Positions 1 through 64,000 of a stretch of 64,000 nucleotides of DNA are shown here, one piece after another (positions within the stretch are counted from its first letter, which is position 1; every line of letters begins with the position of its first letter). This stretch comes from a virus, in the IMG/VR virus record IMGVR_UViG_3300045988_145683, positions 1 to 64,000 of that record. One strand, given 5' to 3'. A model generated the notes under the pieces. It ran no database searches, was not told the DNA's origin, and saw nothing but the letters and a program-made list of their open reading frames with translations. The translations under genes and the position numbers were made by a program.

Positions 1-35
1 ATATATATATAAGGTTAAGAAAGGAATTGATAAAA

Positions 36-227
36 ATGAATGATTATGATGATATTTCTTGGGCAGTTGCGAGTGTAGCTTTTATGTTCATTGAAGTAGC
101 TATTATGTTATTTATTTGGAATACCGCTCTTATTCCTTGGTTTTGCTTTCCAAGCATTACTTATTGGCAAATGTTTGTCATTAAGATTTTTATTAATATT
201 GCGGTTCCTTCTCGCTCAAAGGAGTAA
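36..227 (+). CDS. small hydrophobic (2-TM) hypothetical protein
   Basis: Track ORF 27..227. ATG at 36 follows a purine-rich RBS. Hydrophobic segments. TAA stop. Confidence 0.35.
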   Translation: MNDYDDISWAVASVAFMFIEVAIMLFIWNTALIPWFCFPSITYWQMFVIKIFINIAVPSRSKE

Positions 228-232
228 TTCAA

Positions 233-493
233 ATGGCATCTTATGAAAATCATGATTTTTACTGTATGAATTGTGGACGAAAAGGAATCCCTTTGTCTCG
301 TCGAGTAAGTCTTCAACATGGTAAATTTCATCGTAAAAAACTGTATTGTATTTATTGCAAAGAAGAAGTAAATCATATCGAATGTAGAACTCCAGAAGAA
401 GTAGAAGAGTTTAAAGAAAATTTTGAGAATGGGGTGTATAAAGATGAAGCAAAAGAATCTTTGGATTATGTCCGGGGTTCCAGGCTCGGGTAA
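233..493 (+). CDS. zinc-ribbon hypothetical protein
   Basis: Track ORF. Two CxxC pairs (CMNCG...CIYCK). TAA stop. Confidence 0.4.
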   Translation: MASYENHDFYCMNCGRKGIPLSRRVSLQHGKFHRKKLYCIYCKEEVNHIECRTPEEVEEFKENFENGVYKDEAKESLDYVRGSRLG

Positions 494-956
494 ATCTACT
501 TGGCTTAAAAATCGTTGGCCTCAGTGCGGTTGTGTTGTTTCTCGTGATGCTCTTCGTTTTCAAATGTTAAATGATGATGAAAGCTATTTCGCCAAAGAAG
601 AAAGCGTATGGCATGCTTTTGTTGAAGCAATTACTCTTTCTTTAAGAGACTATGATGATGTGTATGCAGATGCCACGCATCTTGGACCCGGTTCTCGCAA
701 GAAACTTCTCAAAGCAATTAACGCAAAAGGATATGCAAATCTTAATGTGAATGTTATTTATTTTAATGTTCCTGTTGAAGTTTGCATTGAGCGCAATAAA
801 CAGCGTGATGGTCGAGCGCAAGTTCCAGAAGAAGTAATTCGGAGTATGGCAAATTCTTTTACTCCTCCCACTTTTAAAGAATATATTAAATATAACCTTA
901 TCCAAGAGGTCAATGAAAAAGGAGAAGTGATTCATACATGGCAATCTCATGTCTAA
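444..956 (+). CDS. P-loop kinase (AAA_33 / polynucleotide-kinase-like ATPase)
   Basis: Track ORF 423..956. Walker A SGVPGSGKST. Probable ATG start at 444. TAA stop. Confidence 0.6.
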   Translation: MKQKNLWIMSGVPGSGKSTWLKNRWPQCGCVVSRDALRFQMLNDDESYFAKEESVWHAFVEAITLSLRDYDDVYADATHLGPGSRKKLLKAINAKGYANLNVNVIYFNVPVEVCIERNKQRDGRAQVPEEVIRSMANSFTPPTFKEYIKYNLIQEVNEKGEVIHTWQSHV

Positions 957-1024
957 ATTGTGGGTCAAGAAGTGTTAATTTTATTAATTATTTTCTCATT
1001 AATATATGAAGGAGTGATTAATAA

Positions 1025-1765
1025 ATGAATGTTGTATATAAAATTACTAATTAGACTAATAAAAAATCTTATATAGGCTCAAGTACTCGTGTTGAAACTA
1101 GATGGAAATAGCACATTAATAATGCTTTTAATCTAAATAATTCAAATTATTTTTATCCTTTATAGTGTGCTATTAGAAAATATGGAGTAGAAAATTTTAC
1201 TTTTGAAATTTTAAGAAATGATTTTAATGATGTTAATTCGATGGAAACTTATGAGCATCAAATGATTTTAAAATATAATTCTTTATGTCCTAATGGATAT
1301 AATTAGACTGAAAATACTAAATCTAATATTATCGCTCTTGAGAATACTCAAAAGCATATAAAAAAAATTAGTAAAAAATGTGCTTTAGTAAATGAATAGA
1401 ATGAAATTATTTCTATTTATAGTTCTTATCATGAAGCTGCAAGAGCTCAAGGGTGGGATGGCGATAAAAGAGCTACGACAATAAAAAAAATATGTGATGG
1501 AGAAGCTCATAGTTGTAATAATTTAATTTTTCGATCATTGGATGAAAATAATAATGTTATAATTCCAAAAGCAAAAACTCGAAAAAGACGTACCAAAATA
1601 AAAGGAATTAATATAAATAACCCAAATGATATTGTTTACTATGATAGTATTAGCGAAGCTGCTCGAAAAGAAAAAGTAGATCGAAGTAGTTTAAGTAAAT
1701 GTCTCGCTGGATCAAGTAGATATAGCAAAGTTGGTGGACGAAAATGGGAAAGGATAGGTGATTAA
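1025..1765 (+). CDS. free-standing GIY-YIG homing endonuclease (I-TevI-like), 5 in-frame TAG codons
   Basis: ATG at 1025. Reading TAG as Gln gives MNVVYKITN-Q-TNKKSYIGSS...RWK-Q-H...AIRKYGVENFTFEIL. The C-terminal NUMOD/HTH-like tail DSISEAARK...SSLSKCLAG corresponds to track ORF 1538..1765. TAA stop. Confidence 0.75.
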
Positions 1766-1768
1766 AAT

Positions 1769-2336
1769 ATGGGTGCTATCTTTTTAACAAGTGATATGCA
1801 CTTTGGTTAGCCATGACCGTGAATTTATTTGGAAAGCTCGTGGTTATTCTTCAATTAAAGAAATGAATGAAGATTACGTCGAGAAATGGAATAGCATCAT
1901 TTCTGATGAAGATGACGTTTATATTCTTGGTGATCTAATGCTTGGAGAACCTTCTAATATTGAATATATTAAACGTCTTAAGGGCAAATTCCATATTGTA
2001 TTTGGCAACCATGATACAGCAACTCGGCAGAAGCTTTACGCGGACTTGCCTAATGTTGTTGAAATGAACTGGGCGATTATGCTAAATTATCGTAAATACC
2101 ATTTCTTTATGACCCATTTCCCTTGTATGACTGGTAATCTTGAAAGAGAAAATCTTCATCAAATGACTTTAAATCTCTATGGTCATACTCATCAAACCAC
2201 TAATTTCTTTGAAGATCGACCTTATATGTATCATGTAGGTGTTGACTCTCATCATGGCTATCCCATTAATCTTGATGTAATCATTGATGCTATGAAAGCT
2301 AAAGTTGAGGAATGTAAATCATTTCTTGATGAATGA
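1769..2336 (+). CDS. calcineurin-like metallophosphoesterase; needs a +1 frameshift at GGT TAG C (about 1805-1811)
   Basis: ATG 1769 opens MGAIFLTSDMHFG (D-x-H motif I) in frame A. That frame then reads TAG CCA TGA. Motifs GDLM and GNHD are in the +1 frame (track ORF 1791..2336, GTG start). Total length is 3n+1. Confidence 0.55.
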
Positions 2337-2346
2337 GGAAAACTAA

Positions 2347-2610
2347 ATGGCACTTTATGATTATAAAGGTAATGATTTAACAAAAAAACTCATTACTGGA
2401 AAAATGTCTTATGAAGATTGGGAAAAATTAGTAACAAGACAAATGGAAGAAGCAATTTACAAAGAAGTAAAAGAAAAATTGGAACAAGGTCCATTGGGTG
2501 TAGAAATCTCTTTCTTATGGGATGAAGATGGAGAATTTGAACATAATGGATACTATAATTCGATTGATGATGCTATTGAGGCATTATTCAAATATAAGTA
2601 TAAAATTTAA
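2347..2610 (+). CDS. hypothetical protein
   Basis: Track ORF. GGAAAAC RBS. TAA stop. Confidence 0.4.
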   Translation: MALYDYKGNDLTKKLITGKMSYEDWEKLVTRQMEEAIYKEVKEKLEQGPLGVEISFLWDEDGEFEHNGYYNSIDDAIEALFKYKYKI

Positions 2611-2636
2611 AATTAAATAAATAAGGAGAATTATTT

Positions 2637-4022
2637 ATGCCCGCTATTATTTCATTTATCCTTCCGGCAATTCCTGTAGTTCTTATCGTGCTACTGGTAA
2701 TTTTCATTTTCCTCAATGGTTATGTAAAGGCTCCGCCTGATATGGCTTACATTATCAGTGGTGTCCATAAGAAACCTCGAATTCTCGTTGGTAAAGCTGG
2801 CTTGAAGATTCCTTTCTTCGAACGTTTGGATAAGCTGGCTCTCGGCGCTATTCAAATTGATGTAAAGACTGGATCTGCGGTTCCTACTGCCGAATACATT
2901 AACGTTCGTGTTGACTCTACAGTTTCCGTTCGTGTGGGTAGAGATCCGGAAATGATTGCGCTCGCCGCTCAGAACTTCCTTAACGTAGGCCGTGATGAAA
3001 TTTCTCGTAAGATTAACGACCTTCTTGAAGGCAATATTCGTGAGATCGTCGGTCAGATGAAGTTGACTGATATGGTTAGCGATCGTAAGCTGTTTAGCGA
3101 GAAAGTTCAGGAGAACGCAGTTCCTGATCTGGCACGTTATGGTCTTGAGTTGATTACCTTTAACGTTCAGAACTTCTCTGATGATAATGATGTTATCACT
3201 AACCTCGGTATTGATAATGTCGCTCAGATTAGCAAGAACGCGGCGATCGCTAAGTCCAATGCGGAACGTGAGATTGAGGTCGCTCGTGCGGAAAATGCTA
3301 AGCAGTCTAATGACGCTAAGGTTAAGGCTGCTGAGGAAATCGCAATCCGCAATAACGATCTTGCTATCAAGCAGGCTCAGTTGAAGCAGGAAGCTGATAC
3401 TAAGAAAGCTCAGGCAGAGGCAGCCGCTGGCATTGAGTCTGAAAATCAGCGTAAGCTCAAGGATGTTGCTGCGACTAACGCGAATATCGCAAAGGCCGAG
3501 CGCGAAGCTGAACTGAAGCAGAAAGAAATCGAGCTTAAGGAATATGAACTGACTGCATTGGTTCGTAAGCAGGCTGATGCTGATAAGTATGCTGCGGAAA
3601 AGGCTGCCGAAGCAGACCTGATTCGTCGTCAGAAGGACGCGGAAGCTAAGGCTTATGAGATCGAGCAGGAAGCAAAAGCTATGCGTGCTCGCGCTGAAGC
3701 AGAAAAGTTCGCAGCCGAGCAGAAAGCTGCTGGTATTGCGGCCGTTGGTGAAGCTGAAGCTACAGCAATCGACAAGAAAGCAGAAGCACAGAAGAAGATG
3801 GGTGAAGCTTCTATCATTGAAATGTATTTCAATGCAATGCCTCAAATCGTGGCAAATGCGGCAGCCCCTCTTACCAATGTGGATAAGATCGTCCAGTATG
3901 GCGATGGAAACTCTGCTCGTCTTGTAAAGGATGTTATGGGTTCCGCAAACCAGGTCATTGAAGCAATGTCTGAAAATGGCATCGACATTAAAGAGATGCT
4001 TACAAAAGCATTGAACAAGTAA
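2637..4022 (+). CDS. SPFH/band-7 flotillin-like membrane protein
   Basis: N-terminal TM helix, an SPFH core (PPDMAYIISGVHKKPRILVGKAGLKIPFFERL), then a long Ala/Glu/Lys-rich coiled coil typical of flotillins. GC and codon usage are clearly higher than in neighbouring genes. Confidence 0.8.
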   Translation: MPAIISFILPAIPVVLIVLLVIFIFLNGYVKAPPDMAYIISGVHKKPRILVGKAGLKIPFFERLDKLALGAIQIDVKTGSAVPTAEYINVRVDSTVSVRVGRDPEMIALAAQNFLNVGRDEISRKINDLLEGNIREIVGQMKLTDMVSDRKLFSEKVQENAVPDLARYGLELITFNVQNFSDDNDVITNLGIDNVAQISKNAAIAKSNAEREIEVARAENAKQSNDAKVKAAEEIAIRNNDLAIKQAQLKQEADTKKAQAEAAAGIESENQRKLKDVAATNANIAKAEREAELKQKEIELKEYELTALVRKQADADKYAAEKAAEADLIRRQKDAEAKAYEIEQEAKAMRARAEAEKFAAEQKAAGIAAVGEAEATAIDKKAEAQKKMGEASIIEMYFNAMPQIVANAAAPLTNVDKIVQYGDGNSARLVKDVMGSANQVIEAMSENGIDIKEMLTKALNK

Positions 4023-4029
4023 TTTAAAT

Positions 4030-4066
4030 AGACACTATGATTTATTTCATAGTGTCTATTTTTTTA
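4030..4066 (+). terminator. rho-independent terminator
   Basis: Hairpin AGACACTATGA...TCATAGTGTCT followed by T7. Confidence 0.6.
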
Positions 4067-4205
4067 TCTCTAATCAACGCGATCGGCCGTAGTTCCAATT
4101 GCTCATACCCATAGAAATTTTTCTAACAAAAACCCTAAAACTTGCCTTTTAATAATTTTTATGTTAATATATTTATAGAAATAGATAGAAAGGAGTTCTA
4201 CTACT

Positions 4206-4643
4206 TTGAAAAAAGAACCTTTATTTAGTTATAATCCTGAATCAGGCGAAGCTTCTTGTTTAATTGAAGACAAAGATGGTAATATTATTTATGGTATCGC
4301 TAAATGTCATCCTGATGATATGGATATGGCAAATGAAAAAACTGGATGTAATTTTGCTTATAAACGAGCTTATATTAAAGTTTTACAAGCATATAAAAAA
4401 GAATTAAAAATTCAACTTGGAGCTTTAAATCAATTATATTATTCAATGAATAGAAGCAAATATTTTAATCCTAAATCTTATGAAAATAAAATGCTTCAAC
4501 GACAAATCCGCCAAAGACAAGAAGATATTAGTTATGTAAATGACTCTATTAAAAATGCTAAAGACGAATTAAATTACATTATTAAAGAAAAAGATAAATT
4601 TTACCAGAGTATTCGTAAACATCGTAATGAGGCCAAGAACTAA
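4206..4643 (+). CDS. hypothetical protein (TTG start)
   Basis: Track ORF. AAAGGAG RBS about 10 nt upstream of TTG. Basic, helical C-terminus. Confidence 0.4.
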   Translation: MKKEPLFSYNPESGEASCLIEDKDGNIIYGIAKCHPDDMDMANEKTGCNFAYKRAYIKVLQAYKKELKIQLGALNQLYYSMNRSKYFNPKSYENKMLQRQIRQRQEDISYVNDSIKNAKDELNYIIKEKDKFYQSIRKHRNEAKN

Positions 4644-4935
4644 AAATAAAAGTATATAAATTTTTATAAATGTTAAGAGGTAAAAATCTTCAAATCCCTA
4701 ATGAAAGGGTGAATATTTATTTTAACATTTATATTCGGAATAATATTTATCGCATTTTTATACCCAATAGGAGATAGTTTAGTTAGTTTGTTGACAACTT
4801 TTCTCGAATTGGTAAAGGGAAAATTAACTTTAAAAATAGCAGAGTATAATTCCCAAATCGAAAAATTAGCAACTGACACAAAAACTTCAGTTCATGCAGT
4901 CGGATTTGCTATACCAAACATAAAAGAGGAAGAAG

Positions 4936-6198
4936 ATGATGAGTACGAAGATGTATAAATTTTATGATACTTGTAGTTTGCTGATGGCGGTTGACACATT
5001 TCTCCAAGAGGAAGAATATACACCGGTTATATCTTCTATTACTTTAAAAGAATTAGAAAATATAAAAACATCATCAAACAAAGATGCTGATATTAAATAC
5101 TCAGCTCGTAAAGTATTACATAAATTAAATGAAAACCCTGATGATTATATTATCCAACTATTTAAATTAGATGGATTAAAAATAATTGAAGATTCTAACC
5201 TTCCAATTACTGATGATAGTAAAATTTTATCTACGGCTATTGAATTTAAATTAGCTCATCCAAACACTATATTCATTACTAATGATTTATCATTAAAAGC
5301 AATGGCGAATCTTTTCTTTGATAAAAATCATATTCAAAGTATAGATGAAGAATTAATTGATGAATATAAAGGATATGTGGAAATCACAATGTCCGACACG
5401 GAAATGGCTGATTTTTATTCTAATCAGTATGAAAATATTTATAGTTTACATATTAATGAATATTTAATTATAAGAGACAAAGATAATAATATTGTTGATA
5501 AAGTATGTTATACAGGCGATGGATATCGACCCATATCATTTGGTAATTTTGACTCTACTCAATTTGGAAAAGTAAAACCAATGAAAGATGACCCATATCA
5601 AGCCTTATTCGCGGATAGTCTTATTAACAATACTATTACTATGGTTCGTGGCCCCGCAGGGTCAGGTAAAACTTATTTAAGCTTAGCTTTTTTAATGAAT
5701 CAATTCGAGCGTGAACGTATTGATAAAATTATTGTATTTTGTAATACAATCGCGACTAAAAATTCAGCAAAATTAGGTTTTTATCCTGGCACTCGTGATG
5801 AAAAATTACTTGATAGCCAGATCGGCAATCTTTTAATTAGTAAATTTGGTGGTCGCTTAGCTGTTGAACGCATGATTGAAAATGAACAATTAGTTCTTTT
5901 ACCATTAAGTGATATCCGTGGTTATGATACTACTGGAATGAAAGCGGGTATTTATATTTCTGAAGCACAAAATATGGATATTTCGCTTATGAAATTGACT
6001 TTACAACGTATCGGTGAAGATGGTATTTGTATCATTGATGGCGATGATAAAACTCAAGTTGATGATATCGCTTTTGCTGGAGCCAATAATGGTATGCGTC
6101 GTGCTTCTAAAGTATTTAGAGGATCAGATGTATATGGTGAAATTGAATTAAAACAAATTCATCGTTCTAAAATTGCGGCATTAGCTGAACATATGTAA
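4936..6198 (+). CDS. phoH: PhoH-like ATPase with N-terminal PIN domain (PhoH2-type)
   Basis: N-terminal PIN-like acidic motifs (FYDTCSLL). Walker A GPAGSGKT and a PhoH core. No TAG codons. Confidence 0.75.
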   Translation: MMSTKMYKFYDTCSLLMAVDTFLQEEEYTPVISSITLKELENIKTSSNKDADIKYSARKVLHKLNENPDDYIIQLFKLDGLKIIEDSNLPITDDSKILSTAIEFKLAHPNTIFITNDLSLKAMANLFFDKNHIQSIDEELIDEYKGYVEITMSDTEMADFYSNQYENIYSLHINEYLIIRDKDNNIVDKVCYTGDGYRPISFGNFDSTQFGKVKPMKDDPYQALFADSLINNTITMVRGPAGSGKTYLSLAFLMNQFERERIDKIIVFCNTIATKNSAKLGFYPGTRDEKLLDSQIGNLLISKFGGRLAVERMIENEQLVLLPLSDIRGYDTTGMKAGIYISEAQNMDISLMKLTLQRIGEDGICIIDGDDKTQVDDIAFAGANNGMRRASKVFRGSDVYGEIELKQIHRSKIAALAEHM

Positions 6199-6202
6199 TT
6201 AT

Positions 6203-6245
6203 AAGAAAGAGAAGATTTACTTCTTCTCTTTCTTTTTTATTTTGT
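6203..6245 (+). terminator. rho-independent terminator
   Basis: Hairpin AAGAAAGAGAAG...CTTCTTCTCTTTCTT followed by a T-run. Confidence 0.55.
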
Positions 6246-6260
6246 GGAAAGGAGGATAAT

Positions 6261-7562
6261 ATGACTAATATTGAAATAACTTGGAATTATTTATATAAAC
6301 AAATAAAAAACCCTTATGGAACGGCCGGGCTAATGGGAAACTTAAAAGCTGAATCAAATTTTAATCCAAAAAATCTTCAAAATAGTTTTGAAAAGACACT
6401 TGGATTAAATGACGAATAGTATACAAAACAAGTAGATAATGGTAAATATACTAATTTTATTTATGATAAAGCTGGATATGGTTTAGCTCAATGGACTTAT
6501 TGGAGTCTTAAAAAACAATTATATGATTTTACAAAAAAGAAAAATACTTCAATAGGAAACTTAAATACACAACTTGAATTTTTAATTTATCAACTTTCTA
6601 CATATTATCCTACCGTTTGGAATACTTTAATAAATTGTAAAGATATATAGACTGCTTCAAATATAGTTTTAACATAGTTTGAACGACCAAAAGATTAGAG
6701 TTTAAAAATCCAATAGTAGAGATTATATTATGGAGTTGAAATATATGATCAATTTATAGAAAAAGGTGAAAATATGAAAATTGTAGATAATTTAACAACA
6801 TCTAATTATCAAAAAGGTAATAATAGAAAAATAAAATATATTGTAATACATTATTTTGGTTCTTTAGGGACTGCAAAAAATATTAGTAATTATTTCAAAA
6901 ATCCTGTCGCTAAATCATCAGCTCATTATTGTGTTGATGAAAAAGATATTATTTATCGTAGTGTTAAAGATGAAGATATTGCTTGGCACTGTGGCACAAG
7001 AAAAGGATATAAACATCCTGAATGTAGAAATGCCAATTCTATTGGAATTGAAGTAAGACCTTGTAAAATAAATAAATCTAATATTGTAGCCAGTGATACT
7101 GATTGGTATTTTGATCCAAAAGCATTAGAAAATACGATACAATTAGTAAAACAATTAATGTAGAAATACAATATACCTGCGGACCACGTTATTCGCCACT
7201 ATGATGTAACTGGTAAATTATGCCCTCGTCCATTATGCGGAACTGACATGAATAGTTATTATAGAACAAGTGGCGATTACCAATGGTAGTTATTTAAACA
7301 AAAAATTGGTGATAATATAAATATTAATGAGGAGGATGAAGATATGACTTAGGATAAATTTAATGAGATGATGGAAGTTTATTTAAATCAACAAGCCGAA
7401 AAAAATGCAAGTTCTTGGTCTGATACGGAAAGAACTTGGGCTGAAAGTAAAGGATATATTAAAGGCGATAATTTAAATCGTAAAATGTATAAAAAATTTA
7501 TGACTCGTGAAGAAATGATTGTAGTTCTTTATAGAATTATGAAAGATAAAGGGTTGGTGTAA
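6261..7562 (+). CDS. modular peptidoglycan hydrolase / endolysin: tail-lysozyme-like domain + Amidase_2 + SLH-like C-terminal domain; 9 in-frame TAG codons
   Basis: Track ORFs 6774..7163 and 7368..7562 and the upstream segment from ATG 6261 are all in one frame. They are separated only by TAG codons (about 6415, 6648, 6676, 6700, 6718, 6721, 7162, 7279, 7348). Domain 1 has G(L/M)GNLKAES...GLAQW. Domain 2 is an amidase_2/PGRP-like fold (IVIHYFGS..., HYCVDE, GIEV). The C-terminus WAESKGYIKGD...MTREEMIVVLYR fits an SLH consensus. Confidence 0.75.
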
Positions 7563-7563
7563 T

Positions 7564-7959
7564 ATGAAACAAAAAAGAGAATTTTCTAAAACTCTGTTAA
7601 TTCAAGAGTCTGCCTTAATTTGGATTTCAACATTAGCATATATTGTTTTAGCATTTTATTGTATTTTTAATGGATATATGGGTTCTTTGCCTTGGCTTAC
7701 CGCAAGCGCAAGTCTTCCTTGGGCGGCATATGGTGTGAGCCAAGTGTATTATTATAAAAAATCAATGGCTGAAAATACCAAAGATGGCGTTAAATATGCG
7801 TCAGTTATGAAAGAGCTTGATGAAGCTTATAATAATTATAAAGAAGAATTAAATAATACACCAACAGTAGATAATACTGAAACTACTTCTATGAGTTATT
7901 ATACCGAAGACGATTATAGCGATAATAGTGATCCTATAAATACTGATTATGGTATTTAA
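7564..7959 (+). CDS. putative holin (2 TM helices)
   Basis: The gene sits immediately after the lysin with overlapping stop/start. Two hydrophobic helices and an acidic C-terminus. No TAG codons. Confidence 0.5.
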   Translation: MKQKREFSKTLLIQESALIWISTLAYIVLAFYCIFNGYMGSLPWLTASASLPWAAYGVSQVYYYKKSMAENTKDGVKYASVMKELDEAYNNYKEELNNTPTVDNTETTSMSYYTEDDYSDNSDPINTDYGI

Positions 7960-7967
7960 TATAAAAT

Positions 7968-8004
7968 TGGATAGTATATAAAATATACTATCCAATTTTT
8001 TTAT
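7968..8004 (+). terminator. rho-independent terminator
   Basis: Hairpin TTGGATAGTATAT...ATATACTATCCAA followed by T8. Confidence 0.6.
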
Positions 8005-8097
8005 TTATATCTTTGGGCGCTTCTCTTAAATATATTATACAAAAATTTTTTATCTCTGTCAAGTTTTATTTAAATCGGCATTTTAAGCCACGATTTT

Positions 8098-8126
8098 TTG
8101 ACTTTCCAAAATATTTTTGTTATAAT
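8098..8126 (+). promoter_or_regulatory. sigma70-like promoter TTGACT-17-TATAAT
   Basis: Exact -35 and -10 hexamers with a 17-nt spacer, upstream of 8148. Confidence 0.5.
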
Positions 8127-8147
8127 ATATTTATAAAATAAAGAAAT

Positions 8148-8780
8148 ATGTTATTGGAGAAAAAAAATATGAGTAATTATATTAATCATTTAAATACTGT
8201 TTTAACACATAAAAAGTATGTATTTAAATATTGTAAAATGGCTGGTATCCCTTGGCGCGGTATTAAGCATGATTTATCCAAGTTTACTCCTATTGAATTC
8301 ATTGAATCCGCTCACTATTGGACCGGTAATCGTTCTCCAATTGATAATTGTAAAGATGTTAATGGATTTAGTAAAGCATGGCAACATCATAAAGGCCACA
8401 ATACTCATCATTGGGAGTATTGGATTGATGATATTAAAGATGGTGGAGTAGGCCATCCAAAAGCACTACTAATGCCTTACGAAGATACCGTTGAGCTTCT
8501 TTGTGATTATTTGGGTGCGGGAGCCGCTTATATGAAAGATAAATTTAATGCGGAAAGTGAATTAAATTGGTGGCTTAAAAAGCGCGAAGAAGTTTTGATG
8601 CACCCAGTTGTTAAATCTTTTGTTAATGTAATTTTTCTTAGGTGGAAAAATGGAACTCCTATTGAAGAATTACTTAATAAAAAATATCTAAAAAAATTAT
8701 ATAATGATTTAGCTTATGATTATAAATTAAATCAAATTATTCCTAAAGTTAAGGAGGAATCTAATGACAACGACAATTAA
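8148..8780 (+). CDS. hypothetical protein (DUF5662-like, His-rich)
   Basis: Track ORF. Conserved HHKGHNTHHWEYW. TAA stop. Confidence 0.4.
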   Translation: MLLEKKNMSNYINHLNTVLTHKKYVFKYCKMAGIPWRGIKHDLSKFTPIEFIESAHYWTGNRSPIDNCKDVNGFSKAWQHHKGHNTHHWEYWIDDIKDGGVGHPKALLMPYEDTVELLCDYLGAGAAYMKDKFNAESELNWWLKKREEVLMHPVVKSFVNVIFLRWKNGTPIEELLNKKYLKKLYNDLAYDYKLNQIIPKVKEESNDNDN

Positions 8781-10674
8781 TTTAGATTCTTATGGAGTAA
8801 AAGATATTAAAACTCTTGAAGGTATAGAAGCAATTCGCCTTAGACCAGGTATGTATATTGGTTCTACTGGACCCGATGGAGTTAAACATATTACTCTTGA
8901 AATTATTTCAAACGCGGTTGATGAATATTTAAATGGTCATTGTACTCGTTGTGATATTTCAGTATCTAAAGATGGTTATGTTGAAATCCGCGATAATGGA
9001 CGTGGTGTTCCTTTTGGAAAAGCTAAAGATGGTAGTGAAACATTGGTAAATATTTATACTAAACTTCATACCGGTGCAAAATTTGACAGCAATGGAAAAA
9101 CTGGATATAATACATCTGGTGGTATGAACGGTGTTGGTGCTAAAGCCACTAACGCTCTTTCTCGTTATTTTCAAGTTGCATCTTTCCGCGATGGTAAACA
9201 CGCCGTTGCGTCTTTTGAAAAAGGAAAATTAAAAGATTATCAAGAAGAAAAATGGGCTGGTAAAGAGACCGGAACTTGGGTTAAATTTTTGCCAGATGAA
9301 AGTATTTTTAAAGAAGGTATTCTTCTTGATTATGATGCTTTAAGAAAACAAATTCAAGAATTAGCTTATCTTTCTCCTGGGATGGTATTTCATTTTACTT
9401 ATCTTGATAAACCAGAAGAAGAGATTACTTCAAAAAATGGTATTCTTGATTATATTAAAGATTTAAATAGCAATAAAACTTCTCTTACTTCAATTTTTTA
9501 TACTGAAAATATTGAAGATAGAATTGGTGTAAAAATTGCTATGGAGTATAACGATACTTATAGCGACACTTATAAACTTTATACTAATTCAATTCCTAAT
9601 AGTGGTGGAACGCATCTGACCGGTTTTAGAACAGCACTTACTACTTCTATTAATGAATACGCTCGTGATAAAGGTCTTTTAAAAGAGAAAGATGCTAATA
9701 TCACTGGTGAAGAACTTAAAGAAGGATTAAGTCTTGTTCTTTCATTTATTATGCCTGACCCGGTTTTCTCTGGTCAAACCAAAGATGTTTTATCCAGTAG
9801 TGAAGCAAGAACTATTGTTCAACGCCTTGTCTCAAAAGATTTAAAAGTTTGGCTTGATAATAATCCAAAAGATGCTAAAGCTATTGTAGATAAGGCAATG
9901 CTGGCACGCGCGGCCCGCGAAAAAGCGAAAAAGGCTAAAGAAACCGTTCGTAAGGTTGATACAAAGAAAAGAACCATTTTACCCGGCACATTAAGCGATG
10001 CCAATAGTAAAAATAGAAGTGAATGTGAAATTTTTATTGTTGAAGGTCGTTCCGCAGAAGGTCCTACTAAAGAAGCCCGTAATCGCAATACGCAAGCAGT
10101 TTTGCCTGTAAGAGGTAAAATTCTTAATACTTTAAAAACAGATCTGCATAAAGCATTAGGAAATAAAGAAATTAGTGCGATGATTGACGCTTTTGGTCTT
10201 GAGGTTAAAGATGGTAAAGTAATTGTAGATGAATCCAAATTACGTTATGGTAAGATTATTATTACAGCGGATGCCGATGTTGATGGTAGCCATATTCGTA
10301 TTTTATTCCTTACATTTATCTGGAAATTTGCGCCTGAATTAATTGAAAAAGGTTATATTTATGCGGCGGTTCCACCTCTCTATAAAGCGACTTGGGGCAC
10401 AAATATTAAATATCTTAAAGATGACGCTGCCCTTGAAACATTTAGAAAAACTATGAACCGATCTTTTGAGTTAGGTCGAATGAAAGGTCTTGGAGAAATG
10501 GACACTCATGAAATGGAACTCGTCATGAATCCAGAAACTCGCACCTTAAAACAGATTACAATGGATGATATGAATCTTGTAAATAAAACATTTATGGATT
10601 TGATGGGTGAATCAGTTGGCCCTCGTAAATCTTTCATTGAGTTAAATGCAGAAAGGGCCAATATTGATGTATAA
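8764..10674 (+). CDS. type II topoisomerase ATPase/TOPRIM subunit (GyrB-like, T4 gp39-like)
   Basis: GHKL ATPase N-terminus (LEGIEAIRLRPGMYIGSTG, NGRGVP) and TOPRIM EIFIVEGRSAEG...DADVDGSHI. No TAG codons. Confidence 0.85.
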   Translation: MTTTINLDSYGVKDIKTLEGIEAIRLRPGMYIGSTGPDGVKHITLEIISNAVDEYLNGHCTRCDISVSKDGYVEIRDNGRGVPFGKAKDGSETLVNIYTKLHTGAKFDSNGKTGYNTSGGMNGVGAKATNALSRYFQVASFRDGKHAVASFEKGKLKDYQEEKWAGKETGTWVKFLPDESIFKEGILLDYDALRKQIQELAYLSPGMVFHFTYLDKPEEEITSKNGILDYIKDLNSNKTSLTSIFYTENIEDRIGVKIAMEYNDTYSDTYKLYTNSIPNSGGTHLTGFRTALTTSINEYARDKGLLKEKDANITGEELKEGLSLVLSFIMPDPVFSGQTKDVLSSSEARTIVQRLVSKDLKVWLDNNPKDAKAIVDKAMLARAAREKAKKAKETVRKVDTKKRTILPGTLSDANSKNRSECEIFIVEGRSAEGPTKEARNRNTQAVLPVRGKILNTLKTDLHKALGNKEISAMIDAFGLEVKDGKVIVDESKLRYGKIIITADADVDGSHIRILFLTFIWKFAPELIEKGYIYAAVPPLYKATWGTNIKYLKDDAALETFRKTMNRSFELGRMKGLGEMDTHEMELVMNPETRTLKQITMDDMNLVNKTFMDLMGESVGPRKSFIELNAERANIDV

Positions 10675-10957
10675 AACTGATAAGGGATATGTAAGTAATT
10701 ATAAAGGAACACCTATTGAAATAATTCCTATTCGTAAAGATGACGTTATTTTAGCTCATGTTAATAAAGATATTGATATAATTACTTGTAGAGACCTCCA
10801 CGAACAATTACAAAAGTTATTTCCAGATAATAAAGTAAATATTATTAACGATTATTTTATTGATAAAATTACTATTTTTACTAATACTTCTTTTCATATT
10901 GATTGTGGAGAAAATGAATTTTTAGGGAGGCCATCACATGATTGCGATTTATACTGA
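10646..10957 (+). CDS. hypothetical protein
   Basis: Track ORF overlapping the end of the topoisomerase subunit. TGA stop. Confidence 0.3.
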   Translation: MQKGPILMYKTDKGYVSNYKGTPIEIIPIRKDDVILAHVNKDIDIITCRDLHEQLQKLFPDNKVNIINDYFIDKITIFTNTSFHIDCGENEFLGRPSHDCDLY

Positions 10958-11462
10958 TGGATCTTGTCGTGGAAACGGTAAAATAAATAATAGCGGTGGT
11001 TATGGGTTTGTTGTTATTGAATATGATAGCAATCCTGAGAACGGTGTTGTAATTGATGCTTGTCAAATAAACGCTTTTGAAGATACTACAAATAACAGAG
11101 AAGAAATTAAAGCTATTCTTCATGTATTGAAAAAATATGGCAAACATGATAATGGAGAATGGACTAATGATATCCCTACTGTATATAGTGATTCAGCCTA
11201 TTGTGTAAATACTTTTACCAATTGGATGTATGGATGGGAGCGTAATAATTGGATTAAATCCAATAAAAAAGTTCCAGAAAATCTTGATTTAATTAAAGAT
11301 TATTATGAAACAGAAAAGGAAGTTAAAATTGATTTAAGAAAAATTTCCGGGCATGATGGCCATTTGTGGAATGAGTTAGCAGATGGTCTTGCTACTGGAA
11401 AAATTACAGCTGAGGAGGTCCTTAAAAAATATGGGAGAGATTCTAAAAACTCCAATAGTTAA
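10938..11462 (+). CDS. rnhA: ribonuclease H (RNase HI family)
   Basis: IAIYTDGSCRGNG...YSDSAYCVN...GHDGHLWNELAD: the catalytic DEDD motif pattern of RNase HI. Confidence 0.8.
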   Translation: MIAIYTDGSCRGNGKINNSGGYGFVVIEYDSNPENGVVIDACQINAFEDTTNNREEIKAILHVLKKYGKHDNGEWTNDIPTVYSDSAYCVNTFTNWMYGWERNNWIKSNKKVPENLDLIKDYYETEKEVKIDLRKISGHDGHLWNELADGLATGKITAEEVLKKYGRDSKNSNS

Positions 11463-13806
11463 CGAAGTGGAGCAATCCTTCCTGGATTACTCTTTAAGTG
11501 TAATAACTGATAGAGCAATTCCATCTGCGGAAGATGGATTAAAACCAGTCGCAAGACGTATTCTTTATGATATGTTTGATAAAGGATACTTTAATAATAA
11601 AAAGTTTGTTAAGTGCGCTCAGCCAGTTGGTGATGCAATGGGTCGTTTTCATCCTCATGGTGATAGCTCTATCTATGGAGCTTTATGTCTTTTAAGCCAA
11701 CCTTGGACGATGCGTTATCCGTTAATTTCATTCCATGGTAATAATGGTAGTCGTGATGGTGGAGAGCCCGCAGCATATCGTTATACTGAATGTAAATTGT
11801 CTAAGGTCGGCGAAGAAATGCTTGCTGACATTAAAAAGAATACTTGTGATTGGCAATTAGCTTATACTGATGTTGAAAACGAACCAGTGTATTTGCCGGG
11901 TCGAATTCCGCATCTTCTTGTAAATGGTACTACTGGTATTGCGGTTGCCATGGCTTGTTCTTTTGCTCCACATAATTTAACTGAAATTATGGATGCAATT
12001 ATTTATACTTTGCGTAATAATAATTGTAAAGTTGAAGATTTGCTTCAATTTGTTCAAGGCCCTGATTTTCCTACTGGTGGAACTGTTATCAATAAAGATG
12101 AATTAAAAACTGCTTATTTAACTGGTAAAGGTCGAGCTCGTATGAGGGCTGATTATGTAATTGAGCATGAAAAAACACATGATTTAATTGTATTTACTAC
12201 AATTCCTTATAAAGTTTCAAAAGATACTCTTTGTGAAGATATTGATAAACTTTGTGAAGAAGGTAAATTAAATGGTATTGTTGCCATTAGAGATGAAAGC
12301 ACTAAAGATGGAGTACGTTTTGTAATTGAACTTGATAAGGGTGTTAGTGCTCAGCCTATTATTTCTAAACTTTATAAGTTATCTCGCCTTGAGGAAACAT
12401 ATAGTTTTAATCAGGTTGCTCTTGTTAATAAGAAGCCAAAACTTTTAAATCTTAAACAGCTTATTGAAATTTATATTAGCCATCAAAAAGATGTAATATT
12501 AAGAAAAACAAAATATGAATATGATAAAGCACAAGCTCGTATCCATATTTTAAATGGTATTCTTAAAGCTCTTGAAGATATTGATAACGTAATTGCTCTT
12601 ATTAAGAAGAGTGAAAGCGCGACTACTGCTCGTCAGGCTTTAATGACTCAATATAAATTAGATGAAGACCAAGCTAAAGCAATTCTTGATATTAAATTAA
12701 GTAGATTAGCTCGTTTAGAAAAAGTTGAAATCCAGGAGGAAAGAGATAATTTAATTAAAGAGAGTGAGCGTTTAGCTTTAATTCTTAAAGACCCTACTGA
12801 TGAACTTGAAAAGATTTTCATTACTATTAAAAATACTTATGGTGATGCGCGTATTACTAAAATCATTCAAGCTCCAGTAGAAAAAGAAGATAAAGAAATT
12901 GAATATGTCGAGCCTGAGAAATGCGTTGTTGTAATGACTGAGGGTGGAACAATTAAGCGTATTCCCACAACTTCTTATCGCACGCAAAAGAAAAATGGTA
13001 AAGGTATTAAATCTCAAGAAGATATTACCTCTTGTGTTTTAAGAACTAATACCATTGATTCTCTAATGATTTTCTCAAATAAAGGTGTAATGTATCGTCT
13101 TTTAGTTGACAATATTCCAGTAGGAACAAATAGTTCACAAGGCCAATCTATTAAGAGTCTTGTAAATATGGCTCCTGATGAAAGTCCTGAGACAATGTAT
13201 TCAATTTATAGAGATACTGATGCTAAATATGTATTATTTACTACTAAGAACGGACTTGTAAAGAAGACTGCTTTGGAAGAATATATTAATACAAAGAAAA
13301 AGACCGGTATTGTCGCAATTAGTTTGCGCGAAGGTGATAGTTTAGCGTCTGTATGTTTAATTAAAGATGAACCTATTGTATTGACAACTAAAAATGGTAT
13401 GGGAATTAAATTTAATTCTACAGACATTACTGCGACCTCTCGTGCTACTGCTGGAGTTAAAGGTATTAATCTTAACGAAAGTGATGAAGTAATTTCTACT
13501 ATGCCAATTCGGCATGATACTGATTCTATAGCAGTATTTAGTGAAAATGGCTTAGGAAAGAAATTATCGTTAAATGAATTGACTTTACAAAAACGTGGTG
13601 GTAAAGGACTTAACATATATAAAACAAGTGGGTCTACCGGTCCATTGACCGCAACTGCGTTAATTGCTGATGAAGACAATCTACTTATTACCGGGGATAA
13701 AGCATCTATTTGCGTTTCCGCAAAAGACATTCCTGCTCTTGGGCGTATTTCTGTTGGTAATCAGATTATTAAGTCTAGCAAGATTAAGTCAGCAACTAAG
13801 GTATAA
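11431..13806 (+). CDS. type II topoisomerase DNA breakage-reunion subunit (GyrA-like, T4 gp52-like)
   Basis: ATG 11431 follows a GAGGAGG RBS. KPVARRILYDM active-site-Tyr region. No TAG codons. Confidence 0.85.
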   Translation: MGEILKTPIVNEVEQSFLDYSLSVITDRAIPSAEDGLKPVARRILYDMFDKGYFNNKKFVKCAQPVGDAMGRFHPHGDSSIYGALCLLSQPWTMRYPLISFHGNNGSRDGGEPAAYRYTECKLSKVGEEMLADIKKNTCDWQLAYTDVENEPVYLPGRIPHLLVNGTTGIAVAMACSFAPHNLTEIMDAIIYTLRNNNCKVEDLLQFVQGPDFPTGGTVINKDELKTAYLTGKGRARMRADYVIEHEKTHDLIVFTTIPYKVSKDTLCEDIDKLCEEGKLNGIVAIRDESTKDGVRFVIELDKGVSAQPIISKLYKLSRLEETYSFNQVALVNKKPKLLNLKQLIEIYISHQKDVILRKTKYEYDKAQARIHILNGILKALEDIDNVIALIKKSESATTARQALMTQYKLDEDQAKAILDIKLSRLARLEKVEIQEERDNLIKESERLALILKDPTDELEKIFITIKNTYGDARITKIIQAPVEKEDKEIEYVEPEKCVVVMTEGGTIKRIPTTSYRTQKKNGKGIKSQEDITSCVLRTNTIDSLMIFSNKGVMYRLLVDNIPVGTNSSQGQSIKSLVNMAPDESPETMYSIYRDTDAKYVLFTTKNGLVKKTALEEYINTKKKTGIVAISLREGDSLASVCLIKDEPIVLTTKNGMGIKFNSTDITATSRATAGVKGINLNESDEVISTMPIRHDTDSIAVFSENGLGKKLSLNELTLQKRGGKGLNIYKTSGSTGPLTATALIADEDNLLITGDKASICVSAKDIPALGRISVGNQIIKSSKIKSATKV

Positions 13807-13815
13807 AATCTTATA

Positions 13816-13850
13816 AAGGAGGATTGTATCCTCCTTTACTTGATTTTTTT
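13816..13850 (+). terminator. rho-independent terminator
   Basis: Hairpin AAAGGAGGA...TCCTCCTTT followed by a T-run. Overlaps the -35 of the next promoter. Confidence 0.5.
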
Positions 13851-13868
13851 AAAAAATTTTTCTATAAT
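13840..13868 (+). promoter_or_regulatory. sigma70-like promoter TTGATT-17-TATAAT
   Basis: Hexamers with a 17-nt spacer, upstream of the ligase gene. Confidence 0.5.
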
Positions 13869-13897
13869 ATATTTAAAGATAGGACGGAAATAAATCA

Positions 13898-15109
13898 ATG
13901 AGTTTCTCTAAAGAATTGCTTGATAAGTATGCTCCAGAAGCAGATTGTATCCAAGCGATGAAAATTTGGAAATTGCCCGATGGTAAAGAGAGTCTTTTCC
14001 CCGTTGTTTGTAATGGCGGTGAATATTTTGCTGAATTGAAAAAAGATGGATATTGGTATCAGTATGAAAAGACAGAACATTATGATTATTTATTTAGTCG
14101 TAATGTAAGTGCAAATACTGGTATTTTAACTGAAAAGTTAGCAAATGTCCCTCATATTCATGAAGCACTCAAAGATTTACCTTCCGGCACTATTTTAATA
14201 GGTGAAATTTATTATCCAGGTAAAACTTCTAAAGATGTGACTAAAATTATGGGATGTTTAGCACCTGAAGCGATTAAACGTCAGCAGTCCAGTGGATTAA
14301 TCCATTATTATTTACATGATGTTATTAAATATAATGGAATTAATATTCAAAATGAGGGTGCTTGGACACGTTATCAGGTATTAAAAGCCATTTGGGATAA
14401 ATTTAATTTAAGTCAATATTCTTATATGGAACTTGCAGATGCAGTTCTTGATAATATTCAAGAATTTACTGCGGCCGCTCTTACTGCGGGTGAAGAAGGC
14501 GCAGTTTTGAAGAAAAAAGATGCTCCATATATTCCAGATAAGCGACCAGCATGGTCTTCTATCAAAATTAAAAAAATGGACTATGTTGATTGTATTTGCA
14601 TTGGATTTGAAGATGCAACTAAATATTATGATGGTAAAGAAATTACGACCTGGCCTTATTGGGAAATAAAAACTCCAATGTTTTATGATTGTTTTGAAGA
14701 AGATCATTGTTTCGCAGGATGGTCAAAACCCCAATTAGTAAAAGGAAATTTCTATAAAAATTATTTGAAGAATCCTCCTGCTAATGGAAGTAATTTATTA
14801 GAAGATGATGAAAAATATTATCAGCCAATTACCAAAGGCTATTATTATGGATGGAAGACATCTATGAAGTTAGGCGCCTATGATAATAAAGGAAATCTTA
14901 TTGAAATCGGAACGGTATCCTCTGGATTAACCGATGAACTTAAAGAAGCTTTTGCTAAGGAACCTGAAAAATACCTTAACCGAGTAGTTTCTATACAATG
15001 TATGGAAATTAATAGCAAAGACCATACTTTAAGACATGGATTTTTTAAAGGATTCCGCGATGATAAGAACATTACCGACTGCACTTTGGCGGAATGTTTT
15101 GACAAATAA
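13898..15109 (+). CDS. ATP-dependent DNA ligase
   Basis: Adenylation motif AELKKDGYWYQ (KxDG), EGAVLKKKD, OB domain. No TAG codons. Confidence 0.85.
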   Translation: MSFSKELLDKYAPEADCIQAMKIWKLPDGKESLFPVVCNGGEYFAELKKDGYWYQYEKTEHYDYLFSRNVSANTGILTEKLANVPHIHEALKDLPSGTILIGEIYYPGKTSKDVTKIMGCLAPEAIKRQQSSGLIHYYLHDVIKYNGINIQNEGAWTRYQVLKAIWDKFNLSQYSYMELADAVLDNIQEFTAAALTAGEEGAVLKKKDAPYIPDKRPAWSSIKIKKMDYVDCICIGFEDATKYYDGKEITTWPYWEIKTPMFYDCFEEDHCFAGWSKPQLVKGNFYKNYLKNPPANGSNLLEDDEKYYQPITKGYYYGWKTSMKLGAYDNKGNLIEIGTVSSGLTDELKEAFAKEPEKYLNRVVSIQCMEINSKDHTLRHGFFKGFRDDKNITDCTLAECFDK

Positions 15110-15127
15110 AAAAATTTTTTGTAAAAT
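15099..15127 (+). promoter_or_regulatory. promoter-like TTGACA-17-TAAAAT embedded in a gene 3' end
   Basis: TTGACAAATAAAAAAATTTTTTG spans the ligase stop codon. A near-identical copy lies at 15351. Confidence 0.4.
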
Positions 15128-15160
15128 AAACTTGTAAAAATTAAGGAAGAAAATTTTTAA

Positions 15161-15361
15161 ATGAAAACAAAAGAACTCAAGAATCTCGCAAAAAAAATTG
15201 CTAATGCAGAATTAATCGTTCAGACAAGTGAAGACCCGCAAGCTGTTCGTAAAGCCCAGAATCAAATTATGGAACTTTCGAGCCACGTTCACAGTCTTGA
15301 TGATATTACAACCATTGATGAAATGGTTCAAGAAATTCTTGGAAAAATTCTTGACAAATAA
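15161..15361 (+). CDS. hypothetical small acidic protein
   Basis: Track ORF. Its 3' end repeats the TTGACAAATAAAAAATTTTTT motif. Confidence 0.4.
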   Translation: MKTKELKNLAKKIANAELIVQTSEDPQAVRKAQNQIMELSSHVHSLDDITTIDEMVQEILGKILDK

Positions 15362-15379
15362 AAAATTTTTTACTATAAT
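15351..15379 (+). promoter_or_regulatory. sigma70-like promoter TTGACA-17-TATAAT
   Basis: Exact hexamers. The -35 overlaps the stop codon of the 15161 gene. Confidence 0.5.
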
Positions 15380-15453
15380 ATTTACATAACCTAAAGGTTA
15401 AAAGAAAAAAAATAAAAAAAATATTTAATTATTTAAAGGAGATTATTATTATT

Positions 15454-15723
15454 ATGGCTATGAAGGAAAATTCTAAGAAGGTTCTTAATTATTTGAAGGA
15501 AGTTAACGGTCAGGAAGTTACTGCTGCTGATGTTGCTGAGGCTCTCGGTCTCGAGAAGCGTTCTGTTGATGGTATTTTTACCAGTGCTATTCAGCGCAAA
15601 GGTCTCGGTCTTCGCACTCCCGCTGAGGTTGAGCTTGAGGACGGCACTCATAAGCAGGTCAAGTTCCTCTCTCTCACTCCCGCTGGCATGAGCTTTGATC
15701 CCGACGCTCCTGACGCGGAGTAA
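15454..15723 (+). CDS. small hypothetical protein (possible winged-helix DNA binder), GC-rich codon usage
   Basis: Track ORF. Strong GGAG RBS. Uses G/C-ending codons, atypical for this genome. Confidence 0.45.
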   Translation: MAMKENSKKVLNYLKEVNGQEVTAADVAEALGLEKRSVDGIFTSAIQRKGLGLRTPAEVELEDGTHKQVKFLSLTPAGMSFDPDAPDAE

Positions 15724-15738
15724 TTAATATAGATTATT

Positions 15739-15775
15739 AAGGGGTAGATATTTAATATCTGCCCCTTCTTTTTTA
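15739..15775 (+). terminator. rho-independent terminator
   Basis: Hairpin AAGGGGTAGATA...ATCTGCCCCTT followed by T6. Confidence 0.6.
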
Positions 15776-15782
15776 AGTATTT

Positions 15783-16796
15783 ATGCTTACTTTAATAATT
15801 GCTATACTGGCGTTTATTATTGGTGGATTTTTAATATATTTTATTTTACGTCCACGACTAAATAATATTCAAAAGCTCAATGAAGAAATAGTAAAACAAA
15901 ATAAAGAGCTTGAATCTAAAAATTCAGATTTAGATGATTAGTATACAATATTATCAACGGCAGTAAAAAGTATTACTTCCAGAAAAGAAGAAGTAGAAAA
16001 TAATTTAAATATTCTTTAGTCCAAAAGAGACGAAGTTGAAAATAGTTTAAATTCTTTATAGAATCAGGCAAAGCAATCAGCGGACATTTTCTATCAGCAA
16101 TCAATGGAAAATGCTCGTGTTCGTCTTGAATATGATTTAAATAAACAAGAATTTAAATATACAAAAGCTAAAGAAGAATATGAAAATGAATATCAATCAA
16201 CTCTTGTTGATTGTTCTTTAGAATTATCTAATTTAATTAATTCTAAAAAAGAAGAATTAAATAAATTAGATGAAGAAATTCAATTACATAGTAGAGAAGT
16301 TGCGGCCGCAGTTGATGCTGCGAAACGTGCCGAAGAAATTAAAAATCAAGCTGATTTCTATAAATTATAGTTGTCTCAAATAGATATTGATGAAATCAGT
16401 CTTCTTCGTTCTATTGAACCAAGACTTCGTGATAAAGATATTTTAAATAAAGTAATTTGGAAAAGCTATTATGAAAAACCAACTACAGATTTGATTGGTC
16501 GAGTAATTGGCTCTGGAGTCCATACAGGGATTTATAAAATTACTAATTTAGAAAATCAAATGTGTTATGTGGGTCAAGCAGTCGATCTTTCTGCGCGTTG
16601 GAAACAGCACATTAAACGCGGAATTGGTGCGGAACCCGCCACGCGCAATAAACTTTATCCTGCTATGTTGGCTATTGGAGTAGAAAATTTTAGTTTTGAA
16701 GTAATAGAAGAATGTTCTCGTAAAGAGTTAGATGTGCGAGAAGATTACTGGCAAGACTATTTTAAAGCTAAGGAATTTGGGTATAGTATAAAATAA
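15783..16796 (+). CDS. membrane-anchored coiled-coil protein fused to a C-terminal GIY-YIG nuclease domain; 4 in-frame TAG codons
   Basis: ATG 15783 (MLTLIIAILAFIIGGFLIYFIL, a TM helix) is in frame with track ORFs 16104..16370 and 16371..16796. They are separated only by TAG codons (about 15951, 16017, 16047, 16368). The C-terminus has GIYKITNLENQMCYVGQAVDLSARWKQH...GVENFSFEVIEE. Confidence 0.6.
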
Positions 16797-17071
16797 TGTA
16801 TAGAATAATTGATAAACGTGGAACAGGAAAAACGAGTAGATTAATACTGTTAGCCAAAGAGAAAAATGCTATTATTGCTTGTTCTAATCCTGATGCTATG
16901 AGAATTAAGTCAGAAGGATATGGAATTATTGGAATTGATTTTATTTCATATTATGATTATATAAATGGGAATTATCCAAAAGGCAGTATGGTATTCATTG
17001 ATGAACTTGATTGTTTTGTTCGTTCTCTTGGGCATAATCTAAGCGGATATACTTTAAGTAATGAGGATTGA
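16796..17071 (+). CDS. small P-loop-containing hypothetical protein
   Basis: Track ORF. DKRGTGKTSRLIL. TGA stop. Confidence 0.35.
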   Translation: MYRIIDKRGTGKTSRLILLAKEKNAIIACSNPDAMRIKSEGYGIIGIDFISYYDYINGNYPKGSMVFIDELDCFVRSLGHNLSGYTLSNED

Positions 17072-17073
17072 TT

Positions 17074-17736
17074 ATGAAAAATAATAAAATCGTCAGTAAT
17101 GTGAGAGTTTATGATTTGCCAGAAAGTATGGTTGCTTCTGGGTATCCAATGAGAACGGATACCGAGCAACATCCAATTAATGATAAAGATATGACAAGAT
17201 GTTAGAATCTTGTATCTGCCACAAAAAGTGGTAATATGGCCCATGCCCAATTTTTAACCGGTATTAGAGTTAATTTTGATTTAACTTTTTCCAATAAGGC
17301 TTGGGTCGAAGCAGAAAGATATAGATTCCTTGAATTTGTATCTTCACAATCCACAATGCATTGCATTACTAAATTTGATTTAAATGAACAATATAATGAA
17401 TATGTTGATCCAAGAATCATTGAAATAATGCGTGAGAAAGTTGATATTTATAATAAACTTTTAAGTATTATTGATAGAATTAAGCATTGTGAAACTGAAA
17501 ACAAAAATGAAAAAATTAAAATGCTTGAGCAGTTAGAAGAGATTAGAAAAGAAAAATATCTTGAAATTTTATACTCTAATCCTGCTGGATTTTTGCTTAC
17601 CGCAAGATTAACTACTAATTATAGATGTTTAAGAAACATATATATTTAGAGAAAAAACCATCGTCTTCCCGAATGGAGAGAATTCTGTAAATGGATTGAA
17701 ACTCTTCCTTATGCGGAAGAACTATTGGTAAATTAA
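17074..17736 (+). CDS. hypothetical protein (2 in-frame TAG codons)
   Basis: ATG 17074 is in frame with track ORF 17236..17649, through TAG 17203. The ORF's apparent stop at 17647 is itself TAG. Read-through continues to TAA 17734-17736. Confidence 0.4.
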
Positions 17737-17743
17737 TCATAAC

Positions 17744-17772
17744 TTGATTTTTCTAAATAAATATTATATAAT
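17744..17772 (+). promoter_or_regulatory. sigma70-like promoter TTGATT-17-TATAAT
   Basis: Hexamers with a 17-nt spacer, upstream of 17811. Confidence 0.5.
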
Positions 17773-17810
17773 ATTTATATAAGATAAAGAAAGGTTATAA
17801 ACTTTTTAAA

Positions 17811-18188
17811 ATGAGTAAGAAACAAGCATTTATTGATTATGTTGAAGAATTAATTGTTGCCACTAATGAAAACCGCTATCCAGTAGTAATGAGTGAAGAT
17901 GCTAGTATCTATTGGGAAGCGTTAAAAGCTAAAGAAGAAACTGAAAAGCCTCTATTTACTGAGGGCGGAAAAGCCATTATTAAATGGATGCAAGATAATA
18001 ATAAAGATATTCCTCTTGTTAAATCAAGAGAAATTGCCGAATATCTCGGTGTGTCTAGCCGTGGAGTTGCGGGTTCCATGCGCAAATTAGTATCTGATGG
18101 TTTCGTAGAAAAAGTTAGTCAAGATCCAATTATTTATACTTTAACAGAAAAAGGAAAAAATATTAATTTATTGAATTTATTTAATTAA
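17811..18188 (+). CDS. hypothetical protein with C-terminal HTH/winged-helix-like segment
   Basis: Track ORF. REIAEYLGVSSRGVAGSMRKLVSDGFVEKV. Confidence 0.4.
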   Translation: MSKKQAFIDYVEELIVATNENRYPVVMSEDASIYWEALKAKEETEKPLFTEGGKAIIKWMQDNNKDIPLVKSREIAEYLGVSSRGVAGSMRKLVSDGFVEKVSQDPIIYTLTEKGKNINLLNLFN

Positions 18189-18202
18189 GGAGAAATTTAT
18201 TT

Positions 18203-19150
18203 ATGAAGAAAGTAATGGAAAATGCTACTCATATTGAAGGTATCTTGTACGAACATGCTTTGGAAAATAAGGTAACCGGACCAAATTCTAAGAACCCCGG
18301 CACTCCTTTTATTTCTGGTACTATTAGTATTGCTACTGATAATGCTCTTACTAATATCGTCCAGGTTCACTTTACTTATGTAACTCAAACTACTACTAAG
18401 GGCACTCCTAATGCTACATATAGTATTCTTCAGAATATTATTGATGGTACAATTGGTAATTATATGGCTGATGGAGAAGATAAAGCTGCTAAGCTTCGTG
18501 TCGATTCTGCGATTGGTCTTAATGAATTTTATTCTGATCGTAACGGCAAGGAAGAGCTTGTAAGCACTAAGCGCAATGAGGGCGGATTTGTTCATACTAC
18601 TACTACTCTTATTGATGATGAAAAGCAGCGCAATACTTTTAAGTGTGACATGATTATCACCAATGTGACTCATGTTGATGCTGATGAAGAGCATAATATC
18701 CCTGAAAAGGTAATTGTTAAGGGAGCAATTTTTGATTTCCGCAAGTCTTTACTTCCTGTTGAGTTTACAGCTACTAATCCTGGAGCCATGGCTTATTATG
18801 AGGGTCTTGGAGCTTCTCCTTCTGAACCTGTATTCACAAAGCTTTGGGGCCGTCAGGTATCTGAAGTAATTAAGCGCGAGATTCGTGAAGAGTCTGCGTT
18901 CGGTGACGATAATGTCCGTGAGGTTCAGAGCACTCGTAAGGATTTTGTTATTACCGGTGGCGCTAAGGAGCCTTATGTTTGGGATGATGAAAGTTCTATC
19001 ACTGCGAAAGAACTTACTGAAGCTATGGCCGCACGTGAGACTTATCTTGCTACTTTGAAGCAGCGCCAAGATGAATATAAAGCTTCTAAGCAGAATGCCA
19101 CTACTGCTACTACTGTTGCATCCACTGCTACGGAAGGTTTTAAATTCTAA
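18203..19150 (+). CDS. putative ssDNA-binding protein (phage SSB-like; acidic tail, C-terminal Phe)
   Basis: It sits directly upstream of a Sak4-like ATPase, a common SSB-recombinase pairing. GC-richer codon usage suggests high expression. Ends ...EGFKF. The functional call is an inference. Confidence 0.4.
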   Translation: MKKVMENATHIEGILYEHALENKVTGPNSKNPGTPFISGTISIATDNALTNIVQVHFTYVTQTTTKGTPNATYSILQNIIDGTIGNYMADGEDKAAKLRVDSAIGLNEFYSDRNGKEELVSTKRNEGGFVHTTTTLIDDEKQRNTFKCDMIITNVTHVDADEEHNIPEKVIVKGAIFDFRKSLLPVEFTATNPGAMAYYEGLGASPSEPVFTKLWGRQVSEVIKREIREESAFGDDNVREVQSTRKDFVITGGAKEPYVWDDESSITAKELTEAMAARETYLATLKQRQDEYKASKQNATTATTVASTATEGFKF

Positions 19151-19297
19151 TTATGAATTAGCCATTAAATAGCGATGACCTCCCAATAAGAGGTCATCGC
19201 GCTAAAGTTAATTTATATGATGATTTTTGTAATATACTAAATTTAGAAGAAATACTTAAAGAGATAATAATTAAAACAAATAAGGAGAAATAACATA

Positions 19298-20293
19298 ATG
19301 GCTATTGATTTAACTAAAATTCAACCTCATAAGGTAAGTAAAGATCTTTCTGGTTATATCACTTTTATTTATGGCAAACCCAAGACCGGCAAGACTACTT
19401 TGGCGACTCAGATGCCGAATTCTTTGCTTTTAGCTTTTGAGCAAGGCTATAACTGCCTTCCTGGCGTTATGGCGGCGGACATTACTTCTTGGGCAGAAAT
19501 GAAGCAAGTCTATCGTGATTTGAAGCGTCCAGAAGTAAAGGCAATGTATAATGCTATTATTGTAGATACTATTGATGAAGCTGCTAAGTATTGTGAGAAA
19601 TATATTTGTAATCAAAATCAAATTGAATCTCTTGGAGACCTTGGTTATGGTAAGGGCTGGTCTAAATTCAAAGATGAATTTAATGAAGTTTTTAGAGGTT
19701 TAACTCGTCTTGGATATGCCGTTTTCTTTATCGGCCATGAAAAAGAACAAACTGTAACTCGTCCTGATGGTACTGAGGTTGTGGCAGTAAGACCAAATCT
19801 TTCTCAATCCACTCGCACTATTATTACCGGTATGGCTGATGTTTATGGGTATGCTCATCAAAAAGCAGCAGGCCAAATGTCTGTCCTAACTCTCCGTTCT
19901 GGTAATGACCTTATCGACTGTGGCGGTCGTTTTAAGTATATTGAGAGCGAAATTCCTATGAACTATGATAGTCTTATTAACGCCATTCATGAGGCTATTG
20001 ATAAGGAAGCGGCTGACAATGGTGGTAAATTTGTCACTGATGAAAAGATGGTCGTTGCTCCTGAAGCTCCTACTTATGATTATGAAGCACTTATGGCTGA
20101 ATTCCAAAATCTTGCTGGAGATATGATGAATAAGAATCCTGGATTCTTTGGTCCTCGTATCACTCAAATTATTGATAAATATTTGGGCAAAGGTAAGAAA
20201 ATTTCTGACGCCACTCCCGAACAGGCAGAATTTGTATCTTTAATTGTTGGTGAAATTAAAGATGATCTTCTTCCTCAAATGGAAAATAAGTAA
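19298..20293 (+). CDS. AAA_24 family RecA-like ATPase (Sak4-like recombination protein)
   Basis: ITFIYGKPKTGKTTLA Walker A and a Walker B hhhhD. No TAG codons. Confidence 0.7.
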   Translation: MAIDLTKIQPHKVSKDLSGYITFIYGKPKTGKTTLATQMPNSLLLAFEQGYNCLPGVMAADITSWAEMKQVYRDLKRPEVKAMYNAIIVDTIDEAAKYCEKYICNQNQIESLGDLGYGKGWSKFKDEFNEVFRGLTRLGYAVFFIGHEKEQTVTRPDGTEVVAVRPNLSQSTRTIITGMADVYGYAHQKAAGQMSVLTLRSGNDLIDCGGRFKYIESEIPMNYDSLINAIHEAIDKEAADNGGKFVTDEKMVVAPEAPTYDYEALMAEFQNLAGDMMNKNPGFFGPRITQIIDKYLGKGKKISDATPEQAEFVSLIVGEIKDDLLPQMENK

Positions 20294-20310
20294 ATAAAAT
20301 ATAATTTATA

Positions 20311-20345
20311 ACCGGAGTGATAAAAGTCGCTCCGGTTTGACTTTT
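20311..20345 (+). terminator. weak rho-independent terminator
   Basis: Imperfect hairpin ACCGGAG...CTCCGGT followed by a T-rich run. Overlaps the -35 of the next promoter. Confidence 0.35.
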
Positions 20346-20365
20346 ATTTAAAAATATTGTATAAT
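20337..20365 (+). promoter_or_regulatory. sigma70-like promoter TTGACT-17-TATAAT
   Basis: Exact hexamers with a 17-nt spacer. Confidence 0.5.
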
Positions 20366-20398
20366 ATTTATATAAAGTAATGGAAAGGAGTAATTTAT

Positions 20399-20959
20399 AT
20401 ACATAAAGTTAAATGTATTTATTGTCAGCAGACTTTTGATAGAGATAAGTTTCCTTATGTTCAAATAAAATCTCGAAGATATGCGCACCCTGAATGTGCT
20501 AAATAGGCTGAAAATGAAGACACTCCTTTACAAGTTCATAATCCGCCTGAAAAAGTAAAAACAAAAGAAGATTTAGATAAAGAAAAATTTGAAGAATATG
20601 TAAAAAATTTATTGGGAGAATCATATATTAATGCTCGCGTCCGCAAGCAAATGAATGATTATATCAGAGAATATCAATATACATATTCTGGAATGTTAAA
20701 AGCCTTAGTTTATTTTTATGAGGTTAAAGGAAATAATAAAAATAAAGCTAATGGTGGAATTGGTATTATACCTTTTATTTATAAAGACGCTTACAATTAT
20801 TATTATAATCTTTGGATGATTCAACAATCCAATAAAGATAAAAATGTTATTGATTACGTTCCTAAATTAAAGGAAATAAAAATTCCTATTCCTAAAAAAG
20901 AACCTCGAAAAAGATCAGTTTTTACATTTTTAGATGAATAGGAGGACTTAAATGCCGAG
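20399..20959 (+). CDS. hypothetical protein with N-terminal zinc ribbon; start codon uncertain (no ATG); 2 in-frame TAG codons
   Basis: Track ORF 20612..20941 extends in frame upstream through coding-like sequence CIYCQQTFDRDKFPYVQIKSRRYAHPEC. An AAAGGAG RBS sits at about 20384. Its terminal codon 20939 is TAG, and read-through reaches TAA 20957-20959. Confidence 0.3.
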
Positions 20960-22484
20960 TAAATATGTAGACCCAACAGCGATTACACAAGTTATAGGGT
21001 GTGTATATAATACTCCTTAGCTTTTGGATTTTACTGATAGATATACAATAACTGATGAAGATTTTGCTGATGAATTTCATAGAATTGTTTTTGGAGCAAT
21101 ATATAAAATTCATGAATTAGGAGCTTAGAAAATTACTTTAGAAAATATTAGTGATTTTCTTTCTTCTCGACCTAAATATGAAGCCACATTTAAAGTTAAT
21201 AAAGGTGAAGAATGGTTATTGAAAGTTTCTGAAAATGCGAAACCTTTGTCATTTGATTATTATTATGGTCGTTTAAAAAAAATGTCTCTACTTCGTGCTT
21301 ATGACAGATATGGCATTGATGTTTCTTTTATTTATGATCCTGATAATATTTTAGATACTGAAAAAAAACAATTACAAGAAGATAATCTTGATAATTCTTC
21401 ATTAGAGCATATCGCACAATTAATTGATGACCGTATAGAACAAATTAAATATGAGTATGTAAATGATGTTGAAGGAGTTGCAGTTCAAGCAGGTGATGGA
21501 ATTTTTGAATTGCTTGATGATTTAGAGCAACATCCAATAGCAGGAAGTCCTCTATATGGGCCATTAATTAATACAGTTACTCGTGGAGCAAGACTTAAAA
21601 AGTTTTATTTGCGCTCCGCGGCCACCGGTGTAGGTAAAACTCGTTCTATGATTGCGGATTCGTGCTATATTGCTTGTAATAAAATATATGATGATACTTT
21701 TGGAAGTTGGATTAAAAACGGAATTCAAGAACCAGTATTATATATAACTACAGAGCAAGATAAAAATGAAATTCAAACAATGATGCTTGCTTTTCTTTCT
21801 AATGTAAATGAAGAGCATATTATTTATAATGAATATCAAGGAAATGAAAAAGAACGAGTAATAGAAGCTGCAAAAATTCTTAAAGATAGTCCATTGTATA
21901 TTCGTGAATTACCTGATTTTTCATTACAAGATGTCGAAAATGAAATCAAAAAAGGCATCCGAGATCACGATGTAAAATATATCTTCCATGACTATATTCA
22001 TACAAGTATGAAAATTCTTGAAGAAATTACTCGTCGTAGTGGCGGAGTAAAACTTCGTGAAGATAATATACTTTTTATGCTATCTAACAAATTAAAAGAT
22101 ATCTGTAATCAGTATGGTGTTTTTATTATGTCAGCAACACAGTTAAACGGTGATTATGTTGATTCTAAAACCCCTGACCAGAATCTTTTGCGTGGAGCAA
22201 AATCTATTGCCGATAAAGTAGATTATGGATCAATTCTTTTAAATGTCCAAGATGATGATTTAATTTCATTGGAAAAAATACTAAACACAAAATTATTTGA
22301 TACTCCAACTATTAAAATGTCTGTTTATAAAAATAGGCGTGGTAGATATAAAGGAGTTATTTTATGGTGTAAGGCAGATTTAGGAACTTGTAGAATTATT
22401 CCTATGTTTTGTACTACATATGCTTATGAACTTGTTCCTATTGATGATATAAAAATTACTCTTGAAGAAGAGTCAGCTTTTTAA
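20952..22484 (+). CDS. dnaB: replicative DNA helicase (DnaB-like), 2 in-frame TAG codons
   Basis: ATG 20952 follows a TAGGAGGA RBS and is in frame with track ORF 21219..22484 through TAG codons at about 21018 and 21126. DnaB N-terminal domain, Walker A GVGKTRSM and a RecA-like C-terminus. Confidence 0.8.
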
Positions 22485-22670
22485 AATTAAGGAGAAAAAT
22501 TATGAAGAGTGGTAATGTTGAATACAAGATGAGTAATAGAATGGCTAAGGAAATTATTCGTACTTATAAGGCTATTCCTCGTTTGGCAAAGCTTCGTCCG
22601 CAAGAAATGCTTGTTCATTATGTTAACGAGCAGTGCGGACTTATGAGAAATTGTTCTAAAGTAATTACTT

Positions 22671-23774
22671 ATGATAGTATTTGATAAATCAGAAATTCGT
22701 CAAGCTCTTGGGCTTGAAAATATTTATGATTTATTAATTGAATGGGGCGGAGATCCTGAATATACAGAATTCGGGATTCTCTCTTCCACCATTTGTCATA
22801 ATCCTCCTGGAGAAGGTAGCAGAAAACTTTATTTTTATGAAAATACAGGATTATTCAAATGCTATACAGGATGTGATTCAACTTTTGATATTTTTGAATT
22901 ATGTTCTAAAGTAATGAAAATTCAATATGATGAAGAATTTGATTTAAATGATTCAGTTTTATGGGTTGCTCGTCGTTTTGGTTTATCAGGTATGATAAAA
23001 GATGACGATATGGGTAAAACTTTAGATGATTGGAAAATTTTATCAAATTATTCTCGTATCCAAGAGATTGAATTAAAAAATAATACAATTATTTTAAAAG
23101 ATTATGATGATTCTATTTTGAATAGATTAAATTATAATATTAAAATAATTCCTTGGCTTGATGAGGGGATTTCTCAAGAAGTAATTAATAAAGCACGTAT
23201 TGGTTTTTATCCAGGAGCCGATCAAATTACAATTCCTCATTATGATATTAGTGGAAGATTTGTAGGCTTGCGCGGACGCACTATGTGCAAAGACGAGGCG
23301 GACTTATATGGGAAATATAGACCAATGAAAATAAATAATCAATTATATAATCACCCTCTTGGAATGAACTTATATGGATTAAATTGGTCTAAAAATGCCA
23401 TTAGCATAATGAAAAAAGCAATCATTTTTGAAAGTGAAAAATCAGTATTGAAATATGCTACTGATTTCGGTTGGAATAACAATATATCAGTAGCTTGTTG
23501 CGGAAGTAATGTTTCTTCGCATCAAATTCAATTATTATTAGATAGTGGCGCGCAAGAAATTATAATTGCTTTTGATAGACAATTCCAAGAAATTGGAGAC
23601 GCAGAATTTCAACACTTAAAGTTAAATCTTTTAAAGATTAGAACTAAATTTAAAAATGATGTGCTTATATCTTTTATTTTTGATAAAAATATGATTACAA
23701 AATACAAAGATTCACCAATTGATGATGGCAAAGAAAAATTTTTACAATTATATAAGGAAAGGATATTTATATGA
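22671..23774 (+). CDS. dnaG: DNA primase (DnaG-like: CHC2 zinc finger + TOPRIM)
   Basis: CHNPPGEGSRKLYFYENTGLFKCYTGC zinc-binding motif and a downstream TOPRIM-like region. TGA stop. Confidence 0.7.
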   Translation: MIVFDKSEIRQALGLENIYDLLIEWGGDPEYTEFGILSSTICHNPPGEGSRKLYFYENTGLFKCYTGCDSTFDIFELCSKVMKIQYDEEFDLNDSVLWVARRFGLSGMIKDDDMGKTLDDWKILSNYSRIQEIELKNNTIILKDYDDSILNRLNYNIKIIPWLDEGISQEVINKARIGFYPGADQITIPHYDISGRFVGLRGRTMCKDEADLYGKYRPMKINNQLYNHPLGMNLYGLNWSKNAISIMKKAIIFESEKSVLKYATDFGWNNNISVACCGSNVSSHQIQLLLDSGAQEIIIAFDRQFQEIGDAEFQHLKLNLLKIRTKFKNDVLISFIFDKNMITKYKDSPIDDGKEKFLQLYKERIFI

Positions 23775-24061
23775 ATGATGATTATGATATTCCTATCTCT
23801 GTAAATGATACAATTATTTCATTGAGTGCGCAGATTGAAGGATTAAAAAAACAAAGAGATAGTTTGCTCCGAAGCTGTATTTATTGTGATAAATGTAATA
23901 AATATTATGATAAAACCAGTAATTGTATTTCAAGCGGAATTGAAACTCGAAAAGTAATTAGGTATAATGGAGATTTAGAAAAAGGATATACGGAAATGGA
24001 AATTCCTGTTCTTTTTCATATTTGTCCATTAGGACATAAGATGGGAGAAAGTGGTTTATGA
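23771..24061 (+). CDS. hypothetical Cys-rich protein
   Basis: Track ORF. CIYCDKCNKYY...CPLGH. Confidence 0.35.
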   Translation: MNDDYDIPISVNDTIISLSAQIEGLKKQRDSLLRSCIYCDKCNKYYDKTSNCISSGIETRKVIRYNGDLEKGYTEMEIPVLFHICPLGHKMGESGL

Positions 24062-24375
24062 CAGGTATCGTTTGGTGTAATACTTTCATTGAAGGAACTG
24101 AACAATTAGAGAGAATTGAAGAACAATATAAAGCGATGAGTATAAAACCAATAGAAAAAAATAAATCTATCAATCGTTATTCTATAGTTTTTGAAAATGA
24201 AGATTATTGGAAAGTAGTTATTTCTACTGGAAATGCCAGAGGTCATAAGTGTAATATTTCTTATATTTCTCGTCAAACCCCTCTTTCAGTTATTGAAACT
24301 ATTATTTTTCCATGCACAAAAGCCCTTCCTTATACTGCTTATCATTACTATGGTGATCCAGTAGGAGAGGACTGA
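24058..24375 (+). CDS. hypothetical protein
   Basis: Track ORF. TGA stop. Confidence 0.35.
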   Translation: MTGIVWCNTFIEGTEQLERIEEQYKAMSIKPIEKNKSINRYSIVFENEDYWKVVISTGNARGHKCNISYISRQTPLSVIETIIFPCTKALPYTAYHYYGDPVGED

Positions 24376-24444
24376 TATGAATAAGTAAATTATAGAAATT
24401 CTTAAATAATAGTGGTGGTATTATGAAAGGAGGTTGAATAGCCT

Positions 24445-26193
24445 ATGGACTATCAACTAAAAGCTCCTCGCATCCCGCAGTATTCAGCGGTCGAACAGGT
24501 GCTAACCAATAGAGGAATTAAATTACAAGATATTCCTCATTATCTTAATACCACTGATGACGACATTATCGAACCAGCAACTATTGATAGAATAGAAAAT
24601 GGTGCAAAAATGCTCGTCAAACATATTGCACAAAATGACAAAGTTCTTATATAGGTAGATAGTGATTGTGATGGCTATACTTCGGCGGCCGCACTCATGA
24701 ATTACTTATACTGTCTTTTTCCTGCGTTTGTGCAAAACAATATTTTTTATCGTGTCCATGCAGGAAAACAACACGGAATTATACCAGATAGTATTGATAA
24801 AGATATTAAATTAGTAATTGCTCCAGATTCTTCATCAAATGATTATTTAGAACACGAATATTTATATAAAAATGGTATTGACGTGTTGGTAATAGACCAC
24901 CATGAAGCTGATAAAATATCATAGTATGCTTGTATTATTAACAACCAATTATGTGATTATCCAACTAAATCTTTATCTGGTGTAGGAATGGTTTATAAGT
25001 TTTGTTGTTATATTGATGAACTTATGAATGTTCGGTATGCGGATCATATATTGGATTTAGTTGCTCTTGGAATGGTGGCCGACATGATGGATATGCGTGA
25101 TTTTGAAACAAAACATTTAATTAATAAAGGCTTACAACAAATCACCAATCCTTACTTCAGAGGCATAATCAATAGAGATTAGTTTCATTTTAATAATGAG
25201 ATTACGCCTATTGGAGTAGCTTTCTATATTGCTCCTTTAGTTAATGCAACTACTCGTGTTGGGACGCAAGAAGAAAAGCTCATGCTATTCGAGTCAATGC
25301 TTGATTTTAAGGGATACGAACTTGTCCCTTCAACAAAACGTGGATGTAAAGGTCAAGCAGAAACAAGAGTAGAACAAGCTTGTCGTAATTGTACTAATAT
25401 CAAGAATAGGCAAACTAAAATCAGAGACACTAGCTTGGAAAAAATTGAATAGATAATCGTAAATCAAAATCTTTTAAGTAATAAAATCTTAGGAATTAAG
25501 TTAGATGGATTTGCTGCTGACAAAAATTTGACTGGGTTAATGGCCAATCAATTAATGAGCAAATATCAACGTCCTGTTTTAATTCTTAATAAAACAATAG
25601 ATGAAGAAACTCAACAAATTTGTTGGGAAGGCTCCGGCAGAGGATACGACAAATCCACACTTAAAGACTTTAGAGAATTTTGTCAAAAATCAAATCTAAT
25701 TATGTATGCGGAAGGACATCCTAACGCTTTTGGATTTGGTATTATTGATGATAATTTTGATAAATTTATTGAATATGCGAATTCTGCTTTACAAGATTTT
25801 GATTTCACCCCAATTTATAGTGTTGATTTTATTTATCACACTAATGATTTAGTTGGAAAAGATATCATTGATATTGCTCAACTTAAACCACTTTGGGGCC
25901 AAGGGGTAGAAGAAGCATCTATTGCCGTTGAAGGAGTAAAAGTTGCATCAAATAACTTAACTTTAATGTCAAAAGATAAAAATCCTACCTTGAAGATAAC
26001 TATGCCAGATGGCATCAGTTTAATCAAGTTTAAGTCGTCCGAGGAGGAATACGAGAAATTGTATTCTGAATAGGGTTATGTGACAATTAATATCGTTGGT
26101 AAATGCGAACGAAATATATGGAATAATAATATTAGTCCTTAGATTATTATAGAAGATTACGAAATTGTAGATAGGGCTGCTTATTATTTTTAA
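24445..26193 (+). CDS. DHH-family phosphoesterase (RecJ-like ssDNA exonuclease), 6 in-frame TAG codons
   Basis: Track ORFs 24445, 24697, 24988 and 25528 are in one frame, separated only by TAG (24655, 24925, 25183, 25438). The apparent stop 26071 is TAG; read-through reaches TAA 26191. Motifs DSDCDGYTS, VIDHHEA (DHH), EGHPNAFGFGI (DHHA1). Confidence 0.7.
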
Positions 26194-26246
26194 TAATTGA
26201 CACTACGACTAATAGACTTAAAAAACCTATTAGGAGGAAATCATTT

Positions 26247-27086
26247 ATGAAAAGATATAAGATTTTAGCAGGAAGTATTATTTGTTTTGTATTAATTTTT
26301 ATTTTACAAACATCTGCTCTTGCTTTAAATTATAGCGAAATTACTACTTTTTCGGAAGCTTACATCCCTTCTGAATCATCAACTGTATATAATTTCTTAA
26401 CAGAAGAAACTGCTGTTATGGAGCCTATGAGTAGAGAAATTAGCGATACAGTTAATCGTAAAGAACTTAAATCTCTGATCCAAGAATATCAAGAGATTGT
26501 AAATAGCGCTCATGACTTAGCCGAAGCAACAAGAGCACTAGGATATGATGAAAATCATCCTATTATTGAATTTGCTAAAAAAGAATATGAAACTGCTAAT
26601 GAATATTTAGAAATTTATCAAAATCGTTTAAACGAAATTAATTCTCAATGGAATGATAAATTATCTATTTATCCAGTAGCGACAGAAATTTGGCTTTATA
26701 TGAAAGACCAAGGTTGGAATGACGCGGTTTGCGCTGGCATTTTAGGTAATATGATGGCGGAATGTGGCGGACATACTTTATCCTTACAGCCAACTGCTTC
26801 TAATAAATATTATTATGGAATTTGTCAATGGAGTAAAGGATATCCAAGTGTTTGGTATTCTAATTTAGATTCACAATGTGAATTCTTAATAAATACTATT
26901 GAATATGAATTTAATACTTTTGGTTCTTCATATAAAAGAGGATTTAATTTTAATTCTTTTTTAAATTTAAATGACGAGAAAGAAGTTGCGAAAGCATTTG
27001 CGAAATGTTATGAGCGTTGCGGGTCAAGTTCTTTGAATCAAAGACAAAAGAATGCGACCATTGCTTATAATTATTTTACTAATTAA
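26247..27086 (+). CDS. secreted/lipoprotein-like peptidoglycan hydrolase with tail-lysozyme-like domain
   Basis: N-terminal signal/TM peptide. C-terminal CAGILGNMMAECGG...YYGICQWS, paralogous to domain 1 of the 6261 lysin. Confidence 0.45.
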   Translation: MKRYKILAGSIICFVLIFILQTSALALNYSEITTFSEAYIPSESSTVYNFLTEETAVMEPMSREISDTVNRKELKSLIQEYQEIVNSAHDLAEATRALGYDENHPIIEFAKKEYETANEYLEIYQNRLNEINSQWNDKLSIYPVATEIWLYMKDQGWNDAVCAGILGNMMAECGGHTLSLQPTASNKYYYGICQWSKGYPSVWYSNLDSQCEFLINTIEYEFNTFGSSYKRGFNFNSFLNLNDEKEVAKAFAKCYERCGSSSLNQRQKNATIAYNYFTN

Positions 27087-27090
27087 TTTT

Positions 27091-27137
27091 ATGGCTATAT
27101 GAAGATTTATTTCTTCATATAGCCATTATTTTCATTT
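27091..27137 (+). terminator. rho-independent terminator
   Basis: 15-bp stem ATGGCTATATGAAGA...TCTTCATATAGCCAT followed by a T-rich run. Confidence 0.6.
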
Positions 27138-27149
27138 ATGGAGTAAATT

Positions 27150-27593
27150 GTGGAAAAACTTAATTATTATGATAGTGATATCAATATGATATGGCAATCA
27201 AGCCCAGAGGAAAGTGGCGAAGCCCTTAGAAAGCTTTCAAGAACTTTAGCATCTTATAGTTATGAATATAAAAAAGCTAATGATGAAATAAATAATCAAT
27301 TGGCTAAGTTAGGAATTTCTTCCGAAGAAAAATTATTTGATGTATTAAATAAATTAGCAGACATATGGATTAAAGCTTCCACTACTGGTTATAAAGAAGA
27401 AGGGTACTGGCCCGAACCGGGGACAGACGAAGAAGCCGACAAATCAAATGAAAAAAGTGATTTAGAAATTTTTGGGGAAAAACTTAAATCTGAAATTTTT
27501 TCTGAATCTAATCCGCATACAGAAACTATCTCTTTTGGGCCTCCTATAACAATTGAAGCAGATAATACAAATAAAGAATTTATTATATTCTAA
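27150..27593 (+). CDS. hypothetical acidic protein
   Basis: Track ORF (GTG/ATG start region). TAA stop. Confidence 0.35.
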   Translation: MEKLNYYDSDINMIWQSSPEESGEALRKLSRTLASYSYEYKKANDEINNQLAKLGISSEEKLFDVLNKLADIWIKASTTGYKEEGYWPEPGTDEEADKSNEKSDLEIFGEKLKSEIFSESNPHTETISFGPPITIEADNTNKEFIIF

Positions 27594-27595
27594 AT

Positions 27596-27624
27596 TTGAC
27601 TAAATAATTAAAATATGGTATTAT
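27596..27624 (+). promoter_or_regulatory. sigma70-like promoter TTGACT-17-TATTAT followed by conserved ATAAATATAAATGAA box
   Basis: Hexamers with a 17-nt spacer. The downstream 21-mer TATTATATAAATATAAATGAA recurs at 30240. Confidence 0.45.
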
Positions 27625-27660
27625 ATAAATATAAATGAAGAAAGAAGAAAAAAAAATATT

Positions 27661-27939
27661 ATGGATTTAAAAGAAATGGTTGAAAAAGCTCATAAATACG
27701 ATAATAGTTTAGAATTTTTTGAAGAAAGAGAAAAACATACTAAAGGTTATATATATGACAGTCTTTGTTATAGATACCAATTAGCTCGCTATAAAGCAAT
27801 GAATGAAGATATTGAAAATTATATTAATAGTAGAGGATATACTAAAAAAGAAGCTGAAAATGCGGCTAGAGAACTCTATGAAAGAGATTGTATACGCTTT
27901 TATCAAATTCTTAATGAGGCAATTGGAGAACATGACTAA
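27661..27939 (+). CDS. hypothetical protein
   Basis: Track ORF. Confidence 0.35.
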   Translation: MDLKEMVEKAHKYDNSLEFFEEREKHTKGYIYDSLCYRYQLARYKAMNEDIENYINSRGYTKKEAENAARELYERDCIRFYQILNEAIGEHD

Positions 27940-28160
27940 TGTGGATTTATTGGAAAGAACAATGTAATTATTGTTCTAATTATGAAAATTGTTCTTATTA
28001 TAATAAAGTTCAAGAATTAATTTCTAAATTAGATAACATAGATAGACATACAACAGGCGTTTATGGAACATTGAAATGGGCTTGTGATTATTTTATAGTT
28101 GATGAAAATAAATATTATAGATTAAACCCTGGAGAGTGTGAAAATGGAATTAACTCGTAA
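27939..28160 (+). CDS. hypothetical Cys-rich small protein
   Basis: Track ORF with overlapping ATGA start. Confidence 0.35.
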   Translation: MWIYWKEQCNYCSNYENCSYYNKVQELISKLDNIDRHTTGVYGTLKWACDYFIVDENKYYRLNPGECENGINS

Positions 28161-29337
28161 ACAAGAAGAAGGATTGAAAATTGCGGTTGAGCGCTATTAT
28201 GCCCATGAGCGTTGGACTTGTATAGCAGGATATGCGGGAAGTGGAAAGAGCACTTTGATTAAATTTATTATTTCTGCTCTTGATGTCGACCCAGAAGAAG
28301 AAGTTTGTTATGTGGCATTTACAGGTAAAGCCGCGACTGTGCTTCAACAAAAAGGTTGTCCAAACGCAACAACTGCGCATAAACTTTTATATAAAGCTAA
28401 AATGATGGCTAACGGAACTTTTAAATTCTTTCCAAAAGATAACAGTGAATTAGCACAATATAAAGTAATTGTTGTCGATGAAGTATCAATGCTCCCTAAA
28501 AAATTATGGGATTTAATGTTAACCCATGGTATTTATATCATCGCGGCGGGCGATCCAGGCCAATTGCCACCTGTAGATCCTAATGAAAATAATCACGTAT
28601 TAGATAAACCACATATTTTTCTCGATGAAATTATGCGTCAAGCGCAAGATAGTGAGATTATTCGTTTCTCAATGTGGATTAGAGAAGGTAAATCTTTAAT
28701 TTCTTATCGCCCAGAAGGAAAACAAGTGAGAGTATATGATAAAAGTCAAGTTATACCTGAAATGTATGATTGGGCGGATTAGATTATTTGTGCTAAAAAT
28801 ACCACAAGAACTAAAATTAATAATGTAGTCCGATTAAGAAAAGGATTTGATCCTAATATTCCTCAAATTGGAGATAAAATTATTGGATTACATAATAACT
28901 GGGATTTTATGTCTGAGAACCGAGTATGGGCTTTAACTAATGGCACTGTTGGAACTATTGAAGATTTTTATACTGAAGACATTCGAGTCCCTTATTATAT
29001 TTCAGAAGTTCCTATTACTTATATGTTTACTCAAATTGTTTTAAGCGATGGAGATAAATTTTGTGGGACTCCAATTGATTATAAACAACTTATCACCGGT
29101 GAAGGGACTCTTACTGGTAGCCAATGCTATCAATTAAGAAATAATAAACAATGCCTCGATCCTCCGCTTGATTTCTCCTATGCTTATGCTATTACCTGTT
29201 GGAAAGCGCAAGGTAGTGAATATGGAAAAGTATTAGGATTTGAAGAAAATCATCCTTTTGATCGAGAAGAGCATAAAAAGTATTTATATACTATGGCTAC
29301 TAGAGCCAGCGATAAATTAGTAATTATAAGGAAGTAA
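28138..29337 (+). CDS. SF1B DNA helicase (Dda/RecD-like), 1 in-frame TAG
   Basis: Track ORFs 28138..28782 and 28909..29337 are in frame across TAG 28783. GYAGSGKST, VVDEVSM, AAGDPGQLPPV, YAITCWKAQGSEY. Confidence 0.8.
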
Positions 29338-29340
29338 TAA

Positions 29341-29985
29341 ATGAAAAAAATATTATCAATAGATTTTGATATTATAATGTCTCCTTGTATTCAACTTTAT
29401 AACAATTATTCAACTGATGATTGGGAAGCATTATGTTCTCATTTTGAAATTTTAAAATTTGCTAAACCTGATTATATTCATTTTAAAAGGCTTTTACAAC
29501 TTTTATTAAAATTAAGTAAAAGTATGAAAAAAGAAAACATTCATTTCATTGCTTCACATGAAATGATTGCTACTTATGTTGATAAGAATATAAATGATAC
29601 TATATCTTTAATTAATATAGATCATCATCATGATATCGCTTATACAGACAAAGATATTGAAAATAAAATTGAAGATTTAAATTGTGGAAATTGGGTAAAA
29701 TATCTATCTGAAGAAGGCAAATTAGAAAATTATGTTTGGATTAGAAATGAAGATTCAACTAATTATCCAGAAGATAGAAAATTTAATTTTTCTTCTACTC
29801 CTATTATAGAGTGTAATTTAGAAACAATTGATGCTCCTGATGAATTGTTTATTTGTCTATCCCCTCAATGGATTCCACCTCATTTAAGATGTCTTTTTTA
29901 TATTATTGTAGATATATTTAATAGTATTTATGATACTGAATTTAAAGTTCAAGGAGACGAAGAAGATAATGGTAAATACATCTAA
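29341..29985 (+). CDS. hypothetical protein
   Basis: Track ORF. Confidence 0.35.
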   Translation: MKKILSIDFDIIMSPCIQLYNNYSTDDWEALCSHFEILKFAKPDYIHFKRLLQLLLKLSKSMKKENIHFIASHEMIATYVDKNINDTISLINIDHHHDIAYTDKDIENKIEDLNCGNWVKYLSEEGKLENYVWIRNEDSTNYPEDRKFNFSSTPIIECNLETIDAPDELFICLSPQWIPPHLRCLFYIIVDIFNSIYDTEFKVQGDEEDNGKYI

Positions 29986-30232
29986 TTTAAATTCAAGTAT
30001 TAATGCTATACTTGAAAATAATATGTTTCTTAAAGACGCGGATTTAGCTTAGGATTTAAACTCTAATTTAGAACTTTTTACCCATGACTTAAATGTAGAA
30101 TTAGATGCGTTAAATTCTATGATTTGTGATAATATAAATAAGATATCAACTCGGTCAAGAGAATTTGCTGATTTTTTAAAAGATATTCGTAGTACATGCG
30201 ATAATTATATCTCTCGATTTGATTATTATTAA
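29969..30232 (+). CDS. small hypothetical protein (1 in-frame TAG)
   Basis: ATG 29969 overlaps the upstream gene's end. TAG at 30050. TAA at 30230. Confidence 0.3.
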
Positions 30233-30245
30233 ATAATATGATATT
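30217..30245 (+). promoter_or_regulatory. sigma70-like promoter TTGATT-17-TATTAT followed by conserved ATAAATATAAATGAA box
   Basis: Same architecture as the 27596 element. Confidence 0.45.
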
Positions 30246-30340
30246 ATATAAATATAAATGAAAGATGAAAGTCGGGCAATCTTAAAAAATTTCTATTGTT
30301 AGATTTTCAAATAATATAACAAAATTAAAGGAGATTTTTT

Positions 30341-31006
30341 ATGGCTACGAAATATGACTTAACTGATAAACAAATTGGAAAATTAAAAGTTATACGTCTT
30401 TGCTCAATAGAAGAACGTCCGACGCAAACCCATGGAAATTATTGGTTATGTAAATGTGAATGTGGCAATTATTGTAAAGTGCCTACTTCATATTTAACAG
30501 GAAATGGGAATTATACCCAAACTAGTTGTGGTTGTGATAGAAAGAAAAAAGCTTTCCAAGCAACAACTTATATAGAAGTTGAAGAAGATTTTCTTAATGA
30601 ATTTAAAGAAGATTTTGAAAAATATTTATTTTTACATAAAGCATTAAGAATTACTCATAGAGATTTGCTTTATTATAATAATCATATTGAAGAATATAAA
30701 ACTATTATAAGATATTTTTGGCAAGATAAACAATTTAATAAAGTATACCAATTTTGGAATAATAATAAGAATAAAAATAAAACATTTTATGATTGGGCCA
30801 AACCTAGCTTAGATCATATAATTCCAATCTCCAAAGGTGGAGAAGAAAAATTAGAAAATTATCAATTTTTAACAGTTTATGAAAATTTTTCAAAAAGAGA
30901 TATGACAATGGAAGAATGGAATGATTTTAAAATAAAAACAAATACTACTTCAGATTATTTTATTGATAAAATAATGAATTTGGAAGGAGGGTTGGAGTTA
31001 GAATGA
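30341..31006 (+). CDS. HNH endonuclease with N-terminal Cys-rich (zinc-finger-like) region
   Basis: LDHIIPISKGGEEKLENYQFLTVYENFSKRD HNH motif. Its TGA stop overlaps the polymerase ATG (ATGA). Confidence 0.6.
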   Translation: MATKYDLTDKQIGKLKVIRLCSIEERPTQTHGNYWLCKCECGNYCKVPTSYLTGNGNYTQTSCGCDRKKKAFQATTYIEVEEDFLNEFKEDFEKYLFLHKALRITHRDLLYYNNHIEEYKTIIRYFWQDKQFNKVYQFWNNNKNKNKTFYDWAKPSLDHIIPISKGGEEKLENYQFLTVYENFSKRDMTMEEWNDFKIKTNTTSDYFIDKIMNLEGGLELE

Positions 31007-34000
31007 GATCATATTTTGGTATCCATAATCATACTATGTATTCGAATCTCCGCTTACTTTGATTGTATTAATAGACCGCAAGCTCTTATTGACAAAGCGA
31101 TAGAATTAGGCCTATCAGGAATAACTATTACAGACCATGAATGCCTTTCTGCGCATATGGAAGTAAATCAATATGCAAAAAAAATAAGAGAAGAAAATCC
31201 TGATTTTACTATTGCTCTTGGTAATGAAATTTATCTCACTGATACAAGAGATAACGGACAAAAATATTACCACTTTATTCTTATTGCTAAAGATGCCATC
31301 GGACATAAAGCATTAAGAGAATTAAGTTCTATTGCTTGGATTCATAGTTATGTTGATAGACGTATGGAACGAGTTCCTACTTTAAAAAGTGAACTTGAAA
31401 TGGTAATGGAACAATATAAAGGGCATGTTATAGCAACAACTGCTTGTATTGGTGGAGAACTCGGTAGCTGTATTTTACCAATGTTCCAAGCAGAATTAAA
31501 TAAAGATATTGAAACTCAAACTAAATATTACAATCAAATAATTGATTATATCAATTTTTGTATTAAAGTATTTGGAAAAGATGATTTTTATCTTGAATGT
31601 GCGCCATTTACTGACGCTGAGCAAATAATTGTAAATCATAAAATTTATCAAATCGCCAAGGCGTTTGATTTAAAAATGGTAGTTGGAACAGATGCGCATT
31701 ATTTAACTAAAGAAGATAGACCCATTCATAAAGCATATCTTACTTCTAAGCCAGGAGAAAGAGAGGTTGACGATTTTTATAAATTTACTTACTTAATGAC
31801 AAGTGATGAAATTTTTGAATTAATGGAACCTTATGCTAATGATTGGGATAAAGATAATAAAACAGGAAAAGAATTGATAAATTGGATTCTTGATAACACT
31901 CAAGAGATCCAAAATAAAATTTCTTTTTATTCATTAGAAAGAAAACAAATTATTCCAAAAGTTGAAGTAAAAGATTATAAGAAAGGATTCATTCCTTCAA
32001 ACTGGTTTGATAAATATCCAATTATTTGTTCTTTAATTAATAGCGACAATATTCAAGAACGATATTGGGTAAATGAATGTATTAAAGCTTTACAAGAAAA
32101 GCAACTTTATGATAATAAAAATTATTTAGAGCGACTTGAAATTGAAGCTGATATCATAAAAGATATTGGCGAAAAATTAGATGATTGTCTTTTTGCTTAT
32201 TTTAATACTTTCCAACATTATATTAATTTATTTTGGGAATGTGGAAGTATTGTAGGCCCTGGACGTGGTTCAGCGACTGGCTTTTTATCTAATTATCTTT
32301 TAGGCATTACTCAATTAGACCCAATTCGTTGGGGACTTCCTTATTGGAGATTTTTAAATAAGGAGCGTGCAGAATTGCCTGATATTGATATTGACCTTGC
32401 CCCAAGTAAACGTCCCGCGATTTTCAAAGCAATTAGAAAAGAACGCGGAGAATTGGGATTGGTTCAAGTTGCCACATTTGGAACTGAAGGCACTAAACAA
32501 AGTATTTTAACTGCTTGCCGTGGATATAGAAGTAAAGAATTTCCAGAAGGAATTGATGTTGATAATGCTCAATATATGTCTTCATTAATTCCCCAAGAAC
32601 GTGGATTTTTATGGCCTATTCATGATGTTATTTATGGTAATGAAAAAAAAGACCGTAAACCCGTTCAAGCATTTATTCGAGAAGTAAACCAATATCCGGG
32701 CCTTTTGGATATTATTGTATATATTGAAGGAATGGTTAATAAACGTTCTTCTCATGCTTCTGGTGTTATTTTATATGGCGATGACCCATTTGATACAGCA
32801 TCATTTATGAGAACTCCTAGTGGAGATATGATTACTTGTTGGGATCTTCATAAAGCGGAAGCTGCTGGAGATACAAAATATGACTTCCTTGTAACTGAAG
32901 CTTCTGACAAAATTATTACTTGTTATCAATTACTTCTAAAAGATAAGCAGATTCCAGAATTATCTTTACGAGATTTTTATAATAAATATATTCATCCAGA
33001 AGTAATAGATACGACTGATCAAGCAATTTGGGATCACCTCGCTGCCGGTGATGTATTAGATGTATTTCAATTTTCTACGGGAGTTGGTTTGGCAATTGCG
33101 AAACGTCTTAAGCCCCAAGACCCTATGGAAATGACGGCAGCAAATGCTATGATGCGTCTTATGTCTGAAAAAGGTAAAGAATCACAGCAAGATAGATATT
33201 ATCGCATTCAACATTCAGGTATTAAAGTATTCGATGATGAAATGAAGGCTCAGCGTCTTCCGCAAGAATTAATTGATAAGATGCATAAGCATTGTGATAA
33301 ATATTATGGATGTTGTCCTATTCAAGAGCAAATGATGGAAATTCTTATGGATGTAGCTCATTTTACTCTTGGTGAAGCTAATACTGCGCGTAAGATTGTT
33401 GCTAAAAAGCAAATGATTAAAATTCCACAATTGAAAGAACAAGTATTTAGTAAATTTGATAATGAAAAATCTGCTGAATACTTTTGGGAAATTGCAGTTG
33501 CTCCTCAATTAGGATATGCATTTAGCCTTAACCACTCTCTTCCTTATTCATTTGTAGCAATTCAAATGATTTACTTAGTAATTCATTTTAATCCTATCTA
33601 TTGGGATACCGCTTGCTTAATTGTTAATAGTGGCTCCCTTGAAGATAATAGCGAAGAAGAGATTGTTGATATTTATGCTCCTGAAGGCGATGATTTAGCT
33701 AATGGAGTAACATTTGAAGATCTTCCTGACAAAAGTGGCAAAATCCGCAAAACCGCGGCTACTGATTATGGAAAAATTGCCAAGGCTATTAGTGACATTC
33801 AAAAAGCAGGAATTGAAGTAGGTCTTCCTGATATTAACAAATCTAAATTTGGATTTGCCCCTGATATTGAAAATAATAAAATCCTTTTTGGATTAAAAGG
33901 TATGCTAAATGTTGGTGATGAATTAGTTAATACAATCATTGCCAATCGTCCTTATTCAAATCCTAAAGAATTTTTATACCGTATTAAGCCAGGTAAACAA

Positions 34001-34993
34001 GCTATGATTTCTCTTATTAAAGGCGGAGCTTTTGATAATATGATGGATAGAAAAGAATTAATGATTTGGTATATTTGGGAAACTTGCGATAAAAAGAAAA
34101 GAATTACTCTTCAAAATATGGGCGGACTTATGAAGTATGATCTTCTTCCAGAAGAAAATGAAAATCAAATTATGGCTCGCCGCATTTATGAATTTAATAG
34201 ATATTTAAAAGCAATTTGTAAAACTGCAAAAAATAACAGTTTATATCGACTTGATGAACGAGCAATTAATTTTTTAGTAGAAATTGGAGAAGATAATAAT
34301 ATTCAATTTGATGGAACTAATTATTTTTTAAGTGAAAATGTTTGGAATAATATATACCAAAAGTGGATGGATATATTTCGCGCTTGGATTGCTAATAACA
34401 AAGATGAAATTTTGAATAATCTAAATATGAAAATATTTAAAGATGATTGGGATAAATACGCTAATAAAAATAATTTATCCGCTTGGGAAATGGAAGTTCT
34501 TTGTTATTATTATCATAGTCATGAATTGAACAATATTAACAATGATAAGTATGGATTTGCAGATTTCTTTAAGCTTCCAGAAGATCCAATAGTTGATAGA
34601 AGTTTTACTAAAGGAAATCATACTATTCATATTTATAAGTTATTTAAAATTTGTGGAACTTGTATTGCCAAAAATAAGACTAAAAGCACTGTAACTATTC
34701 TTACTACTACTGGTCCTGTAGAAGTAAAGTTTAGAAAAGAATATTTTAGTTTGTTTGATAAACAAATTTCAGAGCGTGGAGCGGACGGAACTAAACATAT
34801 TGTTGAAAAATCTTGGTTTAATCGCGGAAATATGATTGTAGTCTCTGGAATTCGTAATGGAGATAATTTCATGTCAAAAAAATATGCTTCTTCTGGAGGA
34901 CATCAATTATATAAAATTGATGAAATTTTATCCAATGGCGATTTAGTTTTAAAAGATGCTCGTTATCAAGGAGGAATTGAAGAAGATGTATAA
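31003..34993 (+). CDS. dnaE: DNA polymerase III alpha subunit (DnaE-type, PHP N-terminus); needs a +1 frameshift at CTT TGA T (31057-31063)
   Basis: ATG 31003 follows a GGAAGGAGGG RBS and encodes MRSYFGIHNHTMYSNLRLL, the first half of the PHP motif. It then hits TGA. The +1 frame (track ORF 31016..34993) continues DCINRPQALIDKAIELGLSGITITDHE... The core GPGRGSATGFLSNYLLGITQLDPI...PDIDIDLA matches DnaE. Length is 3n+1. Confidence 0.75.
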
Positions 34994-35561
34994 AATTATT
35001 GCATTATGTGGAAAATCTGGTGCAGGAAAAGATAGCCTAATGATGGCTACCTTTTCCCGCTTAGAGGAATATCTAAATCCTATTATAAGCCACACTACGC
35101 GCCCAAAGCGTGAAAAAGAAATAGCAGACAAAAATTATCATTTTGTTTCAGATAATCAGTTTTTAACTTTAATTGATGAAAATAAAATGTTAGAAACCAC
35201 TTCTTTTAATAATTGGTATTATGGCACAAGTATTGATAGTTTGTCTGATAGTAAAATTAATATTGGTGTTTTTAATCCTGAAGGAATTATAAGTCTTCTT
35301 AAAGATGATAGAATTGAATTGGAGATATATTATATCACCGCTAAAGGAAAAACTCGCTTAATTAGGCAATTAAACAGAGAAGAAAATCCTGATGTAGATG
35401 AAATTATTAGAAGATATACTGCTGATGAAATTCAATTTCAGCTAATGAATGATATTAAGTGCAATATTGTGACAAATGAAACATTAAAAGATTATAATAA
35501 TATTGTTAATCTTTTAACTCAAAAAGTTAAACAATGGGCGGAAATGGACCAAGATAAATAA
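34986..35561 (+). CDS. gmk: guanylate kinase-like nucleoside monophosphate kinase
   Basis: ATG 34986 overlaps the polymerase end. GKSGAGKDSL P-loop and a TTRPKREKE...YHFVS signature. Confidence 0.65.
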   Translation: MYKIIALCGKSGAGKDSLMMATFSRLEEYLNPIISHTTRPKREKEIADKNYHFVSDNQFLTLIDENKMLETTSFNNWYYGTSIDSLSDSKINIGVFNPEGIISLLKDDRIELEIYYITAKGKTRLIRQLNREENPDVDEIIRRYTADEIQFQLMNDIKCNIVTNETLKDYNNIVNLLTQKVKQWAEMDQDK

Positions 35562-35635
35562 TTATTTACTAACAAAATCTAAATATAGTAGAATATTCTA
35601 AAAGAACTACTATATTTAGTTTGGAGGCAAAAAAA

Positions 35636-36879
35636 TTGTATATTATTAAACGTGATGGAAGTATAACTCAATTTAATAAAAAGAAAATTATTAACGCAAT
35701 AAATAAAGCATTTATTGAAGTTGATGGTAAACTATATGAAGATGATACTGCGAAAGATATTGCGGAAGACATTGAAAGACAAATAAATCATTTCCCCGAT
35801 GGAAGTGTTGGAGTAGAAGATCTTCAAGATTGGATTGAAGATTATTTAATGCGTTCTGAGCGACGTGATGTTGCTCGTGCTTATATCAGATATAGATATA
35901 AAAAAGAAGTTGCTCGTAATAAAAAAGATGATTTTATTAAAGCAATTCGTGAAAAGCTCGATGGTAATAATGTAAAAAATCAAAATGCTAATGTTGATGA
36001 ACATTCATTCGGCGGTCGCACTGGTGAAGCAAGTAGTGTTGTTACCAAACAACTTGCGCTTGATTATTTACTTTCACCTATGGCTCGTAAGAATCATATT
36101 GATAATATTATTTATACTCACGATCTTGATTCTTATTATGTTGGTTCTCATAATTGTTTAAGTATTCCCTTTGATAATTTACTCGCCAATGGATTTAATA
36201 CTCGTCAAGCTGATGTTCGTCCTGCGGGCTCAATTAATACAGCATTTCAATTAATCGCTGTTATTTTCCAAATTCAAAGCCTTTGTCAATTTGGTGGAGT
36301 TAGCGCCACTCATTTAGATTGGACTATGGTTCCTTATGTAAGAAAATCTTTCTTTAAACATTTCAATGATGGTATTGAGTTTTTATATGAAGGATTAGAT
36401 ATGAACAAATATGATGGCTGCTATAGTAAAGAAACTTCTATTGAAGATGATTTTTATAAATCATTTCCAAAAGCATATAAATATGCTATGAAAATGACTG
36501 TCCGTGAAACTCATCAAGCTGCGGAAGGTCTTTATCATAATCTTAATACTTTACAATCTCGTAGTGGAAATCAATTACCATTTACAAGTATTAATTATGG
36601 TACTTGTACTAAACTAGAAGGTAGAATGGTAACTAAAGCATTATTAGATGTTTCTATTGAAGGTCTTGGTAAACTTCATAAAACTTCGATTTTCCCTTGC
36701 GGAATTTTCCAATGTATGAAAGGTGTTAATCGCAAACCTGGTGATCCTAATTATGATTTATATAGATTAGCATTAGAAAGCACCGCGAGACGCCTTTATC
36801 CTAATTACGCAAATGTTGATTGGTCTGGTAATGCAGGATATGATATTAATGATCCTCGCACTTATTTTTCTACAATGGG
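35636..36879 (+). CDS. nrdD: anaerobic ribonucleoside-triphosphate reductase NrdD, exon 1 (ATP-cone + core)
   Basis: GGAGG RBS then TTG 35636 (track start 35621). N-terminal ATP-cone (IIKRDGSITQFNKKKI). Exon 1 probably ends ...YFSTMG at about 36879. The exon continues into a TGA at 36911, consistent with an intron. Confidence 0.7.
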
Positions 36880-37730
36880 TAAGCGTAAACTCAGCCCATT
36901 TAAAATCTTTTGAACTGCGCCCGCAGGTGTCTCTATGAAGAGGCTAACGGTTAGGTCTTAATATAATTAGCTGTAATATTAAGATGAGACCGTGCTAAGA
37001 TTCATCATAATATTCATATAAAGGAGGTGCCCTTAATGTGGATATATAAAATAATAAATATTCAAAATAATAAAGTATATATTGGTTAGTCGATTAGACC
37101 AATTAATCAAAGATTCCAAAGACATATAAATGATGCTCTTAATAATATTCTCGATACTCATTTTGCTAGAGCAATAAGAAAATATGGTAAAAAAAATTTT
37201 ATTATAGAAGAAATTGATACAGCCAATACTCAAGAAGAATTAAATGAAAAAGAGCAATATTGGATTAAATATTATGATTCAGTAACAAATGGTTATAATG
37301 AAACAGATGCCATTTCTAAGTGTGGTGGAAATACTTACCAATCTAAAACTGAAAAAGAAATGGAAATTATTAAAGACAAAATTCGACAAACTAAAATAGG
37401 AAGTAAAAATCCTATGGCTAAAAAAATAAAAAGAATAAATATTCTTACTAATGAAGTAGATATTTTTGATACTATTATTAGTTGTGCTAAAGCTTGTGGA
37501 ATTTAGAATGGTAAAACTTCTATTACAGATAGATTAAATGGTAAAATTAAAAGTCCATTTAAAAATACTTGGAAATTTGAATATTATGATGAATAAAGTG
37601 TATCGACTATCCCTGATGAATGTAAGGGAGTAGACTTGGAGATAGGCACCAAGTCGAAGCGGAAGACAACTCTATCTTATAGATAGAATGATAATATAGT
37701 CAGTGCCGATGGTGACATCGGGTAAACATG
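36880..37730 (+). other. group I intron in nrdD with embedded homing endonuclease ORF
   Basis: The NrdD reading frame breaks between ...STMG and CRTANGWDINGF... Internal guide GCCCAT about 12 nt into the insert pairs with exon ATGGGT (U.G at the splice site). The insert ends in G. An RBS+ORF lies in a loop. Compare the T4 nrdD (sunY) intron. Confidence 0.55.
37036..37596 (+). CDS. intron-encoded GIY-YIG homing endonuclease, 2 in-frame TAG codons
   Basis: AAGGAGG RBS. MWIYKIINIQNNKVYIG-Q-SIRPINQRFQRH, with TAG at the invariant Gln (37087). Second TAG at 37504, inside a C-terminal HTH-like tail parallel to the 1025 enzyme. 3' boundary uncertain by about 1 codon. Confidence 0.65.
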
Positions 37731-38741
37731 TGTAGAACTGCAAATGGTTGGGATATTAATGGATTCGGTCAACTTAAAGATGGACGTGGAAATATTTGTC
37801 CTGTTACTATTATTCTTCCTACTCTTGCGATGATGGCCGTTACTCTAAATGAAAATGATAATTGGGATGACTATAAGTCATTATCCCAAGAAGAACGGAC
37901 TAAAATTGGTGTAGAACGATTTATGTCTTTACTCGATAGAAAAATCAATGAAGCACGTATTCAATTAATGGAACGTTTTGAATGGATTTGTTCTCAAGAC
38001 CCAGGCTCCGCGAGATTTATGTATGAAAATAATGTTATGGCAGGTTATGTTCCAGAAGAAGGAATTCGTTCCGCTCTTAAGCACGGAACTCTTGCTATTG
38101 GTCAGTTAGGTTTGGCTGAAACTCTTCAAATTCTTATTGGTAAAGATCATACCACTTCAGAAGGAATGGAATTAGCTAAACGAATTGAACAATTATTTAA
38201 AGATAGATGCGCCGAGTATAAAGAAAAATATAAACTAAATTTTGGAGTTTATTATACGCCCGCAGAAAATCTTTGCTATACTGCTATGACAAAGTTTAAA
38301 GAAAGATACGGCGAAATTCCTAATGTTAGTGATAAAGAGTTTTTTACCAATAGTATTCACGTTCCAGTATGGAAAGAAATGAGTCCATTTGAAAAAATTG
38401 AAATTGAATCTGAATTAACTGGTTATTCCTCCGCAGGATGTATTACCTATGTCGAACTTGATTCTACTGTAAAACATAATATTGATGCTCTTGAAACTAT
38501 TGTCAATTATGCGATGGATCACGATATTCCTTATTTCGCAGTAAACGTTCCTAATGATACTTGCCTTGAATGTGGTTATTGTGATGAATTTAATGATTCT
38601 TGTCCTGAGTGCGGAAGCCACAATATTCAGCAATTGCGTCGTGTGACTGGTTATCTTACAGGCAATTATAAAACTGCTTTTAATTGGGGTAAACAAAAAG
38701 AAGTTGAAGCAAGAGTAAAACATACAGGAGCATTAGAATGA
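37731..38741 (+). CDS. nrdD: NrdD exon 2 (glycyl-radical and zinc-ribbon C-terminal region)
   Basis: Track ORF 37728..38741. CLECGYCDEF...CPECGS zinc ribbon and an RRVTGYLTG glycyl-radical-like motif. TGA stop. Confidence 0.7.
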   Translation, partial: CRTANGWDINGFGQLKDGRGNICPVTIILPTLAMMAVTLNENDNWDDYKSLSQEERTKIGVERFMSLLDRKINEARIQLMERFEWICSQDPGSARFMYENNVMAGYVPEEGIRSALKHGTLAIGQLGLAETLQILIGKDHTTSEGMELAKRIEQLFKDRCAEYKEKYKLNFGVYYTPAENLCYTAMTKFKERYGEIPNVSDKEFFTNSIHVPVWKEMSPFEKIEIESELTGYSSAGCITYVELDSTVKHNIDALETIVNYAMDHDIPYFAVNVPNDTCLECGYCDEFNDSCPECGSHNIQQLRRVTGYLTGNYKTAFNWGKQKEVEARVKHTGALE

Positions 38742-39190
38742 AATATGCAGGAATTATAAAGAATGATTTGGCGGCGGCACCCGGAGTATGTGTATCATTT
38801 TTTACACAAGGGTGTCCGCACCATTGTGAAGGATGTCAAAATCCCGAAACATGGGATTTTAATGGTGGTAAAGAATTTACTAATAAAGTATTAGATGAAT
38901 TAATTACTGCTATTAATGCGAATAATGTTGAACGTAATCTTTGTATTATGGGTGGAGAACCTCTCTGCCCTGAAAATGAATTTTTAACTAATTTAGTTAT
39001 TACTGAAATTAAAAAAATATATCCAAATATTAAAATATATATATGGACTGGATATGTTTATGATGATTTGAAGAATAGTAATAATATTAGAATTAAGAAT
39101 ATATTAAAAACCGCTGATTATCTAATTGATGGACCATATATCCAAAAGGAAAGAGATATTACTTTACCTTTACGCGGTTCCCGCAATTAG
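38738..39190 (+). CDS. nrdG: anaerobic RNR activating protein NrdG (radical SAM)
   Basis: GCPHHCEGCQNPETW CxxxCxxC cluster. The terminal codon is TAG (39188); if decoded, the ORF extends to TGA 39232. Confidence 0.75.
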   Translation: MKYAGIIKNDLAAAPGVCVSFFTQGCPHHCEGCQNPETWDFNGGKEFTNKVLDELITAINANNVERNLCIMGGEPLCPENEFLTNLVITEIKKIYPNIKIYIWTGYVYDDLKNSNNIRIKNILKTADYLIDGPYIQKERDITLPLRGSRN

Positions 39191-39209
39191 AACATTATTA
39201 ATTTAAAAC

Positions 39210-39238
39210 TTGACAAAAAAGAAAATTTGTGATATAAT
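39210..39238 (+). promoter_or_regulatory. sigma70-like promoter TTGACA-17-TATAAT
   Basis: Exact consensus hexamers with a 17-nt spacer. Confidence 0.5.
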
Positions 39239-39271
39239 TTTTCTATAAAATAGATAGGAGATTATATAACA

Positions 39272-39805
39272 ATGAATGTTTTTTATACTAATACGATGGG
39301 AGAATTATATAATTCTCCTCGTAAATTCGAAGAAGGAACTATTGCCATTTCTGGTGAAGATCAGAAACAATATTGTTATACTGGAAATGAATGGGTAATG
39401 GTAGGAACTACTACTAATAATTTATCAGATAATTCTACTACATTCCAAACTGGAATGAATTTATATGATTTTAATAAAAATATTATGATACAAATGGATC
39501 CAATTAATGAAGAAGAATTAAATAAATTAATGAGTAGTATTAATGAAATAAGTGAATATGGAATGTATTATATGTTATTATGTAAAGATTATAATTATTA
39601 TACCATTTTTCACAGAAATATTCCTCCAATTATTTCAACTGGTTCTGTAGCGAGTATGGTAATTATACTTTGCCAAGAATTAGGAAGTATTGTTGGTTGG
39701 GAAAAAAATAATGATAATGCTATTGAAATTTGGATAAATATTGATAATGAATCTTATTGTTTTTATTTATTCCAATATGATGCTGGTATTGTGGAGTGTA
39801 ATTAA
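39272..39805 (+). CDS. hypothetical protein
   Basis: Track ORF. Confidence 0.35.
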   Translation: MNVFYTNTMGELYNSPRKFEEGTIAISGEDQKQYCYTGNEWVMVGTTTNNLSDNSTTFQTGMNLYDFNKNIMIQMDPINEEELNKLMSSINEISEYGMYYMLLCKDYNYYTIFHRNIPPIISTGSVASMVIILCQELGSIVGWEKNNDNAIEIWINIDNESYCFYLFQYDAGIVECN

Positions 39806-40066
39806 ATGATTGTTTGTAATATTAATTTATTTTCAATGGAACAAAATGTTTTTAAAACTTATGATGATGGAATGGCAGTAAGTATTGGAACTTGTAGTAT
39901 TCCTGATCTTCCAAATGTTTTAGTAGCATCTTGTTATAAGAATGATACTGATACTATACGTTTATATGGTATTGAAGATTTTATTAATGAATTAATTCCA
40001 AAAATTTATGAAAGTAATAGTTTAAATTATTCCAATAGAAAAGAAATTAAAGTTGAGGTAGGTTAA
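39806..40066 (+). CDS. hypothetical protein
   Basis: Track ORF. Confidence 0.3.
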   Translation: MIVCNINLFSMEQNVFKTYDDGMAVSIGTCSIPDLPNVLVASCYKNDTDTIRLYGIEDFINELIPKIYESNSLNYSNRKEIKVEVG

Positions 40067-40314
40067 TGAATAAGTATCTTGTAAGTGCTACAGAAGTTTA
40101 TCGTGTAGATAATGAGGAAAGTGCGGCTGCGCTTATTGATGAGGCTAAGGCTGAAACTAAATATATTTTAGCTAAGTATAGTTCAGTAAAGAAAGAAAAA
40201 AAGGCTAAGGGTGAAATTGTCGATGAATGGTATCAAGTCACTCTTGTTAAAAAATTCAATGATGAAAAAGATCCTATTAGTAATATTGATGTAAATTATG
40301 AGGTAAGCTTTTAA
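40066..40314 (+). CDS. hypothetical protein
   Basis: Track ORF. Confidence 0.3.
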   Translation: MNKYLVSATEVYRVDNEESAAALIDEAKAETKYILAKYSSVKKEKKAKGEIVDEWYQVTLVKKFNDEKDPISNIDVNYEVSF

Positions 40315-40832
40315 TGAAGTTTGAACGAGTAAGCAAATATCCAGACGCGGTTTTGCCCGTAAGAAAAACAGCGAAATCCGCAGGCTATGATTTTACAGTA
40401 GCAGAAGATGTTGTAATTCCAGCATATAAGAATTTGCTAAATAGATTTCCAACACGTTATTTTGATTCAATCTCTCTTGAAGATATGGGTAATATGACAA
40501 AAAATCTTAAAGCAAAACCAACTCTTGTGCCTACTGGAATTAAATGTGAATTAAATGATAATACATATCTTGAATTATCAGTTCGCAGTTCTTGTCCTTT
40601 AAAATATTGGCTTATTCTTGCCAATGGCGTTGGGATTATTGACGCAGACTATTATAATAATCCTGACAATGAAGGACATATTTATTTTCAAATGATTAAT
40701 TTATCTCCTTTTGATATCCAACTTCATAAAGGTGATGTTATTGGTCAAGGTATTATTAAACCTTATTTAATCACCGAAGATGATAATGCTTCTGGTGATC
40801 GCCTTGGAGGATTTGGCTCAACTTCAAAGTAA
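40314..40832 (+). CDS. dut: dUTP diphosphatase (dUTPase)
   Basis: AGYDF, RSS, GVGIIDADY, and a C-terminal RLGGFGSTSK motif V. Confidence 0.85.
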   Translation: MKFERVSKYPDAVLPVRKTAKSAGYDFTVAEDVVIPAYKNLLNRFPTRYFDSISLEDMGNMTKNLKAKPTLVPTGIKCELNDNTYLELSVRSSCPLKYWLILANGVGIIDADYYNNPDNEGHIYFQMINLSPFDIQLHKGDVIGQGIIKPYLITEDDNASGDRLGGFGSTSK

Positions 40833-40865
40833 TTACCTCAAACCTTAAAGAAAGGAGGTAATTAC

Positions 40866-41378
40866 TTGAATATCCTCTTTTTAGATTTATCTACTAAATC
40901 TACTGGTTATTGTGTATCTAATAATGAGGGAGAAATGTTAGATTATGGACTGTTAACCGCGATTTCCTCTAATAATTTAGATAGAATACAAAAAATACAA
41001 GATTAGATTATTGAATTAGTAAAAAAATATAATATAGAGAAGATAGTAGCGGAAGATGTTCATCCTGAAACTTATGGATATTCTGATACTTCACGTTTAT
41101 TAATGTGGCTTCAAGGCGCAGTAATGTTAGGCGCACATGGAGTTAATTCTTCATTTACTTCCAAAACATTAGAGCTGATGTAGGCAAGTGAATGGCGCAA
41201 AAAACTCGGAATTAAAACCGGCCGCAGTGTTAAACGTGAAACTCTTAAACAAGCCGATATTGATTTTGTATAGCAAAAATATAATATAAAAGCCAATGAT
41301 GATATATGTGATGCTATATGTTTATATACTGCATATTTCACGAAAGAAAGCCCCAATAATGATTTTAATTGGGAATAA
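40866..41378 (+). CDS. ruvC: RuvC-family Holliday-junction resolvase (phage type), 3 in-frame TAG codons
   Basis: AAGGAGGTA RBS then TTG 40866. NILFLDLSTKSTGYCV and a C-terminal DDICDAICLYTAY motif. TAGs at about 40998, 41181, 41271. Antisense track ORF 41111..41356 is discarded. Confidence 0.65.
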
Positions 41379-41455
41379 TAGGTAGGCCTTAAATAAATAA
41401 TTCTCCTTCCTTTCTTTTAAAATATATTAGAAGTTAATGGAAGGAGGTATTTTTT

Positions 41456-41884
41456 ATGTCTGCTTTTATTGCCTAGCATTTTATAGAAATATTTTTTGGT
41501 CTTATTTCTGCTGGCCTCTTAGCCTTTTGTAGATATATTTATACTCAAATGAAAATGTATCAAAAATTGGCAGAAGAAAAGAAAGATGAACAATTAGAAG
41601 AATTAATTGAAGAACATATAGCTCCAATTAAAGAAGATTTAAATAATTTAAGATCTTTCGTATTGGAAGAAAAGAAAAGTAGTGAGAGTTATATTGAAAT
41701 AATTCTTGCTTCTTATAGATTTAGATTAATTCAGTTATGTCAAAGTTTCTTAAAACAAGGATATATGACTTCAGGGCAGTATGAATAGTTAGTCGAATTT
41801 TTTAAAGTATATGCAGGTTTAGGTGGAAATGGATAGGCTAAAGAGTATTATGAAAGGACTTTAAAATTACCGCTTAAAGACTAA
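41456..41884 (+). CDS. membrane protein, hypothetical (3 in-frame TAG codons)
   Basis: GGAAGGAGGT RBS then ATG 41456. In frame with track ORF 41549..41788. N-terminal TM helix. TAA at 41882. Confidence 0.4.
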
Positions 41885-41937
41885 TAAAAAAAAATAAGGG
41901 AATGAAACAAAAATAGTTTCATTCCCTTATTTTTTTT
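41885..41937. terminator. bidirectional rho-independent terminator between convergent modules
   Basis: Stem AAGGGAATGAAAC...GTTTCATTCCCTT flanked by A11 upstream and T9 downstream. Confidence 0.65.
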
Positions 41938-41939
41938 AT

Positions 41940-42239
41940 CTATTTAAATAAAAGATTAGTATTATTTATAATTTCTTCACCATAAGTTCCCACCAAATCC
42001 GCAATCAATTCTTCTTCTTCTGGTTTTAATGAAATATCATAGCTAAAAATAGCAGCATGAGTTAATTCATGCGCTAATACTTTTTTTAATTTTTTATTAC
42101 TAATATTTTCATTAATGTAAATTGTTGAAGTAGGATCATCACAAGAACCTAAAGTATATATTCCAGAAGGGCGCATTAACATAGGATGATTGGAAGATAC
42201 TAATAGTATCCTCCAATTCCTATCATTAATATTAACCAT
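41940..42239 (-). CDS. HExxH metallopeptidase-like small protein (DUF955/ImmA-like)
   Basis: Track ORF. LAHELTHAAIF. Confidence 0.4.
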   Translation of the reverse strand: MVNINDRNWRILLVSSNHPMLMRPSGIYTLGSCDDPTSTIYINENISNKKLKKVLAHELTHAAIFSYDISLKPEEEELIADLVGTYGEEIINNTNLLFK

Positions 42240-42777
42240 TCATAGATCCAATTTTAGATGCTAAAGCCTAGATTTTCTTCTCCATATAAGAACGTTCATC
42301 ATTAGAGGCATCTTCAATCATTTCTACTATATCAGAGCTTAATTCTTGAAGATACTTGTCTAACTCTTTTATCTAAACGCTTTTATCTTTATGAAGTTCT
42401 TTAGCTTCTATATACATCTTTCTGTGAACGCCACTACGACCTTCTCTACTGTCATGAGTTTCACGAGATTTTCCACTCATTGGCATCTCATATTCATGTT
42501 CATCATAATCGTAATCTTCCCAATCATAATCATATGTCATGGGTTTATAGATTCTTTTTTTATGAGGAGATTTATATTTTTCAGTATAATAATGTGTGGT
42601 TTCAGGTAATTCATTCATAGCTTCAGTAATAGTACAATAATAAATGGCCTCTTCAAGGTCTTTTATCATATCTATTACTTCGCCCATTTCCTTTGTATCA
42701 ACACATTCTAAATGAGCCATTTGGCTTTCTACTTGAGTTAATAATTGCTTTTTAATTTCTTGGAATTTATCACACAT
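42232..42777 (-). CDS. hypothetical acidic protein (2 in-frame TAG codons)
   Basis: TAAGGAGGT RBS then ATG 42777. Track ORF 42373..42777 ends in TAG. Read-through reaches TAA at 42232. Confidence 0.4.
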
Positions 42778-42790
42778 TTAAAAAACCTCC

Positions 42791-43213
42791 TTATGCCACT
42801 CTCTCGATAATTAAGCTGGCATTTTCAACATCAATAGCCTATGAACTCGTGTTTTCAATACTAATTTGAGTGCAACAACCGCCTAACACATCAAGGAATA
42901 AAGCACGTGAAACATTATTAAACTATCCAGTAGCCGTAGGAGTAGAAATCATTGTAGAAGTAGTAACTGGCTCTCCATTAATAGCTATAGCCAAAGAAAT
43001 AGCGCCCGCAGTTCCAGTGGTTGGAAGTCCTATATTACCTCCAAATGAAATGCGGAAACGAGCTCTGCGTTGACCGTTCGTAAGACCGCGGAGAGTGACT
43101 AAACCGCTACCCTCGCGATACATTATGGAACAGTTTCCAGCAACAGCTGTGTTAGTGAATACTACATTAGAACCAGTAGCAACTGATTGTAAAGCATTAG
43201 CCGTTATTTCCAT
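42791..43213 (-). CDS. hypothetical Gly/Thr-rich beta-rich protein, GC-richer (2 in-frame TAG codons)
   Basis: Track ORF 42923..43213 ends in TAG. Read-through reaches TAA 42791. Confidence 0.4.
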
Positions 43214-43234
43214 AATTTAACCTTCTTTCTTCAA

Positions 43235-44011
43235 TCAGGAATTGCAACCGCATCCTGAACCGTATCCGCATCCATAGCTAGTATAACTAACACCGGTATA
43301 AGGATTAGCAACAATATAAGCAGGAGTTGCTTTTGGAGACAACTGATCAATAAGATAAGCATTTTGAAGATTTTGAGAAATCTAATTTTTAAGAGTGCTA
43401 TTTTCACTGGTAAGAGTCTCAATTTTATCTTGAACAAGGAAGTCAAGAATAGAACGCATATTAGCATTATTATTGTCAATAATATCGCGGACACCATCAA
43501 CGGTAGTCTGACGATTCTGGCAAGCAATACTAGCGAGATTGTAATTAAGATCAGCAAAGCTAGACTGAATTAACTGTTTATTCTCGCAGCAGCATTGAGC
43601 ATTAGTAGCTGCCATATTACTTAATTGCTGAGTTAAATTATTAGTATTCTGCATACCTGCTACAGTATCAGCATTAATGGCCTGAGTAATACTAAAGGTA
43701 TTTTGCATATTATTCATACCCATATTGCAAATATCGCTCTGTAAAGCACGAGTATTAGCATTATTAGTTTCAGCAAGATTAGCAAAACCACTTAAAAGAT
43801 TAGTGTTTACTCCGCTGAAACCATTACAAAGACTAGAATTTAAACTATTGACTCCAGATTTAAGATCACTAATGTCGAAACCATAATTTAATTCTTCTCG
43901 GGTTGTAGCGCCTTGGAAACCAGAACCATTATTACCCCAGCCATTACCGCCCCAACCATTGAAGCAGAATAAGAACAGAATAATAATCCACCATGCTCCG
44001 TCTCCCCACAT
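43235..44011 (-). CDS. membrane protein with N/Q-rich repeats and Cys/Gly-rich C-terminus (1 in-frame TAG)
   Basis: Track ORF 43382..44011 ends in TAG. Read-through reaches TGA 43235. N-terminal TM helix. C-terminus ...YGCGYGSGCGCNS. Overlapping poly-Leu ORF 43231..43557 is discarded. Confidence 0.4.
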
Positions 44012-44179
44012 TCCGCCATCATTATTATTTTGTCTTTATTCCGCCAAGTTTAATTATTAATTTAAATCAAATTAAAATAATGAATAAAGATAATTTAACT
44101 TTTAAAAATGGTGAAGTTTTATACTTTCCTAAAAAAGGCTATGAAGAAATTAATCGACGATGGAAAAATCCATTTAGAT

Positions 44180-44229
44180 AAAAAAAAAATAAGGGAGACA
44201 TTCAGTTAAGAATGTCTCCCTTATTTTTA
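44180..44229. terminator. bidirectional rho-independent terminator
   Basis: Stem AAGGGAGACATTC...GAATGTCTCCCTT flanked by A10 and T-rich runs. Confidence 0.55.
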
Positions 44230-44637
44230 TTGTTTTAAATCATCACTTGGAGTACGATAATTATTTACTGTAGATTCAATTTTCTCTTGTAAATATTTAT
44301 TCAAATCACCAAAAGCGTTATTTAAATACTCTTTAGCATCATCACTCAAAATAAGCAATACTGCTTGATAAGTTTTCTAAAATGCTTCTTTCTAAGCTGC
44401 TTCATCAAACTTACCTTGTTCTTTAAGAGAATTTACATAAGTTTGATTAGTGGCAATAACACAATTAGTAATTGTGTCAGTAGCCATTTGCACATATTTA
44501 TTTAAAATATCGCTATCGGTTTTCTTTTGTAATTCCGCACTTTTTGCTTTAATCCAAATAACTATAAAAGTAGTTAAAGCACCAAGCATAGGAATTAAAC
44601 ACACTTGAAACAATTGATTAATCAAATTTTGATCCAT
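44227..44637 (-). CDS. small membrane protein (holin-like or fibre-assembly factor?), 2 in-frame TAG codons
   Basis: AAAGGAG RBS then ATG 44637. One TM helix. Track ORF ends in TAG 44392. Read-through reaches TAA 44227. Confidence 0.4.
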
Positions 44638-44673
44638 AATATTATCTCCTTTTTATCATAATAAATATTTATA

Positions 44674-45804
44674 TTAAGACCAAGCAACAGGGACATGAGT
44701 CCAAGCGCTAGTCGTTGATTTTCTATATTTTAAATGGCCCGTAGAAGAAGTCGTATCTATCCATAATAATGGCGTAGTTCCAGAAGCAGGTGAAGTTGTA
44801 CCAATATAAATAGCATAATCGGTAGTAGTGCCAATTACTGGAGTTTTATCTATTGTCGCCCAAGCGCCATCAGCACGTAAGTATTTTGTTGTACTACCGT
44901 CTGACTTTGGAACAACACCAGCTTTACTAGTTGAGAATTGAGCTGGGGTGGCATTATCCACATATTTCTTTGTAGCTAACTCCATATCCGCAGTGGGAAC
45001 ATAACTACTATCCATACTAATTCTGCCATCCGCGGTCATTATATTAGATTTATTTTTATATACTGCTTGTGTTACATCATCAGGAACAGTTGCTAATTTA
45101 TCATCAATTTGTTTAATAGCACTACTTACTTTATTATTAATAGTTATTTCAGCATTATCTACTGCTTCCTAAATCTAAGCAATTTTTTCGTCTACATTAA
45201 TCGCGGCAGCTCCTTCAATACCCATAACCGCAAGATAATCATTAGCTTCGCTGGTCCAACCATTTAAAGTAATAACTTTTCCTTTAACAGTATAATGATC
45301 TGTTTCTTTTAACATAATACCATTATAATATAAAGTTAAAGCACTGCTATCATCAAAATCAAAAGGAATGGTAAATGTATTCTAATTTGCTTCTGCTGTA
45401 AACACATATTTATTTACAGGTTTGCTCACTATATTTGCAGGACAAGTCACATTATGCTCAATTCCATTAATATTTATTGTACCAATTTTGCTTCCAGTGT
45501 CATCAATATTTTCATAAGATACTTCTGACAATTCCGCTAAATTACGTCCATTTTCATCATAAGTAGCATAATCTGCATGATCAGTATATAAATTTAATCT
45601 TTTATCTTTAGTATCAATATAAAATTTATGAGTGTCTTCTGTAAAATAAGCATACCCTTCTGTAATAGGAGTACTGTCTACTGTTGTAAATAAAGTTTTT
45701 CCTGAATCTAAGGCAGGAAAAGGAATTTTACCATTAACTACTTCAGCATTATCATAGGAAACTAAATTATTTGAGTCTCCTTTTAAAATTTTAAATAGAG
45801 CCAT
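44674..45804 (-). CDS. tail fibre protein (C-terminal phage tail-fibre-repeat-like ATKKYVD motif)
   Basis: Track ORFs 45382..45804 and 44674..45039 are in the same frame, joined by TAG-punctuated sequence. N-terminal FKILKGDS... domain is shared with two other fibre-like genes. TAA stop 44674. Confidence 0.55.
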
Positions 45805-45836
45805 CGATCTTCAATAACTCCTTTCTATAAATTAAT

Positions 45837-45866
45837 GGTATAGAATTAATTAATAATTCTATACCA
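45837..45866 (-). terminator. possible rho-independent terminator
   Basis: Hairpin GGTATAGAATTA...AATTCTATACC. Weak T-run. Confidence 0.35.
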
Positions 45867-45876
45867 TTTAGTTTAT

Positions 45877-46497
45877 TTATTCAAGAACAATCCAATAAAC
45901 ATCCAACCCATTACCGCCAACAAATCCTTCCAAACGAGCTAAACGCTCCCAAATTTGTTGGACTACTTGACTATCATCAATTACATAATAATCTTCTTCT
46001 TTTACAATAGAATCTAAATTAAGTTTAGAATAAACCTAAAGACTTGCTGGCAATGTGTTTAAATTATATAATAAATTATTAGAATCTTTTTCTATTTTGT
46101 AAAAAGTTATCATATAATTTATATTGCCAGATTTTTTAGTAGCACTATAATTTAAAACCCAAGGAAAAATAATTTTATCTTTATGAGTTAAAGTATCATA
46201 ATATGGAACTGGATAAATGCGTTTTTCATTATCAGCATTAACATACTAAATAATACACATCATATTAGTTAAATCCATAGTGTCAAAATATCTATCTATT
46301 TCAAAATAAATAATTTCAGCAGCATGGTCACCTTCAACTGTAATATAATTATTTTCATTACTAATAGTCCTTGAATTTAAATTTACCTAAACTAATTTTT
46401 CATCTTCTGGAACAGGAAGAGCTGGATATTTAACTGGAAAATTTTCATCTTGTATTTGATGTAAAACACTATAATAATCAGTTGGATTAGTTATCAT
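45877..46497 (-). CDS. virion structural protein paralogous to the N-terminal domain of the 46503..48182 gene (3 in-frame TAG codons)
   Basis: AAGGGG RBS then ATG 46497. Shares ...EGDHAAEIIYFEIDRYFD... with the ...ENDHLAETIYFQIDRYFD... of the upstream gene. TAA at 45877. Not in the >=60-aa track because TAG fragments it. Confidence 0.45.
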
Positions 46498-46502
46498 TTA
46501 TC

Positions 46503-48182
46503 TTACCCCTTAATCTTAAAAGTTCCTGGTTTTGATTTTCTTTCACCTTTCTAGATAATTACAGCTACTTGAGTAATATTTTCATCTACTTCTGTTGAAT
46601 TTTCAGAAGTTGTTTTTTGAGTAAGACCATTCGCATTTTTCCATTGATATTCATAAATACCATTGCCTAACTCACTAGTATTTTCGAGTTTAACAATATA
46701 TTTTCCATTTTCAATTGAAACTTCTTTAATAACAGGAACTAAATTAGTTGGGTCAAAATAATTAGTAAAACTAATTGTAGGATAATCTATATTATCTTTA
46801 TTTTTATAACCATGAACTGATAAAGTATAATTATCCTCTTCAGTTAAAGTTACAGTTTTTTCAGTGCTAAAATCAGAGCCATTCTTTTTCCAAAGATAAG
46901 TACACTGAACGCCTTCATCATTCTATCCAACAGCAGTAATAGTATTAGAAGAACCATAATAACATCCATTATCAGGGGAAGGATCAAGAACAATTCTAAA
47001 ATCTTCACTAATTCCTTCAACAGAAATAGCTAATCCAGCCCATTTAACTTCTTTACTTACTTGATTGGCAGTTGTACCAAATGCGGTAACGCTATAACTT
47101 CCACATCCATCAACTTCGCAGTATTGAACTTTTAGGTAGAGATCGTTTTTCTTAGCAGTATAGTTCTCAAGATTAATATCACTGCTACTATTAATATAAG
47201 AGTCTCCATTTTTAGTGAAATAAGTTAATTTCTCATTATAAACCATATCTCCACTAAAAATACTATTATCTTCAATAATTTTCTTATATTCATAGCCAAT
47301 GCCGCTTTTTAATTCAGTATTAGTTCCTCTATAATTACAAATCCATTTATACTCAATAGTAGTATTATCTGGATTATTTAAAGTATCATTATAAGCTAAA
47401 GCATATAACTTATCACCAGTTAAATAAACTGATTTATTATTTAAAATACTTGTTAAGAAAGCAACATTATCAGGAACACCAAAACCAGCAGATTTCTTTG
47501 AGTCAATTAGGCTTTCTAAATAACCAGTTAAATAATCAACAGGCTAAGCGGTAATTAAATCTTCGTCAATATCTAAAGTTTTATTAATAACCATTTGCGC
47601 TGGTAATGTATTAAATACATACATTAAATTATTATTATCTTTTGGATTCTTTTTAAAGAAAATAATAGAAAACTATAAAGTACCAGATTCACTAGTCACT
47701 TCATCACTAATTTGCCATCCAAAAATCAATTTTCCAGCAGTTCCGATATCAGGACAAATAGCTTCAGAATAACCTTGAACTTGATCGTTTAAATAATACT
47801 AAATATAAATTTTAATATCATCAGCTGCTAAATCTTGTAAATCAAAATATCTATCAATTTGAAAATAAATTGTTTCTGCCAAATGATCGTTTTCAACAGT
47901 AAGTAATTGTGTTTTTCCAAATTCTTTAGTTAATTCAATTTGACGAGTATCAGCATTTATATTTATAATAGGTTCATCTAAAGGTATACGAAGAACAGAT
48001 GGATCTAATTTCTTCATTTGAACGATACCAGTGATATTACTATAATAGTCTTCAATAGATTTTATTTCAACGATTTTTCCATTAACGTTTTTTATTGAAT
48101 TATCTTTAGCTAAAGTATTGATTTTCTTTTGAAGTTCTTCCCATTTAGCTTGTTCGATAACGCTATCATTTTTAACTATCAA
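46503..48182 (-). CDS. virion structural protein (baseplate / receptor-binding-like), TAG-containing
   Basis: GAAAGGAAGAG RBS then TTG 48182. Track ORFs 47799..48182 and 46923..47246 are in the same frame and both end in TAG. Read-through reaches TAA 46503. Confidence 0.5.
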
Positions 48183-48198
48183 ATCTATCTCTTCCTTT

Positions 48199-48250
48199 CT
48201 AAAAAATTAGGTTAAATAGTTTCTTTTCCTATTTAACCTAATTTTTTTTA
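48199..48250 (-). terminator. rho-independent terminator
   Basis: Stem AGGTTAAATAG...CTATTTAACCT with T-runs on both sides. Confidence 0.5.
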
Positions 48251-48277
48251 TATTTAAATCAATGTATTCTGGCCTAT

Positions 48278-48478
48278 TTAAACCTCATACCATTCTTCTA
48301 ATTCATCCTCGGGAACTAAGGGAGAGATGGAAAAGAATTCTTTTCCATCTCTCGTTAATTTTTTATTATAATCCGCAATTAATCTATATAATTTAGTCGC
48401 AGGCACTCCTGCTAACTATATAGAAGATTCAATAATGCCATTAGAACCCATATATCTATAAACAATTTCTTTTTCCAT
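48278..48478 (-). CDS. small hypothetical protein (1 in-frame TAG)
   Basis: ATG 48478 lies 8 nt downstream of the giant gene's TGA. TAG at 48416. TAA at 48278. Confidence 0.35.
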
Positions 48479-48487
48479 ATTTTATCC

Positions 48488-51400
48488 TCACTTTACAATA
48501 GGTTCTTCTTCAAAGTTTGCTCTATTAGATATCATTGCTTCATAAATTCTATGTAAAGTATTCTTAACACTTTCACCATAACTAGCAACATAATAATATC
48601 TAAAACGACCTGTATATCCATTAGCGACAGTAGGCATACCTGTTTGACGAGGGGTAAAAATATTACCAGAACTATCTACCGTAATCTATTTAATTGGATG
48701 TTTATTAGTGCCAATCTATACTTGAATAGCACCAGTATAACCCTTAAACTAATTACCAGACATATTTAAAATTGTCTAACCAGAGAACGCATTTACATCA
48801 AAGTTAAGAATACCATCTTTACATCCCTCTATAATTAAATTATAAGGAGAATAAGACCCCATCTTACTTTGATAGAATGCTTGAGCTCCAAAAGTCAAAC
48901 CTTCCGTAGAAGAAGAATAAGGAATTATATTATTACGACTTAAAGGACATTGATAAAATGCCTTAATGCCAATTTTCTTTAGACAATCACTAAATTGGAA
49001 ATATTCTAATCCACTATCTAAAATAAAGGCATAATCATCTATTACAGAAATTTTATTACTATCTTTTGGAGCAAAGAATATAGCAGTAATATTAGGATTT
49101 ACTTGAATACCAATTGCTGCTGATGGGTTAACTTGGCTATATTTAATTCTCGTAATTGGCTAACCATTATAAGTTGTAGGTAAAGTAATTTTGCCTTTTA
49201 AATTCTTAGCTAAGTCAGTCATTGCAAATGATAATTCTCCATCAGAATTTATAATATCATAATATTTATGAGTAGCATCATTAGTTAAAATATTATCATA
49301 AACACTAATTGGTTCTCCAACGGCATAAAACTCACGATCGGCATAAGCTAATTGTTTAGTTAAATCAATTTTAACTCCATCTTTATCCGCCCATCCAGTC
49401 TGTCTCCAAGTCCACTCTAATGGGTCTTCACCTTTTGGTAAATCAGTTACTTCTGCATTATTAAAATAATAAAATTCTTCTGGAACAGTAATTCTTTCAC
49501 CATAATTAAATACTTTTTTTACAGTTGAATCATTAATAACACGGTCACCATTGACAAAAGTGATTGTATAAGATTTGCGTTCAAATCTTGCTTTAAAAAC
49601 ATAATCTATTTTATTAGGTTGTAAAGACAAAGAATTCCAATTATTTTTTAAGACGACATCTTCTTCGTTTACATTTTTCCCAACAGTAATTACCAATTCT
49701 CCCGTATCGTCTTCCCAGCCTTTAAAATCATAAGTTGGCATTTTTTCTTGTAAACTACCAAAAGAAATATAAGTTTCACTAGAAAGAATAGTTGGATCAT
49801 CAAAAAACTTATCACTAGATGAAGACAATTTCTAAGTTTTTAAAACTTCCTAAACTATTACTCCATCGACGTCTTCTTTTTCTAAAATAAATTTAGCAGA
49901 ACATTCTTGTTTAACATTTTCTACAAAAATTATTAAATTAGGATATTTATTCTATAACTCATTTTGAATAACTGATTCATCAATTTGATTATTATTTTTT
50001 ATATATATAACACCAGATATTTCTGGTTTATTGGTATTAAGACCTCTATAATTATTATAAACATCAATTAACAAATTATAATCAGTTATTATATTATGTT
50101 CTTCATTATCTCCATTTATTGTATCTAAATAATAAATCTAATTATTTTTAATATCAGATTTTGTTATTTTACTAACCTAATCTTTTGAAATACTTGTTAA
50201 CTAAAAATGTCCGTTATCTCTATAATAAGATTTTTTTTCTGGATCAAGAGCTGTTTTAGTATCAGTTAAAAGTCTATAGGGGCTCCATTGAATATTGCTT
50301 AAATTAATAATACAATTAGATAAATCTAATTTACTATTTTCACTAGCTGAAACATATTTACGCAATAATTTATAACTATTATATCCTAAATTGCCACCTC
50401 GAATATCAAAAGTTTTTATCTCGGTTTTTTCTTGACCTTCAATAGCATCAGTAAGACCCTAAATATATAAACCACGATTTTCATCTAAAATTTCAAGTTT
50501 TCCAGTAGTTGAATTTTTTTCAGGATATACATAATTAGTTATTAATTTCGTTAATAAATTAGCTTCTATTAAACTTAAATAATTTGTTCGATTGGTTAAA
50601 TATAAAGTATTTAAAGCTACTCCAGGAGCAAAATTAACTCTTGGAATATTAGATTTAGTATTTCTAAAGTTTTCAAGCTTTTCGCTCTTAGTTAAATCTA
50701 ATGCTCCTTGGTCTTTTTTAAAGTTAATATTGCAAAGATTCATTTCTTTAAGTAAAGGCATTCCGCCTTTTGAGAAAGACCAATCGTTTACATCATTATT
50801 AAAATATTCATTACCACTTTCATCTTTCCCGTCATACCCTAATAACAAATCAGTTAAACGCTCCATTTTTCCTTCAGCAGCAAATTCTTGGAAATATAAT
50901 TTACTTAAATCACCGAGAGATTTCATTTGATCCATTCCATAAATATAATATAATTGTTCTTTATAATTACCGCTACTTATAATTCCTTTTTTAATATCAG
51001 GAGCTACATATTTAACTGGTTCTAAACCATTATATTTCTTTGAAGGAAAATTCTCTCCATCTGTACCAATAGTAACATAGGCATTGCGCGCGGGCTCCAT
51101 ACTAATCCAATATTCGCCATCAAACATATGATTTTTTTCTTCAAATTCAGCATTATTTTTCCAATATTGAGAATTTGTAATTAATCCATCCATATTCTAA
51201 GTATTAGTGCCTTCAATCCATTTATCAGATGTATTTTTAGGATTATTTGCAGAAATACGGCTTCTAATATAACTTCCTCCACCATTTCTGGCATAAGTAC
51301 CAACAGTTAACCAAGAGTCAATATAATTAAGACGATTGGCTAAAAATTGCGCACGATAAAGATTTCTATCTCCTTGTAAAGCATAAAAATATTTATCATC

Positions 51401-54400
51401 TTCAACCTCATATGACCCTCCGTCAGTTAAGCGACCAAACACTGGCATATTTTCAGCTTTAGAATTTGTTGGAATAATATACTTAAATTCTTCATCTAAA
51501 CTTAAAGCAATAATTGGTCGATCTCCCAAAGCAGCGTAGCTATCAAGAAATACTGATGGATCAGTACGATACCATTTATCTACAATATCACTTTTTTTAG
51601 CCCCGCTTCCGGCTCCTTTAGTAAAAATTTTATTTACTCTTGAATCATTTGGGCTATAAGAATTATTTTGAGTTCCCATTAATTGCTTATACTTATCCAC
51701 CATCTTACTTCTAAAGAAAGTGTAAAAATTATTCCAAAGAACACTATCGTTAGTTGAAAAACTTCCTTCTTCAGTAGCATCAATATAGTATTCAAAAGAT
51801 GGAATACCAGTATTATTAATACCTAATTGAGTATCAATATCATAAAAGATAGGATACCAAACATAATGTTGTTTGCCAGTAGATTTTTGAACATTGCCTT
51901 TTTGAGGCCCCCAAGAAGCAAACATTGCATTTTTTCCACGAGAATCATAACATTCAAAAATTTCTGTCATTAAAAGGTAAGAAGCTAAATATTCAATATC
52001 AAAGAAATTACTTAATTCATTTTTAAATTTAGCTTGACGGTATTCTTTACTATCTTTAGTATAAGTAATAGAGCCATAGGTTACTGGGTTAGGTAATTTC
52101 CATCTTTCCTCAATACCTTCTTCATTTTTATTAAAAGAATAATAATCTAAAGAAGAATTAAATTTATCAGAACTTAATACATAAATTTCATTTTTACTAT
52201 CAGTTAAAAGATAATAAATATTTGCTTTATATACTTTATCTGAATTATTTGTAAGTTTTATGCTTACATACTTTAAACTATTATTTTCATTAATCTACTT
52301 ATAATATCTTGTTTCAGAGTTATATTCTTCAGAAGCTAATTTATAAATAATTTTTCCATTTTCATTAACTCCATCTTCAACATAATAGACATTAGGAGCA
52401 TATATGGCTTCAGCTAATCCATCAACTTTAGTATAAACGCCCATAGATGGAATTTTTAATGTCTATCCATCATCAAATTCAATATCGCAATCTAAACAAG
52501 TACTCCATACCCAACTAACTGCGTCTTCCCAGTTAGACATTAAAGCTAAGAGCAATTCTTGTTTACTTGTATCATTAGCAACATTAAATTCTATTTCTTC
52601 TCCATCTGGATTCTTTATAATCCATTTAATAGATTTTACACCAGTAATTTCATCAACTATTTCTTTTTTAGTAAGTCTATCTGGGGCTACATTTTTTAAT
52701 TCTTCCTCAACAATCTTAGTCTATGTCCCATCTGGATCAAGCCATTCTTTTAAACTAAATAAATTATCAGCAATTAAATCATCATTTGGATTATATCTAG
52801 GCTCAAAAGAATCAATAACTTTTGGCGCACCTTTAATTAATTCAGGATTATCTCCGTCTGGAGGTATTACCATATTAGGATTTCTAAATGATAATTTATA
52901 ACGATTCCAAGGATCACGGAAAGAACAGAAAGTTCTTGAATTGTTCTAAAATTCCCAACATTCTGCTATATCTCTTACTTTAGGATTGCCCGTAATTTGA
53001 TTTTGTAAAATCTCTTTATTTGGTTTAAATCCAAAACATTCATCTGATCCTTTATCTAATAACATATTATATTTGCCAATAAAAATACAGTTATTACTAT
53101 TTTCCTTAGAGTAAGTATTATCATCGTTGGACATATAGTGGAAAGCTAAGACGGGGAATCCTTTTACCGAAGTGCGATAATCTTCTAAATTTCCATATAA
53201 ATTATAATTATCAAAAGAATCTTTATAGTCTTCTACTGGATGTTTAGAATAAATCTCGTTAACTAAATTAGCAAATCCTCTATTATAATCTCCAGAAGAT
53301 TCCATAAAATCTATCTTTAAAGTAAATTTAGTAGTACCAACTGTCTTATTATCCATATAAAACCATTCTAAATAGCAAGGATGTTTAGTTATATCTTCAT
53401 TATACTAATCTCCTGCTTTTTTATATTCTTCAGCAAATGGACCTCTATTTAAAAGCATTGATTCTTTGCATTTAGCTTTATAGTTACGACGAGGATAAAA
53501 TTGTGAAGAAGTGCCTTGAACTTGGAAAGTACACCCATTAAGAACAGTTATAAAACTAGGGCAATGATGTATATAATAATTCTATACAGCAGTATATTTT
53601 ATTATTTCTAACCCCGTCTCTTTATTTTTTTCAATTACAGGTTTCCATCCTTCTTTTATAGCAACTTTTTCTAATTCGCCACTATTATAAGCAGCATCTA
53701 AAGCCGTATTAACAAATTCTAAAGTTCCTTCCTAACTTCCTTTTGCTTTAGAATAAGGTAGTCTATTATCTGTGTTGTTTTTATTATTTTTAGTAGTTCT
53801 TAAAATAATATAAGGCATTAAAGGATCAGTAGGGTGATTATCATTATACTTTTTCATTTTAGTATAAGAGAATACATCGTCTTTTAATACCATATTGTTC
53901 TCATAAAGGTCTTTTTGATCCCATTGTTTTATACTTCTTTTATCAAAAGCATAATTTTGGACTATTTCAGGAATGGTTAAATCTGTATCATAAACTCTAA
54001 TACTATAAATATCAATATCACAAGTATTAGACATAAATTTAATGAAATCAGAATCAATATTCCAAACATCACTACTACAACGTACAACACTAGTTAAAAC
54101 GCCATTCATAAAAATTTCTAATAATTTAGAATTTCCGCCTTCTATATCACTTTTCTTTTTAGTATAAACAAATGAAAGATTTAACATTTCATTTTCAATA
54201 AAATCAACTGAAACTGTCTCTTGAGCGCCATTAGCCGTAAATACAGCATCCTATGGACTAAAATAAATACCAGGAGAAACAGAGCTTCCTAATTTACCAT
54301 ATGCACAGACTAAATTCTTTAAATTAAAATCTTGTTCTATTTTATTATACTCTAAATCATCATAGCTATAATTAGTTGTCGGTAAATATTCTTTAGTTAA

Positions 54401-56233
54401 AAACTCATCATAATTAAGATATTTATTTTGAGCTTTAAATTTATCCCAAGCATCATCATCTTCCCAATTATCTCTACTTACTTTATATCTAGTATATTTA
54501 GTTATAACTTTAGCATAATTTTGAGGATTCTTTATTTTAAATTGAATCTCAATAGTAGCAGATGATGATCCATCTTTAAAAGCCATTTTTCCGACTGGGA
54601 TAGATACTTCAGCACCATTGCTTACTCGTAAACAAGTCGTATTATTTTCATCAAAAACCCAACCATTATTATACCAATTAAAATTTTTAAATTCTACATA
54701 TTTATTATTATTAATTAAATAAGTTTCACGGCCTAATTTTCCCTCTGAATTAGAACGACCAGTAGCTATAAAATTAACTTTTAAATTATCTTTTTTTGCT
54801 AATTTCATATCTCTTAAAGGATCAATCAAAATTGTAAAATTAAAATTACGAGAATAAGAATAAGGATCAGTACCAACTTTAATAGTATAATAAGAACTAT
54901 CATCTACAGTTAAATTAGTAATTTCCCAATATTGCCATTCTCTAACTTGTGAACTATCTAATTCTCTAGTTCCTACTTGGACGCCATTCTTATAAAGAAT
55001 TATAAAAGCTCCATTATTATTTGGGTCTAATACTTTAAAAGGAATTCTTATTGTCTCATAAGTATAATATTCTGTCTTAAAATCTTGCACCCAAATTAAA
55101 GGCATTTTATTGCCTGGTTCTTGAATAACAATTTCCTTTTGAATAAAATCTGTTCCCGCGCCTTTTTTAGAATTATTCATTAAATACAACTTTGCTTTTA
55201 TTATATGCTCACCATGAGTAAAATAATTTTTTAAAGTAGAAACTTTGTCAACCCCTAATATATTTGTATCAGGAGTAATAACAAAAGAATCTTCAGAAGA
55301 AGAATCAGTATCACTATAAGTTCTATCTAAAACTAAATAATCATCAAAATAAACTTCAACAGATCTGGCGATATCTTCAGACATTAACCAACTAACAGAT
55401 ATTTGTTCATTATCAATTGGACTATCATTACTAAAACTACTTTCTTTCCAATTAAAAGAAAGATGATGTTTATTAATATTAATAGTATCAGAGCTTTTCT
55501 AAAATCTATTATTTTCTTTATCAGGATTATAATAAATACTAAAATTAATTTCACTAGAACATGAATTTCTTAAAATATTAGTTAAATCAATTTCTTGCGG
55601 AATATTGTGCTCATAAGTAGTAGGAGGAGAAGTATAATAAATTTCTTTTTCTGTAGCACTTTTAATTTCGCTTATAGTTATAATTCCTTGCACAGAAGAA
55701 GATTGCGGAACGCCACCAACAGTTCTACATTTAACCAAAACTTTTACTTTAACATTTTCTTCATTTAAGATATCAACAGGGCTGTCAGATGGAATTCTTG
55801 TTAAAGAAACAGTTCCTAAAACTTTTTGTTCAGAGTCTCCTTCTCCGCCACCGCCTGCCCCAGCGACAGTTAATTTTTCACATCTCGCACATTCTTCGCG
55901 GTTTTCATTTAAAGCAAAACCTAAAATTCGATAAAAACATCCGTCTAAATTTAAAATTAAATCATCTATATGACAATTTGTTATAGATAATTTTGATAAA
56001 AGAATTAAATAAGCCACTGGGTTTTCATCCGCATCATATTCAATTTCCACAGTATTATCTGTACCGTAAATTACCTGAACACCACTAGACCCTATTGGCA
56101 TTTTATTTTCAGTTGCCGTATCTAAATAAACTCGGCCTGTATCTGTTGCCACATAAAAATATCCATCGCTTTGAGGATATTCTTTTATTTTTTCTTCTGG
56201 GCCCTATACAGGACGAAAACGTATCTTAGACAT
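48488..56233 (-). CDS. giant virion structural protein (about 2580 aa; tail fibre / adhesin-like), more than 20 in-frame TAG codons
   Basis: GAAAGGAG RBS then ATG 56233. Track ORFs 55499..56152, 54251..55384, 53732..54187, 52946..53356, 51197..51970, 50459..51193 and 49160..49828 are all in one frame and all end in TAG. The gap 51971-52945 was checked codon by codon and holds only TAGs (52295, 52463, 52721). The first non-TAG stop is TGA 48488. Composition is beta-rich, N/T/S/Y-rich. Confidence 0.6.
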
Positions 56234-56252
56234 AATTTACTCCTTTCTATCC

Positions 56253-56290
56253 TAAAAAAAATATGGGGAAAGAATATTTCATCTTTCCCC
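56253..56290 (-). terminator. rho-independent terminator
   Basis: GGGGAAAGA...TCTTTCCCC stem followed on the minus strand by T8. Confidence 0.55.
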
Positions 56291-56351
56291 ATAAAAACAT
56301 TCTTCTATATAAAATAGAAAAAATTATATTTATTATTAAATAGTATTGCCC

Positions 56352-57998
56352 TTAGAATGTTCCCCACTCTAACTCAAAATTAACTTTAGCATCATCAGTC
56401 TTAGTTGCCGCAGAAACATTAACTTTTAAGCTATTACTAGTGAAAACAAGTGGTTTACCTTCAAGATCAGCACCAGCAACTTTAAGATTAGGAATTAAAG
56501 TATCAGTACCATTTACTGTATAATCTGCGTTGGCAATTTCTTGGTGAGTATTCTTTACAGTAAATGTTTTTTTAGTAGATTTAATTACATGGCCTTGAGC
56601 ATCAATTTCAGTTGGTTCATTAATAACAATAGTCTACTCATCGGCATAATTTTGAGAGACTGGAGTATTCACAGTTAAAGTATTACTGTGTTTAATAGTA
56701 ATTTCTTTCACTACTGAACCAGTTTGAGCCTTTACTTCTAACTCAATACCTTCTTCACCTTTAAGGACATAATTTAAAAGTTCTTTAGTAGGACCAAGCT
56801 TAATAATAAATCCAGCATTACTGTTATCATCAGCTCCTTCGACCTCAGTAACAGGATCATCAGCAGAAGGAACATAAGTCCAACTAATAGTACCAGTAAT
56901 AACACCATCAACTTCTTTGCCAGAAGCGATAATTAAATCTCCAGGACGTAAGTAATGACCGTTCCAAAGAGTGTCTTCAGCGCCAGTATAAATAAAGGTA
57001 TTACCTTTAGCAATTTCAGTAATATCAGCGCTATCATAAATAATGGCTCCATCTTTAACCTAGAATCCGCCACGGAATATCATAGCGTTAATAGTTCTAA
57101 GCTGATTATCAATATCTTGTTTACTATAAACAGGAAGAGTTAAAACACCATCTTTAAATTTATAACTGCCATCCTTGCCTTCTAAAGCAATTTCTGGATC
57201 AATATCAGCAGATAAAGTTGTACTATTATCAGCTCCTTCAACACCAGGACCGCTAATAGAAGCAGTAAAACCAGTACCATTAGCGTGATTAATTACGTTG
57301 ATATCATTAACTGCTTTATCAACACTTAAAGTATAACTACCAGCGGGGTTTTCAGCAATATTAACATTACTGCCAGCGATAATATTAAAATTACCCGCAT
57401 CAGTATCAGCATTTTTTAAATTAACATTTAAAGTTTTATCACTTAAAGAAGAGCTTAATTGATAATTAATTCCTTTTAAACTCAGTTTAACAGTGTCTAC
57501 ACCTTTATCATCAACTGCAGGAATTGCTTCCACTTGAATATAATCGCTACCAATAATATCATAAGTCTCAGTAATAATATTACCACTACTATCAGCAATA
57601 GTATTAGTTATAGAAACTCCATTAGGTTTTTCAGGATTACTATTTACTGATACATTACTATTTTTTTTACTAGTATCTAAAACAGTATCAGTGTTAGTTT
57701 GAATCCAACCTTTACCATTATTAATACATAAGATATTTTTATCTTTTACATAATAAAATTCGCCAGCAGTATTTTGGTTAAAACTTTGAGGTAAACCTGC
57801 GGTAGTATCAACTACATTAATACCTTGATTTACAGGAACACAATTATTTTCATCTACACCATAATAAAGACGACTTGGTTTTTTATAATCATCAGCGGAT
57901 TTATTATCATTAATTACTAAATAAAACGCACCAGGTTTATATCTACCTGCCACCTTTTCAAATTCGGCTTGAGAACCTTTTAAAAACTTAACGTTCAA
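56352..57998 (-). CDS. tail-fibre-like structural protein (about 548 aa), TAG-containing
   Basis: AAAGGAGTG RBS then TTG 57998. Track ORF 57060..57998 ends in TAG. Read-through reaches TAA 56352. N-terminal VKFLKGSQAEFEKV...GAFYLV domain is shared with two other fibre-like genes. Confidence 0.5.
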
Positions 57999-58012
57999 TC
58001 TTTTTCACTCCT

Positions 58013-58594
58013 TTAAATATCAGTCCAAGAAACAGTTTGTTCAACTGCTTCAACACGAGTTACCAAATTATCAGGACCCTTATCTACTAAATATTTATTA
58101 GCTATATTAATTGTTTCAATATCTCCCTAAGTTAATGTTCCTACTGGCATATCAATCCATGTACCAGCATCAGTAAGAATATGTTTTCCTTTAGTTTCAT
58201 GTAAAGAAACTGGAACTAAACCCGGAACCGTACCCTTAAAAACAGGAGCTAATTTAGCTAAATTTTCTTCCGTAGATAATTTTTCAACAATAGAATTAAT
58301 TAAAGTTTCATTATTTTCTAAGCCCTAATTAACCCATTTTTTTTGTTCTTCGTTATAAATTAAAACTTGATTTGTTTTAACTTCATTGAGAACAATATCA
58401 CTTAAATCGCTTAACTTACCCCCGGAACTAATTCCACCGCAAATTAAACGACTACCTAAATAAAGTTCTCCAGAAGAATCATTTTCCCCATAAATAAAAT
58501 ATAAAGTATCATTGTCTCTTTTGGTTCCTAAACTTTCAAAAGCAGTTTTAGAACCTCTAACAAATTTTACATATTTATTTAATGTATTAGGCAA
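58013..58594 (-). CDS. fibre-like protein sharing the conserved N-terminal domain (2 in-frame TAG codons)
   Basis: GAAAGGAG RBS then TTG 58594. VKFVRGSKTAFESL...TLYFIYG. Track ORF ends in TAG 58325. Read-through reaches TAA 58013. Confidence 0.45.
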
Positions 58595-58643
58595 GATAAT
58601 CGACTCCTTTCTATTATTTATAAAATCTTTTTAATCAATACTA

Positions 58644-58675
58644 AAAGGGTTTGGCCTATTAAGACCAAACCCTTT
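58644..58675 (-). terminator. possible rho-independent terminator
   Basis: Stem AAGGGTTTGG...CCAAACCCTT. Modest U-tract. Confidence 0.4.
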
Positions 58676-58682
58676 ATTTAAA

Positions 58683-60959
58683 TTAAGTTGTTTCAGATGG
58701 AGTATCAGTATTGTTTGAATTTTTCTTTAAAGCATCAACATCAGTTCTTAATCCAGTAATTAAATCATTTAATTCTGTATCTTTATCCTATAATGCTTTA
58801 ATAGTTTTATTCAATTCCGCGTTTTTAGTTTGTAAAACTACAATTAAATCAAACATTCCTGCTACTGTTTTAGCTCCATTATCTCCAGAAGTCGCATTAT
58901 ATGTAAGACCACGCACTGCGCTTTCATTTAATTTGCCACTTGCTAAAGTATTTATATCAGCTAATGTGCCAGTATAGCCACCTAAAAGATTAGTTTTTAA
59001 AGTATTTAAACTACTCATAGTAGCTACTTTATTACTATTGCTATAAGTTCCATCAAAAGCAATAGGTAAATCACTTTCTTGTAAAGCACTTCTTGAAACA
59101 GTTATTAAACCATCTTTTTCTTCTACTGCCGTAACAAATTGTTTATCTACTTTATTATCAGTTTTATCTAATTTATCAATAGCCTATTTAATACTATAAG
59201 CAACAGAATTAGTCGTAGATACAGTTCCATTTAATACATCAATTTTATCACTTAAATTGCTAATACTATCTCTATCAGCATTAATTCCCTATCTTAATCC
59301 ATAAAGAGTCGGGATAGTATCTTTACCAAAACTATTGTTAGATTGACCTAATAGAGTATTATATTTACTATCACTATTATCAATTAATTTACTAATACTA
59401 TCATTAAGAGTTGTATCTTTAGTAATAGTATTTAATTTATTGTTAATAATATACCCTTTGCCTAATGCTAAAGTTCCTAAATAAGATTTCTCACTACTTA
59501 AAGCTCCAGTAGTATCAGTAAAATTTAAAGAAGTAAAAACATTACCTTCTTTAGTATTAGTATAAGAGCCTTTTGGAATACTAACTGAAAATGTTTCTTC
59601 TTTTACAATATGTCCCGCTCTATCAGTAAATAATTTAGGTAAAGTAATAGAAGAACCAAAAGTACCAAAATCAACATCTTTGCCATAGCTTTTTGATGCT
59701 TTACTTACATCTAAATTATTATGAGTAATTTTAATAACTCCACTATTCTTCTCAATGTTCGCATCTACTGAAATCAAATTATCTCCTTCGATAGTCGCAG
59801 ATTTCATATAATTATCATTAATATCATTATCAGTTTCAGTAGAAAAATAAATAAGTTTATTAGTATCTAATTTATCTAAACTCATTTTTCTATTAAGGGT
59901 ATTCAAAGCACCTTTAATATTAGTTTTATCAAAATTAGTAGTAGAATCATCGCGATTTTGACCGTAAAGCAAGTCATAGGTATCACATACTGCATTACCA
60001 AGAGCAGGAAGCTTTACAACAAGAGATTTGCGGTCGTAGCCGTCTTCGATCGGCTCACCAACAACATTATCCTATGCTACATTATAATAAAATCTATATC
60101 CTGACTAACTTAATTTATAATTAATACTATTTTTTGTAGTATTATCGTAAGAACGTTTTGTTTTACTAAATCCTTCTTTATTATAATAAATATTATTATC
60201 GTCTAAATCAAGCTGGAAATTAGTAGGAACTCTTAATTTATAAAGTAAATTCGTGCTACTTTGATCTGTGGTTATCGCAGGTCCAAGCTCACTTTCTAAA
60301 TAATAAACGCGCCCCTCAGTTTTAGTATCATTATTATCTAATTTATAATGACTATCAGTTTCATCATAATAATAATACTTACCTGGTTGGTATACAATAC
60401 TAGCATTATCAATCGCAACATAGGGATCTTGAGGAAGTAGTGGGTAAATTGAAAAATTAGGAACAACAGTATTTAATTCAGCAATCTAAACATAAGTCTC
60501 TTGATTATTGATGTATTGTTTTATCCAAACTGTAGAATCATAACCGCGACCATAAACAGGATAATCTATTTGATAATTTAAATTATACTATTCATCATCG
60601 ACTCTATCATTAGTAATTCTAGTGAGATATTTCCACTCTTTAGTCCCGCTCGCGGTTACATTTCCCACATATAAATACCATTGGTTGCTTCTTTTAACTT
60701 TTACTAATTTTCCATTCTCACATAAAATAATATGAGAATCACTTCTATCAGAAGGATCATCATACATAATTTTATTATCAAGATATCCTACTAAATATTG
60801 AGTAGCAGGAAGGCCATATTCAACTAAAACATAGCGTCCTAAAAATATACCATCACTCGTACAACTATTATCCATTTGAAGTCTATTGCTATAAATTTTA
60901 TCAAAAGTAAAGGTTGTTTTTGAAGTATTAGTTATATTACCATAAAAACCCATTATCAA
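58683..60959 (-). CDS. large virion structural protein (about 758 aa), TAG-containing
   Basis: TTG 60959 overlaps the upstream TGA. Track ORFs 60588..60959, 59289..59972 and 58788..59018 are in one frame and all end in TAG. The gap 59973-60587 was checked and holds only TAGs (60072, 60105, 60486). TAA at 58683. Confidence 0.5.
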
Positions 60960-61300
60960 CCCTCCTCAAATAAATAATCTATAATAAGATATGCTTCTTG
61001 ATTTTGATTAATCAAATTCATAGAGCTTCTATCAAATTTAATTAAATTAATAGTAGAAATACCTTCTAAGTCTAATTCATAAATACCAGTATTTCCAACA
61101 ATAATAGCATTAGCGCTATCATTTAAATAAAATTTCGTTCCTGGCAAAGTCTAAATACCTAATTGAGTAATTAATACATTTTGATTATTATTTTTAAATG
61201 CAGCTCCTGTAATTAATTTACTCATATTAACATCACTTGGATAGTTCTTAGAATTAAGACCTTCACCATAATAACGAATTTGTCTTATCTTTCTTGCCAT
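60956..61300 (-). CDS. hypothetical virion protein (1 in-frame TAG)
   Basis: AAGGAGGA RBS then ATG 61300. Extends track ORF 60956..61147 through TAG 61151. TGA stop. Confidence 0.45.
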
Positions 61301-61313
61301 TTAGTGGTCCTCC

Positions 61314-63620
61314 TTAATATACTCTTGATATCGCTTTGGTGGCACTAATAGACATTGAACCATTATAAGTTAATGGAATAGTTATTTTATTAACTAAATA
61401 TTCTCCTTCAACGCCACTTCTTTTATCTTCAATATAAATTCTATTATTAGGCTCTAAATAATAAACTGGAATAGTAGAAATTGAAACGCTCTCCGCACAG
61501 TAAGCAGTCGTATAGAGCAAATCCTCAATCTCATCAACTGCGCTTTTACCCTTAGAACTAATCTTAAAATAATTATCATATCCAGAAGGGATATTGATCC
61601 AAATATATCCACTTTCTGTTGGATAGTTATTCTAAATAATAGAATCATAATCAGTCTATGTCATAAATAATACATCAGGTGTATCTCTATAACATATAAC
61701 TTTTACATTAGTATCATTAATTGCTTTTGTTCTATCTCCAATTAATTGGACTGAATATTTAGCAATATCCGCATTTTCTTCCCCAATAAAATCAAACCAG
61801 AAATTTAAATTCTCAGGATTATTTTTTACTTCTTCCTTGAAATCTAATTTATCATAATCATAAATATCTCTCCAAAAGGAGAATAAATCTACATAATAAG
61901 TCTCATAACCAGTTATTCCAGAAGGATAGAGGTCAGGATTCGCGGTCGCCACTTTACTGGTAAAATCATCTGCATAATTATATTGATAATAATCTACAGC
62001 CATACGATATAGAACTTCGCGCCAATCGCAATAAATAACTCCTGGTTCATTTTCACTTCGATACCACTTATTTTTATAAGTTTTTTGTTCTAATTGCGGA
62101 TTCATAGTATCAAAAATATCATTATTATACATTGTAGATTTATATCTATTTATATCATTATCATTTACAATAATCGTAGTATACTAAATAGGCTTTTGGT
62201 CTATCGCGTATCTTAGATGAATAGGAATCTCAGCACCACTCGCACTTTCTCTCTATCCCCAAATAGAAAAATCATTTCTTAAATTAGCAATCTGTGGAGT
62301 GTTGTTAAAAGAAATAATTGTCTATCCGTCTCTAAATGAATAAATTGAAGATGAAGAATAAACTGCAGGCTCAATATAACTATCTCCATTAGAATTATTC
62401 ACTATACTAGTCCAAGACTAATATTCATAAAATTTCTTTCTTTGGAAAATAAATCTACCATCTATATCATAATAATATTCAAAACAACTTAACATATTTT
62501 TAATTTTGTCTAACACGCTAGCCACATTTTCACCAACACTTGTAATAAGTTCTCCTGCATAGACTAAATCACAAATACGATAACCAACTGTTTCATTAGT
62601 TGTTCGACTTATAATAGTATAAATAGTTCCGTTATTTACCAGTCTTACTTTAGTCGGTTCAGAAGCGTCATCTAATAATTTATTACTATCTAAATTATCG
62701 AATTTAATACTACTCATATCAGTTATTTTATTATTATTTACATCTAATAAATCTGGCAATATCCCTATTGAAGCATTAACTATTCTATTAGTTTGCGCGT
62801 CTTTAAAAAAATACATAGTTTCATCACATTTATTAGCCAATAATTCATAACCATATTGATCTAAATCATTAATAACTATATTACTTTCTTTTTCTTTGCC
62901 ATAAACTGTAAGAAGTTTTTTAATAATAGTCTAAATAGGAATTTGAATTAAATTTAAATAACTTTCTCTTAAATAGTATTCTCTATTACTAAATTCTTCT
63001 TCATCTAAAACGTAATAAGTGGTTTGTTTATTCTAAGTAGAAATATAATAAACGTTATGTTTCTTAGCTTCTTCCTCACTATTGACAATATAGCAATATT
63101 TACCTTTTATATAGTTATCTTTAGTTATATTATCTTGTTTATTATAAGTATAAGTAATTACTTCTTCCTATCCAAAATCTATAGAAGCAGGTAAATCTCC
63201 TCCCAAATCTCCATTTAATAAACACATTTTGTCTTTACCTTGAATAGAAATGCTATATGAGCTAGCACTTTGAGAAGTATTAAAAGACGTAATTAAATAA
63301 ATGCCTTGATTAAACCAAATAATATCTGGATATTTATTATCAATTTTATTTTCTAATCCAATAGCCAAACTAAACTTAGAATTTAAACCCCAAGAATATT
63401 GTTTATATAATTTCTCATTTGTGGCCATAGTAAGAGAACAAGACCGGCGGACCGCAGATGTTCCATCAATATTAATTGATCCACCGGTTATCTTACCCTC
63501 TATACTTTCTATTGGTAATTCATCAAATGTTAGTAATTCAATACGAGCATAAACTACTTTATGTTTAAATTCATCTAACTTTTTAAGAAAGTCGGTATCA
63601 TATTGTCTTTGAGTCTTCAT
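61314..63620 (-). CDS. large structural protein (about 768 aa; baseplate-like), TAG-containing
   Basis: Track ORFs 63168..63620, 62418..62840, 61656..62132 and 61314..61520 are in one frame. The three upstream ones end in TAG. The gap 61521-61655 was checked and holds only TAGs (61632, 61656). TAA stop 61314. Confidence 0.45.
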
Positions 63621-64000
63621 AATCCTCTACCGCCTTTCTTAAAGTGTCAATAAATAAAGTATATGTTTCATCAACTGTCTTTTGTAATCCTGCTACTTTA
63701 TTATTATAATTTTTTATACAAGTCTAAATATTATTCTAATTCACATTATAGAATGGATCATCTTTAGTGAAATCAGGATTACTTTTATCTTGTTCTAATT
63801 CTTTAAAATCTTTTAAGGCCTTCTTAGCTCTTAACCAATTTTGCTTTAATTGATAAATTGTGGTTGTAATATAATTCTAACCATTAAAAATTCTATAAGT
63901 AGTTTGATTATCATTTTCAAAAGAATAAACTACTTCTTGACGTTGGACTGATAATTCGCATAAAACACCTGGATCGACTTCAATAGAAGTAATATCAGTT
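63598..64000 (-). CDS. partial structural gene (C-terminal part; N-terminus beyond the window)
   Basis: Open minus-strand frame from the window edge down to TGA 63598, overlapping the start of the next gene. Confidence 0.35.

What the first reader, a model, noticed from the sequence alone, without database searches (positions are those of the whole stretch)
1025..64000. Amber (TAG) is a sense codon, almost certainly glutamine: genome-wide stop-codon recoding
In two independent GIY-YIG endonuclease genes, an in-frame TAG sits exactly at invariant Gln positions: YIG-Q-S at 37087 and 1052, and RWK-Q-H at 1106. Dozens of adjacent same-frame track ORFs separated by single TAG triplets fuse into domain-coherent proteins. 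Examples are the lysin (tail-lysozyme + amidase + SLH), DnaB (N- and C-domains), the DHH enzyme (DHH + DHHA1), the Dda helicase, RuvC, and structural proteins up to about 2580 aa. Every merged ORF I derived has a length divisible by 3 and ends at TAA or TGA. Every track ORF that appears to end with TAG (26071, 17647, 20939, 39188) has an in-frame TAA/TGA 6-40 codons later. No suppressor tRNA or release factor gene is in this window, so the decoding machinery must lie elsewhere in the genome or come from an unusual host.
Basis: partly seen in the sequence, partly recalled or inferred. Interest (0 to 1): 0.85.

Follow-up and report, generated by a model that had tools for sequence, protein, structure and literature searches.

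The report
Gut phage reads amber as glutamine
This 64-kb piece of a roughly 190-kb gut phage reads the TAG stop codon as glutamine, mostly in its late and lysis genes; this kind of recoding (genetic code 15) is already well documented, and near-identical genomes carry the matching suppressor tRNA 30-40 kb outside the window.

Summary
The core observation holds. Treating TAG as sense raises ORF coverage (ORFs of at least 100 aa) from 77.6% to 94.5%. It fuses fragments into proteins whose Pfam/PHROG domains run unbroken across TAGs. All 50 genes I defined end at TAA or TGA.

The amino acid is glutamine. Of 107 in-frame TAGs, 99 are covered by relatives and 58 align to CAA/CAG in some relative. 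Gln is the best fit by about 80 log-likelihood units. In relatives with at most one in-frame TAG, window TAG sites align to Q as often (41.5%) as the window's own Gln codons do (47.3%).

Recoding is uneven. TAG makes up 28% of Gln-like codons in late genes. It is absent from 19 of 36 forward-strand genes, including Pol III alpha.

The window has no tRNA or release factor. Genomes 95-98% identical carry a tRNA(CUA) 30-40 kb upstream, followed by an HDV-like (theta-type) ribozyme.

Some reader details are wrong: the context of TAG 1052, coordinate 1106 (really 1109), "invariant Gln", and the SLH domain.

This is known biology (code 15 phages), and public gene callers already translate this lineage correctly. 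It is a new member of a known kind. Side observations near the suppressor tRNA, including a 23S rRNA helix 43/44 mimic, are more unusual.

The parts
1025..1765 (+). GIY-YIG/NUMOD homing endonuclease with 5 sense TAGs (1052, 1109, 1163, 1304, 1397). It is a mobile insertion that is absent from close relatives.
   Evidence: Translation and sequence. Pfam GIY-YIG residues 2-93 spans 3 TAGs. In L047-L052 the AAA_33 gene is followed directly by Metallophos_2.
6261..7562 (+). Endolysin (Phage_lysozyme2 + Amidase_2) with 9 sense TAGs (6417, 6648, 6675, 6696, 6714, 6717, 7161, 7287, 7350). It is the most TAG-dense gene on the forward strand.
   Evidence: Pfam domains are unbroken across TAGs. Strain variants swap TAG and CAA at codons 341 and 364. 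Public protein P0001 has Q at all 9 sites.
20952..22484 (+). DnaB-like helicase with 2 sense TAGs (21018, 21126).
   Evidence: Pfam DnaB N + DnaB_C. Codon 23 is Q in 8 of 8 TAG-free relatives.
24445..26193 (+). DHH/DHHA1/RecJ_OB exonuclease-like protein with 6 sense TAGs (24652, 24922, 25180, 25450, 26071, 26140).
   Evidence: Pfam. Codon 566 is Q in 10 of 10 TAG-free relatives.
28144..29337 (+). Dda/RecD-like SF1 helicase with 1 sense TAG (28780).
   Evidence: Pfam AAA_30 + UvrD_C_2. The site is Q in 11 of 11 TAG-free relatives.
31007..34993 (+). DNA polymerase III alpha-type replicase. It has no TAG among 48 Gln codons and can be read in either code.
37036..37596 (+). GIY-YIG homing endonuclease inserted inside nrdD (35573-36913 and 37716-38741), with 2 sense TAGs (37087, 37504).
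   Evidence: nrdD is uninterrupted in most relatives, and the insert is present only in L021, L023 and L030.
38738..39232 (+). NrdG activase with 1 sense TAG (39188) 14 codons before its TGA stop.
   Evidence: Pfam Fer4_12 residues 15-154 spans the TAG. The site is Q in 10 of 10 TAG-free relatives.
40833..41378 (+). RuvC-like Holliday junction resolvase with 3 sense TAGs (41004, 41181, 41271).
   Evidence: PHROG 159/827 match residues 14-171 across all three TAGs.
42232..64000 (-). Late/structural module. All 14 genes contain TAG (64 TAGs in total, 28% of Gln-like codons). It includes the 2581-aa protein at 48488-56233 (23 TAGs) and the tail protein at 61314-63638 (9 TAGs).

Best explanation
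The window is part of a 160-200 kb tailed phage from gut metagenomes. Its replication genes resemble those of Bacillota phages. The phage uses genetic code 15: TAG is translated as glutamine, while TAA and TGA remain stops.

Decoding is done by a phage-encoded amber suppressor tRNA(CUA). This tRNA resembles the phages' own tRNA-Gln (U1, G73, shared D-arm), has a long variable arm and no encoded CCA. A minimal HDV-like (theta-type) ribozyme follows it and probably cuts its 3' end. The gene sits in a tRNA array 30-40 kb upstream of the window in near-identical genomes.

TAG use is graded. Many early replication genes lack it and can be made by the unmodified host. The lysin, homing endonucleases, some replication and recombination genes, and every late structural gene need suppression. 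Their expression is therefore gated on accumulation of the suppressor (the Borges et al. model).

Shown: TAG is sense and equals Gln; TAG is biased to late genes; the suppressor tRNA is present in close relatives.
Inferred: the identity of the charging enzyme; the temporal switch; how host RF1 is outcompeted.
For: - ORF continuity and coverage.
- Domains unbroken across TAGs.
- Codon-level alignments: 58 of 99 covered TAG sites have CAA/CAG in a relative, only 1 has TAA/TGA, and lnL for Q exceeds the next residue by about 80.
- Relatives with at most one in-frame TAG show Q at window TAG sites at the same rate as at true Gln codons.
- TAG and CAA swap between strains 98% identical.
- TAG fraction is 10.6% on the forward strand against 28% in late genes, Fisher p = 4e-8, and Pol III alpha has 0 TAG in 48 Gln codons.
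- tRNA(CUA): ARAGORN and Rfam tRNA 57.8 bits at L297:7965-8053. The identical 54-nt core occurs in five close contigs, including one 95-98% identical to the window.
- Similarity of the suppressors to the phages' tRNA-Gln.
- HDV-like match immediately 3' of the tRNA.
- Literature: Borges et al. (10.1101/2021.08.26.457843), Peters et al. PMC9523058, Kienbeck et al. PMC10879173.
Against: - The suppressor tRNA was not seen in the window's own genome, only in relatives 95-98% identical.
- Its long variable arm is a class II feature (Ser/Leu/Tyr) and atypical for tRNA-Gln.
- The ribozyme match (26.1 bits) is below Rfam's gathering score (44).
- No release factor or RF1 antagonist was found, so it is unexplained how 23 TAGs in one gene are read efficiently against host RF1.
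- About 75-90 kb of the relatives' genomes was not examined.
- There are no expression or proteomic data.
Confidence: 0.93

Rival explanations
1. TAG is sense but encodes an amino acid other than Gln, for example Ser, Leu or Tyr. This is suggested by the class II-like long variable arm of the suppressor tRNA. Pyrrolysine is another candidate, since ARAGORN labels the tRNA that way.
For: The tRNA(CUA) is 90 nt with a variable arm of about 20 nt. ARAGORN names it tRNA-Pyl.
Against: The aligned-residue spectrum strongly prefers Q: lnL -618, against Ser -759, with Leu and Tyr outside the eight best-fitting residues. Several sites are invariant Q in TAG-free relatives. The tRNA has U1 and G73 and shares its D-arm with the phages' tRNA-Gln, unlike their Ser, Tyr and Leu tRNAs. 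Sister phages have class I (74-75 nt) CUA tRNAs. The 'Pyl' label is only ARAGORN's name for any CUA anticodon.
Confidence: 0.03
2. The genome uses the standard code. Under this reading the TAG-interrupted ORFs are pseudogenes, assembly errors or genuinely split genes.
For: Standard-code ORF calls still cover 77.6% of the window.
Against: Interruptions are exclusively TAG. TAA or TGA never interrupt a 2583-codon ORF in a 31% GC genome. The same TAGs are conserved in dozens of independent assemblies. Domains continue across them. Relatives have CAA/CAG at the same sites.
Confidence: 0.01
3. Decoding is supplied by the host, either a host with a reassigned TAG or a host suppressor, rather than by the phage.
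For: There is no tRNA or release factor in the window or within 10 kb on either side of it.
Against: Close relatives carry their own tRNA(CUA) in a phage tRNA array. Many early genes avoid TAG entirely, which makes sense only if the host reads TAG as stop. By the literature, hosts of such phages use the standard code.
Confidence: 0.03

Closest known systems
Code 15 (TAG to Gln) recoded gut phages: Ivanova et al. 2014 (own knowledge); Borges et al. 2021/2022 clades Lak, crAss-like, Jade, Sapphire, Agate, Topaz, Garnet (10.1101/2021.08.26.457843); proteomic proof in crAss-like phages, Peters et al. 2022 (PMC9523058)
   Same: TAG aligns with Gln. TAA and TGA remain stops. Recoded codons are concentrated in structural and lysis genes, with variable use in replication genes. 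The suppressor tRNA(CUA) is phage-encoded. The source is gut metagenomes.
   Different: Clade assignment was not tested because there is no terminase in the window. The replicase is Pol III alpha type, closest (38%) to SPbeta-like and Enterococcus phages, so this is not crAss-like or Lak. No relative above 60% aa identity exists in the GenBank phage collection. No RF2 was found. The lysin sits in the early-strand region, far (about 36-46 kb) from the suppressor, unlike the Jade 'code change module' directly upstream of lysis genes.
Theta ribozyme-associated suppressor tRNAs (Kienbeck et al. 2024, PMC10879173)
   Same: A minimal HDV-like fold starts 1-2 nt after the discriminator base of a tRNA(CUA) that lacks an encoded CCA, in a gut Caudoviricetes genome predicted to use code 15.
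   Different: The match is only sub-threshold, to the related Rfam family RF02682 (26.1 bits against gathering 44). The authors' RNArobo descriptor was not run and cleavage was not tested.
phAss-1 / 'Phassvirus' group of TAG-recoded gut phages (Babkin et al. 2023, PMC10607447)
   Same: A large gut phage with TAG in many characteristic ORFs and suppressor tRNA genes.
   Different: phAss-1 is 136 kb. Its GenBank relatives (BK046881, BK025033) should be in the phage collection, yet nothing there exceeds 60% identity to this window's polymerase or tail protein. It is therefore a different lineage.

Membership tests
Genetic code 15 phages (TAG = Gln) | In-frame TAGs inside conserved genes, with ORFs and domains continuing across them | tested here: met
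   107 TAGs in 31 of 50 genes. Coverage rises from 0.776 to 0.945. Pfam/PHROG matches are unbroken across TAGs.
Genetic code 15 phages (TAG = Gln) | TAG positions align with glutamine in homologues | tested here: met
   58 of 99 covered sites have CAA/CAG in relatives. Gln is the best-fitting residue by about 80 lnL. Q occurs at 41.5% in relatives with at most one in-frame TAG, against 47.3% for true Gln codons.
Genetic code 15 phages (TAG = Gln) | TAA and TGA are retained as stops | tested here: met
   Genes end at TAA (40) or TGA (10). Making TGA sense adds little coverage (0.811). Only 1 of 99 TAG sites aligns to TAA/TGA in any relative.
Genetic code 15 phages (TAG = Gln) | Phage-encoded suppressor tRNA with CUA anticodon | tested here: met
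   Not in the window. It is present in five close contigs (L297, L308, L357, L364, L365), one of which is 95-98% nt identical to the window, 30-40 kb upstream. It was not verified in the window's own genome.
Genetic code 15 phages (TAG = Gln) | Recoded codon enriched in late and lysis genes, with early genes compatible with the host code | tested here: met
   TAG is 28% of Gln-like codons in late genes against 10.6% on the forward strand (p = 4e-8). The lysin has 9 TAGs. Pol III, GyrB, ligase, primase, NrdD and PhoH have none.
Genetic code 15 phages (TAG = Gln) | Phage-encoded release factor (RF2), seen in some members only | tested here: inconclusive
   No GGQ-motif ORF in the window or in any of the 363 loci held at the time. 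About 75-90 kb of the relatives' genomes was not seen.
Genetic code 15 phages (TAG = Gln) | Gln found in TAG-spanning peptides by proteomics | not testable with these tools
   Needs mass spectrometry of virions or infected cells.
Theta (minimal HDV-like) ribozyme next to tRNA-Sup | HDV-like nested double-pseudoknot fold with its cleavage site at the tRNA 3' end | tested here: inconclusive
   L297:8055-8109 matches RF02682 over the full model with a shortened P4, at 26.1 bits (gathering 44) and E = 0.006 in a 361-nt search. It starts 1-2 nt after G73.
Borges clades Jade / Sapphire / Agate | Placement in the large-terminase phylogeny | not tested
   There is no terminase gene in the window or in the loci held. 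Only genome size (160-200 kb) is compatible.

The most novel reading that the evidence does not exclude
The code switch in this lineage may use more than a suppressor tRNA. In the close contigs examined (L297, L308, L357), the tRNA(CUA)-ribozyme unit is followed within about 110 nt by a conserved, co-oriented RNA. This RNA mimics 23S rRNA helix 43/44, the L11-binding GTPase-associated centre, and carries compensatory base changes. The same core occurs in tRNA arrays of two other phage lineages that carry CUA tRNAs. It could act as a decoy for ribosomal protein L11, or for another factor that binds this centre, and so weaken RF1-dependent termination at UAG or block the stringent response. That would help explain how genes with up to 23 TAGs are read through. 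The suppressor itself, Gln-like with a class II-length variable arm, may also be an undescribed tRNA architecture.
Probability: 0.1. Interest if true: 0.85.

Novelty: new member of a known kind. Interest (0 to 1): 0.33.

Why it matters
For annotation, this window must be translated with table 15. Under table 11 about a fifth of the coding sequence is lost, and the lysin, the tail genes and a 2581-aa structural protein are shattered.

Biologically, it adds a large phage of Bacillota type, with a Pol III alpha replicase, to the set of amber-recoded gut phages. It also shows the expected gradient: early genes are readable by the host, while lysin and late genes depend on the suppressor. This supports the idea that recoding times lysis and assembly.

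None of this is new in kind. The more interesting leads lie at the suppressor locus outside the window.

Tried and rejected
- Rfam scan of the window at gathering thresholds found nothing. ARAGORN found no tRNA in the window or within 10 kb on either side.
- The GenBank phage collection holds no close relative: best 38.7% for Pol III alpha and 34% for the tail protein. No annotated genome could therefore be read.
- Distant lysin homologues (120 proteins) were uninformative. Most cover only about 40% of the query, and the TAG sites sit in variable, mostly acidic or basic columns. The lysin's own Gln sites are also only 11% conserved.
- A regex for the release-factor GGQ motif in six-frame translations of the 363 loci held at the time gave 0 hits.
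- A predicted tRNA(UCA) in L308 has a mismatched acceptor stem and 45% GC. I regard it as doubtful, and TGA-as-sense gains almost no coverage.
- A group I intron around the nrdD homing endonuclease was not detected by Rfam even at E <= 1. Whether this is an intron or 'genes in pieces' is left open.
- A literature search for a phage 23S rRNA or L11 decoy found nothing relevant. The L11-RF1 link is itself debated: Sato et al. 2006, cited in PMC11903333, report equal effects on RF1 and RF2.
Full report
**What the window is.** The window is 64 kb with 30.6% G+C. The forward strand from 1 to about 42 kb carries early and replication genes:
- a P-loop kinase, metallophosphatase, flotillin-like protein and PhoH;
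- a lysin;
- GyrB/GyrA-like topoisomerase, ligase, a ThyX-like protein (my reading of the translation; no Pfam match), DnaB, primase, a DHH/RecJ-like protein and a Dda-like helicase;
- a Pol III alpha-type polymerase, NrdD/NrdG, dUTPase and a RuvC-like resolvase.

The reverse strand from 42.2 to 64 kb carries large late genes, including a tail protein and a 2581-aa protein.

Related IMG/VR contigs are 160-200 kb. One has the polymerase gene spanning its ends, which suggests a circular or terminally redundant genome. The nearest cultured relatives of the polymerase are SPbeta-like Bacillus phages and Enterococcus phages, at only about 38% identity. The GenBank phage collection holds nothing closer.

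**Checking the observation.** Reading TAG as sense raises coverage by stop-to-stop ORFs of at least 100 aa from 77.6% to 94.5%. Reading TGA as sense adds little (81.1%). TAA-as-sense merely creates noise in this AT-rich DNA, giving 239 ORFs.

Under TAG = sense I defined 50 genes holding 107 in-frame TAGs. All end at TAA (40) or TGA (10). A 2583-codon ORF with 23 TAGs and no TAA or TGA cannot arise by chance at this base composition.

Single, unbroken profile matches run across TAGs:

| Match | Residues | TAGs spanned |
|---|---|---|
| Phage_lysozyme2 | 3-165 | 6 |
| Amidase_2 | 188-324 | 1 |
| GIY-YIG (gene at 1025) | 2-93 | 3 |
| DnaB N-domain | 13-96 | 2 |
| DHH | 66-210 | 2 |
| RecJ_OB | 473-571 | 2 |
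| Fer4_12 (NrdG) | 15-154 | 1 |
| RuvC-like PHROGs | 14-171 | 3 |

At three of those TAGs relatives carry CAA, CAG or GAG. At 26071 they carry TAG or assorted sense codons, never a stop.

Several reader details are wrong.
- TAG 1052 lies in ITN*TNKKSYIGSS, not after YIG.
- The RWK*H TAG is at 1109, not 1106.
- These two sites are K and G/E in paralogous endonucleases, so they are not invariant Gln.
- No SLH domain was detected in the lysin.
- There are three GIY-YIG genes, not two. The third (15777-16796) spells YVG-Q-A and RWK-Q-H with ordinary Gln codons, which gives mild internal support.

**Which amino acid.** I fetched 365 related loci. I mapped every window codon to the aligned codon in relatives by tblastn.
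- Of the 107 window TAGs, 99 are covered by relatives.
- At 58 sites some relative has CAA or CAG. At only one site does a relative have TAA or TGA.
- Counted once per site, the codons aligned to TAG are TAG (95), CAA (48), CAG (33), GAA (19) and AAA (18). CAA is two substitutions from TAG, so mutational proximity does not explain this ranking.
- A likelihood comparison used substitution spectra taken from the same alignments. It puts Gln first (-618), then Lys (-699), Glu (-700) and Ser (-759).
- The reverse comparison agrees: relatives' TAGs fall on window CAA at 95 sites.

Thirteen relatives at 49-62% identity have at most one in-frame TAG in about 5000 aligned codons each. Against these, window TAG sites align with Q in 41.5% of cases. 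The window's own CAA/CAG codons do so in 47.3%. Five sites are invariant or nearly invariant Q.

Between strains 98% identical, TAG and CAA swap at two lysin codons.

A public protein cluster with 715 members is this lysin with Q at all nine TAG positions. The gene calls for two long public contigs give the intact 433-aa product. Current pipelines therefore already read this lineage in code 15.

**Distribution of TAG.** TAG (107) is used more often than CAG (81), though less than CAA (445). It makes up 28% of Gln-like codons in the 14 late genes, all of which contain it. On the forward strand it makes up 10.6% (Fisher p = 4e-8).

Nineteen of 36 forward-strand genes have none. These include Pol III alpha (0 of 48 Gln codons), GyrB, ligase, primase, PhoH, NrdD and dUTPase.

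Forward-strand genes that do use TAG include the lysin (9), the three homing endonucleases, the DHH protein (6), the RuvC-like resolvase (3), DnaB and the ThyX-like protein.

'Genome-wide' is therefore better put as 'graded, strongest in late and lysis genes'. This is the pattern Borges et al. describe.

**The decoding machinery.** The window has no tRNA, no Rfam family and no release-factor motif. There is none within 10 kb on either side in relatives.

Walking upstream found a first tRNA array 15-20 kb to the left, carrying Thr, Ser, Ser, Leu, Gly, Lys, Met and Cys. More distant relatives had CUA tRNAs sharing the anticodon stem-loop CGGTCTCTAAAACCG. Scanning IMG/VR for that 15-mer hit close contigs.

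A second array there contains a 90-nt tRNA(CUA):
- ARAGORN predicts it, and Rfam scores it as tRNA at 57.8 bits.
- Its exact 54-nt core is in five close contigs, including IMGVR_UViG_3300045988_126226, which is 95-98% identical to the window.
- By locus overlaps it lies roughly 30-40 kb upstream of window position 1.
- It has U1 (mismatched with U72) and G73, and lacks an encoded CCA. It shares U1 and G73 with the phages' own tRNA-Gln genes, and the L217 suppressor shares its D-arm with L217's tRNA-Gln(CUG). Their Ser, Tyr and Leu tRNAs lack these features.
- It carries a long variable arm of about 20 nt, which is unusual for tRNA-Gln. Sister lineages have 74-75-nt versions.

Immediately 3' of it is a sub-threshold but full-length match to an HDV-like ribozyme (RF02682, 26.1 bits). 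This fits the theta ribozymes that Kienbeck et al. found next to suppressor tRNAs.

I found no release factor. How host RF1 is outcompeted over 23 TAGs in one gene remains unexplained.

**Mechanism.**
- Shown: TAG is a Gln sense codon; its use is biased to late and lysis genes; the lineage encodes its own tRNA(CUA).
- Inferred from the literature model: early genes are translated in the host's standard code. Once the suppressor accumulates, TAG-containing lysin and structural genes become translatable, which times lysis and assembly.

**Comparison and novelty.** This is a member of the known class of code 15 gut phages. By size it could belong to Borges' Jade, Sapphire or Agate clades, but that was not tested. 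It is not crAss-like, Lak or the phAss-1 group by the evidence available. The finding is correct and useful for annotation, but not surprising to a specialist.

**Side observations near the suppressor, outside the window.** About 110 nt after the ribozyme lies an element that matches the helix 43/44 (L11-binding) region of 23S rRNA.
- Its conserved core TTAGAAGCNNCCATCNTTTAAAG occurs in 6 of 363 loci and never in the window.
- Compensatory changes keep helix 43 paired.
- No rRNA gene is nearby.
- It is co-oriented with tRNAs in three lineages.

A role as a decoy for L11, which might affect RF1 or the stringent response, is a speculation I could not test.

Several tRNA genes in these arrays carry short tRNA-like inserts in their anticodon loops.

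Noticed in passing
L297:8161-8249 (also L308:8935-8957 minus strand, L357:3226-3248 minus strand, L217:7572-7594, L261:1583-1605 minus strand, L304:8044-8066): An isolated mimic of 23S rRNA helix 43/44 (the L11-binding GTPase-associated centre) sits inside phage tRNA arrays, co-oriented with the tRNAs. In the close relatives examined (L297, L308, L357) it lies about 110 nt after the suppressor tRNA-ribozyme unit. Compensatory changes keep helix 43 paired, helix 44 is replaced by a longer hairpin, and no rRNA gene is nearby. Rfam LSU match: 15.9 bits, E = 0.0066. It may be a protein decoy; I found no literature on it.
   Followed up: partly
L297:7965-8054 and L364:1688-1777: The amber suppressor tRNA of this lineage resembles tRNA-Gln (U1, G73, tRNA-Gln-like D-arm) but has a class II-length variable arm of about 20 nt, a U1:U72 mismatch and no encoded CCA. 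Sister lineages have ordinary 74-75-nt CUA tRNAs.
   Followed up: partly
L127:3188-3330 and L211:12808-12950 (tRNA-Lys UUU); L297:6599-6761 (tRNA-Pro UGG); L297:7503-7701 (tRNA-Glu UUC): tRNA genes are interrupted in the anticodon loop by 68-123-nt inserts, too short for group I introns. The 68-nt insert has its own acceptor stem, T-arm and GCCA end. The insert in tRNA-Pro itself scores as a tRNA (35.1 bits). Intact alleles exist in sister strains.
   Followed up: partly
window 35573-38741: The anaerobic ribonucleotide reductase gene nrdD is split by an insert of about 800 bp carrying a GIY-YIG endonuclease (37036-37596). Most relatives have an uninterrupted nrdD; L021, L023 and L030 share the insert. 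This resembles the T4 nrdD intron with I-TevII (own knowledge), but Rfam finds no group I intron, so a 'genes in pieces' arrangement is not excluded.
   Followed up: partly
window 1025-1765: This GIY-YIG/NUMOD endonuclease gene is a strain-specific insertion between the AAA_33 kinase and Metallophos_2 genes and is absent from six related contigs. It has the highest TAG share of any gene (5 of 8 Gln-like codons).
   Followed up: partly
L211:10734-11585 and L211:11599-11727; L127:1144-1969: The tRNA-Leu(UAA) gene carries a 736-764-nt intron in some strains (with an ORF inside it in L127). A RAGATH-33 RNA (126.8 bits) lies immediately downstream of it in L211.
   Followed up: no
window 423-956 and 1788-2336; L048:2615-3994: A polynucleotide-kinase-like P-loop protein (AAA_33/KTI12), metallophosphatases and, a few kb upstream in relatives, a protein with a faint RNA-ligase match lie between the tRNA arrays and the window. 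Together they look like a tRNA-repair set.
   Followed up: no
window 56352-58630 (minus strand): Two adjacent late ORFs (551 and 206 codons) have no ATG for their first 307 and 160 codons. They may use non-ATG starts or be joined to their neighbours by frameshifting.
   Followed up: no

What the first reader, a model, noticed from the sequence alone, without database searches (positions are those of the whole stretch)
1769..1830. Second +1 frameshift requirement: metallophosphoesterase at GGT TAG C
Metal-binding motif I (SDMHFG) is encoded from ATG 1769 in one frame that then reads GGT TAG CCA TGA. Motifs II and III (GDLM..., GNHD) are in the +1 frame. Joining requires skipping one base, either the T after GGT (giving ...HFG-S-HDREF) or the C after TAG (giving ...HFG-Q-HDREF). 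This is again a shift at a U-ending codon abutting a stop-type triplet, and here the triplet is the recoded TAG. Two such sites in one window argue for a mechanism, such as termination- or suppressor-sensing expression, rather than coincidence. Two independent sequencing errors cannot be excluded.
Basis: seen in the sequence. Interest (0 to 1): 0.65.

Follow-up and report, generated by a model that had tools for sequence, protein, structure and literature searches.

The report
Homing-endonuclease-linked 4-base gap in phosphoesterase gene
A conserved phage phosphoesterase gene is interrupted by four extra bases that travel with a neighbouring selfish endonuclease gene, so the enzyme is made only if ribosomes skip the gap, as in the one famous case in phage T4; otherwise the mobile element has switched the gene off.

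Summary
The start of the metallophosphoesterase (MPE), 1769-1807 (MGAIFLTSDMHFG), is followed by TAG. The rest of the gene (1812-2336) lies in the +1 frame.

All 114 intact homologues inspected read HFG-HDREF, so the window carries four extra bases (TAGC, 1808-1811), not one.

The same lesion occurs in 29 loci from many independent assemblies, in seven diverged lineages. It appears as TAGC, TAGT, TAGGT (5 nt) or TAAAGGC (7 nt, one contig).

All 26 loci with the GIY-YIG homing endonuclease (HEG, 1025-1765) inserted just upstream carry it. None of 34 intact HEG-less loci does. Three HEG-less loci keep it.

HEG lineages differ at about 30% of bases, yet the 20 nt before the gap are essentially invariant, even at synonymous sites. 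Both reading frames are intact in every locus.

Best reading (about 0.45): a mobile HEG-plus-gap cassette like T4 mobA/gene 60, decoded by a short hop of peptidyl-tRNA-Gly from GGU to the RGY codon before His. A pure +1 shift cannot decode the 5-nt form.

Main rival (about 0.35): the gene is simply inactivated.

The parts
444..956 (+). AAA_33/KTI12-like kinase gene, left flank of the cassette. Its last codons (from 948) are supplied by the cassette.
   Evidence: Pfam PF13671, E = 9e-23. In HEG-less relatives this gene overlaps the MPE start by 16 nt.
948..1781 (+). Homing-endonuclease cassette. It is present here and absent from 34 HEG-less relatives. The boundaries are ambiguous within the shared ATCT.
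   Evidence: HEG-less loci align to window 1-947 and resume at 1743/1749. The junction sequences are shown.
1025..1765 (+). GIY-YIG homing endonuclease ORF of 246 codons, with five in-frame TAG codons (1052, 1109, 1163, 1304, 1397) read as sense.
   Evidence: Pfam GIY-YIG plus NUMOD and I-HmuI-like domains. PHROG homing endonuclease families. TAG positions. dN/dS between lineages is 0.2-0.3.
1742..1771 (+). Diverged copy (22 of 30 bases) of the kinase 3' end, ribosome-binding region and MPE start found at 912-941. It gives the displaced MPE a new ribosome-binding site and ATG.
   Evidence: Local alignment. The same arrangement is seen in other lineages.
1769..1807 (+). MPE reading frame 1: 13 codons, MGAIFLTSDMHFG, containing metal-binding motif I (D-x-H). 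It ends on GGT, the proposed take-off codon.
   Evidence: Intact in all 29 insertion-bearing loci.
1790..1809 (+). The 20-nt context AGTGATATGCACTTTGGTTA. It is almost invariant, including synonymous sites, in all seven insertion-bearing lineages.
   Evidence: A 23-nt block including these 20 nt is 23/23 identical among five lineages and 21/23 in the window, against about 70% identity in the adjacent HEG.
1808..1811 (+). Four inserted bases, TAGC (equally TTAG at 1807-1810 or GTTA at 1806-1809): the coding gap. TAG is the next 0-frame codon. AGC (1809-1811) is the near-cognate landing codon.
   Evidence: Comparison with intact alleles GG(G/A) CAT GAT. Variants TAGT, TAGGT and TAAAGGC occur at the same site.
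1814..1816 (+). The 0-frame TGA. It ends the product MGAIFLTSDMHFG-Q-P if TAG is read as Gln and no re-phasing occurs.
1812..2336 (+). MPE reading frame 2: from His14 (CAT) to the stop, 174 codons with motifs GD, GNHD and GHTH.
   Evidence: Between 95 and 98% identical to intact and gapped relatives.

Best explanation
The four extra bases are a heritable 'coding gap' that belongs to, or is tightly linked with, a freestanding GIY-YIG homing endonuclease cassette. That cassette inserted between the kinase and MPE genes.

Shown:
- The cassette (948-1781) carries the endonuclease plus a rebuilt ribosome-binding site and start codon for MPE.
- The gap lies 27-30 nt downstream of the cassette and is more conserved than the flanking genes, which points to co-conversion during homing.
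- Every allele with the endonuclease has a gap. A few alleles have lost the endonuclease but keep the gap.

Inferred:
- The gap sits at or next to the endonuclease's cleavage site and protects the carrier genome from its own enzyme.
- MPE is still made because some ribosomes, with peptidyl-tRNA-Gly on GGU and a slowly decoded TAG/TAA in the A site, let the tRNA detach. It then re-pairs 4, 5 or 7 nt downstream on the RGY triplet (AGC, AGU, GGU or GGC) that directly precedes the His codon. This restores the wild-type HFG-HDREF sequence.

This is a minimal version of the T4 mobA/gene 60 arrangement. In the window's 4-nt form a +1 shift giving HFG-S-H remains a mechanistic alternative.

Confidence is split. 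That the insertion is real, heritable and linked to the endonuclease: about 0.95. That it is decoded by hopping into active enzyme: about 0.45, which is the figure given for this explanation as a whole.
For: 1. The lesion is real and widespread. There are 29 insertion-bearing loci in seven lineages, from IMG/VR, JGI, ENA and Logan assemblies. The protein cluster of the truncated ORF has 68 members, with at least 10 full-length variants on more than 50 contigs.

2. It is linked to the endonuclease. Counts are HEG+/gap 26, HEG+/intact 0, HEG-less/gap 2 (3 with L031, whose short flank kept it out of the test) and HEG-less/intact 34. All three loci of this HEG family in IMG/VR have the gap.

3. 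The cassette plus gap is far more conserved than its flanks. L033 vs L034: HEG 87-97% against flanks 45-75%. Window vs L011: 99-100% against 93-97%.

4. The HEG lineages are old, with dS 0.84-1.16 and about 70% nt identity. Yet the block AGTGAT(CTC/ATG)CACTTTGGTTA is 23/23 identical among five of them and 21/23 in the window. Intact alleles use eight different codon strings there and never GGT.

5. The interior of the gap varies (4, 5 or 7 nt), but three things are always kept: GGT, a TAG/TAA directly after it, and an RGY triplet before CAY. [quoted passage not shown]

6. Both reading frames are intact in every locus. This includes lineages where the HEG is reduced to a remnant (L030) or lost (L029 = L081, L031).

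7. MPE is strongly constrained. dN/dS is 0.03-0.11 among intact alleles and 0.07 between two gapped alleles, L029 and L082.

8. There is precedent. The T4 gene 60 gap protects against MobA and moves with it. P-site re-pairing is not strictly monitored. A stop after the take-off codon aids take-off (bioRxiv 10.1101/2022.08.31.505936; PMC5009743, which also cites synthetic +5/+6 stop-hops).
Against: - There is no direct evidence of the protein product: no proteomics, ribosome profiling or reporter data.
- Short unassisted hops are inefficient in E. coli, about 1% (literature cited in PMC5009743).
- I found no shared stimulatory RNA structure. Fold z-scores were -0.9, -2.9, -0.5 and +0.7. There is no Shine-Dalgarno-like element.
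- TAG is a sense codon in this phage, and even inside MPE bodies of relatives. The A-site codon may therefore be decoded as Gln, giving G-Q-P-stop.
- In the window's 4-nt form the landing triplet AGC is only near-cognate.
- dN/dS evidence for selection after the insertion is confounded. The cassette moves into pre-existing diverse backgrounds: window vs L011 has HEG dS 0.00 against MPE dS 0.13, and L033 vs L056 has 0.089 against 0.23.
- The 7-nt form rests on a single contig.
- The cleavage site and the immunity role are inferred, not tested.
Confidence: 0.45

Rival explanations
1. The gene is simply inactivated. The insertion is a repair scar or an immunity mutation made or carried by the selfish endonuclease. 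MPE is not produced from gapped alleles. The alleles persist because homing drives them and because MPE is dispensable or backed up by the second metallophosphoesterase seen upstream in relatives.
For: - This is the simplest reading of a non-3n insertion.
- Gapped alleles are a minority, about 5 of the best 120 protein clusters.
- The cassette is young relative to the MPE diversity it sits in (window vs L011: HEG dS 0.00 against MPE dS 0.13). Intact ORFs and low dN/dS can therefore be inherited from recently intact genes.
- Relatives encode another PF00149 protein nearby (L002 34-753, L081 1438-2139).
- No recoding stimulator was found.
- TAG is sense here.
Against: - It does not explain why the 20-23 nt before the gap are frozen at synonymous sites across HEG lineages with dS of about 1, while the gap interior and neighbouring codons vary.
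- It does not explain why the cassette keeps a rebuilt ribosome-binding site, an ATG and an intact motif-I frame in every lineage.
- No gapped allele shows a second lesion, even where the HEG itself has decayed or been lost (L030, L029/L081, L031).
- HEG-less gapped strains recur in independent samples.
- Synonymous changes would give immunity at no cost, yet a frame-breaking insertion is what has persisted.
Confidence: 0.35
2. One reading: a programmed +1 ribosomal frameshift of the RF2 'shifty stop' type at GGU UAG C. It gives HFG-S-HDREF or HFG-Q-HDREF and senses termination or suppressor activity.
For: - A net +1 is what the window's 4-nt form and the 7-nt form need.
- A TAG or TAA follows GGT in every lineage.
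- The TAGC to TAGT difference in L032 is synonymous (Ser) in the +1 frame.
Against: - The 5-nt lineages put the rest of the gene in the +2 frame, so +1 fails there.
- GGU to GUU does not re-pair with tRNA-Gly (inference from base-pairing rules).
- There is no Shine-Dalgarno-like sequence 3 nt upstream.
- The product would carry an extra residue inside a G-H pair that is invariant in 114 of 114 homologues.
- TAG is a sense codon in this phage.
Confidence: 0.1
3. Sequencing or assembly artefact: a spurious indel in this contig.
For: Nothing beyond prior expectation for a single frameshift in a metagenomic contig.
Against: - An identical insertion occurs in 14 other loci of the same lineage from different samples and assemblers. 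These loci have SNPs elsewhere, at 96-97% identity.
- Related 4-, 5- and 7-nt forms occur in six further lineages.
Confidence: 0.01
4. The downstream part is expressed on its own from an internal start (GTG 1791, TTG 1803 or ATG 1861) as a shortened protein with some non-catalytic role.
For: Gene callers annotate 157-aa or 181-aa ORFs from such starts.
Against: - Such a protein lacks the Asp and His of motif I.
- No ribosome-binding site precedes GTG 1791 or TTG 1803.
- In the 5-nt lineages a TGA closes the required frame just upstream, and there is no start codon before the His codon.
- It does not explain conservation of the upstream 13-codon frame.
Confidence: 0.04

Closest known systems
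Phage T4 gene 60 coding gap with the mobA homing endonuclease (translational bypassing)
   Same: - A freestanding homing endonuclease sits just upstream of the interrupted gene.
- A non-coding insertion is co-inherited with it and is thought to protect the carrier from cleavage.
- The take-off codon is a Gly codon directly followed by a stop triplet (UAG).
- A matching or near-matching landing codon lies directly 5' of the resume codon.
- The decoded protein is collinear with uninterrupted homologues.
- The take-off context is conserved while the gap interior varies (bioRxiv 10.1101/2022.08.31.505936; PMC5009743).
   Different: - The gap is 4-7 nt instead of 50 nt (20 nt in one Aeromonas clade).
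- No take-off stem-loop, nascent-peptide signal or internal mini-Shine-Dalgarno was detected. Only 13-14 residues have been made at take-off.
- The endonuclease is GIY-YIG rather than MobA, which is HNH by my own knowledge.
- The target is a metallophosphoesterase, not a topoisomerase.
- The take-off codon is GGU, not GGA.
- The host phage reads TAG as sense.
- Bypass here is unproven.
Synthetic 'stop-hops' and +5/+6 forward hops in E. coli (Weiss et al. 1987, as cited in PMC5009743)
   Same: [quoted passage not shown] The 5-nt form GGU-UA-GGU is formally a +5 hop.
   Different: Those were engineered, low-efficiency events. The review states that natural use of such short hops is not known. 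Here the arrangement is natural and conserved in several lineages.
RF2 (prfB) +1 programmed frameshift
   Same: A sense codon ending in U abuts a stop triplet followed by C. A net +1 is required in the window's allele.
   Different: There is no +1 re-pairing potential (GGU to GUU) and no upstream Shine-Dalgarno. A sister allele needs +2. The product would not be collinear with homologues.
Freestanding GIY-YIG homing endonucleases of T-even phages (Seg proteins, I-TevI-like enzymes)
   Same: - GIY-YIG catalytic domain plus a NUMOD-type DNA-binding domain.
- Intergenic insertion that is polymorphic among close relatives.
- Co-conversion of flanking sequence.
- A presumed cut about 25 nt from the insertion point. 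A CNNNG triplet-spacing motif (CTTTG, 1801-1805) lies 20-24 nt from the junction. The motif and distance are recalled from I-TevI and were not tested here.
   Different: Immunity in known cases comes from target-site polymorphism or disruption by the element itself, not from a frame-breaking micro-insertion in the neighbouring gene.
Mitochondrial 'byp' elements of Magnusiomyces capitatus, and 'saviour indels' with compensatory frameshifting (PMC5009743)
   Same: Short inserted blocks in coding sequence that are corrected during translation. The saviour-indel idea, in which a frame-breaking indel is useful and low-level re-phasing supplies enough product, fits an immunity insertion.
   Different: Byps are 27-55 nt, sit in mitochondria and use an unassigned A-site codon. 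Saviour indels occur in homopolymer runs.

Membership tests
Calcineurin-like metallophosphoesterase (Pfam PF12850 / PF00149; PHROG 547) | Significant match to the family profile across the whole domain | tested here: met
   For the joined protein: PF12850 E = 7.7e-11 (42.7 bits, cutoff 27), residues 6-146. PF00149 scores 26.1 bits (cutoff 21.5). PHROG 547 E = 2e-41 over residues 1-183.
Calcineurin-like metallophosphoesterase (Pfam PF12850 / PF00149; PHROG 547) | All metal-binding motifs (D-x-H; GD; GNH[D/E]; H; GH-x-H) in one polypeptide | tested here: inconclusive
   All motifs are present, but D-x-H is in one frame (1769-1807) and the others are in the +1 frame (1812-2336). One polypeptide needs non-triplet decoding.
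GIY-YIG homing endonuclease (freestanding, I-TevI/Seg-like) | GIY-YIG catalytic domain plus a C-terminal DNA-binding module | tested here: met
   PF01541 E = 3e-8. NUMOD1 and I-HmuI_NUMOD-like matches are below cutoff. PHROG homing endonuclease families reach E = 6e-26.
GIY-YIG homing endonuclease (freestanding, I-TevI/Seg-like) | Presence/absence polymorphism at a fixed site among close relatives, with co-conversion of flanks | tested here: met
   There are 34 HEG-less and 26 HEG+ loci at the same kinase/MPE junction. The cassette is more conserved than its flanks.
GIY-YIG homing endonuclease (freestanding, I-TevI/Seg-like) | Site-specific cleavage of the HEG-less allele, and resistance of the HEG+ allele | not testable with these tools
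   This needs purified enzyme and target DNAs. The position of the gap relative to the junction (27-30 nt) is only suggestive.
T4 gene 60-type translational bypass cassette | A non-3n untranslated insertion within an otherwise collinear ORF, linked to a homing endonuclease | tested here: met
   Insertions of 4, 5 or 7 nt. Homologues are collinear across the site. The association with the HEG is complete on the HEG+ side, 26 of 26.
T4 gene 60-type translational bypass cassette | Take-off codon followed by a stop, with a matched landing codon directly 5' of the resume codon | tested here: inconclusive
   GGT followed by TAG or TAA is always present. The landing codon is GGT (5-nt form) or GGC (7-nt form), but only near-cognate AGC/AGT in the 4-nt forms, including the window. 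TAG is a sense codon in this phage.
T4 gene 60-type translational bypass cassette | Stimulatory signals: take-off stem-loop, nascent-peptide signal, Shine-Dalgarno-like element in the gap | tested here: not met
   No common structure was found and the fold z-scores are not significant. Only 13-14 residues are made before take-off. No homology to the gene 60 signals.
T4 gene 60-type translational bypass cassette | A single protein product spanning the gap, demonstrated experimentally | not testable with these tools
   Requires mass spectrometry or reporter assays.
RF2-type +1 programmed frameshift | The P-site tRNA can re-pair in the +1 frame, with a stop in the A site and an upstream Shine-Dalgarno stimulator | tested here: not met
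   GGU to GUU gives no re-pairing. There is no Shine-Dalgarno-like sequence in ATGCACTTT. The 5-nt sister alleles need +2.
Genetic code 15 phage (TAG read as Gln) | Many long ORFs with in-frame TAG at positions where relatives have sense codons, Gln among them | tested here: met
   A 2583-codon ORF (48488-56236) has 23 TAGs. The helicase, the lysin and the HEG also contain TAG. TAG replaces a conserved Gln in the MPE of L078. No suppressor tRNA lies within the window.

The most novel reading that the evidence does not exclude
The GGU-UAG/UAA micro-gap is a natural, selected 'stop-hop'. It would be a second, independently evolved family of homing-endonuclease-borne translational bypass elements, reduced to 4-7 nt.

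Because the A-site triplet is the very codon this phage reassigns, hop efficiency would depend on how fast UAG is decoded. That would couple synthesis of the phosphoesterase to the phage's switch from standard code to code 15: on before the suppressor tRNA accumulates and off afterwards, or the reverse. At the DNA level the same gap would give immunity to the endonuclease.
Probability: 0.15. Interest if true: 0.9.

Novelty: new variant of a known kind. Interest (0 to 1): 0.68.

Why it matters
For decades T4 gene 60 was the only phage example of ribosomes skipping an insertion left by a homing endonuclease. Only homologous copies of that same element have been added since.

If this site is decoded, it would be an independent case in a different gene, with a different endonuclease class and a minimal gap. 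That would show that 'endonuclease plus bypassed immunity insertion' is a recurring evolutionary solution. It would also be the first natural use of the very short stop-hops known only from synthetic constructs.

The system is small enough to test with a 120-nt reporter. Its natural 4-, 5- and 7-nt variants are a ready-made mutational series.

If it is not decoded, it still documents a selfish element that repeatedly knocks out a strongly conserved phage enzyme, yet keeps an unexplained nucleotide-level constraint beside the lesion.

There is also a practical point for annotation. Gene callers report this gene as a 157- or 181-residue fragment in dozens of gut-phage contigs.

Tried and rejected
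- Sequencing error: rejected, because independent assemblies carry the same insertion.
- A general +1 frameshift: rejected by the 5-nt alleles.
- Internal initiation: rejected. Motif I would be missing, and there is no start codon in the 5-nt lineages.
- Intron or known RNA element: Rfam found nothing in the window, and no tRNA is present.
- Conserved RNA structure at the site: none.
- dN/dS as proof of function after insertion: calculated, but I judge it confounded. The cassette is younger than the backgrounds it occupies, and gapped alleles do not form a clade in the MPE body.
- Private-mutation test: no power, for the same reason.
- Short cluster members (75-85 aa) as signs of decay: they are contig-end truncations. 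The exception is L078, which is an intact HEG-less gene with a recoded TAG.
- Host identification through GTDB genomes: only chance pattern matches.
- DNA-level search of GenBank phages: no relative.
- Intact alleles carrying the exact 17-nt take-off context: none in IMG/VR.
Full report
**The observation.** Window 1769-1816 reads ATG GGT GCT ATC TTT TTA ACA AGT GAT ATG CAC TTT GGT TAG CCA TGA. This frame encodes MGAIFLTSDMHFG, which contains metal-binding motif I of a calcineurin-like phosphoesterase. The +1 frame continues as (S)HDREF...GDLMLG...GNHD...GHTH to the stop at 2334-2336. The joined protein matches Pfam PF12850 (E = 7.7e-11, from residue 6) and PHROG 547 over residues 1-183.

**What homologues show.** A protein search returned 1448 relatives, and the closest intact ones are 95% identical. 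All 114 intact N-termini among the best 120 read D-x-H-x-G-H-[DN], with Gly and His adjacent. At the DNA level, endonuclease-free relatives read CAC TT(C/T) GG(G/A) CAT GAT. The window therefore has four extra bases (TAGC at 1808-1811; equally TTAG or GTTA). A +1 shift would not restore the family sequence. It would insert Ser or Gln into an invariant G-H pair.

**Not an artefact.** The same GGTTAGCCATGAC is present in L001, L011/L059, L054 and L090-L099, which come from different samples and assemblers. Elsewhere these loci are 96-97% identical to the window. The truncated ORF that gene callers produce from this allele heads a cluster of 68 members. At least 10 are distinct full-length variants, found on more than 50 contigs of up to 383 kb. 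Shorter members are contig-end cuts.

- Immediately upstream (1025-1765) is a GIY-YIG homing endonuclease with NUMOD-type DNA-binding motifs and five in-frame TAG codons.
- In 34 relatives the kinase gene (444-956 here) overlaps the MPE start, and there is no endonuclease. These loci align to window 1-947 and resume at about 1743-1749.
- The cassette (948-1781) ends with a diverged copy (22 of 30 bases) of the kinase 3' end and ribosome-binding region, plus a new ATG for MPE.
- The 4-nt insertion lies 27-30 nt beyond the cassette.

**The lesion occurs in several forms in diverged phages.** Six of the best 120 protein hits lacked motif I. The five I traced to DNA, together with pattern scans, led to further loci:

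| Form | Endonuclease | Loci | Note |
|---|---|---|---|
| TAGC | present | L082 | |
| TAGC | absent | L029 = L081, L031 | |
| TAGT | present | L032 = L100 = L101 | three samples |
| TAGGT (5 nt) | present | L033, L034 = L044, L048, L056 | rest of gene in the +2 frame |
| TAAAGGC (7 nt) | 330-nt remnant | L030 | single contig |

The MPE bodies of these lineages are only 50-72% identical to the window's protein. In total there are 29 insertion-bearing loci in seven lineages. Counts are HEG+/gap 26, HEG+/intact 0, HEG-less/gap 2 (3 with L031, whose short flank kept it out of the test) and HEG-less/intact 34. Fisher's test gives p = 1.8e-15 on loci, which are not independent. By lineage, my own hand calculation gives p of about 0.016. 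All three members of this endonuclease family in IMG/VR sit next to a gapped MPE.

**The gap travels with the cassette.** Sliding identity shows that the endonuclease plus roughly 50-100 nt downstream, including the gap, is much more conserved than either flank. For L033 vs L034 the figures are 87-97% against 45-75%. For window vs L011 they are 99-100% against 93-97%. This is the pattern expected for homing with co-conversion. It has a cost for the analysis. Low dN/dS in the MPE body (0.04-0.13 within lineages; 0.07 for L029 vs L082) cannot be taken as proof of selection after the insertion. The cassette is younger than the backgrounds it occupies (window vs L011: HEG dS 0.00 against MPE dS 0.13; L033 vs L056: 0.089 against 0.23). 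Gapped alleles also do not form a clade in the MPE body.

**Evidence bearing on function.**
- The endonuclease lineages are old and functional: about 70% nt identity, dS 0.84-1.16 and dN/dS 0.2-0.3.
- The segment between the endonuclease and the gap should be inherited with the cassette. Over that time a dead segment should have randomised. Instead, all lineages keep a ribosome-binding site, an ATG and an open 13-14-codon frame ending in TSD(L/M)HFG.
- The block AGTGATCTCCACTTTGGTTA and the three bases before it are 23/23 identical among five lineages and 21/23 in the window.
- Intact alleles use eight different codon strings for the same residues. Their Gly codon is always GGG or GGA, never GGT. 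The exact context does not occur next to an uninterrupted His codon anywhere in IMG/VR.
- By contrast, the gap interior changes length (4, 5 or 7 nt), and the codons just upstream (positions 2-7) vary.
- No gapped allele has a second lesion, even where the endonuclease has decayed or been lost.

A frozen take-off context beside a variable gap is what is described for the gene 60 element (bioRxiv 10.1101/2022.08.31.505936). Simple inactivation does not predict it.

**Mechanism.** One model fits every form. Peptidyl-tRNA-Gly leaves GGU, with TAG or TAA in the A site. It re-pairs on the triplet directly 5' of the His codon: GGU (5-nt gap), GGC (7-nt gap), or near-cognate AGC/AGU (4-nt gaps). Translation resumes at CAY and yields the wild-type HFG-HDREF.

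P-site re-pairing is tolerant of mismatches, and a slowly decoded A-site codon promotes take-off in gene 60 (same preprint; PMC5009743). Synthetic +5 and +6 stop-hops are known from E. coli (Weiss 1987, cited in PMC5009743). A +1 shift would serve the 4- and 7-nt forms but not the 5-nt form.

I infer, but cannot test, that the gap lies at or beside the endonuclease's cut site and gives immunity. A CNNNG motif (CTTTG, 1801-1805) lies 20-24 nt from the cassette junction. That distance resembles I-TevI, which I recall from memory and did not test.

**Complications.**
- TAG is a sense codon across this phage. There are 23 TAGs in the 2583-codon ORF at 48488-56236, and TAGs also occur in the helicase, the lysin and the endonuclease.
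- TAG replaces a conserved Gln inside an intact MPE (L078). It also precedes a conserved C-terminal extension in the gapped L032 allele.
- In the window, unshifted ribosomes would therefore make MGAIFLTSDMHFG-Q-P and stop at TGA 1814-1816.
- No shared RNA structure or Shine-Dalgarno-like stimulator was found. Unassisted hops are inefficient in E. coli.

For these reasons I put recoding by hopping at about 0.45, a +1-type shift at about 0.1, and plain inactivation at about 0.35.

**Comparison with known systems.** The closest is the T4 mobA/gene 60 cassette. Both have an endonuclease just upstream, a co-inherited non-coding insertion thought to block cleavage, Gly take-off followed by UAG, and a landing codon next to the resume codon.

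The differences are the gap length (4-7 nt against 50 nt), the absence of detectable stimulators, the endonuclease family, the target gene, and the lack of any product data. It fails the RF2-type frameshift test on re-pairing, on the Shine-Dalgarno stimulator, and on the 5-nt alleles. I found no paper describing this locus.

**Verdict.** The finding is real. Whether the gap is actually bypassed remains open, and simple experiments could settle it.

Noticed in passing
window 35621-38741: The anaerobic ribonucleotide reductase NrdD is split exactly at Pfam profile position 265/264 into two ORFs (35621-36913 and 37728-38741, in different frames). A second GIY-YIG homing endonuclease (36988-37596, two in-frame TAGs) lies between them. 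This is either a group I intron that Rfam did not detect or a gene split by a freestanding endonuclease.
   Followed up: partly
window 41900-64000 (minus strand) and scattered plus-strand genes: TAG is used as a sense codon genome-wide. Examples are a 2583-codon ORF at 48488-56236 with 23 TAGs, 61314-63638 with 10, the lysozyme/amidase ORF at 6189-7562 with 9, and the DnaB-like helicase at 20952-22484 with 2. No suppressor tRNA or any other tRNA lies in the 64 kb.
   Followed up: partly
window 1025-1765; L082 470-1210; L033/L034: The endonucleases of the window lineage and of L082 each carry five in-frame TAGs, mostly at different positions. The 67%-identical endonucleases of the 5-nt lineages have none. 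This fits recoding that delays endonuclease synthesis, as proposed for another recoded phage endonuclease in bioRxiv 10.1101/2021.08.26.457843.
   Followed up: partly
L078 1823-2383: An endonuclease-free, ungapped MPE has TAG in place of a conserved Gln codon (TATR*KLYADL against TATRQKLYADL). Gene callers therefore split it into 84-aa and 85-aa ORFs.
   Followed up: yes
L032 / L100 / L101 (identical, three samples): All three contigs start at the same base inside the endonuclease gene. L001 has its first 503 nt inverted relative to the window, again within the endonuclease. Assemblies seem to break or mis-join in this gene, perhaps because endonuclease-plus and endonuclease-minus genomes coexist in the samples.
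   Followed up: no
window 15777-16796: An ORF with four TAGs encodes an N-terminal transmembrane and coiled-coil region fused to a C-terminal GIY-YIG-like domain (...YKITNLENQMCYVGQ...GVENFSFEVIEEC...). It does not look like a typical homing endonuclease.
   Followed up: no
L029, L081, L082, L032 MPE C-termini: Some lineages add a Cys-rich extension of about 60-80 residues, ending in ...RDPPDGG(F/Y)YG, to the phosphoesterase. The window's protein lacks it.
   Followed up: no
L092 (ERZ28569113 scaffold_3, 383 kb): One contig carrying the window-type allele is 383 kb long, about twice the 110-197 kb of the other relatives. It may be a concatemer or a mis-assembly.
   Followed up: no

What the first reader, a model, noticed from the sequence alone, without database searches (positions are those of the whole stretch)
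15783..16796. Unusual fusion: N-terminal transmembrane helix + long coiled coil + C-terminal GIY-YIG nuclease
With TAG decoded, three track fragments form one 337-codon ORF. It has a hydrophobic N-terminal helix, about 150 residues of heptad-like coiled coil (NKELESKNSDLDD..., EEVENNLNILQSKRDEVENSLNSLQ), and then a complete GIY-YIG catalytic core (GIYKITN...YVGQA...ARWKQH...NFSFEV). A membrane-tethered GIY-YIG nuclease is not a standard homing-enzyme architecture. It could be a host-DNA degradation or exclusion factor.
Basis: seen in the sequence. Interest (0 to 1): 0.55.

Follow-up and report, generated by a model that had tools for sequence, protein, structure and literature searches.

The report
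Membrane-tethered stalked GIY-YIG nuclease of phages
A gut phage that reads the TAG stop codon as glutamine encodes one protein made of a membrane anchor, a rigid stalk of about 24 nm and a DNA-cutting domain; it belongs to a large unannotated phage family that resembles, but is not related to, the bacterial SNIPE nuclease that cuts incoming phage DNA at the membrane.

Summary
Window 15783-16796 (+) is one 337-codon gene with four in-frame TAG codons that encode Gln.

- **One gene, not several:** Relatives keep the same reading frame with 0-16 TAGs at other positions. Several have no TAG and an intact ORF of 313-334 aa.
- **Anatomy:** An N-terminal membrane helix (predicted N-out, C-in) is followed by an unbroken helix of about 165 residues. 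Its length is conserved but its sequence is not. Then come a conserved two-helix adaptor and an I-TevI-type GIY-YIG catalytic domain with an intact catalytic set. There is no DNA-binding domain.
- **Not a homing endonuclease:** The gene was present at the same place in 80 of 80 loci chosen through the upstream gene alone.
- **Family size:** At least 480 clusters at 50% identity. NCBI holds only the 141-aa piece after the last TAG.
- **Throttled expression:** The gene follows a conserved terminator, has no Shine-Dalgarno motif, and is about 7-fold richer in TAG than its neighbours.
- **Closest analogue:** SNIPE (PD-lambda-1). Membership fails because no DUF4041 domain is found.
- **Function (inferred):** It cuts DNA at the inner face of the membrane. 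The target is most likely incoming competitor DNA; host-DNA breakdown is the main rival.

The parts
15351..15379 (+). Perfect sigma-70-type promoter (TTGACA-17-TATAAT) driving the upstream 89-aa gene; context for how the nuclease gene is transcribed
   Evidence: 12 of 12 hexamer matches
15454..15723 (+). Upstream neighbour 'up89', a small winged-helix-like protein with a good Shine-Dalgarno motif; always directly upstream of the nuclease gene in this clade
15739..15774 (+). Intrinsic-terminator hairpin (13 pairs, 15739-15767) plus T-run, ending 8 nt before the start codon. Conserved in 11 of 12 lineages with different stem sequences
15783..16796 (+). The whole gene: 337 codons plus TAA; one protein under genetic code 15 (TAG = Gln)
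15783..15848 (+). Residues 1-22: N-terminal transmembrane anchor, followed by R23-P-R25. Predicted N-out, C-in
15855..16349 (+). Residues 25-189: acidic coiled-coil-type stalk of about 24 nm. Length is conserved, sequence is not
15939..15941 (+). In-frame TAG, codon 53 (Gln in close relatives)
16017..16019 (+). In-frame TAG, codon 79 (aligned with a CAA Gln codon in the 57%-identical homologue in L002-L005)
16059..16061 (+). In-frame TAG, codon 93 (Gln in most relatives)
16368..16370 (+). In-frame TAG, codon 196 (YKL-Q-L; Gln in relatives).
16350..16517 (+). Residues 190-245: family-specific adaptor (consensus DFYKLxLSxxDxxEIxxLRxIxPxLRxxEPLNKVIWKxYYEKPTTDLIGRV). Two helices that pack on the nuclease core
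16518..16793 (+). Residues 246-337: I-TevI-type GIY-YIG catalytic domain. Invariant Y251, Y262, G264, R272, H276 and E320; the protein ends 17 residues after the catalytic Glu
16796..17071 (+). Downstream 91-aa P-loop-like ORF whose ATG overlaps the nuclease stop codon (TAATG). Frequent neighbour but missing in some close relatives, so not an obligate partner

Best explanation
One 337-aa protein is made once TAG is read as glutamine.

Anatomy:
- A 22-residue N-terminal helix anchors it in the cytoplasmic membrane, with the rest of the protein inside the cell.
- An unbroken helix of about 165 residues, probably a parallel coiled-coil dimer, forms a stalk of about 24 nm.
- A conserved two-helix adaptor carries a minimal I-TevI-type GIY-YIG catalytic domain with no DNA-recognition domain.

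The protein is a domesticated, non-mobile DNase and a core gene of a clade of roughly 155-200 kb TAG-recoded phages of gut Firmicutes.

Its activity is limited in space and in amount. In space, the tether confines it to a shell under the membrane. In amount and timing, the gene lies behind a conserved terminator, lacks a Shine-Dalgarno motif and carries many TAG codons, which need suppression to be translated.

The inferred role is to cut DNA that appears at the inner face of the membrane while sparing the phage's own replicating DNA. The most likely target is DNA of a superinfecting competitor phage as it enters. That would be the logic shown experimentally for the bacterial defence protein SNIPE, reached here independently and encoded by a phage.

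Shown: gene integrity, TAG = Gln, architecture, intact catalytic residues, fixed locus, the expression-limiting sequence features.
Inferred: topology, dimerisation, DNase activity, late timing, biological target.
For: - One gene, TAG = Gln. Homologues carry 0-16 TAGs at differing positions, and TAG-free ORFs of 313-334 aa are intact.
- Family size and architecture: 480 clusters at E<=1e-30; 129 of 150 representatives have an N-terminal membrane helix.
- Topology: 94% of 133 members have no Lys/Arg before the helix, and 99% have at least 2 Lys/Arg within 15 residues after it. This is the orientation proven for SNIPE by PhoA/LacZ fusions (PMC13190303).
- Stalk: helix 2-189 at pLDDT 76-90; no Pro or Gly, heptad pattern; length 185 +/- 11 residues at only 20% pairwise identity.
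- Not mobile: present in 80 of 80 loci chosen via the upstream gene. It has no NUMOD-type domain, unlike the homing endonuclease at 1025-1765 in the same window.
- Throttled expression: terminator conserved with differing stems; no Shine-Dalgarno motif, against 45 of 62 window genes that have one; TAG 123 per 5697 codons against 207 per 69579 in neighbours.
- SNIPE precedent: a membrane anchor prevents self-cleavage, and the anchor-less form is toxic.
Against: - No experiment exists on any family member.
- The DUF4041 domain, which in SNIPE binds DNA and tape-measure proteins, is absent in 62 of 62 members. How this protein would find injection sites or bind DNA is unknown.
- Exclusion genes are usually early and accessory. 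This gene is core, sits in the replication/nucleotide module, and its TAG load suggests late translation.
- In three distant lineages it directly follows ThyX. That echoes T4 denA after nrdB and favours a nucleotide-salvage role.
- Dimerisation could not be modelled.
- When TAG suppression switches on in this clade is not known, and the window holds no suppressor tRNA.
Confidence: 0.4

Rival explanations
1. Host-chromosome degradation and nucleotide salvage, like T4 endonuclease II (DenA). The tethered nuclease nicks host DNA near the membrane and feeds dNMPs to the phage's ThyX and NrdD pathway.
For: - In L021, L022 and L025 the family member directly follows ThyX, abutting or overlapping its stop codon.
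- In phAss-1 the gene lies within 5 kb of NrdD, NrdG and ThyX.
- The window phage encodes NrdD.
- The gene is core, as expected for a metabolic function.
Against: - A membrane tether and a length-conserved stalk are not needed for bulk host-DNA breakdown, and no known host-degrading phage nuclease has them.
- Nothing was found that would protect the phage's own DNA, such as base modification. Only a subset of the window's genes was annotated, so this is weak evidence.
- The terminator, the missing Shine-Dalgarno motif and the TAG load imply low and probably late expression. Salvage is needed from the onset of replication.
- Nucleotide and replication modules are adjacent in most large phages, so the gene order is weak evidence.
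Confidence: 0.25
2. A late DNA-processing nuclease. It nicks or resolves phage replication or recombination intermediates at membrane-attached replication or packaging sites. The layout resembles phi29 p16.7, which has a membrane helix, a coiled coil and a DNA-binding domain (recalled from memory).
For: - The gene sits between the ligase and the YorF-like, Sak4-like and DnaB genes.
- The other TAG-bearing + strand genes include RecJ-like and RuvC-like DNA-processing enzymes.
- It is a core gene at a fixed locus.
Against: - The I-TevI-type minimal domain is not known to be structure-specific.
- A RuvC-like resolvase is already encoded at 40935-41378.
- No evidence of membrane-attached replication exists for this clade.
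Confidence: 0.15
3. An ordinary mobile GIY-YIG homing endonuclease that happens to carry an odd N-terminal extension.
For: - Best family hits are homing-endonuclease models: TIGR01453 at 67 bits, phrog_314, PADLOC HEase.
- The nuclease domain is 31-40% identical to the two homing endonucleases in the same window.
Against: - Only positions 2-87 of the 215-position TIGR01453 model match.
- There is no NUMOD, IENR or HTH domain, and the protein ends 17 residues after the catalytic Glu.
- Domain order is reversed relative to homing endonucleases.
- The gene is present at the same locus in 80 of 80 loci chosen independently of it.
- The homing endonucleases nearby are sporadic and split host genes.
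Confidence: 0.03
4. TAG terminates translation, so the region encodes separate small proteins or is a decaying pseudogene.
For: - The standard-code ORF list shows three separate ORFs.
- NCBI annotates only the 141-aa tail.
- No suppressor tRNA lies in the window.
Against: - The only in-frame stops are TAG (chance about 5e-10).
- TAG positions differ between lineages while the frame and all domains are kept.
- TAG-free homologues are intact.
- The tail piece has no ATG until inside the catalytic domain.
- The late genes of the window are full of in-frame TAG.
- The related phAss-1 carries tRNA-Sup(CTA) genes.
Confidence: 0.02

Closest known systems
SNIPE (PD-lambda-1), the E. coli membrane-bound anti-phage nuclease (Saxton et al., Nature 2026, PMC13190303)
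   Same: - Three-part layout: an N-terminal single-pass membrane anchor, an elongated middle part, and a C-terminal GIY-YIG nuclease.
- Cytoplasmic orientation of the nuclease (proven for SNIPE, predicted here).
- The nuclease is the best-conserved part and the N-terminal part is highly variable.
- The logic that tethering keeps a non-specific nuclease away from resident DNA.
   Different: - No DUF4041 domain in 62 of 62 members, and no PD-Lambda-1 model among the PADLOC hits listed.
- The middle part is a plain acidic coiled coil plus a new 55-residue adaptor.
- The nuclease is of the I-TevI/Seg type.
- It is encoded by a lytic-type phage as a core gene in the replication module, not in a bacterial defence island.
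- The gene is recoded with TAG.
I-TevI and other GIY-YIG homing endonucleases (TIGR01453, PF01541)
   Different: No linker or DNA-binding domain. The catalytic domain is C-terminal instead of N-terminal. The protein is membrane-anchored and not mobile (80 of 80 loci).
T4 endonuclease II (DenA)
   Different: EndoII is a small soluble protein with no membrane helix or coiled coil. Sequence similarity is negligible (16% identity).
Uzume (UzuA), a single-gene defence system
   Same: A C-terminal GIY-YIG domain. 46 of 62 family members hit the UzuA model, best E 1.6e-10, always on profile positions of about 184-275 of 278.
   Different: The first roughly 180 positions of the UzuA profile are never matched. 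UzuA is bacterial, and its mechanism is undescribed in the papers found.
RmuC (membrane helix + coiled coil + PD-(D/E)XK nuclease) and phi29 p16.7 (membrane helix + coiled coil + DNA-binding domain); both recalled from memory
   Same: The same general plan: an N-terminal anchor, a coiled coil, and a C-terminal module that acts on DNA.
   Different: Different C-terminal folds and no sequence relationship. The weak PADLOC 'RTasRmuC' hits (11 of 62 members) sit alongside coiled-coil-type models (JetC, LmuB, ZorA) and were not examined further.

Membership tests
GIY-YIG nuclease superfamily (PF01541) | Sequence match above Pfam's gathering score | tested here: met
   36.8 bits against a cut-off of 22.6 for residues 249-329. 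62 of 62 family members match.
GIY-YIG nuclease superfamily (PF01541) | Catalytic set: Tyr of GIY, Tyr of YIG, Arg, His, Glu (I-TevI Y6, Y17, R27, H31, E75) and the structural Asn90 | tested here: met
   Y251, Y262, R272, H276 and E320 are invariant in 62 and 117 sequences. The Asn90 position is Ser335 in the window's subfamily and Asn in other members, a minor departure.
GIY-YIG nuclease superfamily (PF01541) | GIY-YIG fold | tested here: met
GIY-YIG homing endonucleases (I-TevI type, TIGR01453) | N-terminal catalytic domain joined to a C-terminal DNA-binding domain (NUMOD, IENR, HTH or zinc finger) | tested here: not met
   TIGR01453 matches only model positions 2-87 of 215. The catalytic domain is at the C-terminus and the protein ends 17 residues after E320. 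No NUMOD hit, unlike the window's homing endonuclease at 1025-1765.
GIY-YIG homing endonucleases (I-TevI type, TIGR01453) | Mobility: sporadic presence, insertion into or beside conserved genes | tested here: not met
   Present immediately after up89 in 80 of 80 IMG/VR loci picked through up89 alone. Gene order is conserved across lineages.
SNIPE / PD-lambda-1 | Transmembrane segment near the N-terminus with the remainder cytoplasmic | tested here: inconclusive
   The helix is present in 129 of 150 representatives. Orientation is predicted only, by the positive-inside rule (94% and 99% of 133 members). No experimental topology.
SNIPE / PD-lambda-1 | Central DUF4041 domain (binds DNA and tape-measure protein) | tested here: not met
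   DUF4041 is not among the families reported for the window protein at E<=1, nor among the top 25 families for the 62 members at E<=0.1.
SNIPE / PD-lambda-1 | C-terminal GIY-YIG nuclease domain | tested here: met
   However, no PD-Lambda-1 model is among the PADLOC hits listed, so the domains are not close relatives.
SNIPE / PD-lambda-1 | Cleaves phage DNA during injection; removing the anchor makes it toxic to the cell | not testable with these tools
   Needs the wet-lab assays used in PMC13190303.
Uzume (UzuA) | Full-length match to the UzuA profile | tested here: not met
   Only profile positions 184-275 of 278 (the GIY-YIG part) match: E 2.4e-5 for the window protein, best 1.6e-10 in the family.
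T4 EndoII (DenA)-type host-DNA nuclease | Sequence or structural kinship beyond the shared superfamily fold | tested here: not met

The most novel reading that the evidence does not exclude
A phage-encoded counterpart of SNIPE that arose independently. A homing-endonuclease catalytic domain was domesticated onto a membrane anchor and a stalk of fixed length, so that it destroys DNA entering an already infected cell. Its toxicity would be controlled by the phage's own genetic-code switch (TAG-gated translation) together with a terminator. This would be the first nuclease-based superinfection-exclusion device in a phage, and the first case where stop-codon recoding gates a self-dangerous enzyme.
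Probability: 0.3. Interest if true: 0.8.

Novelty: new variant of a known kind. Interest (0 to 1): 0.6.

Why it matters
- **Hidden by annotation.** A family of at least 480 clusters at 50% identity, core to a widespread clade of large gut phages, is invisible in public annotation. Standard-code gene calling cuts it into pieces, and NCBI holds only a 141-aa 'GIY-YIG nuclease family protein'.
- **Convergent design.** Its layout matches a mechanism published in 2026, SNIPE, in which self and non-self DNA are told apart by where the nuclease sits rather than by sequence. Here the layout was built from different parts and sits on the phage side. This suggests that spatial confinement of nucleases is a more general strategy, possibly used in phage-phage competition.
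- **A test case for recoding.** The gene is a clean natural test of the idea that TAG recoding times the expression of dangerous late functions. It is a TAG-rich gene embedded in a TAG-poor early module, consistently across lineages.
- **Possible tool.** The compact, sequence-independent I-TevI-type domain with its adaptor could also interest enzyme engineers.

Tried and rejected
- **DNA search for a known phage.** Megablast of 6 kb around the gene against 50,697 phage records found nothing. tblastn found only phAss-1 with a match extending beyond the catalytic domain. In phAss-1 the gene is annotated as two separate CDS, although the same 326-codon frame with 8 TAGs is there.
- **First structure model.** The full-length AlphaFold2 run used a 13-sequence alignment and gave a poor C-terminal domain (pLDDT below 50). 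I replaced it with a 141-residue model built on 117 sequences.
- **Unavailable library.** The afdb50 fold library was not available.
- **Spurious PDB hits.** The sequence search against PDB put designed PPR proteins first. These are summed weak repeat matches and I disregarded them.
- **Obligate partner idea.** I considered whether the overlapping 91-aa P-loop-like ORF is a required partner. I rejected this because it is absent from the 95%-identical relative L006 and from L009, L016 and L018.
- **ThyX idea.** I considered whether the downstream 220-aa gene is a ThyX. It has no Pfam Thy1 hit.
- **Signal peptide.** Rejected from the sequence: the hydrophobic run is about 22 residues long and has no positively charged start.
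- **Bacterial or prophage homologues.** The GTDB scan returned only MAG records or metagenome-derived assemblies, on contigs from 2 to 184 kb, about half of them 154-184 kb. These look like phage contigs binned with bacteria, so no host was established.
- **Literature.** Searches for Uzume's architecture and for membrane-anchored GIY-YIG proteins in phages found nothing beyond SNIPE.
- **Not done.** A direct profile-profile comparison with SNIPE was not possible because no SNIPE sequence was obtainable with the tools.
Full report
**1. The observation**

Window 15783-16796 (+) starts with ATG and ends with TAA. It has 337 sense codons and four in-frame TAGs, at 15939, 16017, 16059 and 16368. 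Under the standard code there are five, of which three are long enough to be listed as ORFs. No TAA or TGA occurs in the frame. With this base composition (30.6% G+C) the chance of that is about 5e-10.

The window as a whole uses TAG as a sense codon. Allowing TAG raises the sequence covered by ORFs of at least 100 codons from 56 to 73 kb. The minus-strand genes at 42-64 kb carry many in-frame TAGs, for example 23 in a 2581-codon ORF.

**2. TAG is glutamine and the gene is one gene**

Full-length homologues of 322-337 aa at 57-96% identity are abundant in metagenomes. In the alignment the window's TAG codons fall on Gln in relatives. The DNA of a 57%-identical homologue (L002-L005) has seven TAGs at other positions. 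One of them aligns with the window's nearly invariant Gln259 inside the nuclease domain. That homologue also has a CAA Gln codon where the window has TAG at codon 79.

Across 21 GTDB-derived loci and 80 IMG/VR loci the gene carries 0-16 TAGs at shifting positions, always in one frame. L018, L020, L057, L059, L062, L067, L081, L085, L086 and L092 have no TAG and an intact ORF of 313-334 codons.

The distantly related phage phAss-1 has the same 326-codon frame with eight TAGs. That paper established TAG = Gln for the phage and found suppressor tRNAs (PMC10607447). GenBank nevertheless annotates two separate CDS there.

**3. Anatomy**

- *Membrane anchor.* Residues 1-22 (MLTLIIAILAFIIGGFLIYFIL) have a Kyte-Doolittle 19-residue mean up to 2.98 and are followed by R-P-R.
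- *Family-wide anchor.* In a search of 1.84 billion cluster representatives, 480 clusters matched at E<=1e-30. Most of the best 150 are 300-360 aa and many align over nearly their whole length. Of those 150, 129 have an N-terminal hydrophobic helix, and most of the rest look N-terminally truncated.
- *Topology.* Of 133 members, 94% have no Lys or Arg before the helix, and 99% have at least two within 15 residues after it (mean 4.0). By the positive-inside rule (established knowledge) the bulk of the protein is cytoplasmic.
- *Stalk.* Residues 25-196 contain no Pro or Gly, are rich in Glu, Leu, Asn and Lys, and keep one heptad register over residues 36-98. AlphaFold2 gives a single helix over residues 2-189 at pLDDT 76-90. 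Across 62 diverse members this region is only 20% identical pairwise and has a net charge of about -8. The number of residues before the conserved Tyr193 is 185 +/- 11. That is a spacer of conserved length, about 24 nm if straight (my calculation at about 0.15 nm per residue).
- *Adaptor and nuclease.* Residues 190-245 (48% pairwise identity) and 246-337 (57%) are the conserved part. Modelled with 117 sequences they give pLDDT 96.4 and pTM 0.90. Two helices pack on a GIY-YIG core.
- *Catalytic residues.* Invariant Y251, Y262, G264, R272, H276 and E320 sit at the positions of I-TevI Y6, Y17, R27, H31 and E75. The offset comes; the residue roles are from my knowledge of I-TevI. The Asn90 position is Ser in this subfamily and Asn in others.
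- *What is missing.* The protein ends 17 residues after the catalytic Glu, so there is no DNA-recognition domain.
- *The adaptor is family-specific.* Only two unnamed viral proteins in BFVD cover the whole adaptor-plus-core module (query-normalised TM-score 0.94-0.95), and nothing in PDB does.

**4. It is not a homing endonuclease**

The best profile hits are homing-endonuclease models, but only to their catalytic part. TIGR01453 matches positions 2-87 of 215.

The same window holds two free-standing GIY-YIG endonucleases. One, at 1025-1765, has GIY-YIG plus NUMOD. The other, at 37036-37596, lies between the two halves of NrdD. Both have the catalytic domain at the N-terminus. Their catalytic domains are 31-40% identical to the target's. 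The target therefore looks like a domesticated copy of such a domain.

To test mobility without ascertainment bias, I fetched 80 IMG/VR loci through the upstream 89-aa gene alone. All 80 carry the target downstream of that gene, usually within about 50-65 nt. The order ligase, 66-aa gene, 89-aa gene, target, (91-aa gene), (220-aa gene), MarR-like gene, YorF-like gene, Sak4-like gene recurs across lineages.

**5. Expression signals**

A 13-pair GC-rich hairpin plus T-run (15739-15774) ends 8 nt before the start codon. The same arrangement is found in 11 of 12 lineages with different stem sequences. That pattern argues for selection on the structure.

The upstream gene has a perfect TTGACA-17-TATAAT promoter and a good Shine-Dalgarno motif. 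The target has no such motif, whereas 45 of 62 window genes do. In phAss-1 the gene has its own promoter-like site and an AAAGGAGG motif.

In 16 of 17 lineages the target has 0.85-4.6 TAGs per 100 codons, against 0.12-0.77 in its + strand neighbours. Summed, that is 123 per 5697 codons against 207 per 69579. TAG makes up 33% of Gln-decoded codons (TAG, CAA, CAG) in the target and 9.5% in the neighbours (sums are my arithmetic).

The other TAG-bearing genes in the + strand block are:
- the endolysin (9 TAGs);
- a RecJ-like gene (6);
- a RuvC-like gene (3);
- a small membrane protein (3);
- the two homing endonucleases.

The inference is that the gene is made in small amounts, and only when TAG suppression is active. 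The literature proposes that this happens late in infection (summarised in PMC10607447). The timing is not shown for this clade, and the window has no tRNA gene.

**6. Who carries it**

The GTDB scan returned only MAG records or metagenome-derived assemblies assigned to Clostridia, Bacilli, Mollicutes and others. Contigs ran from 2 to 184 kb, and about half were 154-184 kb. IMG/VR contigs reach about 160-200 kb. These look like phage genomes binned with bacteria.

Sigma-70 consensus promoters and strong Shine-Dalgarno motifs fit a Firmicutes-type host. The host is not established.

Among 50,697 deposited phage genomes only phAss-1 has a match extending beyond the catalytic domain. NCBI and UniRef hold only the 141-aa piece after the last TAG, named 'GIY-YIG nuclease family protein'.

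**7. How it most likely works**

Shown:
- a single protein with an anchor, a stalk of conserved length, an adaptor and a catalytically intact minimal GIY-YIG domain;
- a core gene at a fixed locus;
- expression-limiting sequence features.

Inferred:
- a cytoplasmic orientation;
- a parallel dimer, which would pair two single-site nucleases so that both strands can be cut;
- low sequence specificity;
- low and late synthesis.

The only experimentally studied protein with this layout and orientation is SNIPE (PD-lambda-1). SNIPE has a membrane anchor, DUF4041, a helix and a C-terminal GIY-YIG domain. It sits in the inner membrane and cuts lambda DNA during injection. It is not toxic unless the anchor is removed, in which case it cleaves the chromosome (PMC13190303).

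By analogy, I propose that the phage protein is confined to a shell under the membrane. There it cuts DNA that enters an infected cell and is kept away from the phage's own replicating DNA. I give this 0.4.

The main rival (0.25) is host-DNA breakdown for nucleotide supply. In L021, L022 and L025 the gene directly follows ThyX. T4's GIY-YIG-fold EndoII gene likewise follows nrdB. Neither the tether nor the throttled expression is explained by that role.

A late DNA-processing role at the membrane gets 0.15. The homing-endonuclease and TAG-as-stop readings are effectively refuted.

**8. Comparison with known families**

Membership in the GIY-YIG superfamily is met on sequence, catalytic residues and fold.

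Membership in the homing-endonuclease class is not met: there is no DNA-binding domain and the gene is not mobile.

Membership in SNIPE is not met. DUF4041 is not among the Pfam families reported for the window protein at E<=1 or among the top 25 for the 62 members, and no PD-Lambda-1 model is among the PADLOC hits listed. The resemblance is one of design, reached from different parts.

UzuA (Uzume) shares only the C-terminal GIY-YIG domain (46 of 62 members, best E 1.6e-10).

Weak hits of the N-terminal part to DivIC/FtsB-like, ZapG-like, ZorA, JetC and LmuB models lie below the curated thresholds where the library has one (Pfam). I attribute them to the membrane-helix-plus-coiled-coil composition.

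**9. Verdict**

It is a large, unannotated family of phage core genes encoding a membrane-tethered, stalked GIY-YIG nuclease. Standard-code annotation hides it.

It is a new variant of a kind that became known only in 2026. Its biological target is unresolved, but simple experiments would settle it. Interest 0.6.

Noticed in passing
window 35849-36913, 37036-37596, 37728-38741 (+): The anaerobic ribonucleotide reductase NrdD is split into an N-terminal part (Pfam NRDD positions 2-265) and a C-terminal part (264-562 plus the glycyl-radical domain). A free-standing GIY-YIG endonuclease gene with 2 TAGs lies between them. This looks like a homing-endonuclease or intron-type insertion; whether the halves are spliced or work as two chains was not examined.
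   Followed up: partly
window 1025-1765 (+): A second homing endonuclease, with an N-terminal GIY-YIG domain and a C-terminal NUMOD domain and 5 in-frame TAGs. It is a useful internal contrast to the tethered nuclease.
   Followed up: partly
window 6261-7562 (+): An endolysin (Phage_lysozyme2 plus Amidase_2) sits among TAG-free early-type genes on the + strand and carries 9 in-frame TAGs. The RecJ-like gene (24445-26193, 6 TAGs), the RuvC-like gene (40935-41378, 3) and a small membrane protein (41456-41884, 3) show the same pattern. TAG load marks individual genes here, not just the late block.
   Followed up: partly
window 16796-17071 (+): A 91-aa ORF with Walker-A-like (GTGKTS) and Walker-B-like (VFIDELD) motifs. 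Its ATG overlaps the nuclease stop codon (TAATG). It matches only PHROGs of unknown function. It is present in many relatives but missing from the 95%-identical L006.
   Followed up: partly
window 15351-15379 and 15099-15127 (+): A perfect (12 of 12) and a near-perfect (11 of 12) sigma-70 consensus promoter lie in front of two tiny genes (89 and 66 aa) just upstream of the nuclease gene. This suggests strong host-RNA-polymerase transcription of small winged-helix-like proteins.
   Followed up: no
L021 6676-7491, L022 6776-7612, L025 6724-7434: In three distant lineages the tethered-nuclease gene directly follows a ThyX (Pfam Thy1) gene, abutting or overlapping its stop codon. T4 denA follows nrdB in the same way (L110, record 137517-139719).
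   Followed up: yes
protein P0271 (cluster of P0001): NCBI and UniRef hold only the 141-aa fragment after the last TAG (MCI7444382.1, DAU68657.1, WP_444210283.1). One entry is attributed to Dialister succinatiphilus. That is either a host hint or contamination, and it was not checked.
   Followed up: no
L001 6749-7010 (phAss-1 OQ749652, record 62445-62703): In phAss-1 the family member lies about 300 nt upstream of a tRNA-Leu and two tRNA(CTA) suppressor genes. ARAGORN labels the suppressors 'Pyl'; the GenBank record labels them Sup-CTA.
   Followed up: no
L052 and L075 (IMG/VR UViG_3300032167_000002, 402 kb): One 402-kb viral contig carries two diverged copies of the up89-plus-nuclease locus (91% and 87% identity to the window's up89). 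This could be a chimeric assembly of two related phages.
   Followed up: no
window 2637-4022, 4936-6198 (+); 48488-56233 (-): An SPFH/Band7-domain protein, a PIN+PhoH protein, and a 2581-codon ORF with 23 in-frame TAGs on the minus strand. None was examined further.
   Followed up: no

What the first reader, a model, noticed from the sequence alone, without database searches (positions are those of the whole stretch)
35636..38741. Group I intron splitting nrdD, carrying a TAG-containing GIY-YIG homing endonuclease
The NrdD frame runs ...YFSTMG and then into non-homologous sequence and a TGA. About 850 nt downstream the frame resumes CRTANGWDINGF... An intron-like insert lies between. Its 5' end has an internal guide sequence GCCCAT that can pair with the last exon bases ATGGGT (U.G at the splice site). 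Its 3' end is G. A looped-out RBS+ORF encodes a GIY-YIG enzyme, comparable to the T4 nrdD (sunY) intron with I-TevII. The homing enzyme itself needs TAG read-through.
Basis: partly seen in the sequence, partly recalled or inferred. Interest (0 to 1): 0.55.

Follow-up and report, generated by a model that had tools for sequence, protein, structure and literature searches.

The report
Mobile group I intron splitting nrdD

Summary
Exon 1 of nrdD ends at 36880 (…ATG GGT). An 850-nt insert follows (36881-37730, last base G), and exon 2 starts at 37731 (TGT AGA…).

- **Junction.** The spliced gene aligns without gaps, at 92.6-95% nucleotide identity, with intron-less nrdD genes of sister phages.
- **What the insert is.** It is a group IA, T4-sunY-like intron. 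It shares an identical 29-nt P7-P7.1 block with the T4 nrdD intron. It belongs to a family found in 96 IMG/VR stretches and in Lactococcus phage 949 at the same MG|CR site.
- **Structure.** In a 34-sequence alignment, 96% of cells are paired against about 40% when the partners are slid. 37 pairs show compensatory changes.
- **Rfam.** The general model is below threshold here (16.8 bits). The cause is a large ORF in P6 and two extra hairpins after P3.
- **Endonuclease.** The GIY-YIG ORF (37036-37596) sits in the P6 loop. Its two TAGs are not special read-through, because the whole genome reads TAG as glutamine.
- **TAG pattern.** All three GIY-YIG endonuclease-domain genes in the window use TAG while nrdD has none and most neighbouring genes have none. 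This fits a published idea that recoding delays endonuclease synthesis.

Verdict: a new member of a known kind.

The parts
35636..36880 (+). nrdD exon 1 (TTG start, 415 codons, ATP-cone plus N-terminal half of NRDD). It ends ...TCT ACA ATG GGT.
   Evidence: Pfam ATP-cone and NRDD profile 2-249. Alignment to PDB 8p23. Gap-free alignment to the intron-less alleles L101, L103, L105 and L106.
36881..37730 (+). Group I intron, 850 nt, T4-sunY-like (subgroup IA features P7.1/P7.2). It ends in G (omega-G, 37730).
   Evidence: blastn hit to the T4 nrdD intron core, E 1e-5. 29-mer shared with 96 IMG/VR stretches. Covariation. Weak Rfam RF00028 hit on the 3' half.
36875..36899 (+). P1: exon strand AUGGGU (36875-36880) paired with internal guide GCCCAU (36894-36899), with U.G at the splice site. 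The loop holds the weakened P10 strand (CU-CA).
   Evidence: Sequence. P1 paired in 100% of cells in 34 sequences, and P10 in 91%. The exon base before the splice site is T in 69/69 intron-bearing alleles, against 14/80 intron-less ones.
36911..36913 (+). In-frame TGA that ends translation of exon 1 eleven codons into the intron. It lies inside the P3 5' strand.
36906..36912 (+). P3 5' strand UCUUUUG. It pairs with CGGAAGA at 37660-37666 and forms a pseudoknot with P7.
   Evidence: Compensatory U-A/C-G 18:16 at the outer pair, plus two more covarying positions; 99.6% paired. Rfam aligns the same bases as P3 in homologue L054.
36915..36944 (+). Two extra hairpins between P3 and J3/4: CUGCgcccGCAG at 36915-26 and GUCUCUaugaAGAGGC at 36929-44, separated by a conserved GUGU. 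They are P3.1-like peripheral elements, specific to this family and absent from T4 sunY.
   Evidence: Helices 4 and 5 (3 of 4 and 4 of 6 pairs with compensatory changes). MFE fold.
36947..36993 (+). P4 (ACGGUU 36947-52 / GACCGU 36988-93) enclosing the P5 hairpin (36957-36983).
   Evidence: (helices 6 and 7). CCGUGCUAA is shared with the T4 introns.
37000..37015 (+). P6 5' strand AUUCAUCAUAAUAUUC. It pairs perfectly (16 bp) with 37579-37594 and closes the loop that holds the endonuclease gene.
   Evidence: All 16 pairs show compensatory changes across the family (helix 8).
37020..37027 (+). Ribosome-binding site AAAGGAGG, 8 nt before the endonuclease ATG.
   Evidence: Sequence.
37036..37596 (+). 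GIY-YIG homing endonuclease gene (186 aa, stop TAA), with in-frame TAG = Gln at 37087-89 (YIG-Q-S motif) and 37504-06. Its last 16 coding bases form the P6 3' strand (37579-37594).
   Evidence: Pfam PF01541, 37.4 bits. PHROG homing endonuclease 1e-23. The first TAG column is Q in 16/16 homologues without TAG.
37605..37701 (+). Catalytic 3' core: P7 (GACUA 37605-09 / UAGUC 37697-701), P7.1 (37610-29), P7.2 (37633-55), P3 3' strand (37660-66), P8 (37671-87), J8/7 AUGAUAAUA.
   Evidence: Identical 29-mer in the T4 sunY intron. P7.2 has 4 covarying pairs. P8 folds as a hairpin in 30 distinct sequences. Rfam alignment.
37706..37721 (+). P9 hairpin CCGAUG-GUGA-CAUCGG.
   Evidence: 4 of 6 pairs covary, 99.5% paired. 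Same shape as T4 sunY CUGCAUG-GUGA-CAUGCAG.
37731..38741 (+). nrdD exon 2 (336 codons plus TGA). It starts with the Cys codon of the conserved TMGCRT motif and holds the glycyl-radical domain and C-terminal Cys cluster.
   Evidence: Pfam NRDD 264-562 and Gly_radical.
38738..39232 (+). nrdG (activase), overlapping nrdD by ATGA. The in-frame TAG at 39188-90 is the Gln of the RGSxNQ motif, and the real stop is TGA 39230-32.
   Evidence: BLASTP to T4 NrdG: RGSRNxNI against RGSDNQRL. TIGR02491 covers residues 2-157 of 164.

Best explanation
This is a mobile, self-splicing group I intron of the T4-sunY type. It is inserted in the phage's anaerobic ribonucleotide reductase gene nrdD, immediately before the Cys codon of the conserved TMGCRT motif.

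**Inferred from the anatomy**
- nrdD-nrdG is transcribed as one RNA.
- The intron folds: P1 (last six exon bases with guide GCCCAU), the P3/P7 pseudoknot, P4-P6, P7.1/P7.2, P8 and P9.
- A free guanosine attacks after U36880.
- The terminal G37730 then enters the G site and the exons are ligated. This restores a 751-aa NrdD.

**Shown**
- The boundaries.
- Homology to a proven ribozyme.
- Covariation for every variable helix.
- Presence/absence polymorphism of the intron among near-identical phages.

**The endonuclease**
- The P6 loop carries an independently translated GIY-YIG homing endonuclease gene with its own RBS.
- By analogy with I-TevI-type enzymes, it would cut intron-less nrdD alleles in co-infecting relatives. 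Repair would then copy in the intron together with the flanking T of the GGT codon.
- Its two TAG codons are read as glutamine, because the whole phage uses a TAG-to-Gln code.
- The host gene nrdD has no TAG. The endonuclease can therefore be made only when TAG suppression is active, presumably later in infection.
- The end of its ORF is one strand of P6, so translation and splicing of a given transcript should be mutually exclusive.
For: - **Boundaries.** Gap-free alignment of the spliced gene with intron-less alleles L101, L103, L105 and L106, and 92.6-95% identity across L101-L108. Continuous protein alignment across TMGCRT.
- **Homology.** 62-71 nt match to the T4 nrdD intron core, including an identical 29-mer. 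That T4 core scores 101 bits on Rfam RF00028.
- **Family.** The 29-mer occurs in 96 IMG/VR stretches, most ending G|TGTAGAAC at the same site. Lactococcus phage 949 has an ORF-less member at the same site.
- **Structure.** 96.2% of cells paired against 38-44% when slid. 37 pairs have changes on both sides. Covariation score 0.423 against 0.07-0.085. 0/500 shuffles reach the observed values. P8 is a hairpin in 30 distinct variants.
- **U at -1.** GGT in 69/69 intron-bearing alleles, against 14/80 intron-less ones.
- **Endonuclease.**
- **TAG = Gln.** A 2583-codon ORF with 23 in-frame TAGs and many similar cases. TAG aligns with invariant Q in the endonuclease and in NrdG.
- **TAG share of Gln codons.** 0/24 in nrdD and 0/49 in DnaE. 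2/9, 5/8 and 4/19 in the three GIY-YIG endonuclease-domain genes.
Against: - Rfam's group I model finds nothing in the window at its curated threshold. Even at E<=1 it finds nothing when the ORF is included. Only a truncated 16.8-bit hit appears on the 3' half.
- No splicing data exist for this sequence.
- This copy has a 1-nt deletion in the P10 strand and a G-to-A change in J8/7 relative to the family consensus. Both are shared with a few other contigs (L050, L057, L027), so they are probably tolerated.
- P7 and P7.1 are invariant only because the family was collected with that 29-mer, so they carry no covariation evidence.
- The timing argument is weakened because nrdG, in the same operon, also has one TAG near its end.
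- No suppressor tRNA lies in the window.
Confidence: 0.9

Rival explanations
1. Gene in pieces. A homing-endonuclease cassette has split nrdD and there is no splicing. The two halves are made as separate polypeptides that assemble, as in Aeromonas phage Aeh1 nrdA.
For: The last three intron bases are ATG, in frame with exon 2, so an ORF M-CRTANG... (37728-38741) exists. Split but functional RNR genes are documented in phages (PMC3653736).
Against: No ribosome-binding site precedes that ATG, and relatives have ACG/GTG there. The non-coding 290 nt are conserved and covary as RNA helices, which a mere cassette would not need. U at -1 is strictly linked to the insert. The split would separate the conserved TMGCRT motif between Gly and Cys.
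Confidence: 0.04
2. Decayed intron and dead endonuclease. The insert is a relic that no longer splices or homes, the TAGs are nonsense mutations, and nrdD is a pseudogene.
For: Rfam is below threshold. P10 is weakened and there is one J8/7 change. Two in-frame TAGs under the standard code.
Against: Every helix in this copy is fully paired. Both exons are intact and 92.6-95% identical to uninterrupted alleles, with no frameshift. TAG occurs in frame in long structural genes and in nrdG at conserved Gln positions. The GIY-YIG domain matches the full Pfam profile, positions 2-78 of 78.
Confidence: 0.05
3. The TAG codons in the endonuclease are neutral. They are a by-product of living in a recoded genome with relaxed selection on a selfish gene, not a timing device.
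For: TAG also occurs in RecJ-like, RuvC-like and nrdG genes on the same strand. A selfish gene need not be expressed early, so TAGs can drift in.
Against: All three GIY-YIG endonuclease-domain genes in the window are TAG users, set mostly among TAG-free genes. An intron endonuclease was among the gene families most biased towards the recoded codon in TGA-recoded Agate phages (bioRxiv 10.1101/2021.08.26.457843).
Confidence: 0.45

Closest known systems
Phage T4 nrdD (sunY) group I intron with I-TevII
   Same: Same host gene. The RNA core is homologous: identical 29-nt P7-P7.1, similar J1/3-P3, P4' CCGU-GCUAA, P9 with a GUGA loop, P7.1/P7.2, and no P2. It also carries a GIY-YIG endonuclease.
   Different: Different insertion site: about codon 182 in T4, against 415|416 here. 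The T4 ORF lies after P9 and here it is in the P6 loop. T4 lacks the two hairpins after P3. The endonucleases are unrelated beyond the family (E 0.95). T4 uses the standard code.
Lactococcus phage 949 nrdD intron (annotated as a non-coding intron; PMC3653736)
   Same: Same intron family and same insertion site (…PMG|CRS…). It has the same P1 guide GCCCAU, the same two extra hairpins and the same order of core elements.
   Different: No ORF, and about 320 nt long. Its P7.1 sequence has diverged. Its host phage shows no sign of recoding in the stretch examined.
Thomasclavelia phage TR-TP1/TR-TP2 nrdD intron
   Same: The nrdD is 71% identical to the window's and is split by a group I intron carrying an endonuclease. 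P4-P5-P6 and J8/7 are related.
   Different: Inserted 4 nt upstream (AT|GGGT). It has a conventional P2 and P3-J3/4. It carries an HNH endonuclease, not a GIY-YIG one. Rfam score 27.9 bits.
Recoded group I intron endonuclease in TGA-recoded 'Agate' phages (Borges et al., bioRxiv 10.1101/2021.08.26.457843)
   Same: An intron-encoded homing endonuclease inside an early, standard-code gene carries the recoded stop codon. Delayed endonuclease synthesis was proposed.
   Different: There TGA is read as Trp, and here TAG as Gln. The host gene and intron family are not specified in the text I read.

Membership tests
Group I intron | P1 formed by the last exon bases and an internal guide sequence, with U.G at the 5' splice site | tested here: met
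   AUGGGU/GCCCAU. 100% paired in 34 homologues. T at -1 in 69/69 intron-bearing alleles.
Group I intron | Terminal guanosine (omega-G) at the 3' splice site | tested here: met
   G37730. The position is fixed by gap-free alignment with intron-less alleles, and the column is invariant in A1.
Group I intron | Conserved core P3-P8, P4-P6 and P7 with the R (GUnnAnCGACUA) and S (AnGAUAUAGUC) elements, supported by covariation | tested here: met
   Homology to the T4 sunY core. 96.2% of cells paired, 37 compensatory pairs, slid controls about 40%. P7 and P7.1 are invariant by construction of the sample.
Group I intron | Score at or above the Rfam RF00028 gathering threshold (50 bits) | tested here: not met
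   No hit in the window. 16.8 bits on the 3' half alone. ORF-less homologue L054 scores 19.6 bits full-length. The T4 core scores 101 bits. The shortfall comes from the 560-nt ORF in P6 and the roughly 30-nt insertion after P3.
Group I intron | Guanosine-dependent self-splicing | not testable with these tools
   Needs in-vitro transcription with GTP, or RT-PCR.
Subgroup IA (T4-phage type) | P7.1 and P7.2 hairpins between P7 and the P3 3' strand | tested here: met
   P7.1 at 37610-29 and P7.2 at 37633-55. P7.2 has 4 covarying pairs. Rfam treats them as an insertion at the same place as in T4.
GIY-YIG homing endonuclease | GIY-YIG catalytic domain above the Pfam threshold | tested here: met
   PF01541, 37.4 bits against a cut-off of 22.6, profile positions 2-78 of 78, with TAG read as Q. 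PHROG homing endonuclease 1e-23.
GIY-YIG homing endonuclease | Site-specific cleavage of the intron-less allele and intron homing | not testable with these tools
   Indirect only: intron-less alleles at 92.6-95% nt identity exist in sister phages.
I-TevII orthologue | Significant sequence similarity to T4 I-TevII | tested here: not met
   BLASTP E 0.95.
TAG-to-Gln recoded phage (genetic code 15) | Many in-frame TAGs in otherwise intact genes, aligning with Gln in homologues | tested here: met
   23 TAGs in a 2583-codon ORF and similar cases. Q in 16/16 and 17/17 at two endonuclease columns. NrdG RGSxNQ. TAG makes up 13-36% of Gln codons in the five large minus-strand ORFs sampled.
TAG-to-Gln recoded phage (genetic code 15) | Phage-encoded suppressor tRNA(CUA) | tested here: inconclusive
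   No tRNA in these 64 kb. The rest of the genome is not available.

The most novel reading that the evidence does not exclude
The TAG codons act as a genetic-code lock on a selfish gene. The endonuclease can be translated only after the phage switches the cell to TAG=Gln, so DNA cutting, and ribosome traffic through P6 that would block splicing, are kept away from the early phase when NrdD is needed. The same intron family occurs with TAG-free endonuclease genes and with TAG-bearing ones. The code would then also act as a one-way barrier: TAG-bearing copies are inert if they home into standard-code phages.
Probability: 0.3. Interest if true: 0.6.

Novelty: new member of a known kind. Interest (0 to 1): 0.35.

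Why it matters
- **Annotation.** Without splicing and code 15, nrdD is called as two fragments, the endonuclease as three, and nrdG is cut short.
- **Detection.** A large, well-conserved family of phage group I introns is missed by the standard Rfam model, so intron counts in gut phages are likely to be underestimates.
- **Biology.** The window offers a clean natural contrast: TAG-free host gene against TAG-bearing intron endonuclease, with intron-less sister alleles available. This could test the published idea that stop-codon recoding times the expression of selfish and late genes.

Tried and rejected
- **Rfam on the window.** Rfam on the whole window and on 36700-37900 found nothing. I first read this as possible refutation. 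I then calibrated the model on the T4 intron (101 bits) and on an ORF-less homologue (19.6 bits), and concluded it is a sensitivity limit.
- **Rfam on homologues.** Rfam on five loci with ORF-less homologues, in one 38-kb search, found no intron. The filters are too strict at that size.
- **Other P3 pairings.** I considered GUGUCU/AGAC-A-AC and GUCUU/AAGAC as P3. I rejected both in favour of UCUUUUG/CGGAAGA, which covaries and matches T4 and the Rfam alignment.
- **MFE alternative.** The MFE fold pairs AUCUUU with AAGAUU. That partner is not conserved in the family, so I rejected it.
- **P8 columns.** MAFFT columns for P8 are out of register, so I assessed P8 per sequence instead.
- **Intein.** Ruled out, because the insert has stops in the NrdD frame.
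- **A second copy in the window.** The J8/7-P7 motif RATATAGTC occurs twice, which is the chance level.
- **Internal promoter.** No convincing internal promoter for the endonuclease was found (best 9/12).
Full report
**Observation**

The window holds an nrdD-nrdG operon on the + strand.
- The NrdD frame starts at TTG 35636, behind a GGAGG. It runs to ...YFSTMG (GGT 36878-80), continues 11 codons into unrelated sequence and stops at TGA 36911-13.
- The frame resumes as CRTANGW... at 37731.
- Pfam puts the first part on NRDD profile positions 2-249 (plus an ATP-cone). It puts the second on 264-562 (plus the glycyl-radical domain).
- Joining 36880 to 37731 gives a 751-aa protein. It aligns from end to end with the solved NrdD 8p23 (E 3e-126) and reads straight through ...sTMGCRT....
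- IMG/VR holds sister phages whose nrdD is uninterrupted. The spliced 2256-nt gene aligns with L101-L108 at 92.6-95% nucleotide identity. The alignment is gap-free in L101, L103, L105 and L106 and has 2-3 small gap openings in L102, L107 and L108.

**What the insert is**

- Rfam's general group I model finds nothing at its curated threshold, or even at E<=1, when the ORF is included. On the 3' 156 nt alone it gives a truncated 16.8-bit hit. That hit lines up the R element (GUGUAUCGACUA), P3', P8, the S element (AUGAUAAUAUAGUC) and P9.
- A blastn of the intron with its ORF removed hits the core of the phage T4 nrdD (sunY) intron (E 1e-5). The match includes a 29-nt identical stretch covering P7 and P7.1.
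- That T4 core scores 101 bits on the same Rfam model, so the window's intron is homologous to a proven ribozyme.
- The exact 29-mer occurs in 96 stretches of IMG/VR viral contigs and 13 MAG contigs from animal guts.
- Most of these end ...G|TGTAGAAC and begin ATGGGT|AAG.GTAAAC..., so they sit at the same nrdD site.
- Lactococcus phage 949 is a cultured phage whose nrdD is described as split by a non-coding intron (PMC3653736). It carries an ORF-less member of the same family at the same site.
- Other ORF-less members are 238-304 nt long. One of them (L054) is aligned full-length by Rfam at 19.6 bits, with P3, P7, P8 and P9 placed where I place them. The model skips a family-specific insertion.

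**Structure**

I aligned 34 distinct family members, each as 5' core plus 3' core with the P6 loop removed (A1). I then counted pairs for P1, P10, P3, two extra hairpins, P4, P5, P6, P7, P7.1, P7.2 and P9.

| Measure | Observed | Control |
|---|---|---|
| Cells forming standard pairs | 96.2% | 38-44% with partners slid by 1-3 columns |
| Pairs with changes on both sides | 37 (398 cells) | 21-26 pairs when slid |
| Covariation score | 0.423 | 0.07-0.085 when slid |
| Shuffles reaching the observed value | 0 of 500 | – |

- P3 (UCUUUUG 36906-12 with CGGAAGA 37660-66) switches between U-A and C-G 18:16 at its outer pair.
- All 16 pairs of P6 covary.
- P7.2 and P9 each have four covarying pairs.
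- P8 is out of register in the alignment, but it folds as a 4-8 bp hairpin in each of 30 distinct variants.
- P7 and P7.1 are invariant only because the sample was collected with that 29-mer.
- In the window's own copy every helix is fully paired.
- Two features of this copy differ from the family consensus: a 1-nt deletion in the P10 strand and a G-to-A change in J8/7. Both are shared with a few other contigs (L050, L057, L027).
- The family differs from T4 sunY by two covarying hairpins (36915-26 and 36929-44) and a conserved GUGU between the P3 5' strand and J3/4. P3.1 is listed among the optional group I pairings (PMC3873408). These hairpins, together with the ORF in P6, explain the low Rfam score.

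**Splice-site signature**

A group I intron needs U as the last exon base.
- The Gly codon before the junction is GGT in 69 of 69 intron-bearing alleles, with the third position left free in the search.
- In 80 intron-less alleles it is GGA 46, GGC 16, GGT 14 and GGG 4.
- The four closest intron-less alleles whose junction I printed (L101, L103, L105, L106) read ATGGGA|TGTAGA.
- This fits co-conversion of the flank during homing and selection for the U.G pair.

**The endonuclease**

- ORF 37036-37596 has RBS AAAGGAGG eight bases upstream and lies in the P6 loop. Its last 16 coding bases are the 3' strand of P6.
- It matches Pfam GIY-YIG over the whole profile and PHROG homing-endonuclease families.
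- It is not similar to I-TevII.
- Within the intron family the P6 loop holds different cargoes: this 186-aa enzyme, longer GIY-YIG forms, a 174-aa GIY-YIG form, an unrelated 160-170-aa ORF that I did not classify, or nothing.

**The TAG codons**

- Allowing TAG to be read, the window's long ORFs heal. One has 2583 codons with 23 TAGs, another 775 codons with 10, and so on.
- The endonuclease's first TAG falls in the YIG-Q-[ST] motif, where 16 of 16 homologues without TAG have Q. Another TAG-bearing column has Q in 17 of 17.
- nrdG has an in-frame TAG at the Q of RGSxNQ. T4 NrdG reads RGSDNQ, and the NrdG model TIGR02491 extends past the TAG.
- The genome therefore uses TAG = Gln, and the 'read-through' is not special to this gene.
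- The intron-less sister phages share the nrdG TAG.
- No tRNA lies in the window.

TAG as a share of Gln codons:

| Gene | TAG / all Gln codons |
|---|---|
| nrdD | 0/24 |
| DnaE | 0/49 |
| Most other + strand genes | 0 |
| Intron endonuclease | 2/9 |
| Free-standing GIY-YIG gene 1025-1765 | 5/8 |
| TM/coiled-coil GIY-YIG gene 15777-16796 | 4/19 |
| Endolysin | 9/25 |
| Five large minus-strand ORFs sampled | 13-36% |

Borges et al. reported the same pattern for a group I intron endonuclease in TGA-recoded Agate phages. They proposed that it delays endonuclease synthesis until late. The window is the TAG counterpart. The nrdG TAG weakens a strict early/late reading. A neutral explanation, relaxed selection on a selfish gene, is not excluded.

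**Mechanism**

- Shown: exact boundaries, homology to a self-splicing intron, covariation-supported fold, U at -1 linked to the intron, presence/absence among near-identical phages, an intact GIY-YIG gene, and TAG = Gln.
- Inferred: guanosine-initiated splicing that restores NrdD. Homing by cleavage of intron-less alleles in co-infecting relatives. Endonuclease translation dependent on TAG suppression. Mutual exclusion of ORF translation and P6 formation.

**Comparison and verdict**

Group I introns in phage ribonucleotide reductase genes are classic: T4 nrdD and nrdB, Twort nrdE, SPbeta. They are frequent in gut phages, where nrdD is split in 95 of 104 Jug phage genomes and splicing is seen in metatranscriptomes.

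This intron is a member of an existing, widespread family. A published phage already carries a member at the same site. The recoded-endonuclease idea is also published for another code.

I rate it a new member of a known kind, of modest interest. The most useful by-products are the annotation fixes, the evidence that Rfam misses this family, and a tidy system for testing code-gated endonuclease expression.

Noticed in passing
window 1025-1765 (+): A free-standing GIY-YIG homing endonuclease gene (PHROG 6e-26) lies between a polynucleotide-kinase-like gene and a phosphoesterase gene. 5 of its 8 Gln codons are TAG, while both neighbours have none.
   Followed up: partly
window 15777-16796 (+): A protein with an N-terminal membrane helix, a long coiled coil and a C-terminal GIY-YIG domain (Pfam 4.8e-9). 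It has 4 in-frame TAGs. The architecture is unusual for a nuclease.
   Followed up: partly
window 6261-7562 (+): An endolysin (lysozyme-like plus amidase) sits on the replication-gene strand with 9 TAGs (36% of Gln codons), among TAG-free neighbours. This matches the published bias of lysis genes towards the recoded codon.
   Followed up: partly
window 2637-4022 (+): An SPFH/Band-7 flotillin-like gene has 41.5% GC in a 30% GC genome and uses CAG 19 times against CAA 2, the reverse of every other gene. It looks recently acquired. The opposite strand is also open over its whole length.
   Followed up: partly
window 39188-39238 (+): nrdG needs TAG = Gln to reach its real stop at 39230-32. The 14-codon extension overlaps a perfect sigma-70 consensus promoter (TTGACA-17-TGnTATAAT, 39210-39238) for the next gene.
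   Followed up: partly
window ~42000: Gene orientation and GC skew both flip here. The + strand replication genes lie to the left and the TAG-rich minus-strand structural genes to the right.
   Followed up: no
loci L004, L030, L057 (IMG/VR): Some members of the intron family carry a second insertion of about 200 nt with its own RBS and a small ORF (MFSYIQYFP...). It sits inside the second post-P3 hairpin, in addition to the endonuclease in P6.
   Followed up: no
loci L088, L093 (IMG/VR): The same nrdD genes can carry another intron further upstream, after ...YHNLN, with P4-like CTAAACGGGG…CCCGTGCTAAA. This is roughly where the T4 sunY intron sits, so nrdD has at least three intron sites within this phage group.
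   Followed up: no
L001 (Thomasclavelia phage TR-TP2) 4023-4896: A different group I intron with an HNH endonuclease sits 4 nt upstream of the window's site in a 71%-identical nrdD. The record annotates it as two separate nrdD genes.
   Followed up: partly
window 24445-26193 and 40833-41378 (+): The RecJ-like exonuclease (6 TAGs) and a possible RuvC-like gene (3 TAGs; named from its sequence by eye, with no Pfam hit) are the only replication/recombination genes on this strand that use TAG heavily. There may be a middle or late expression class.
   Followed up: no
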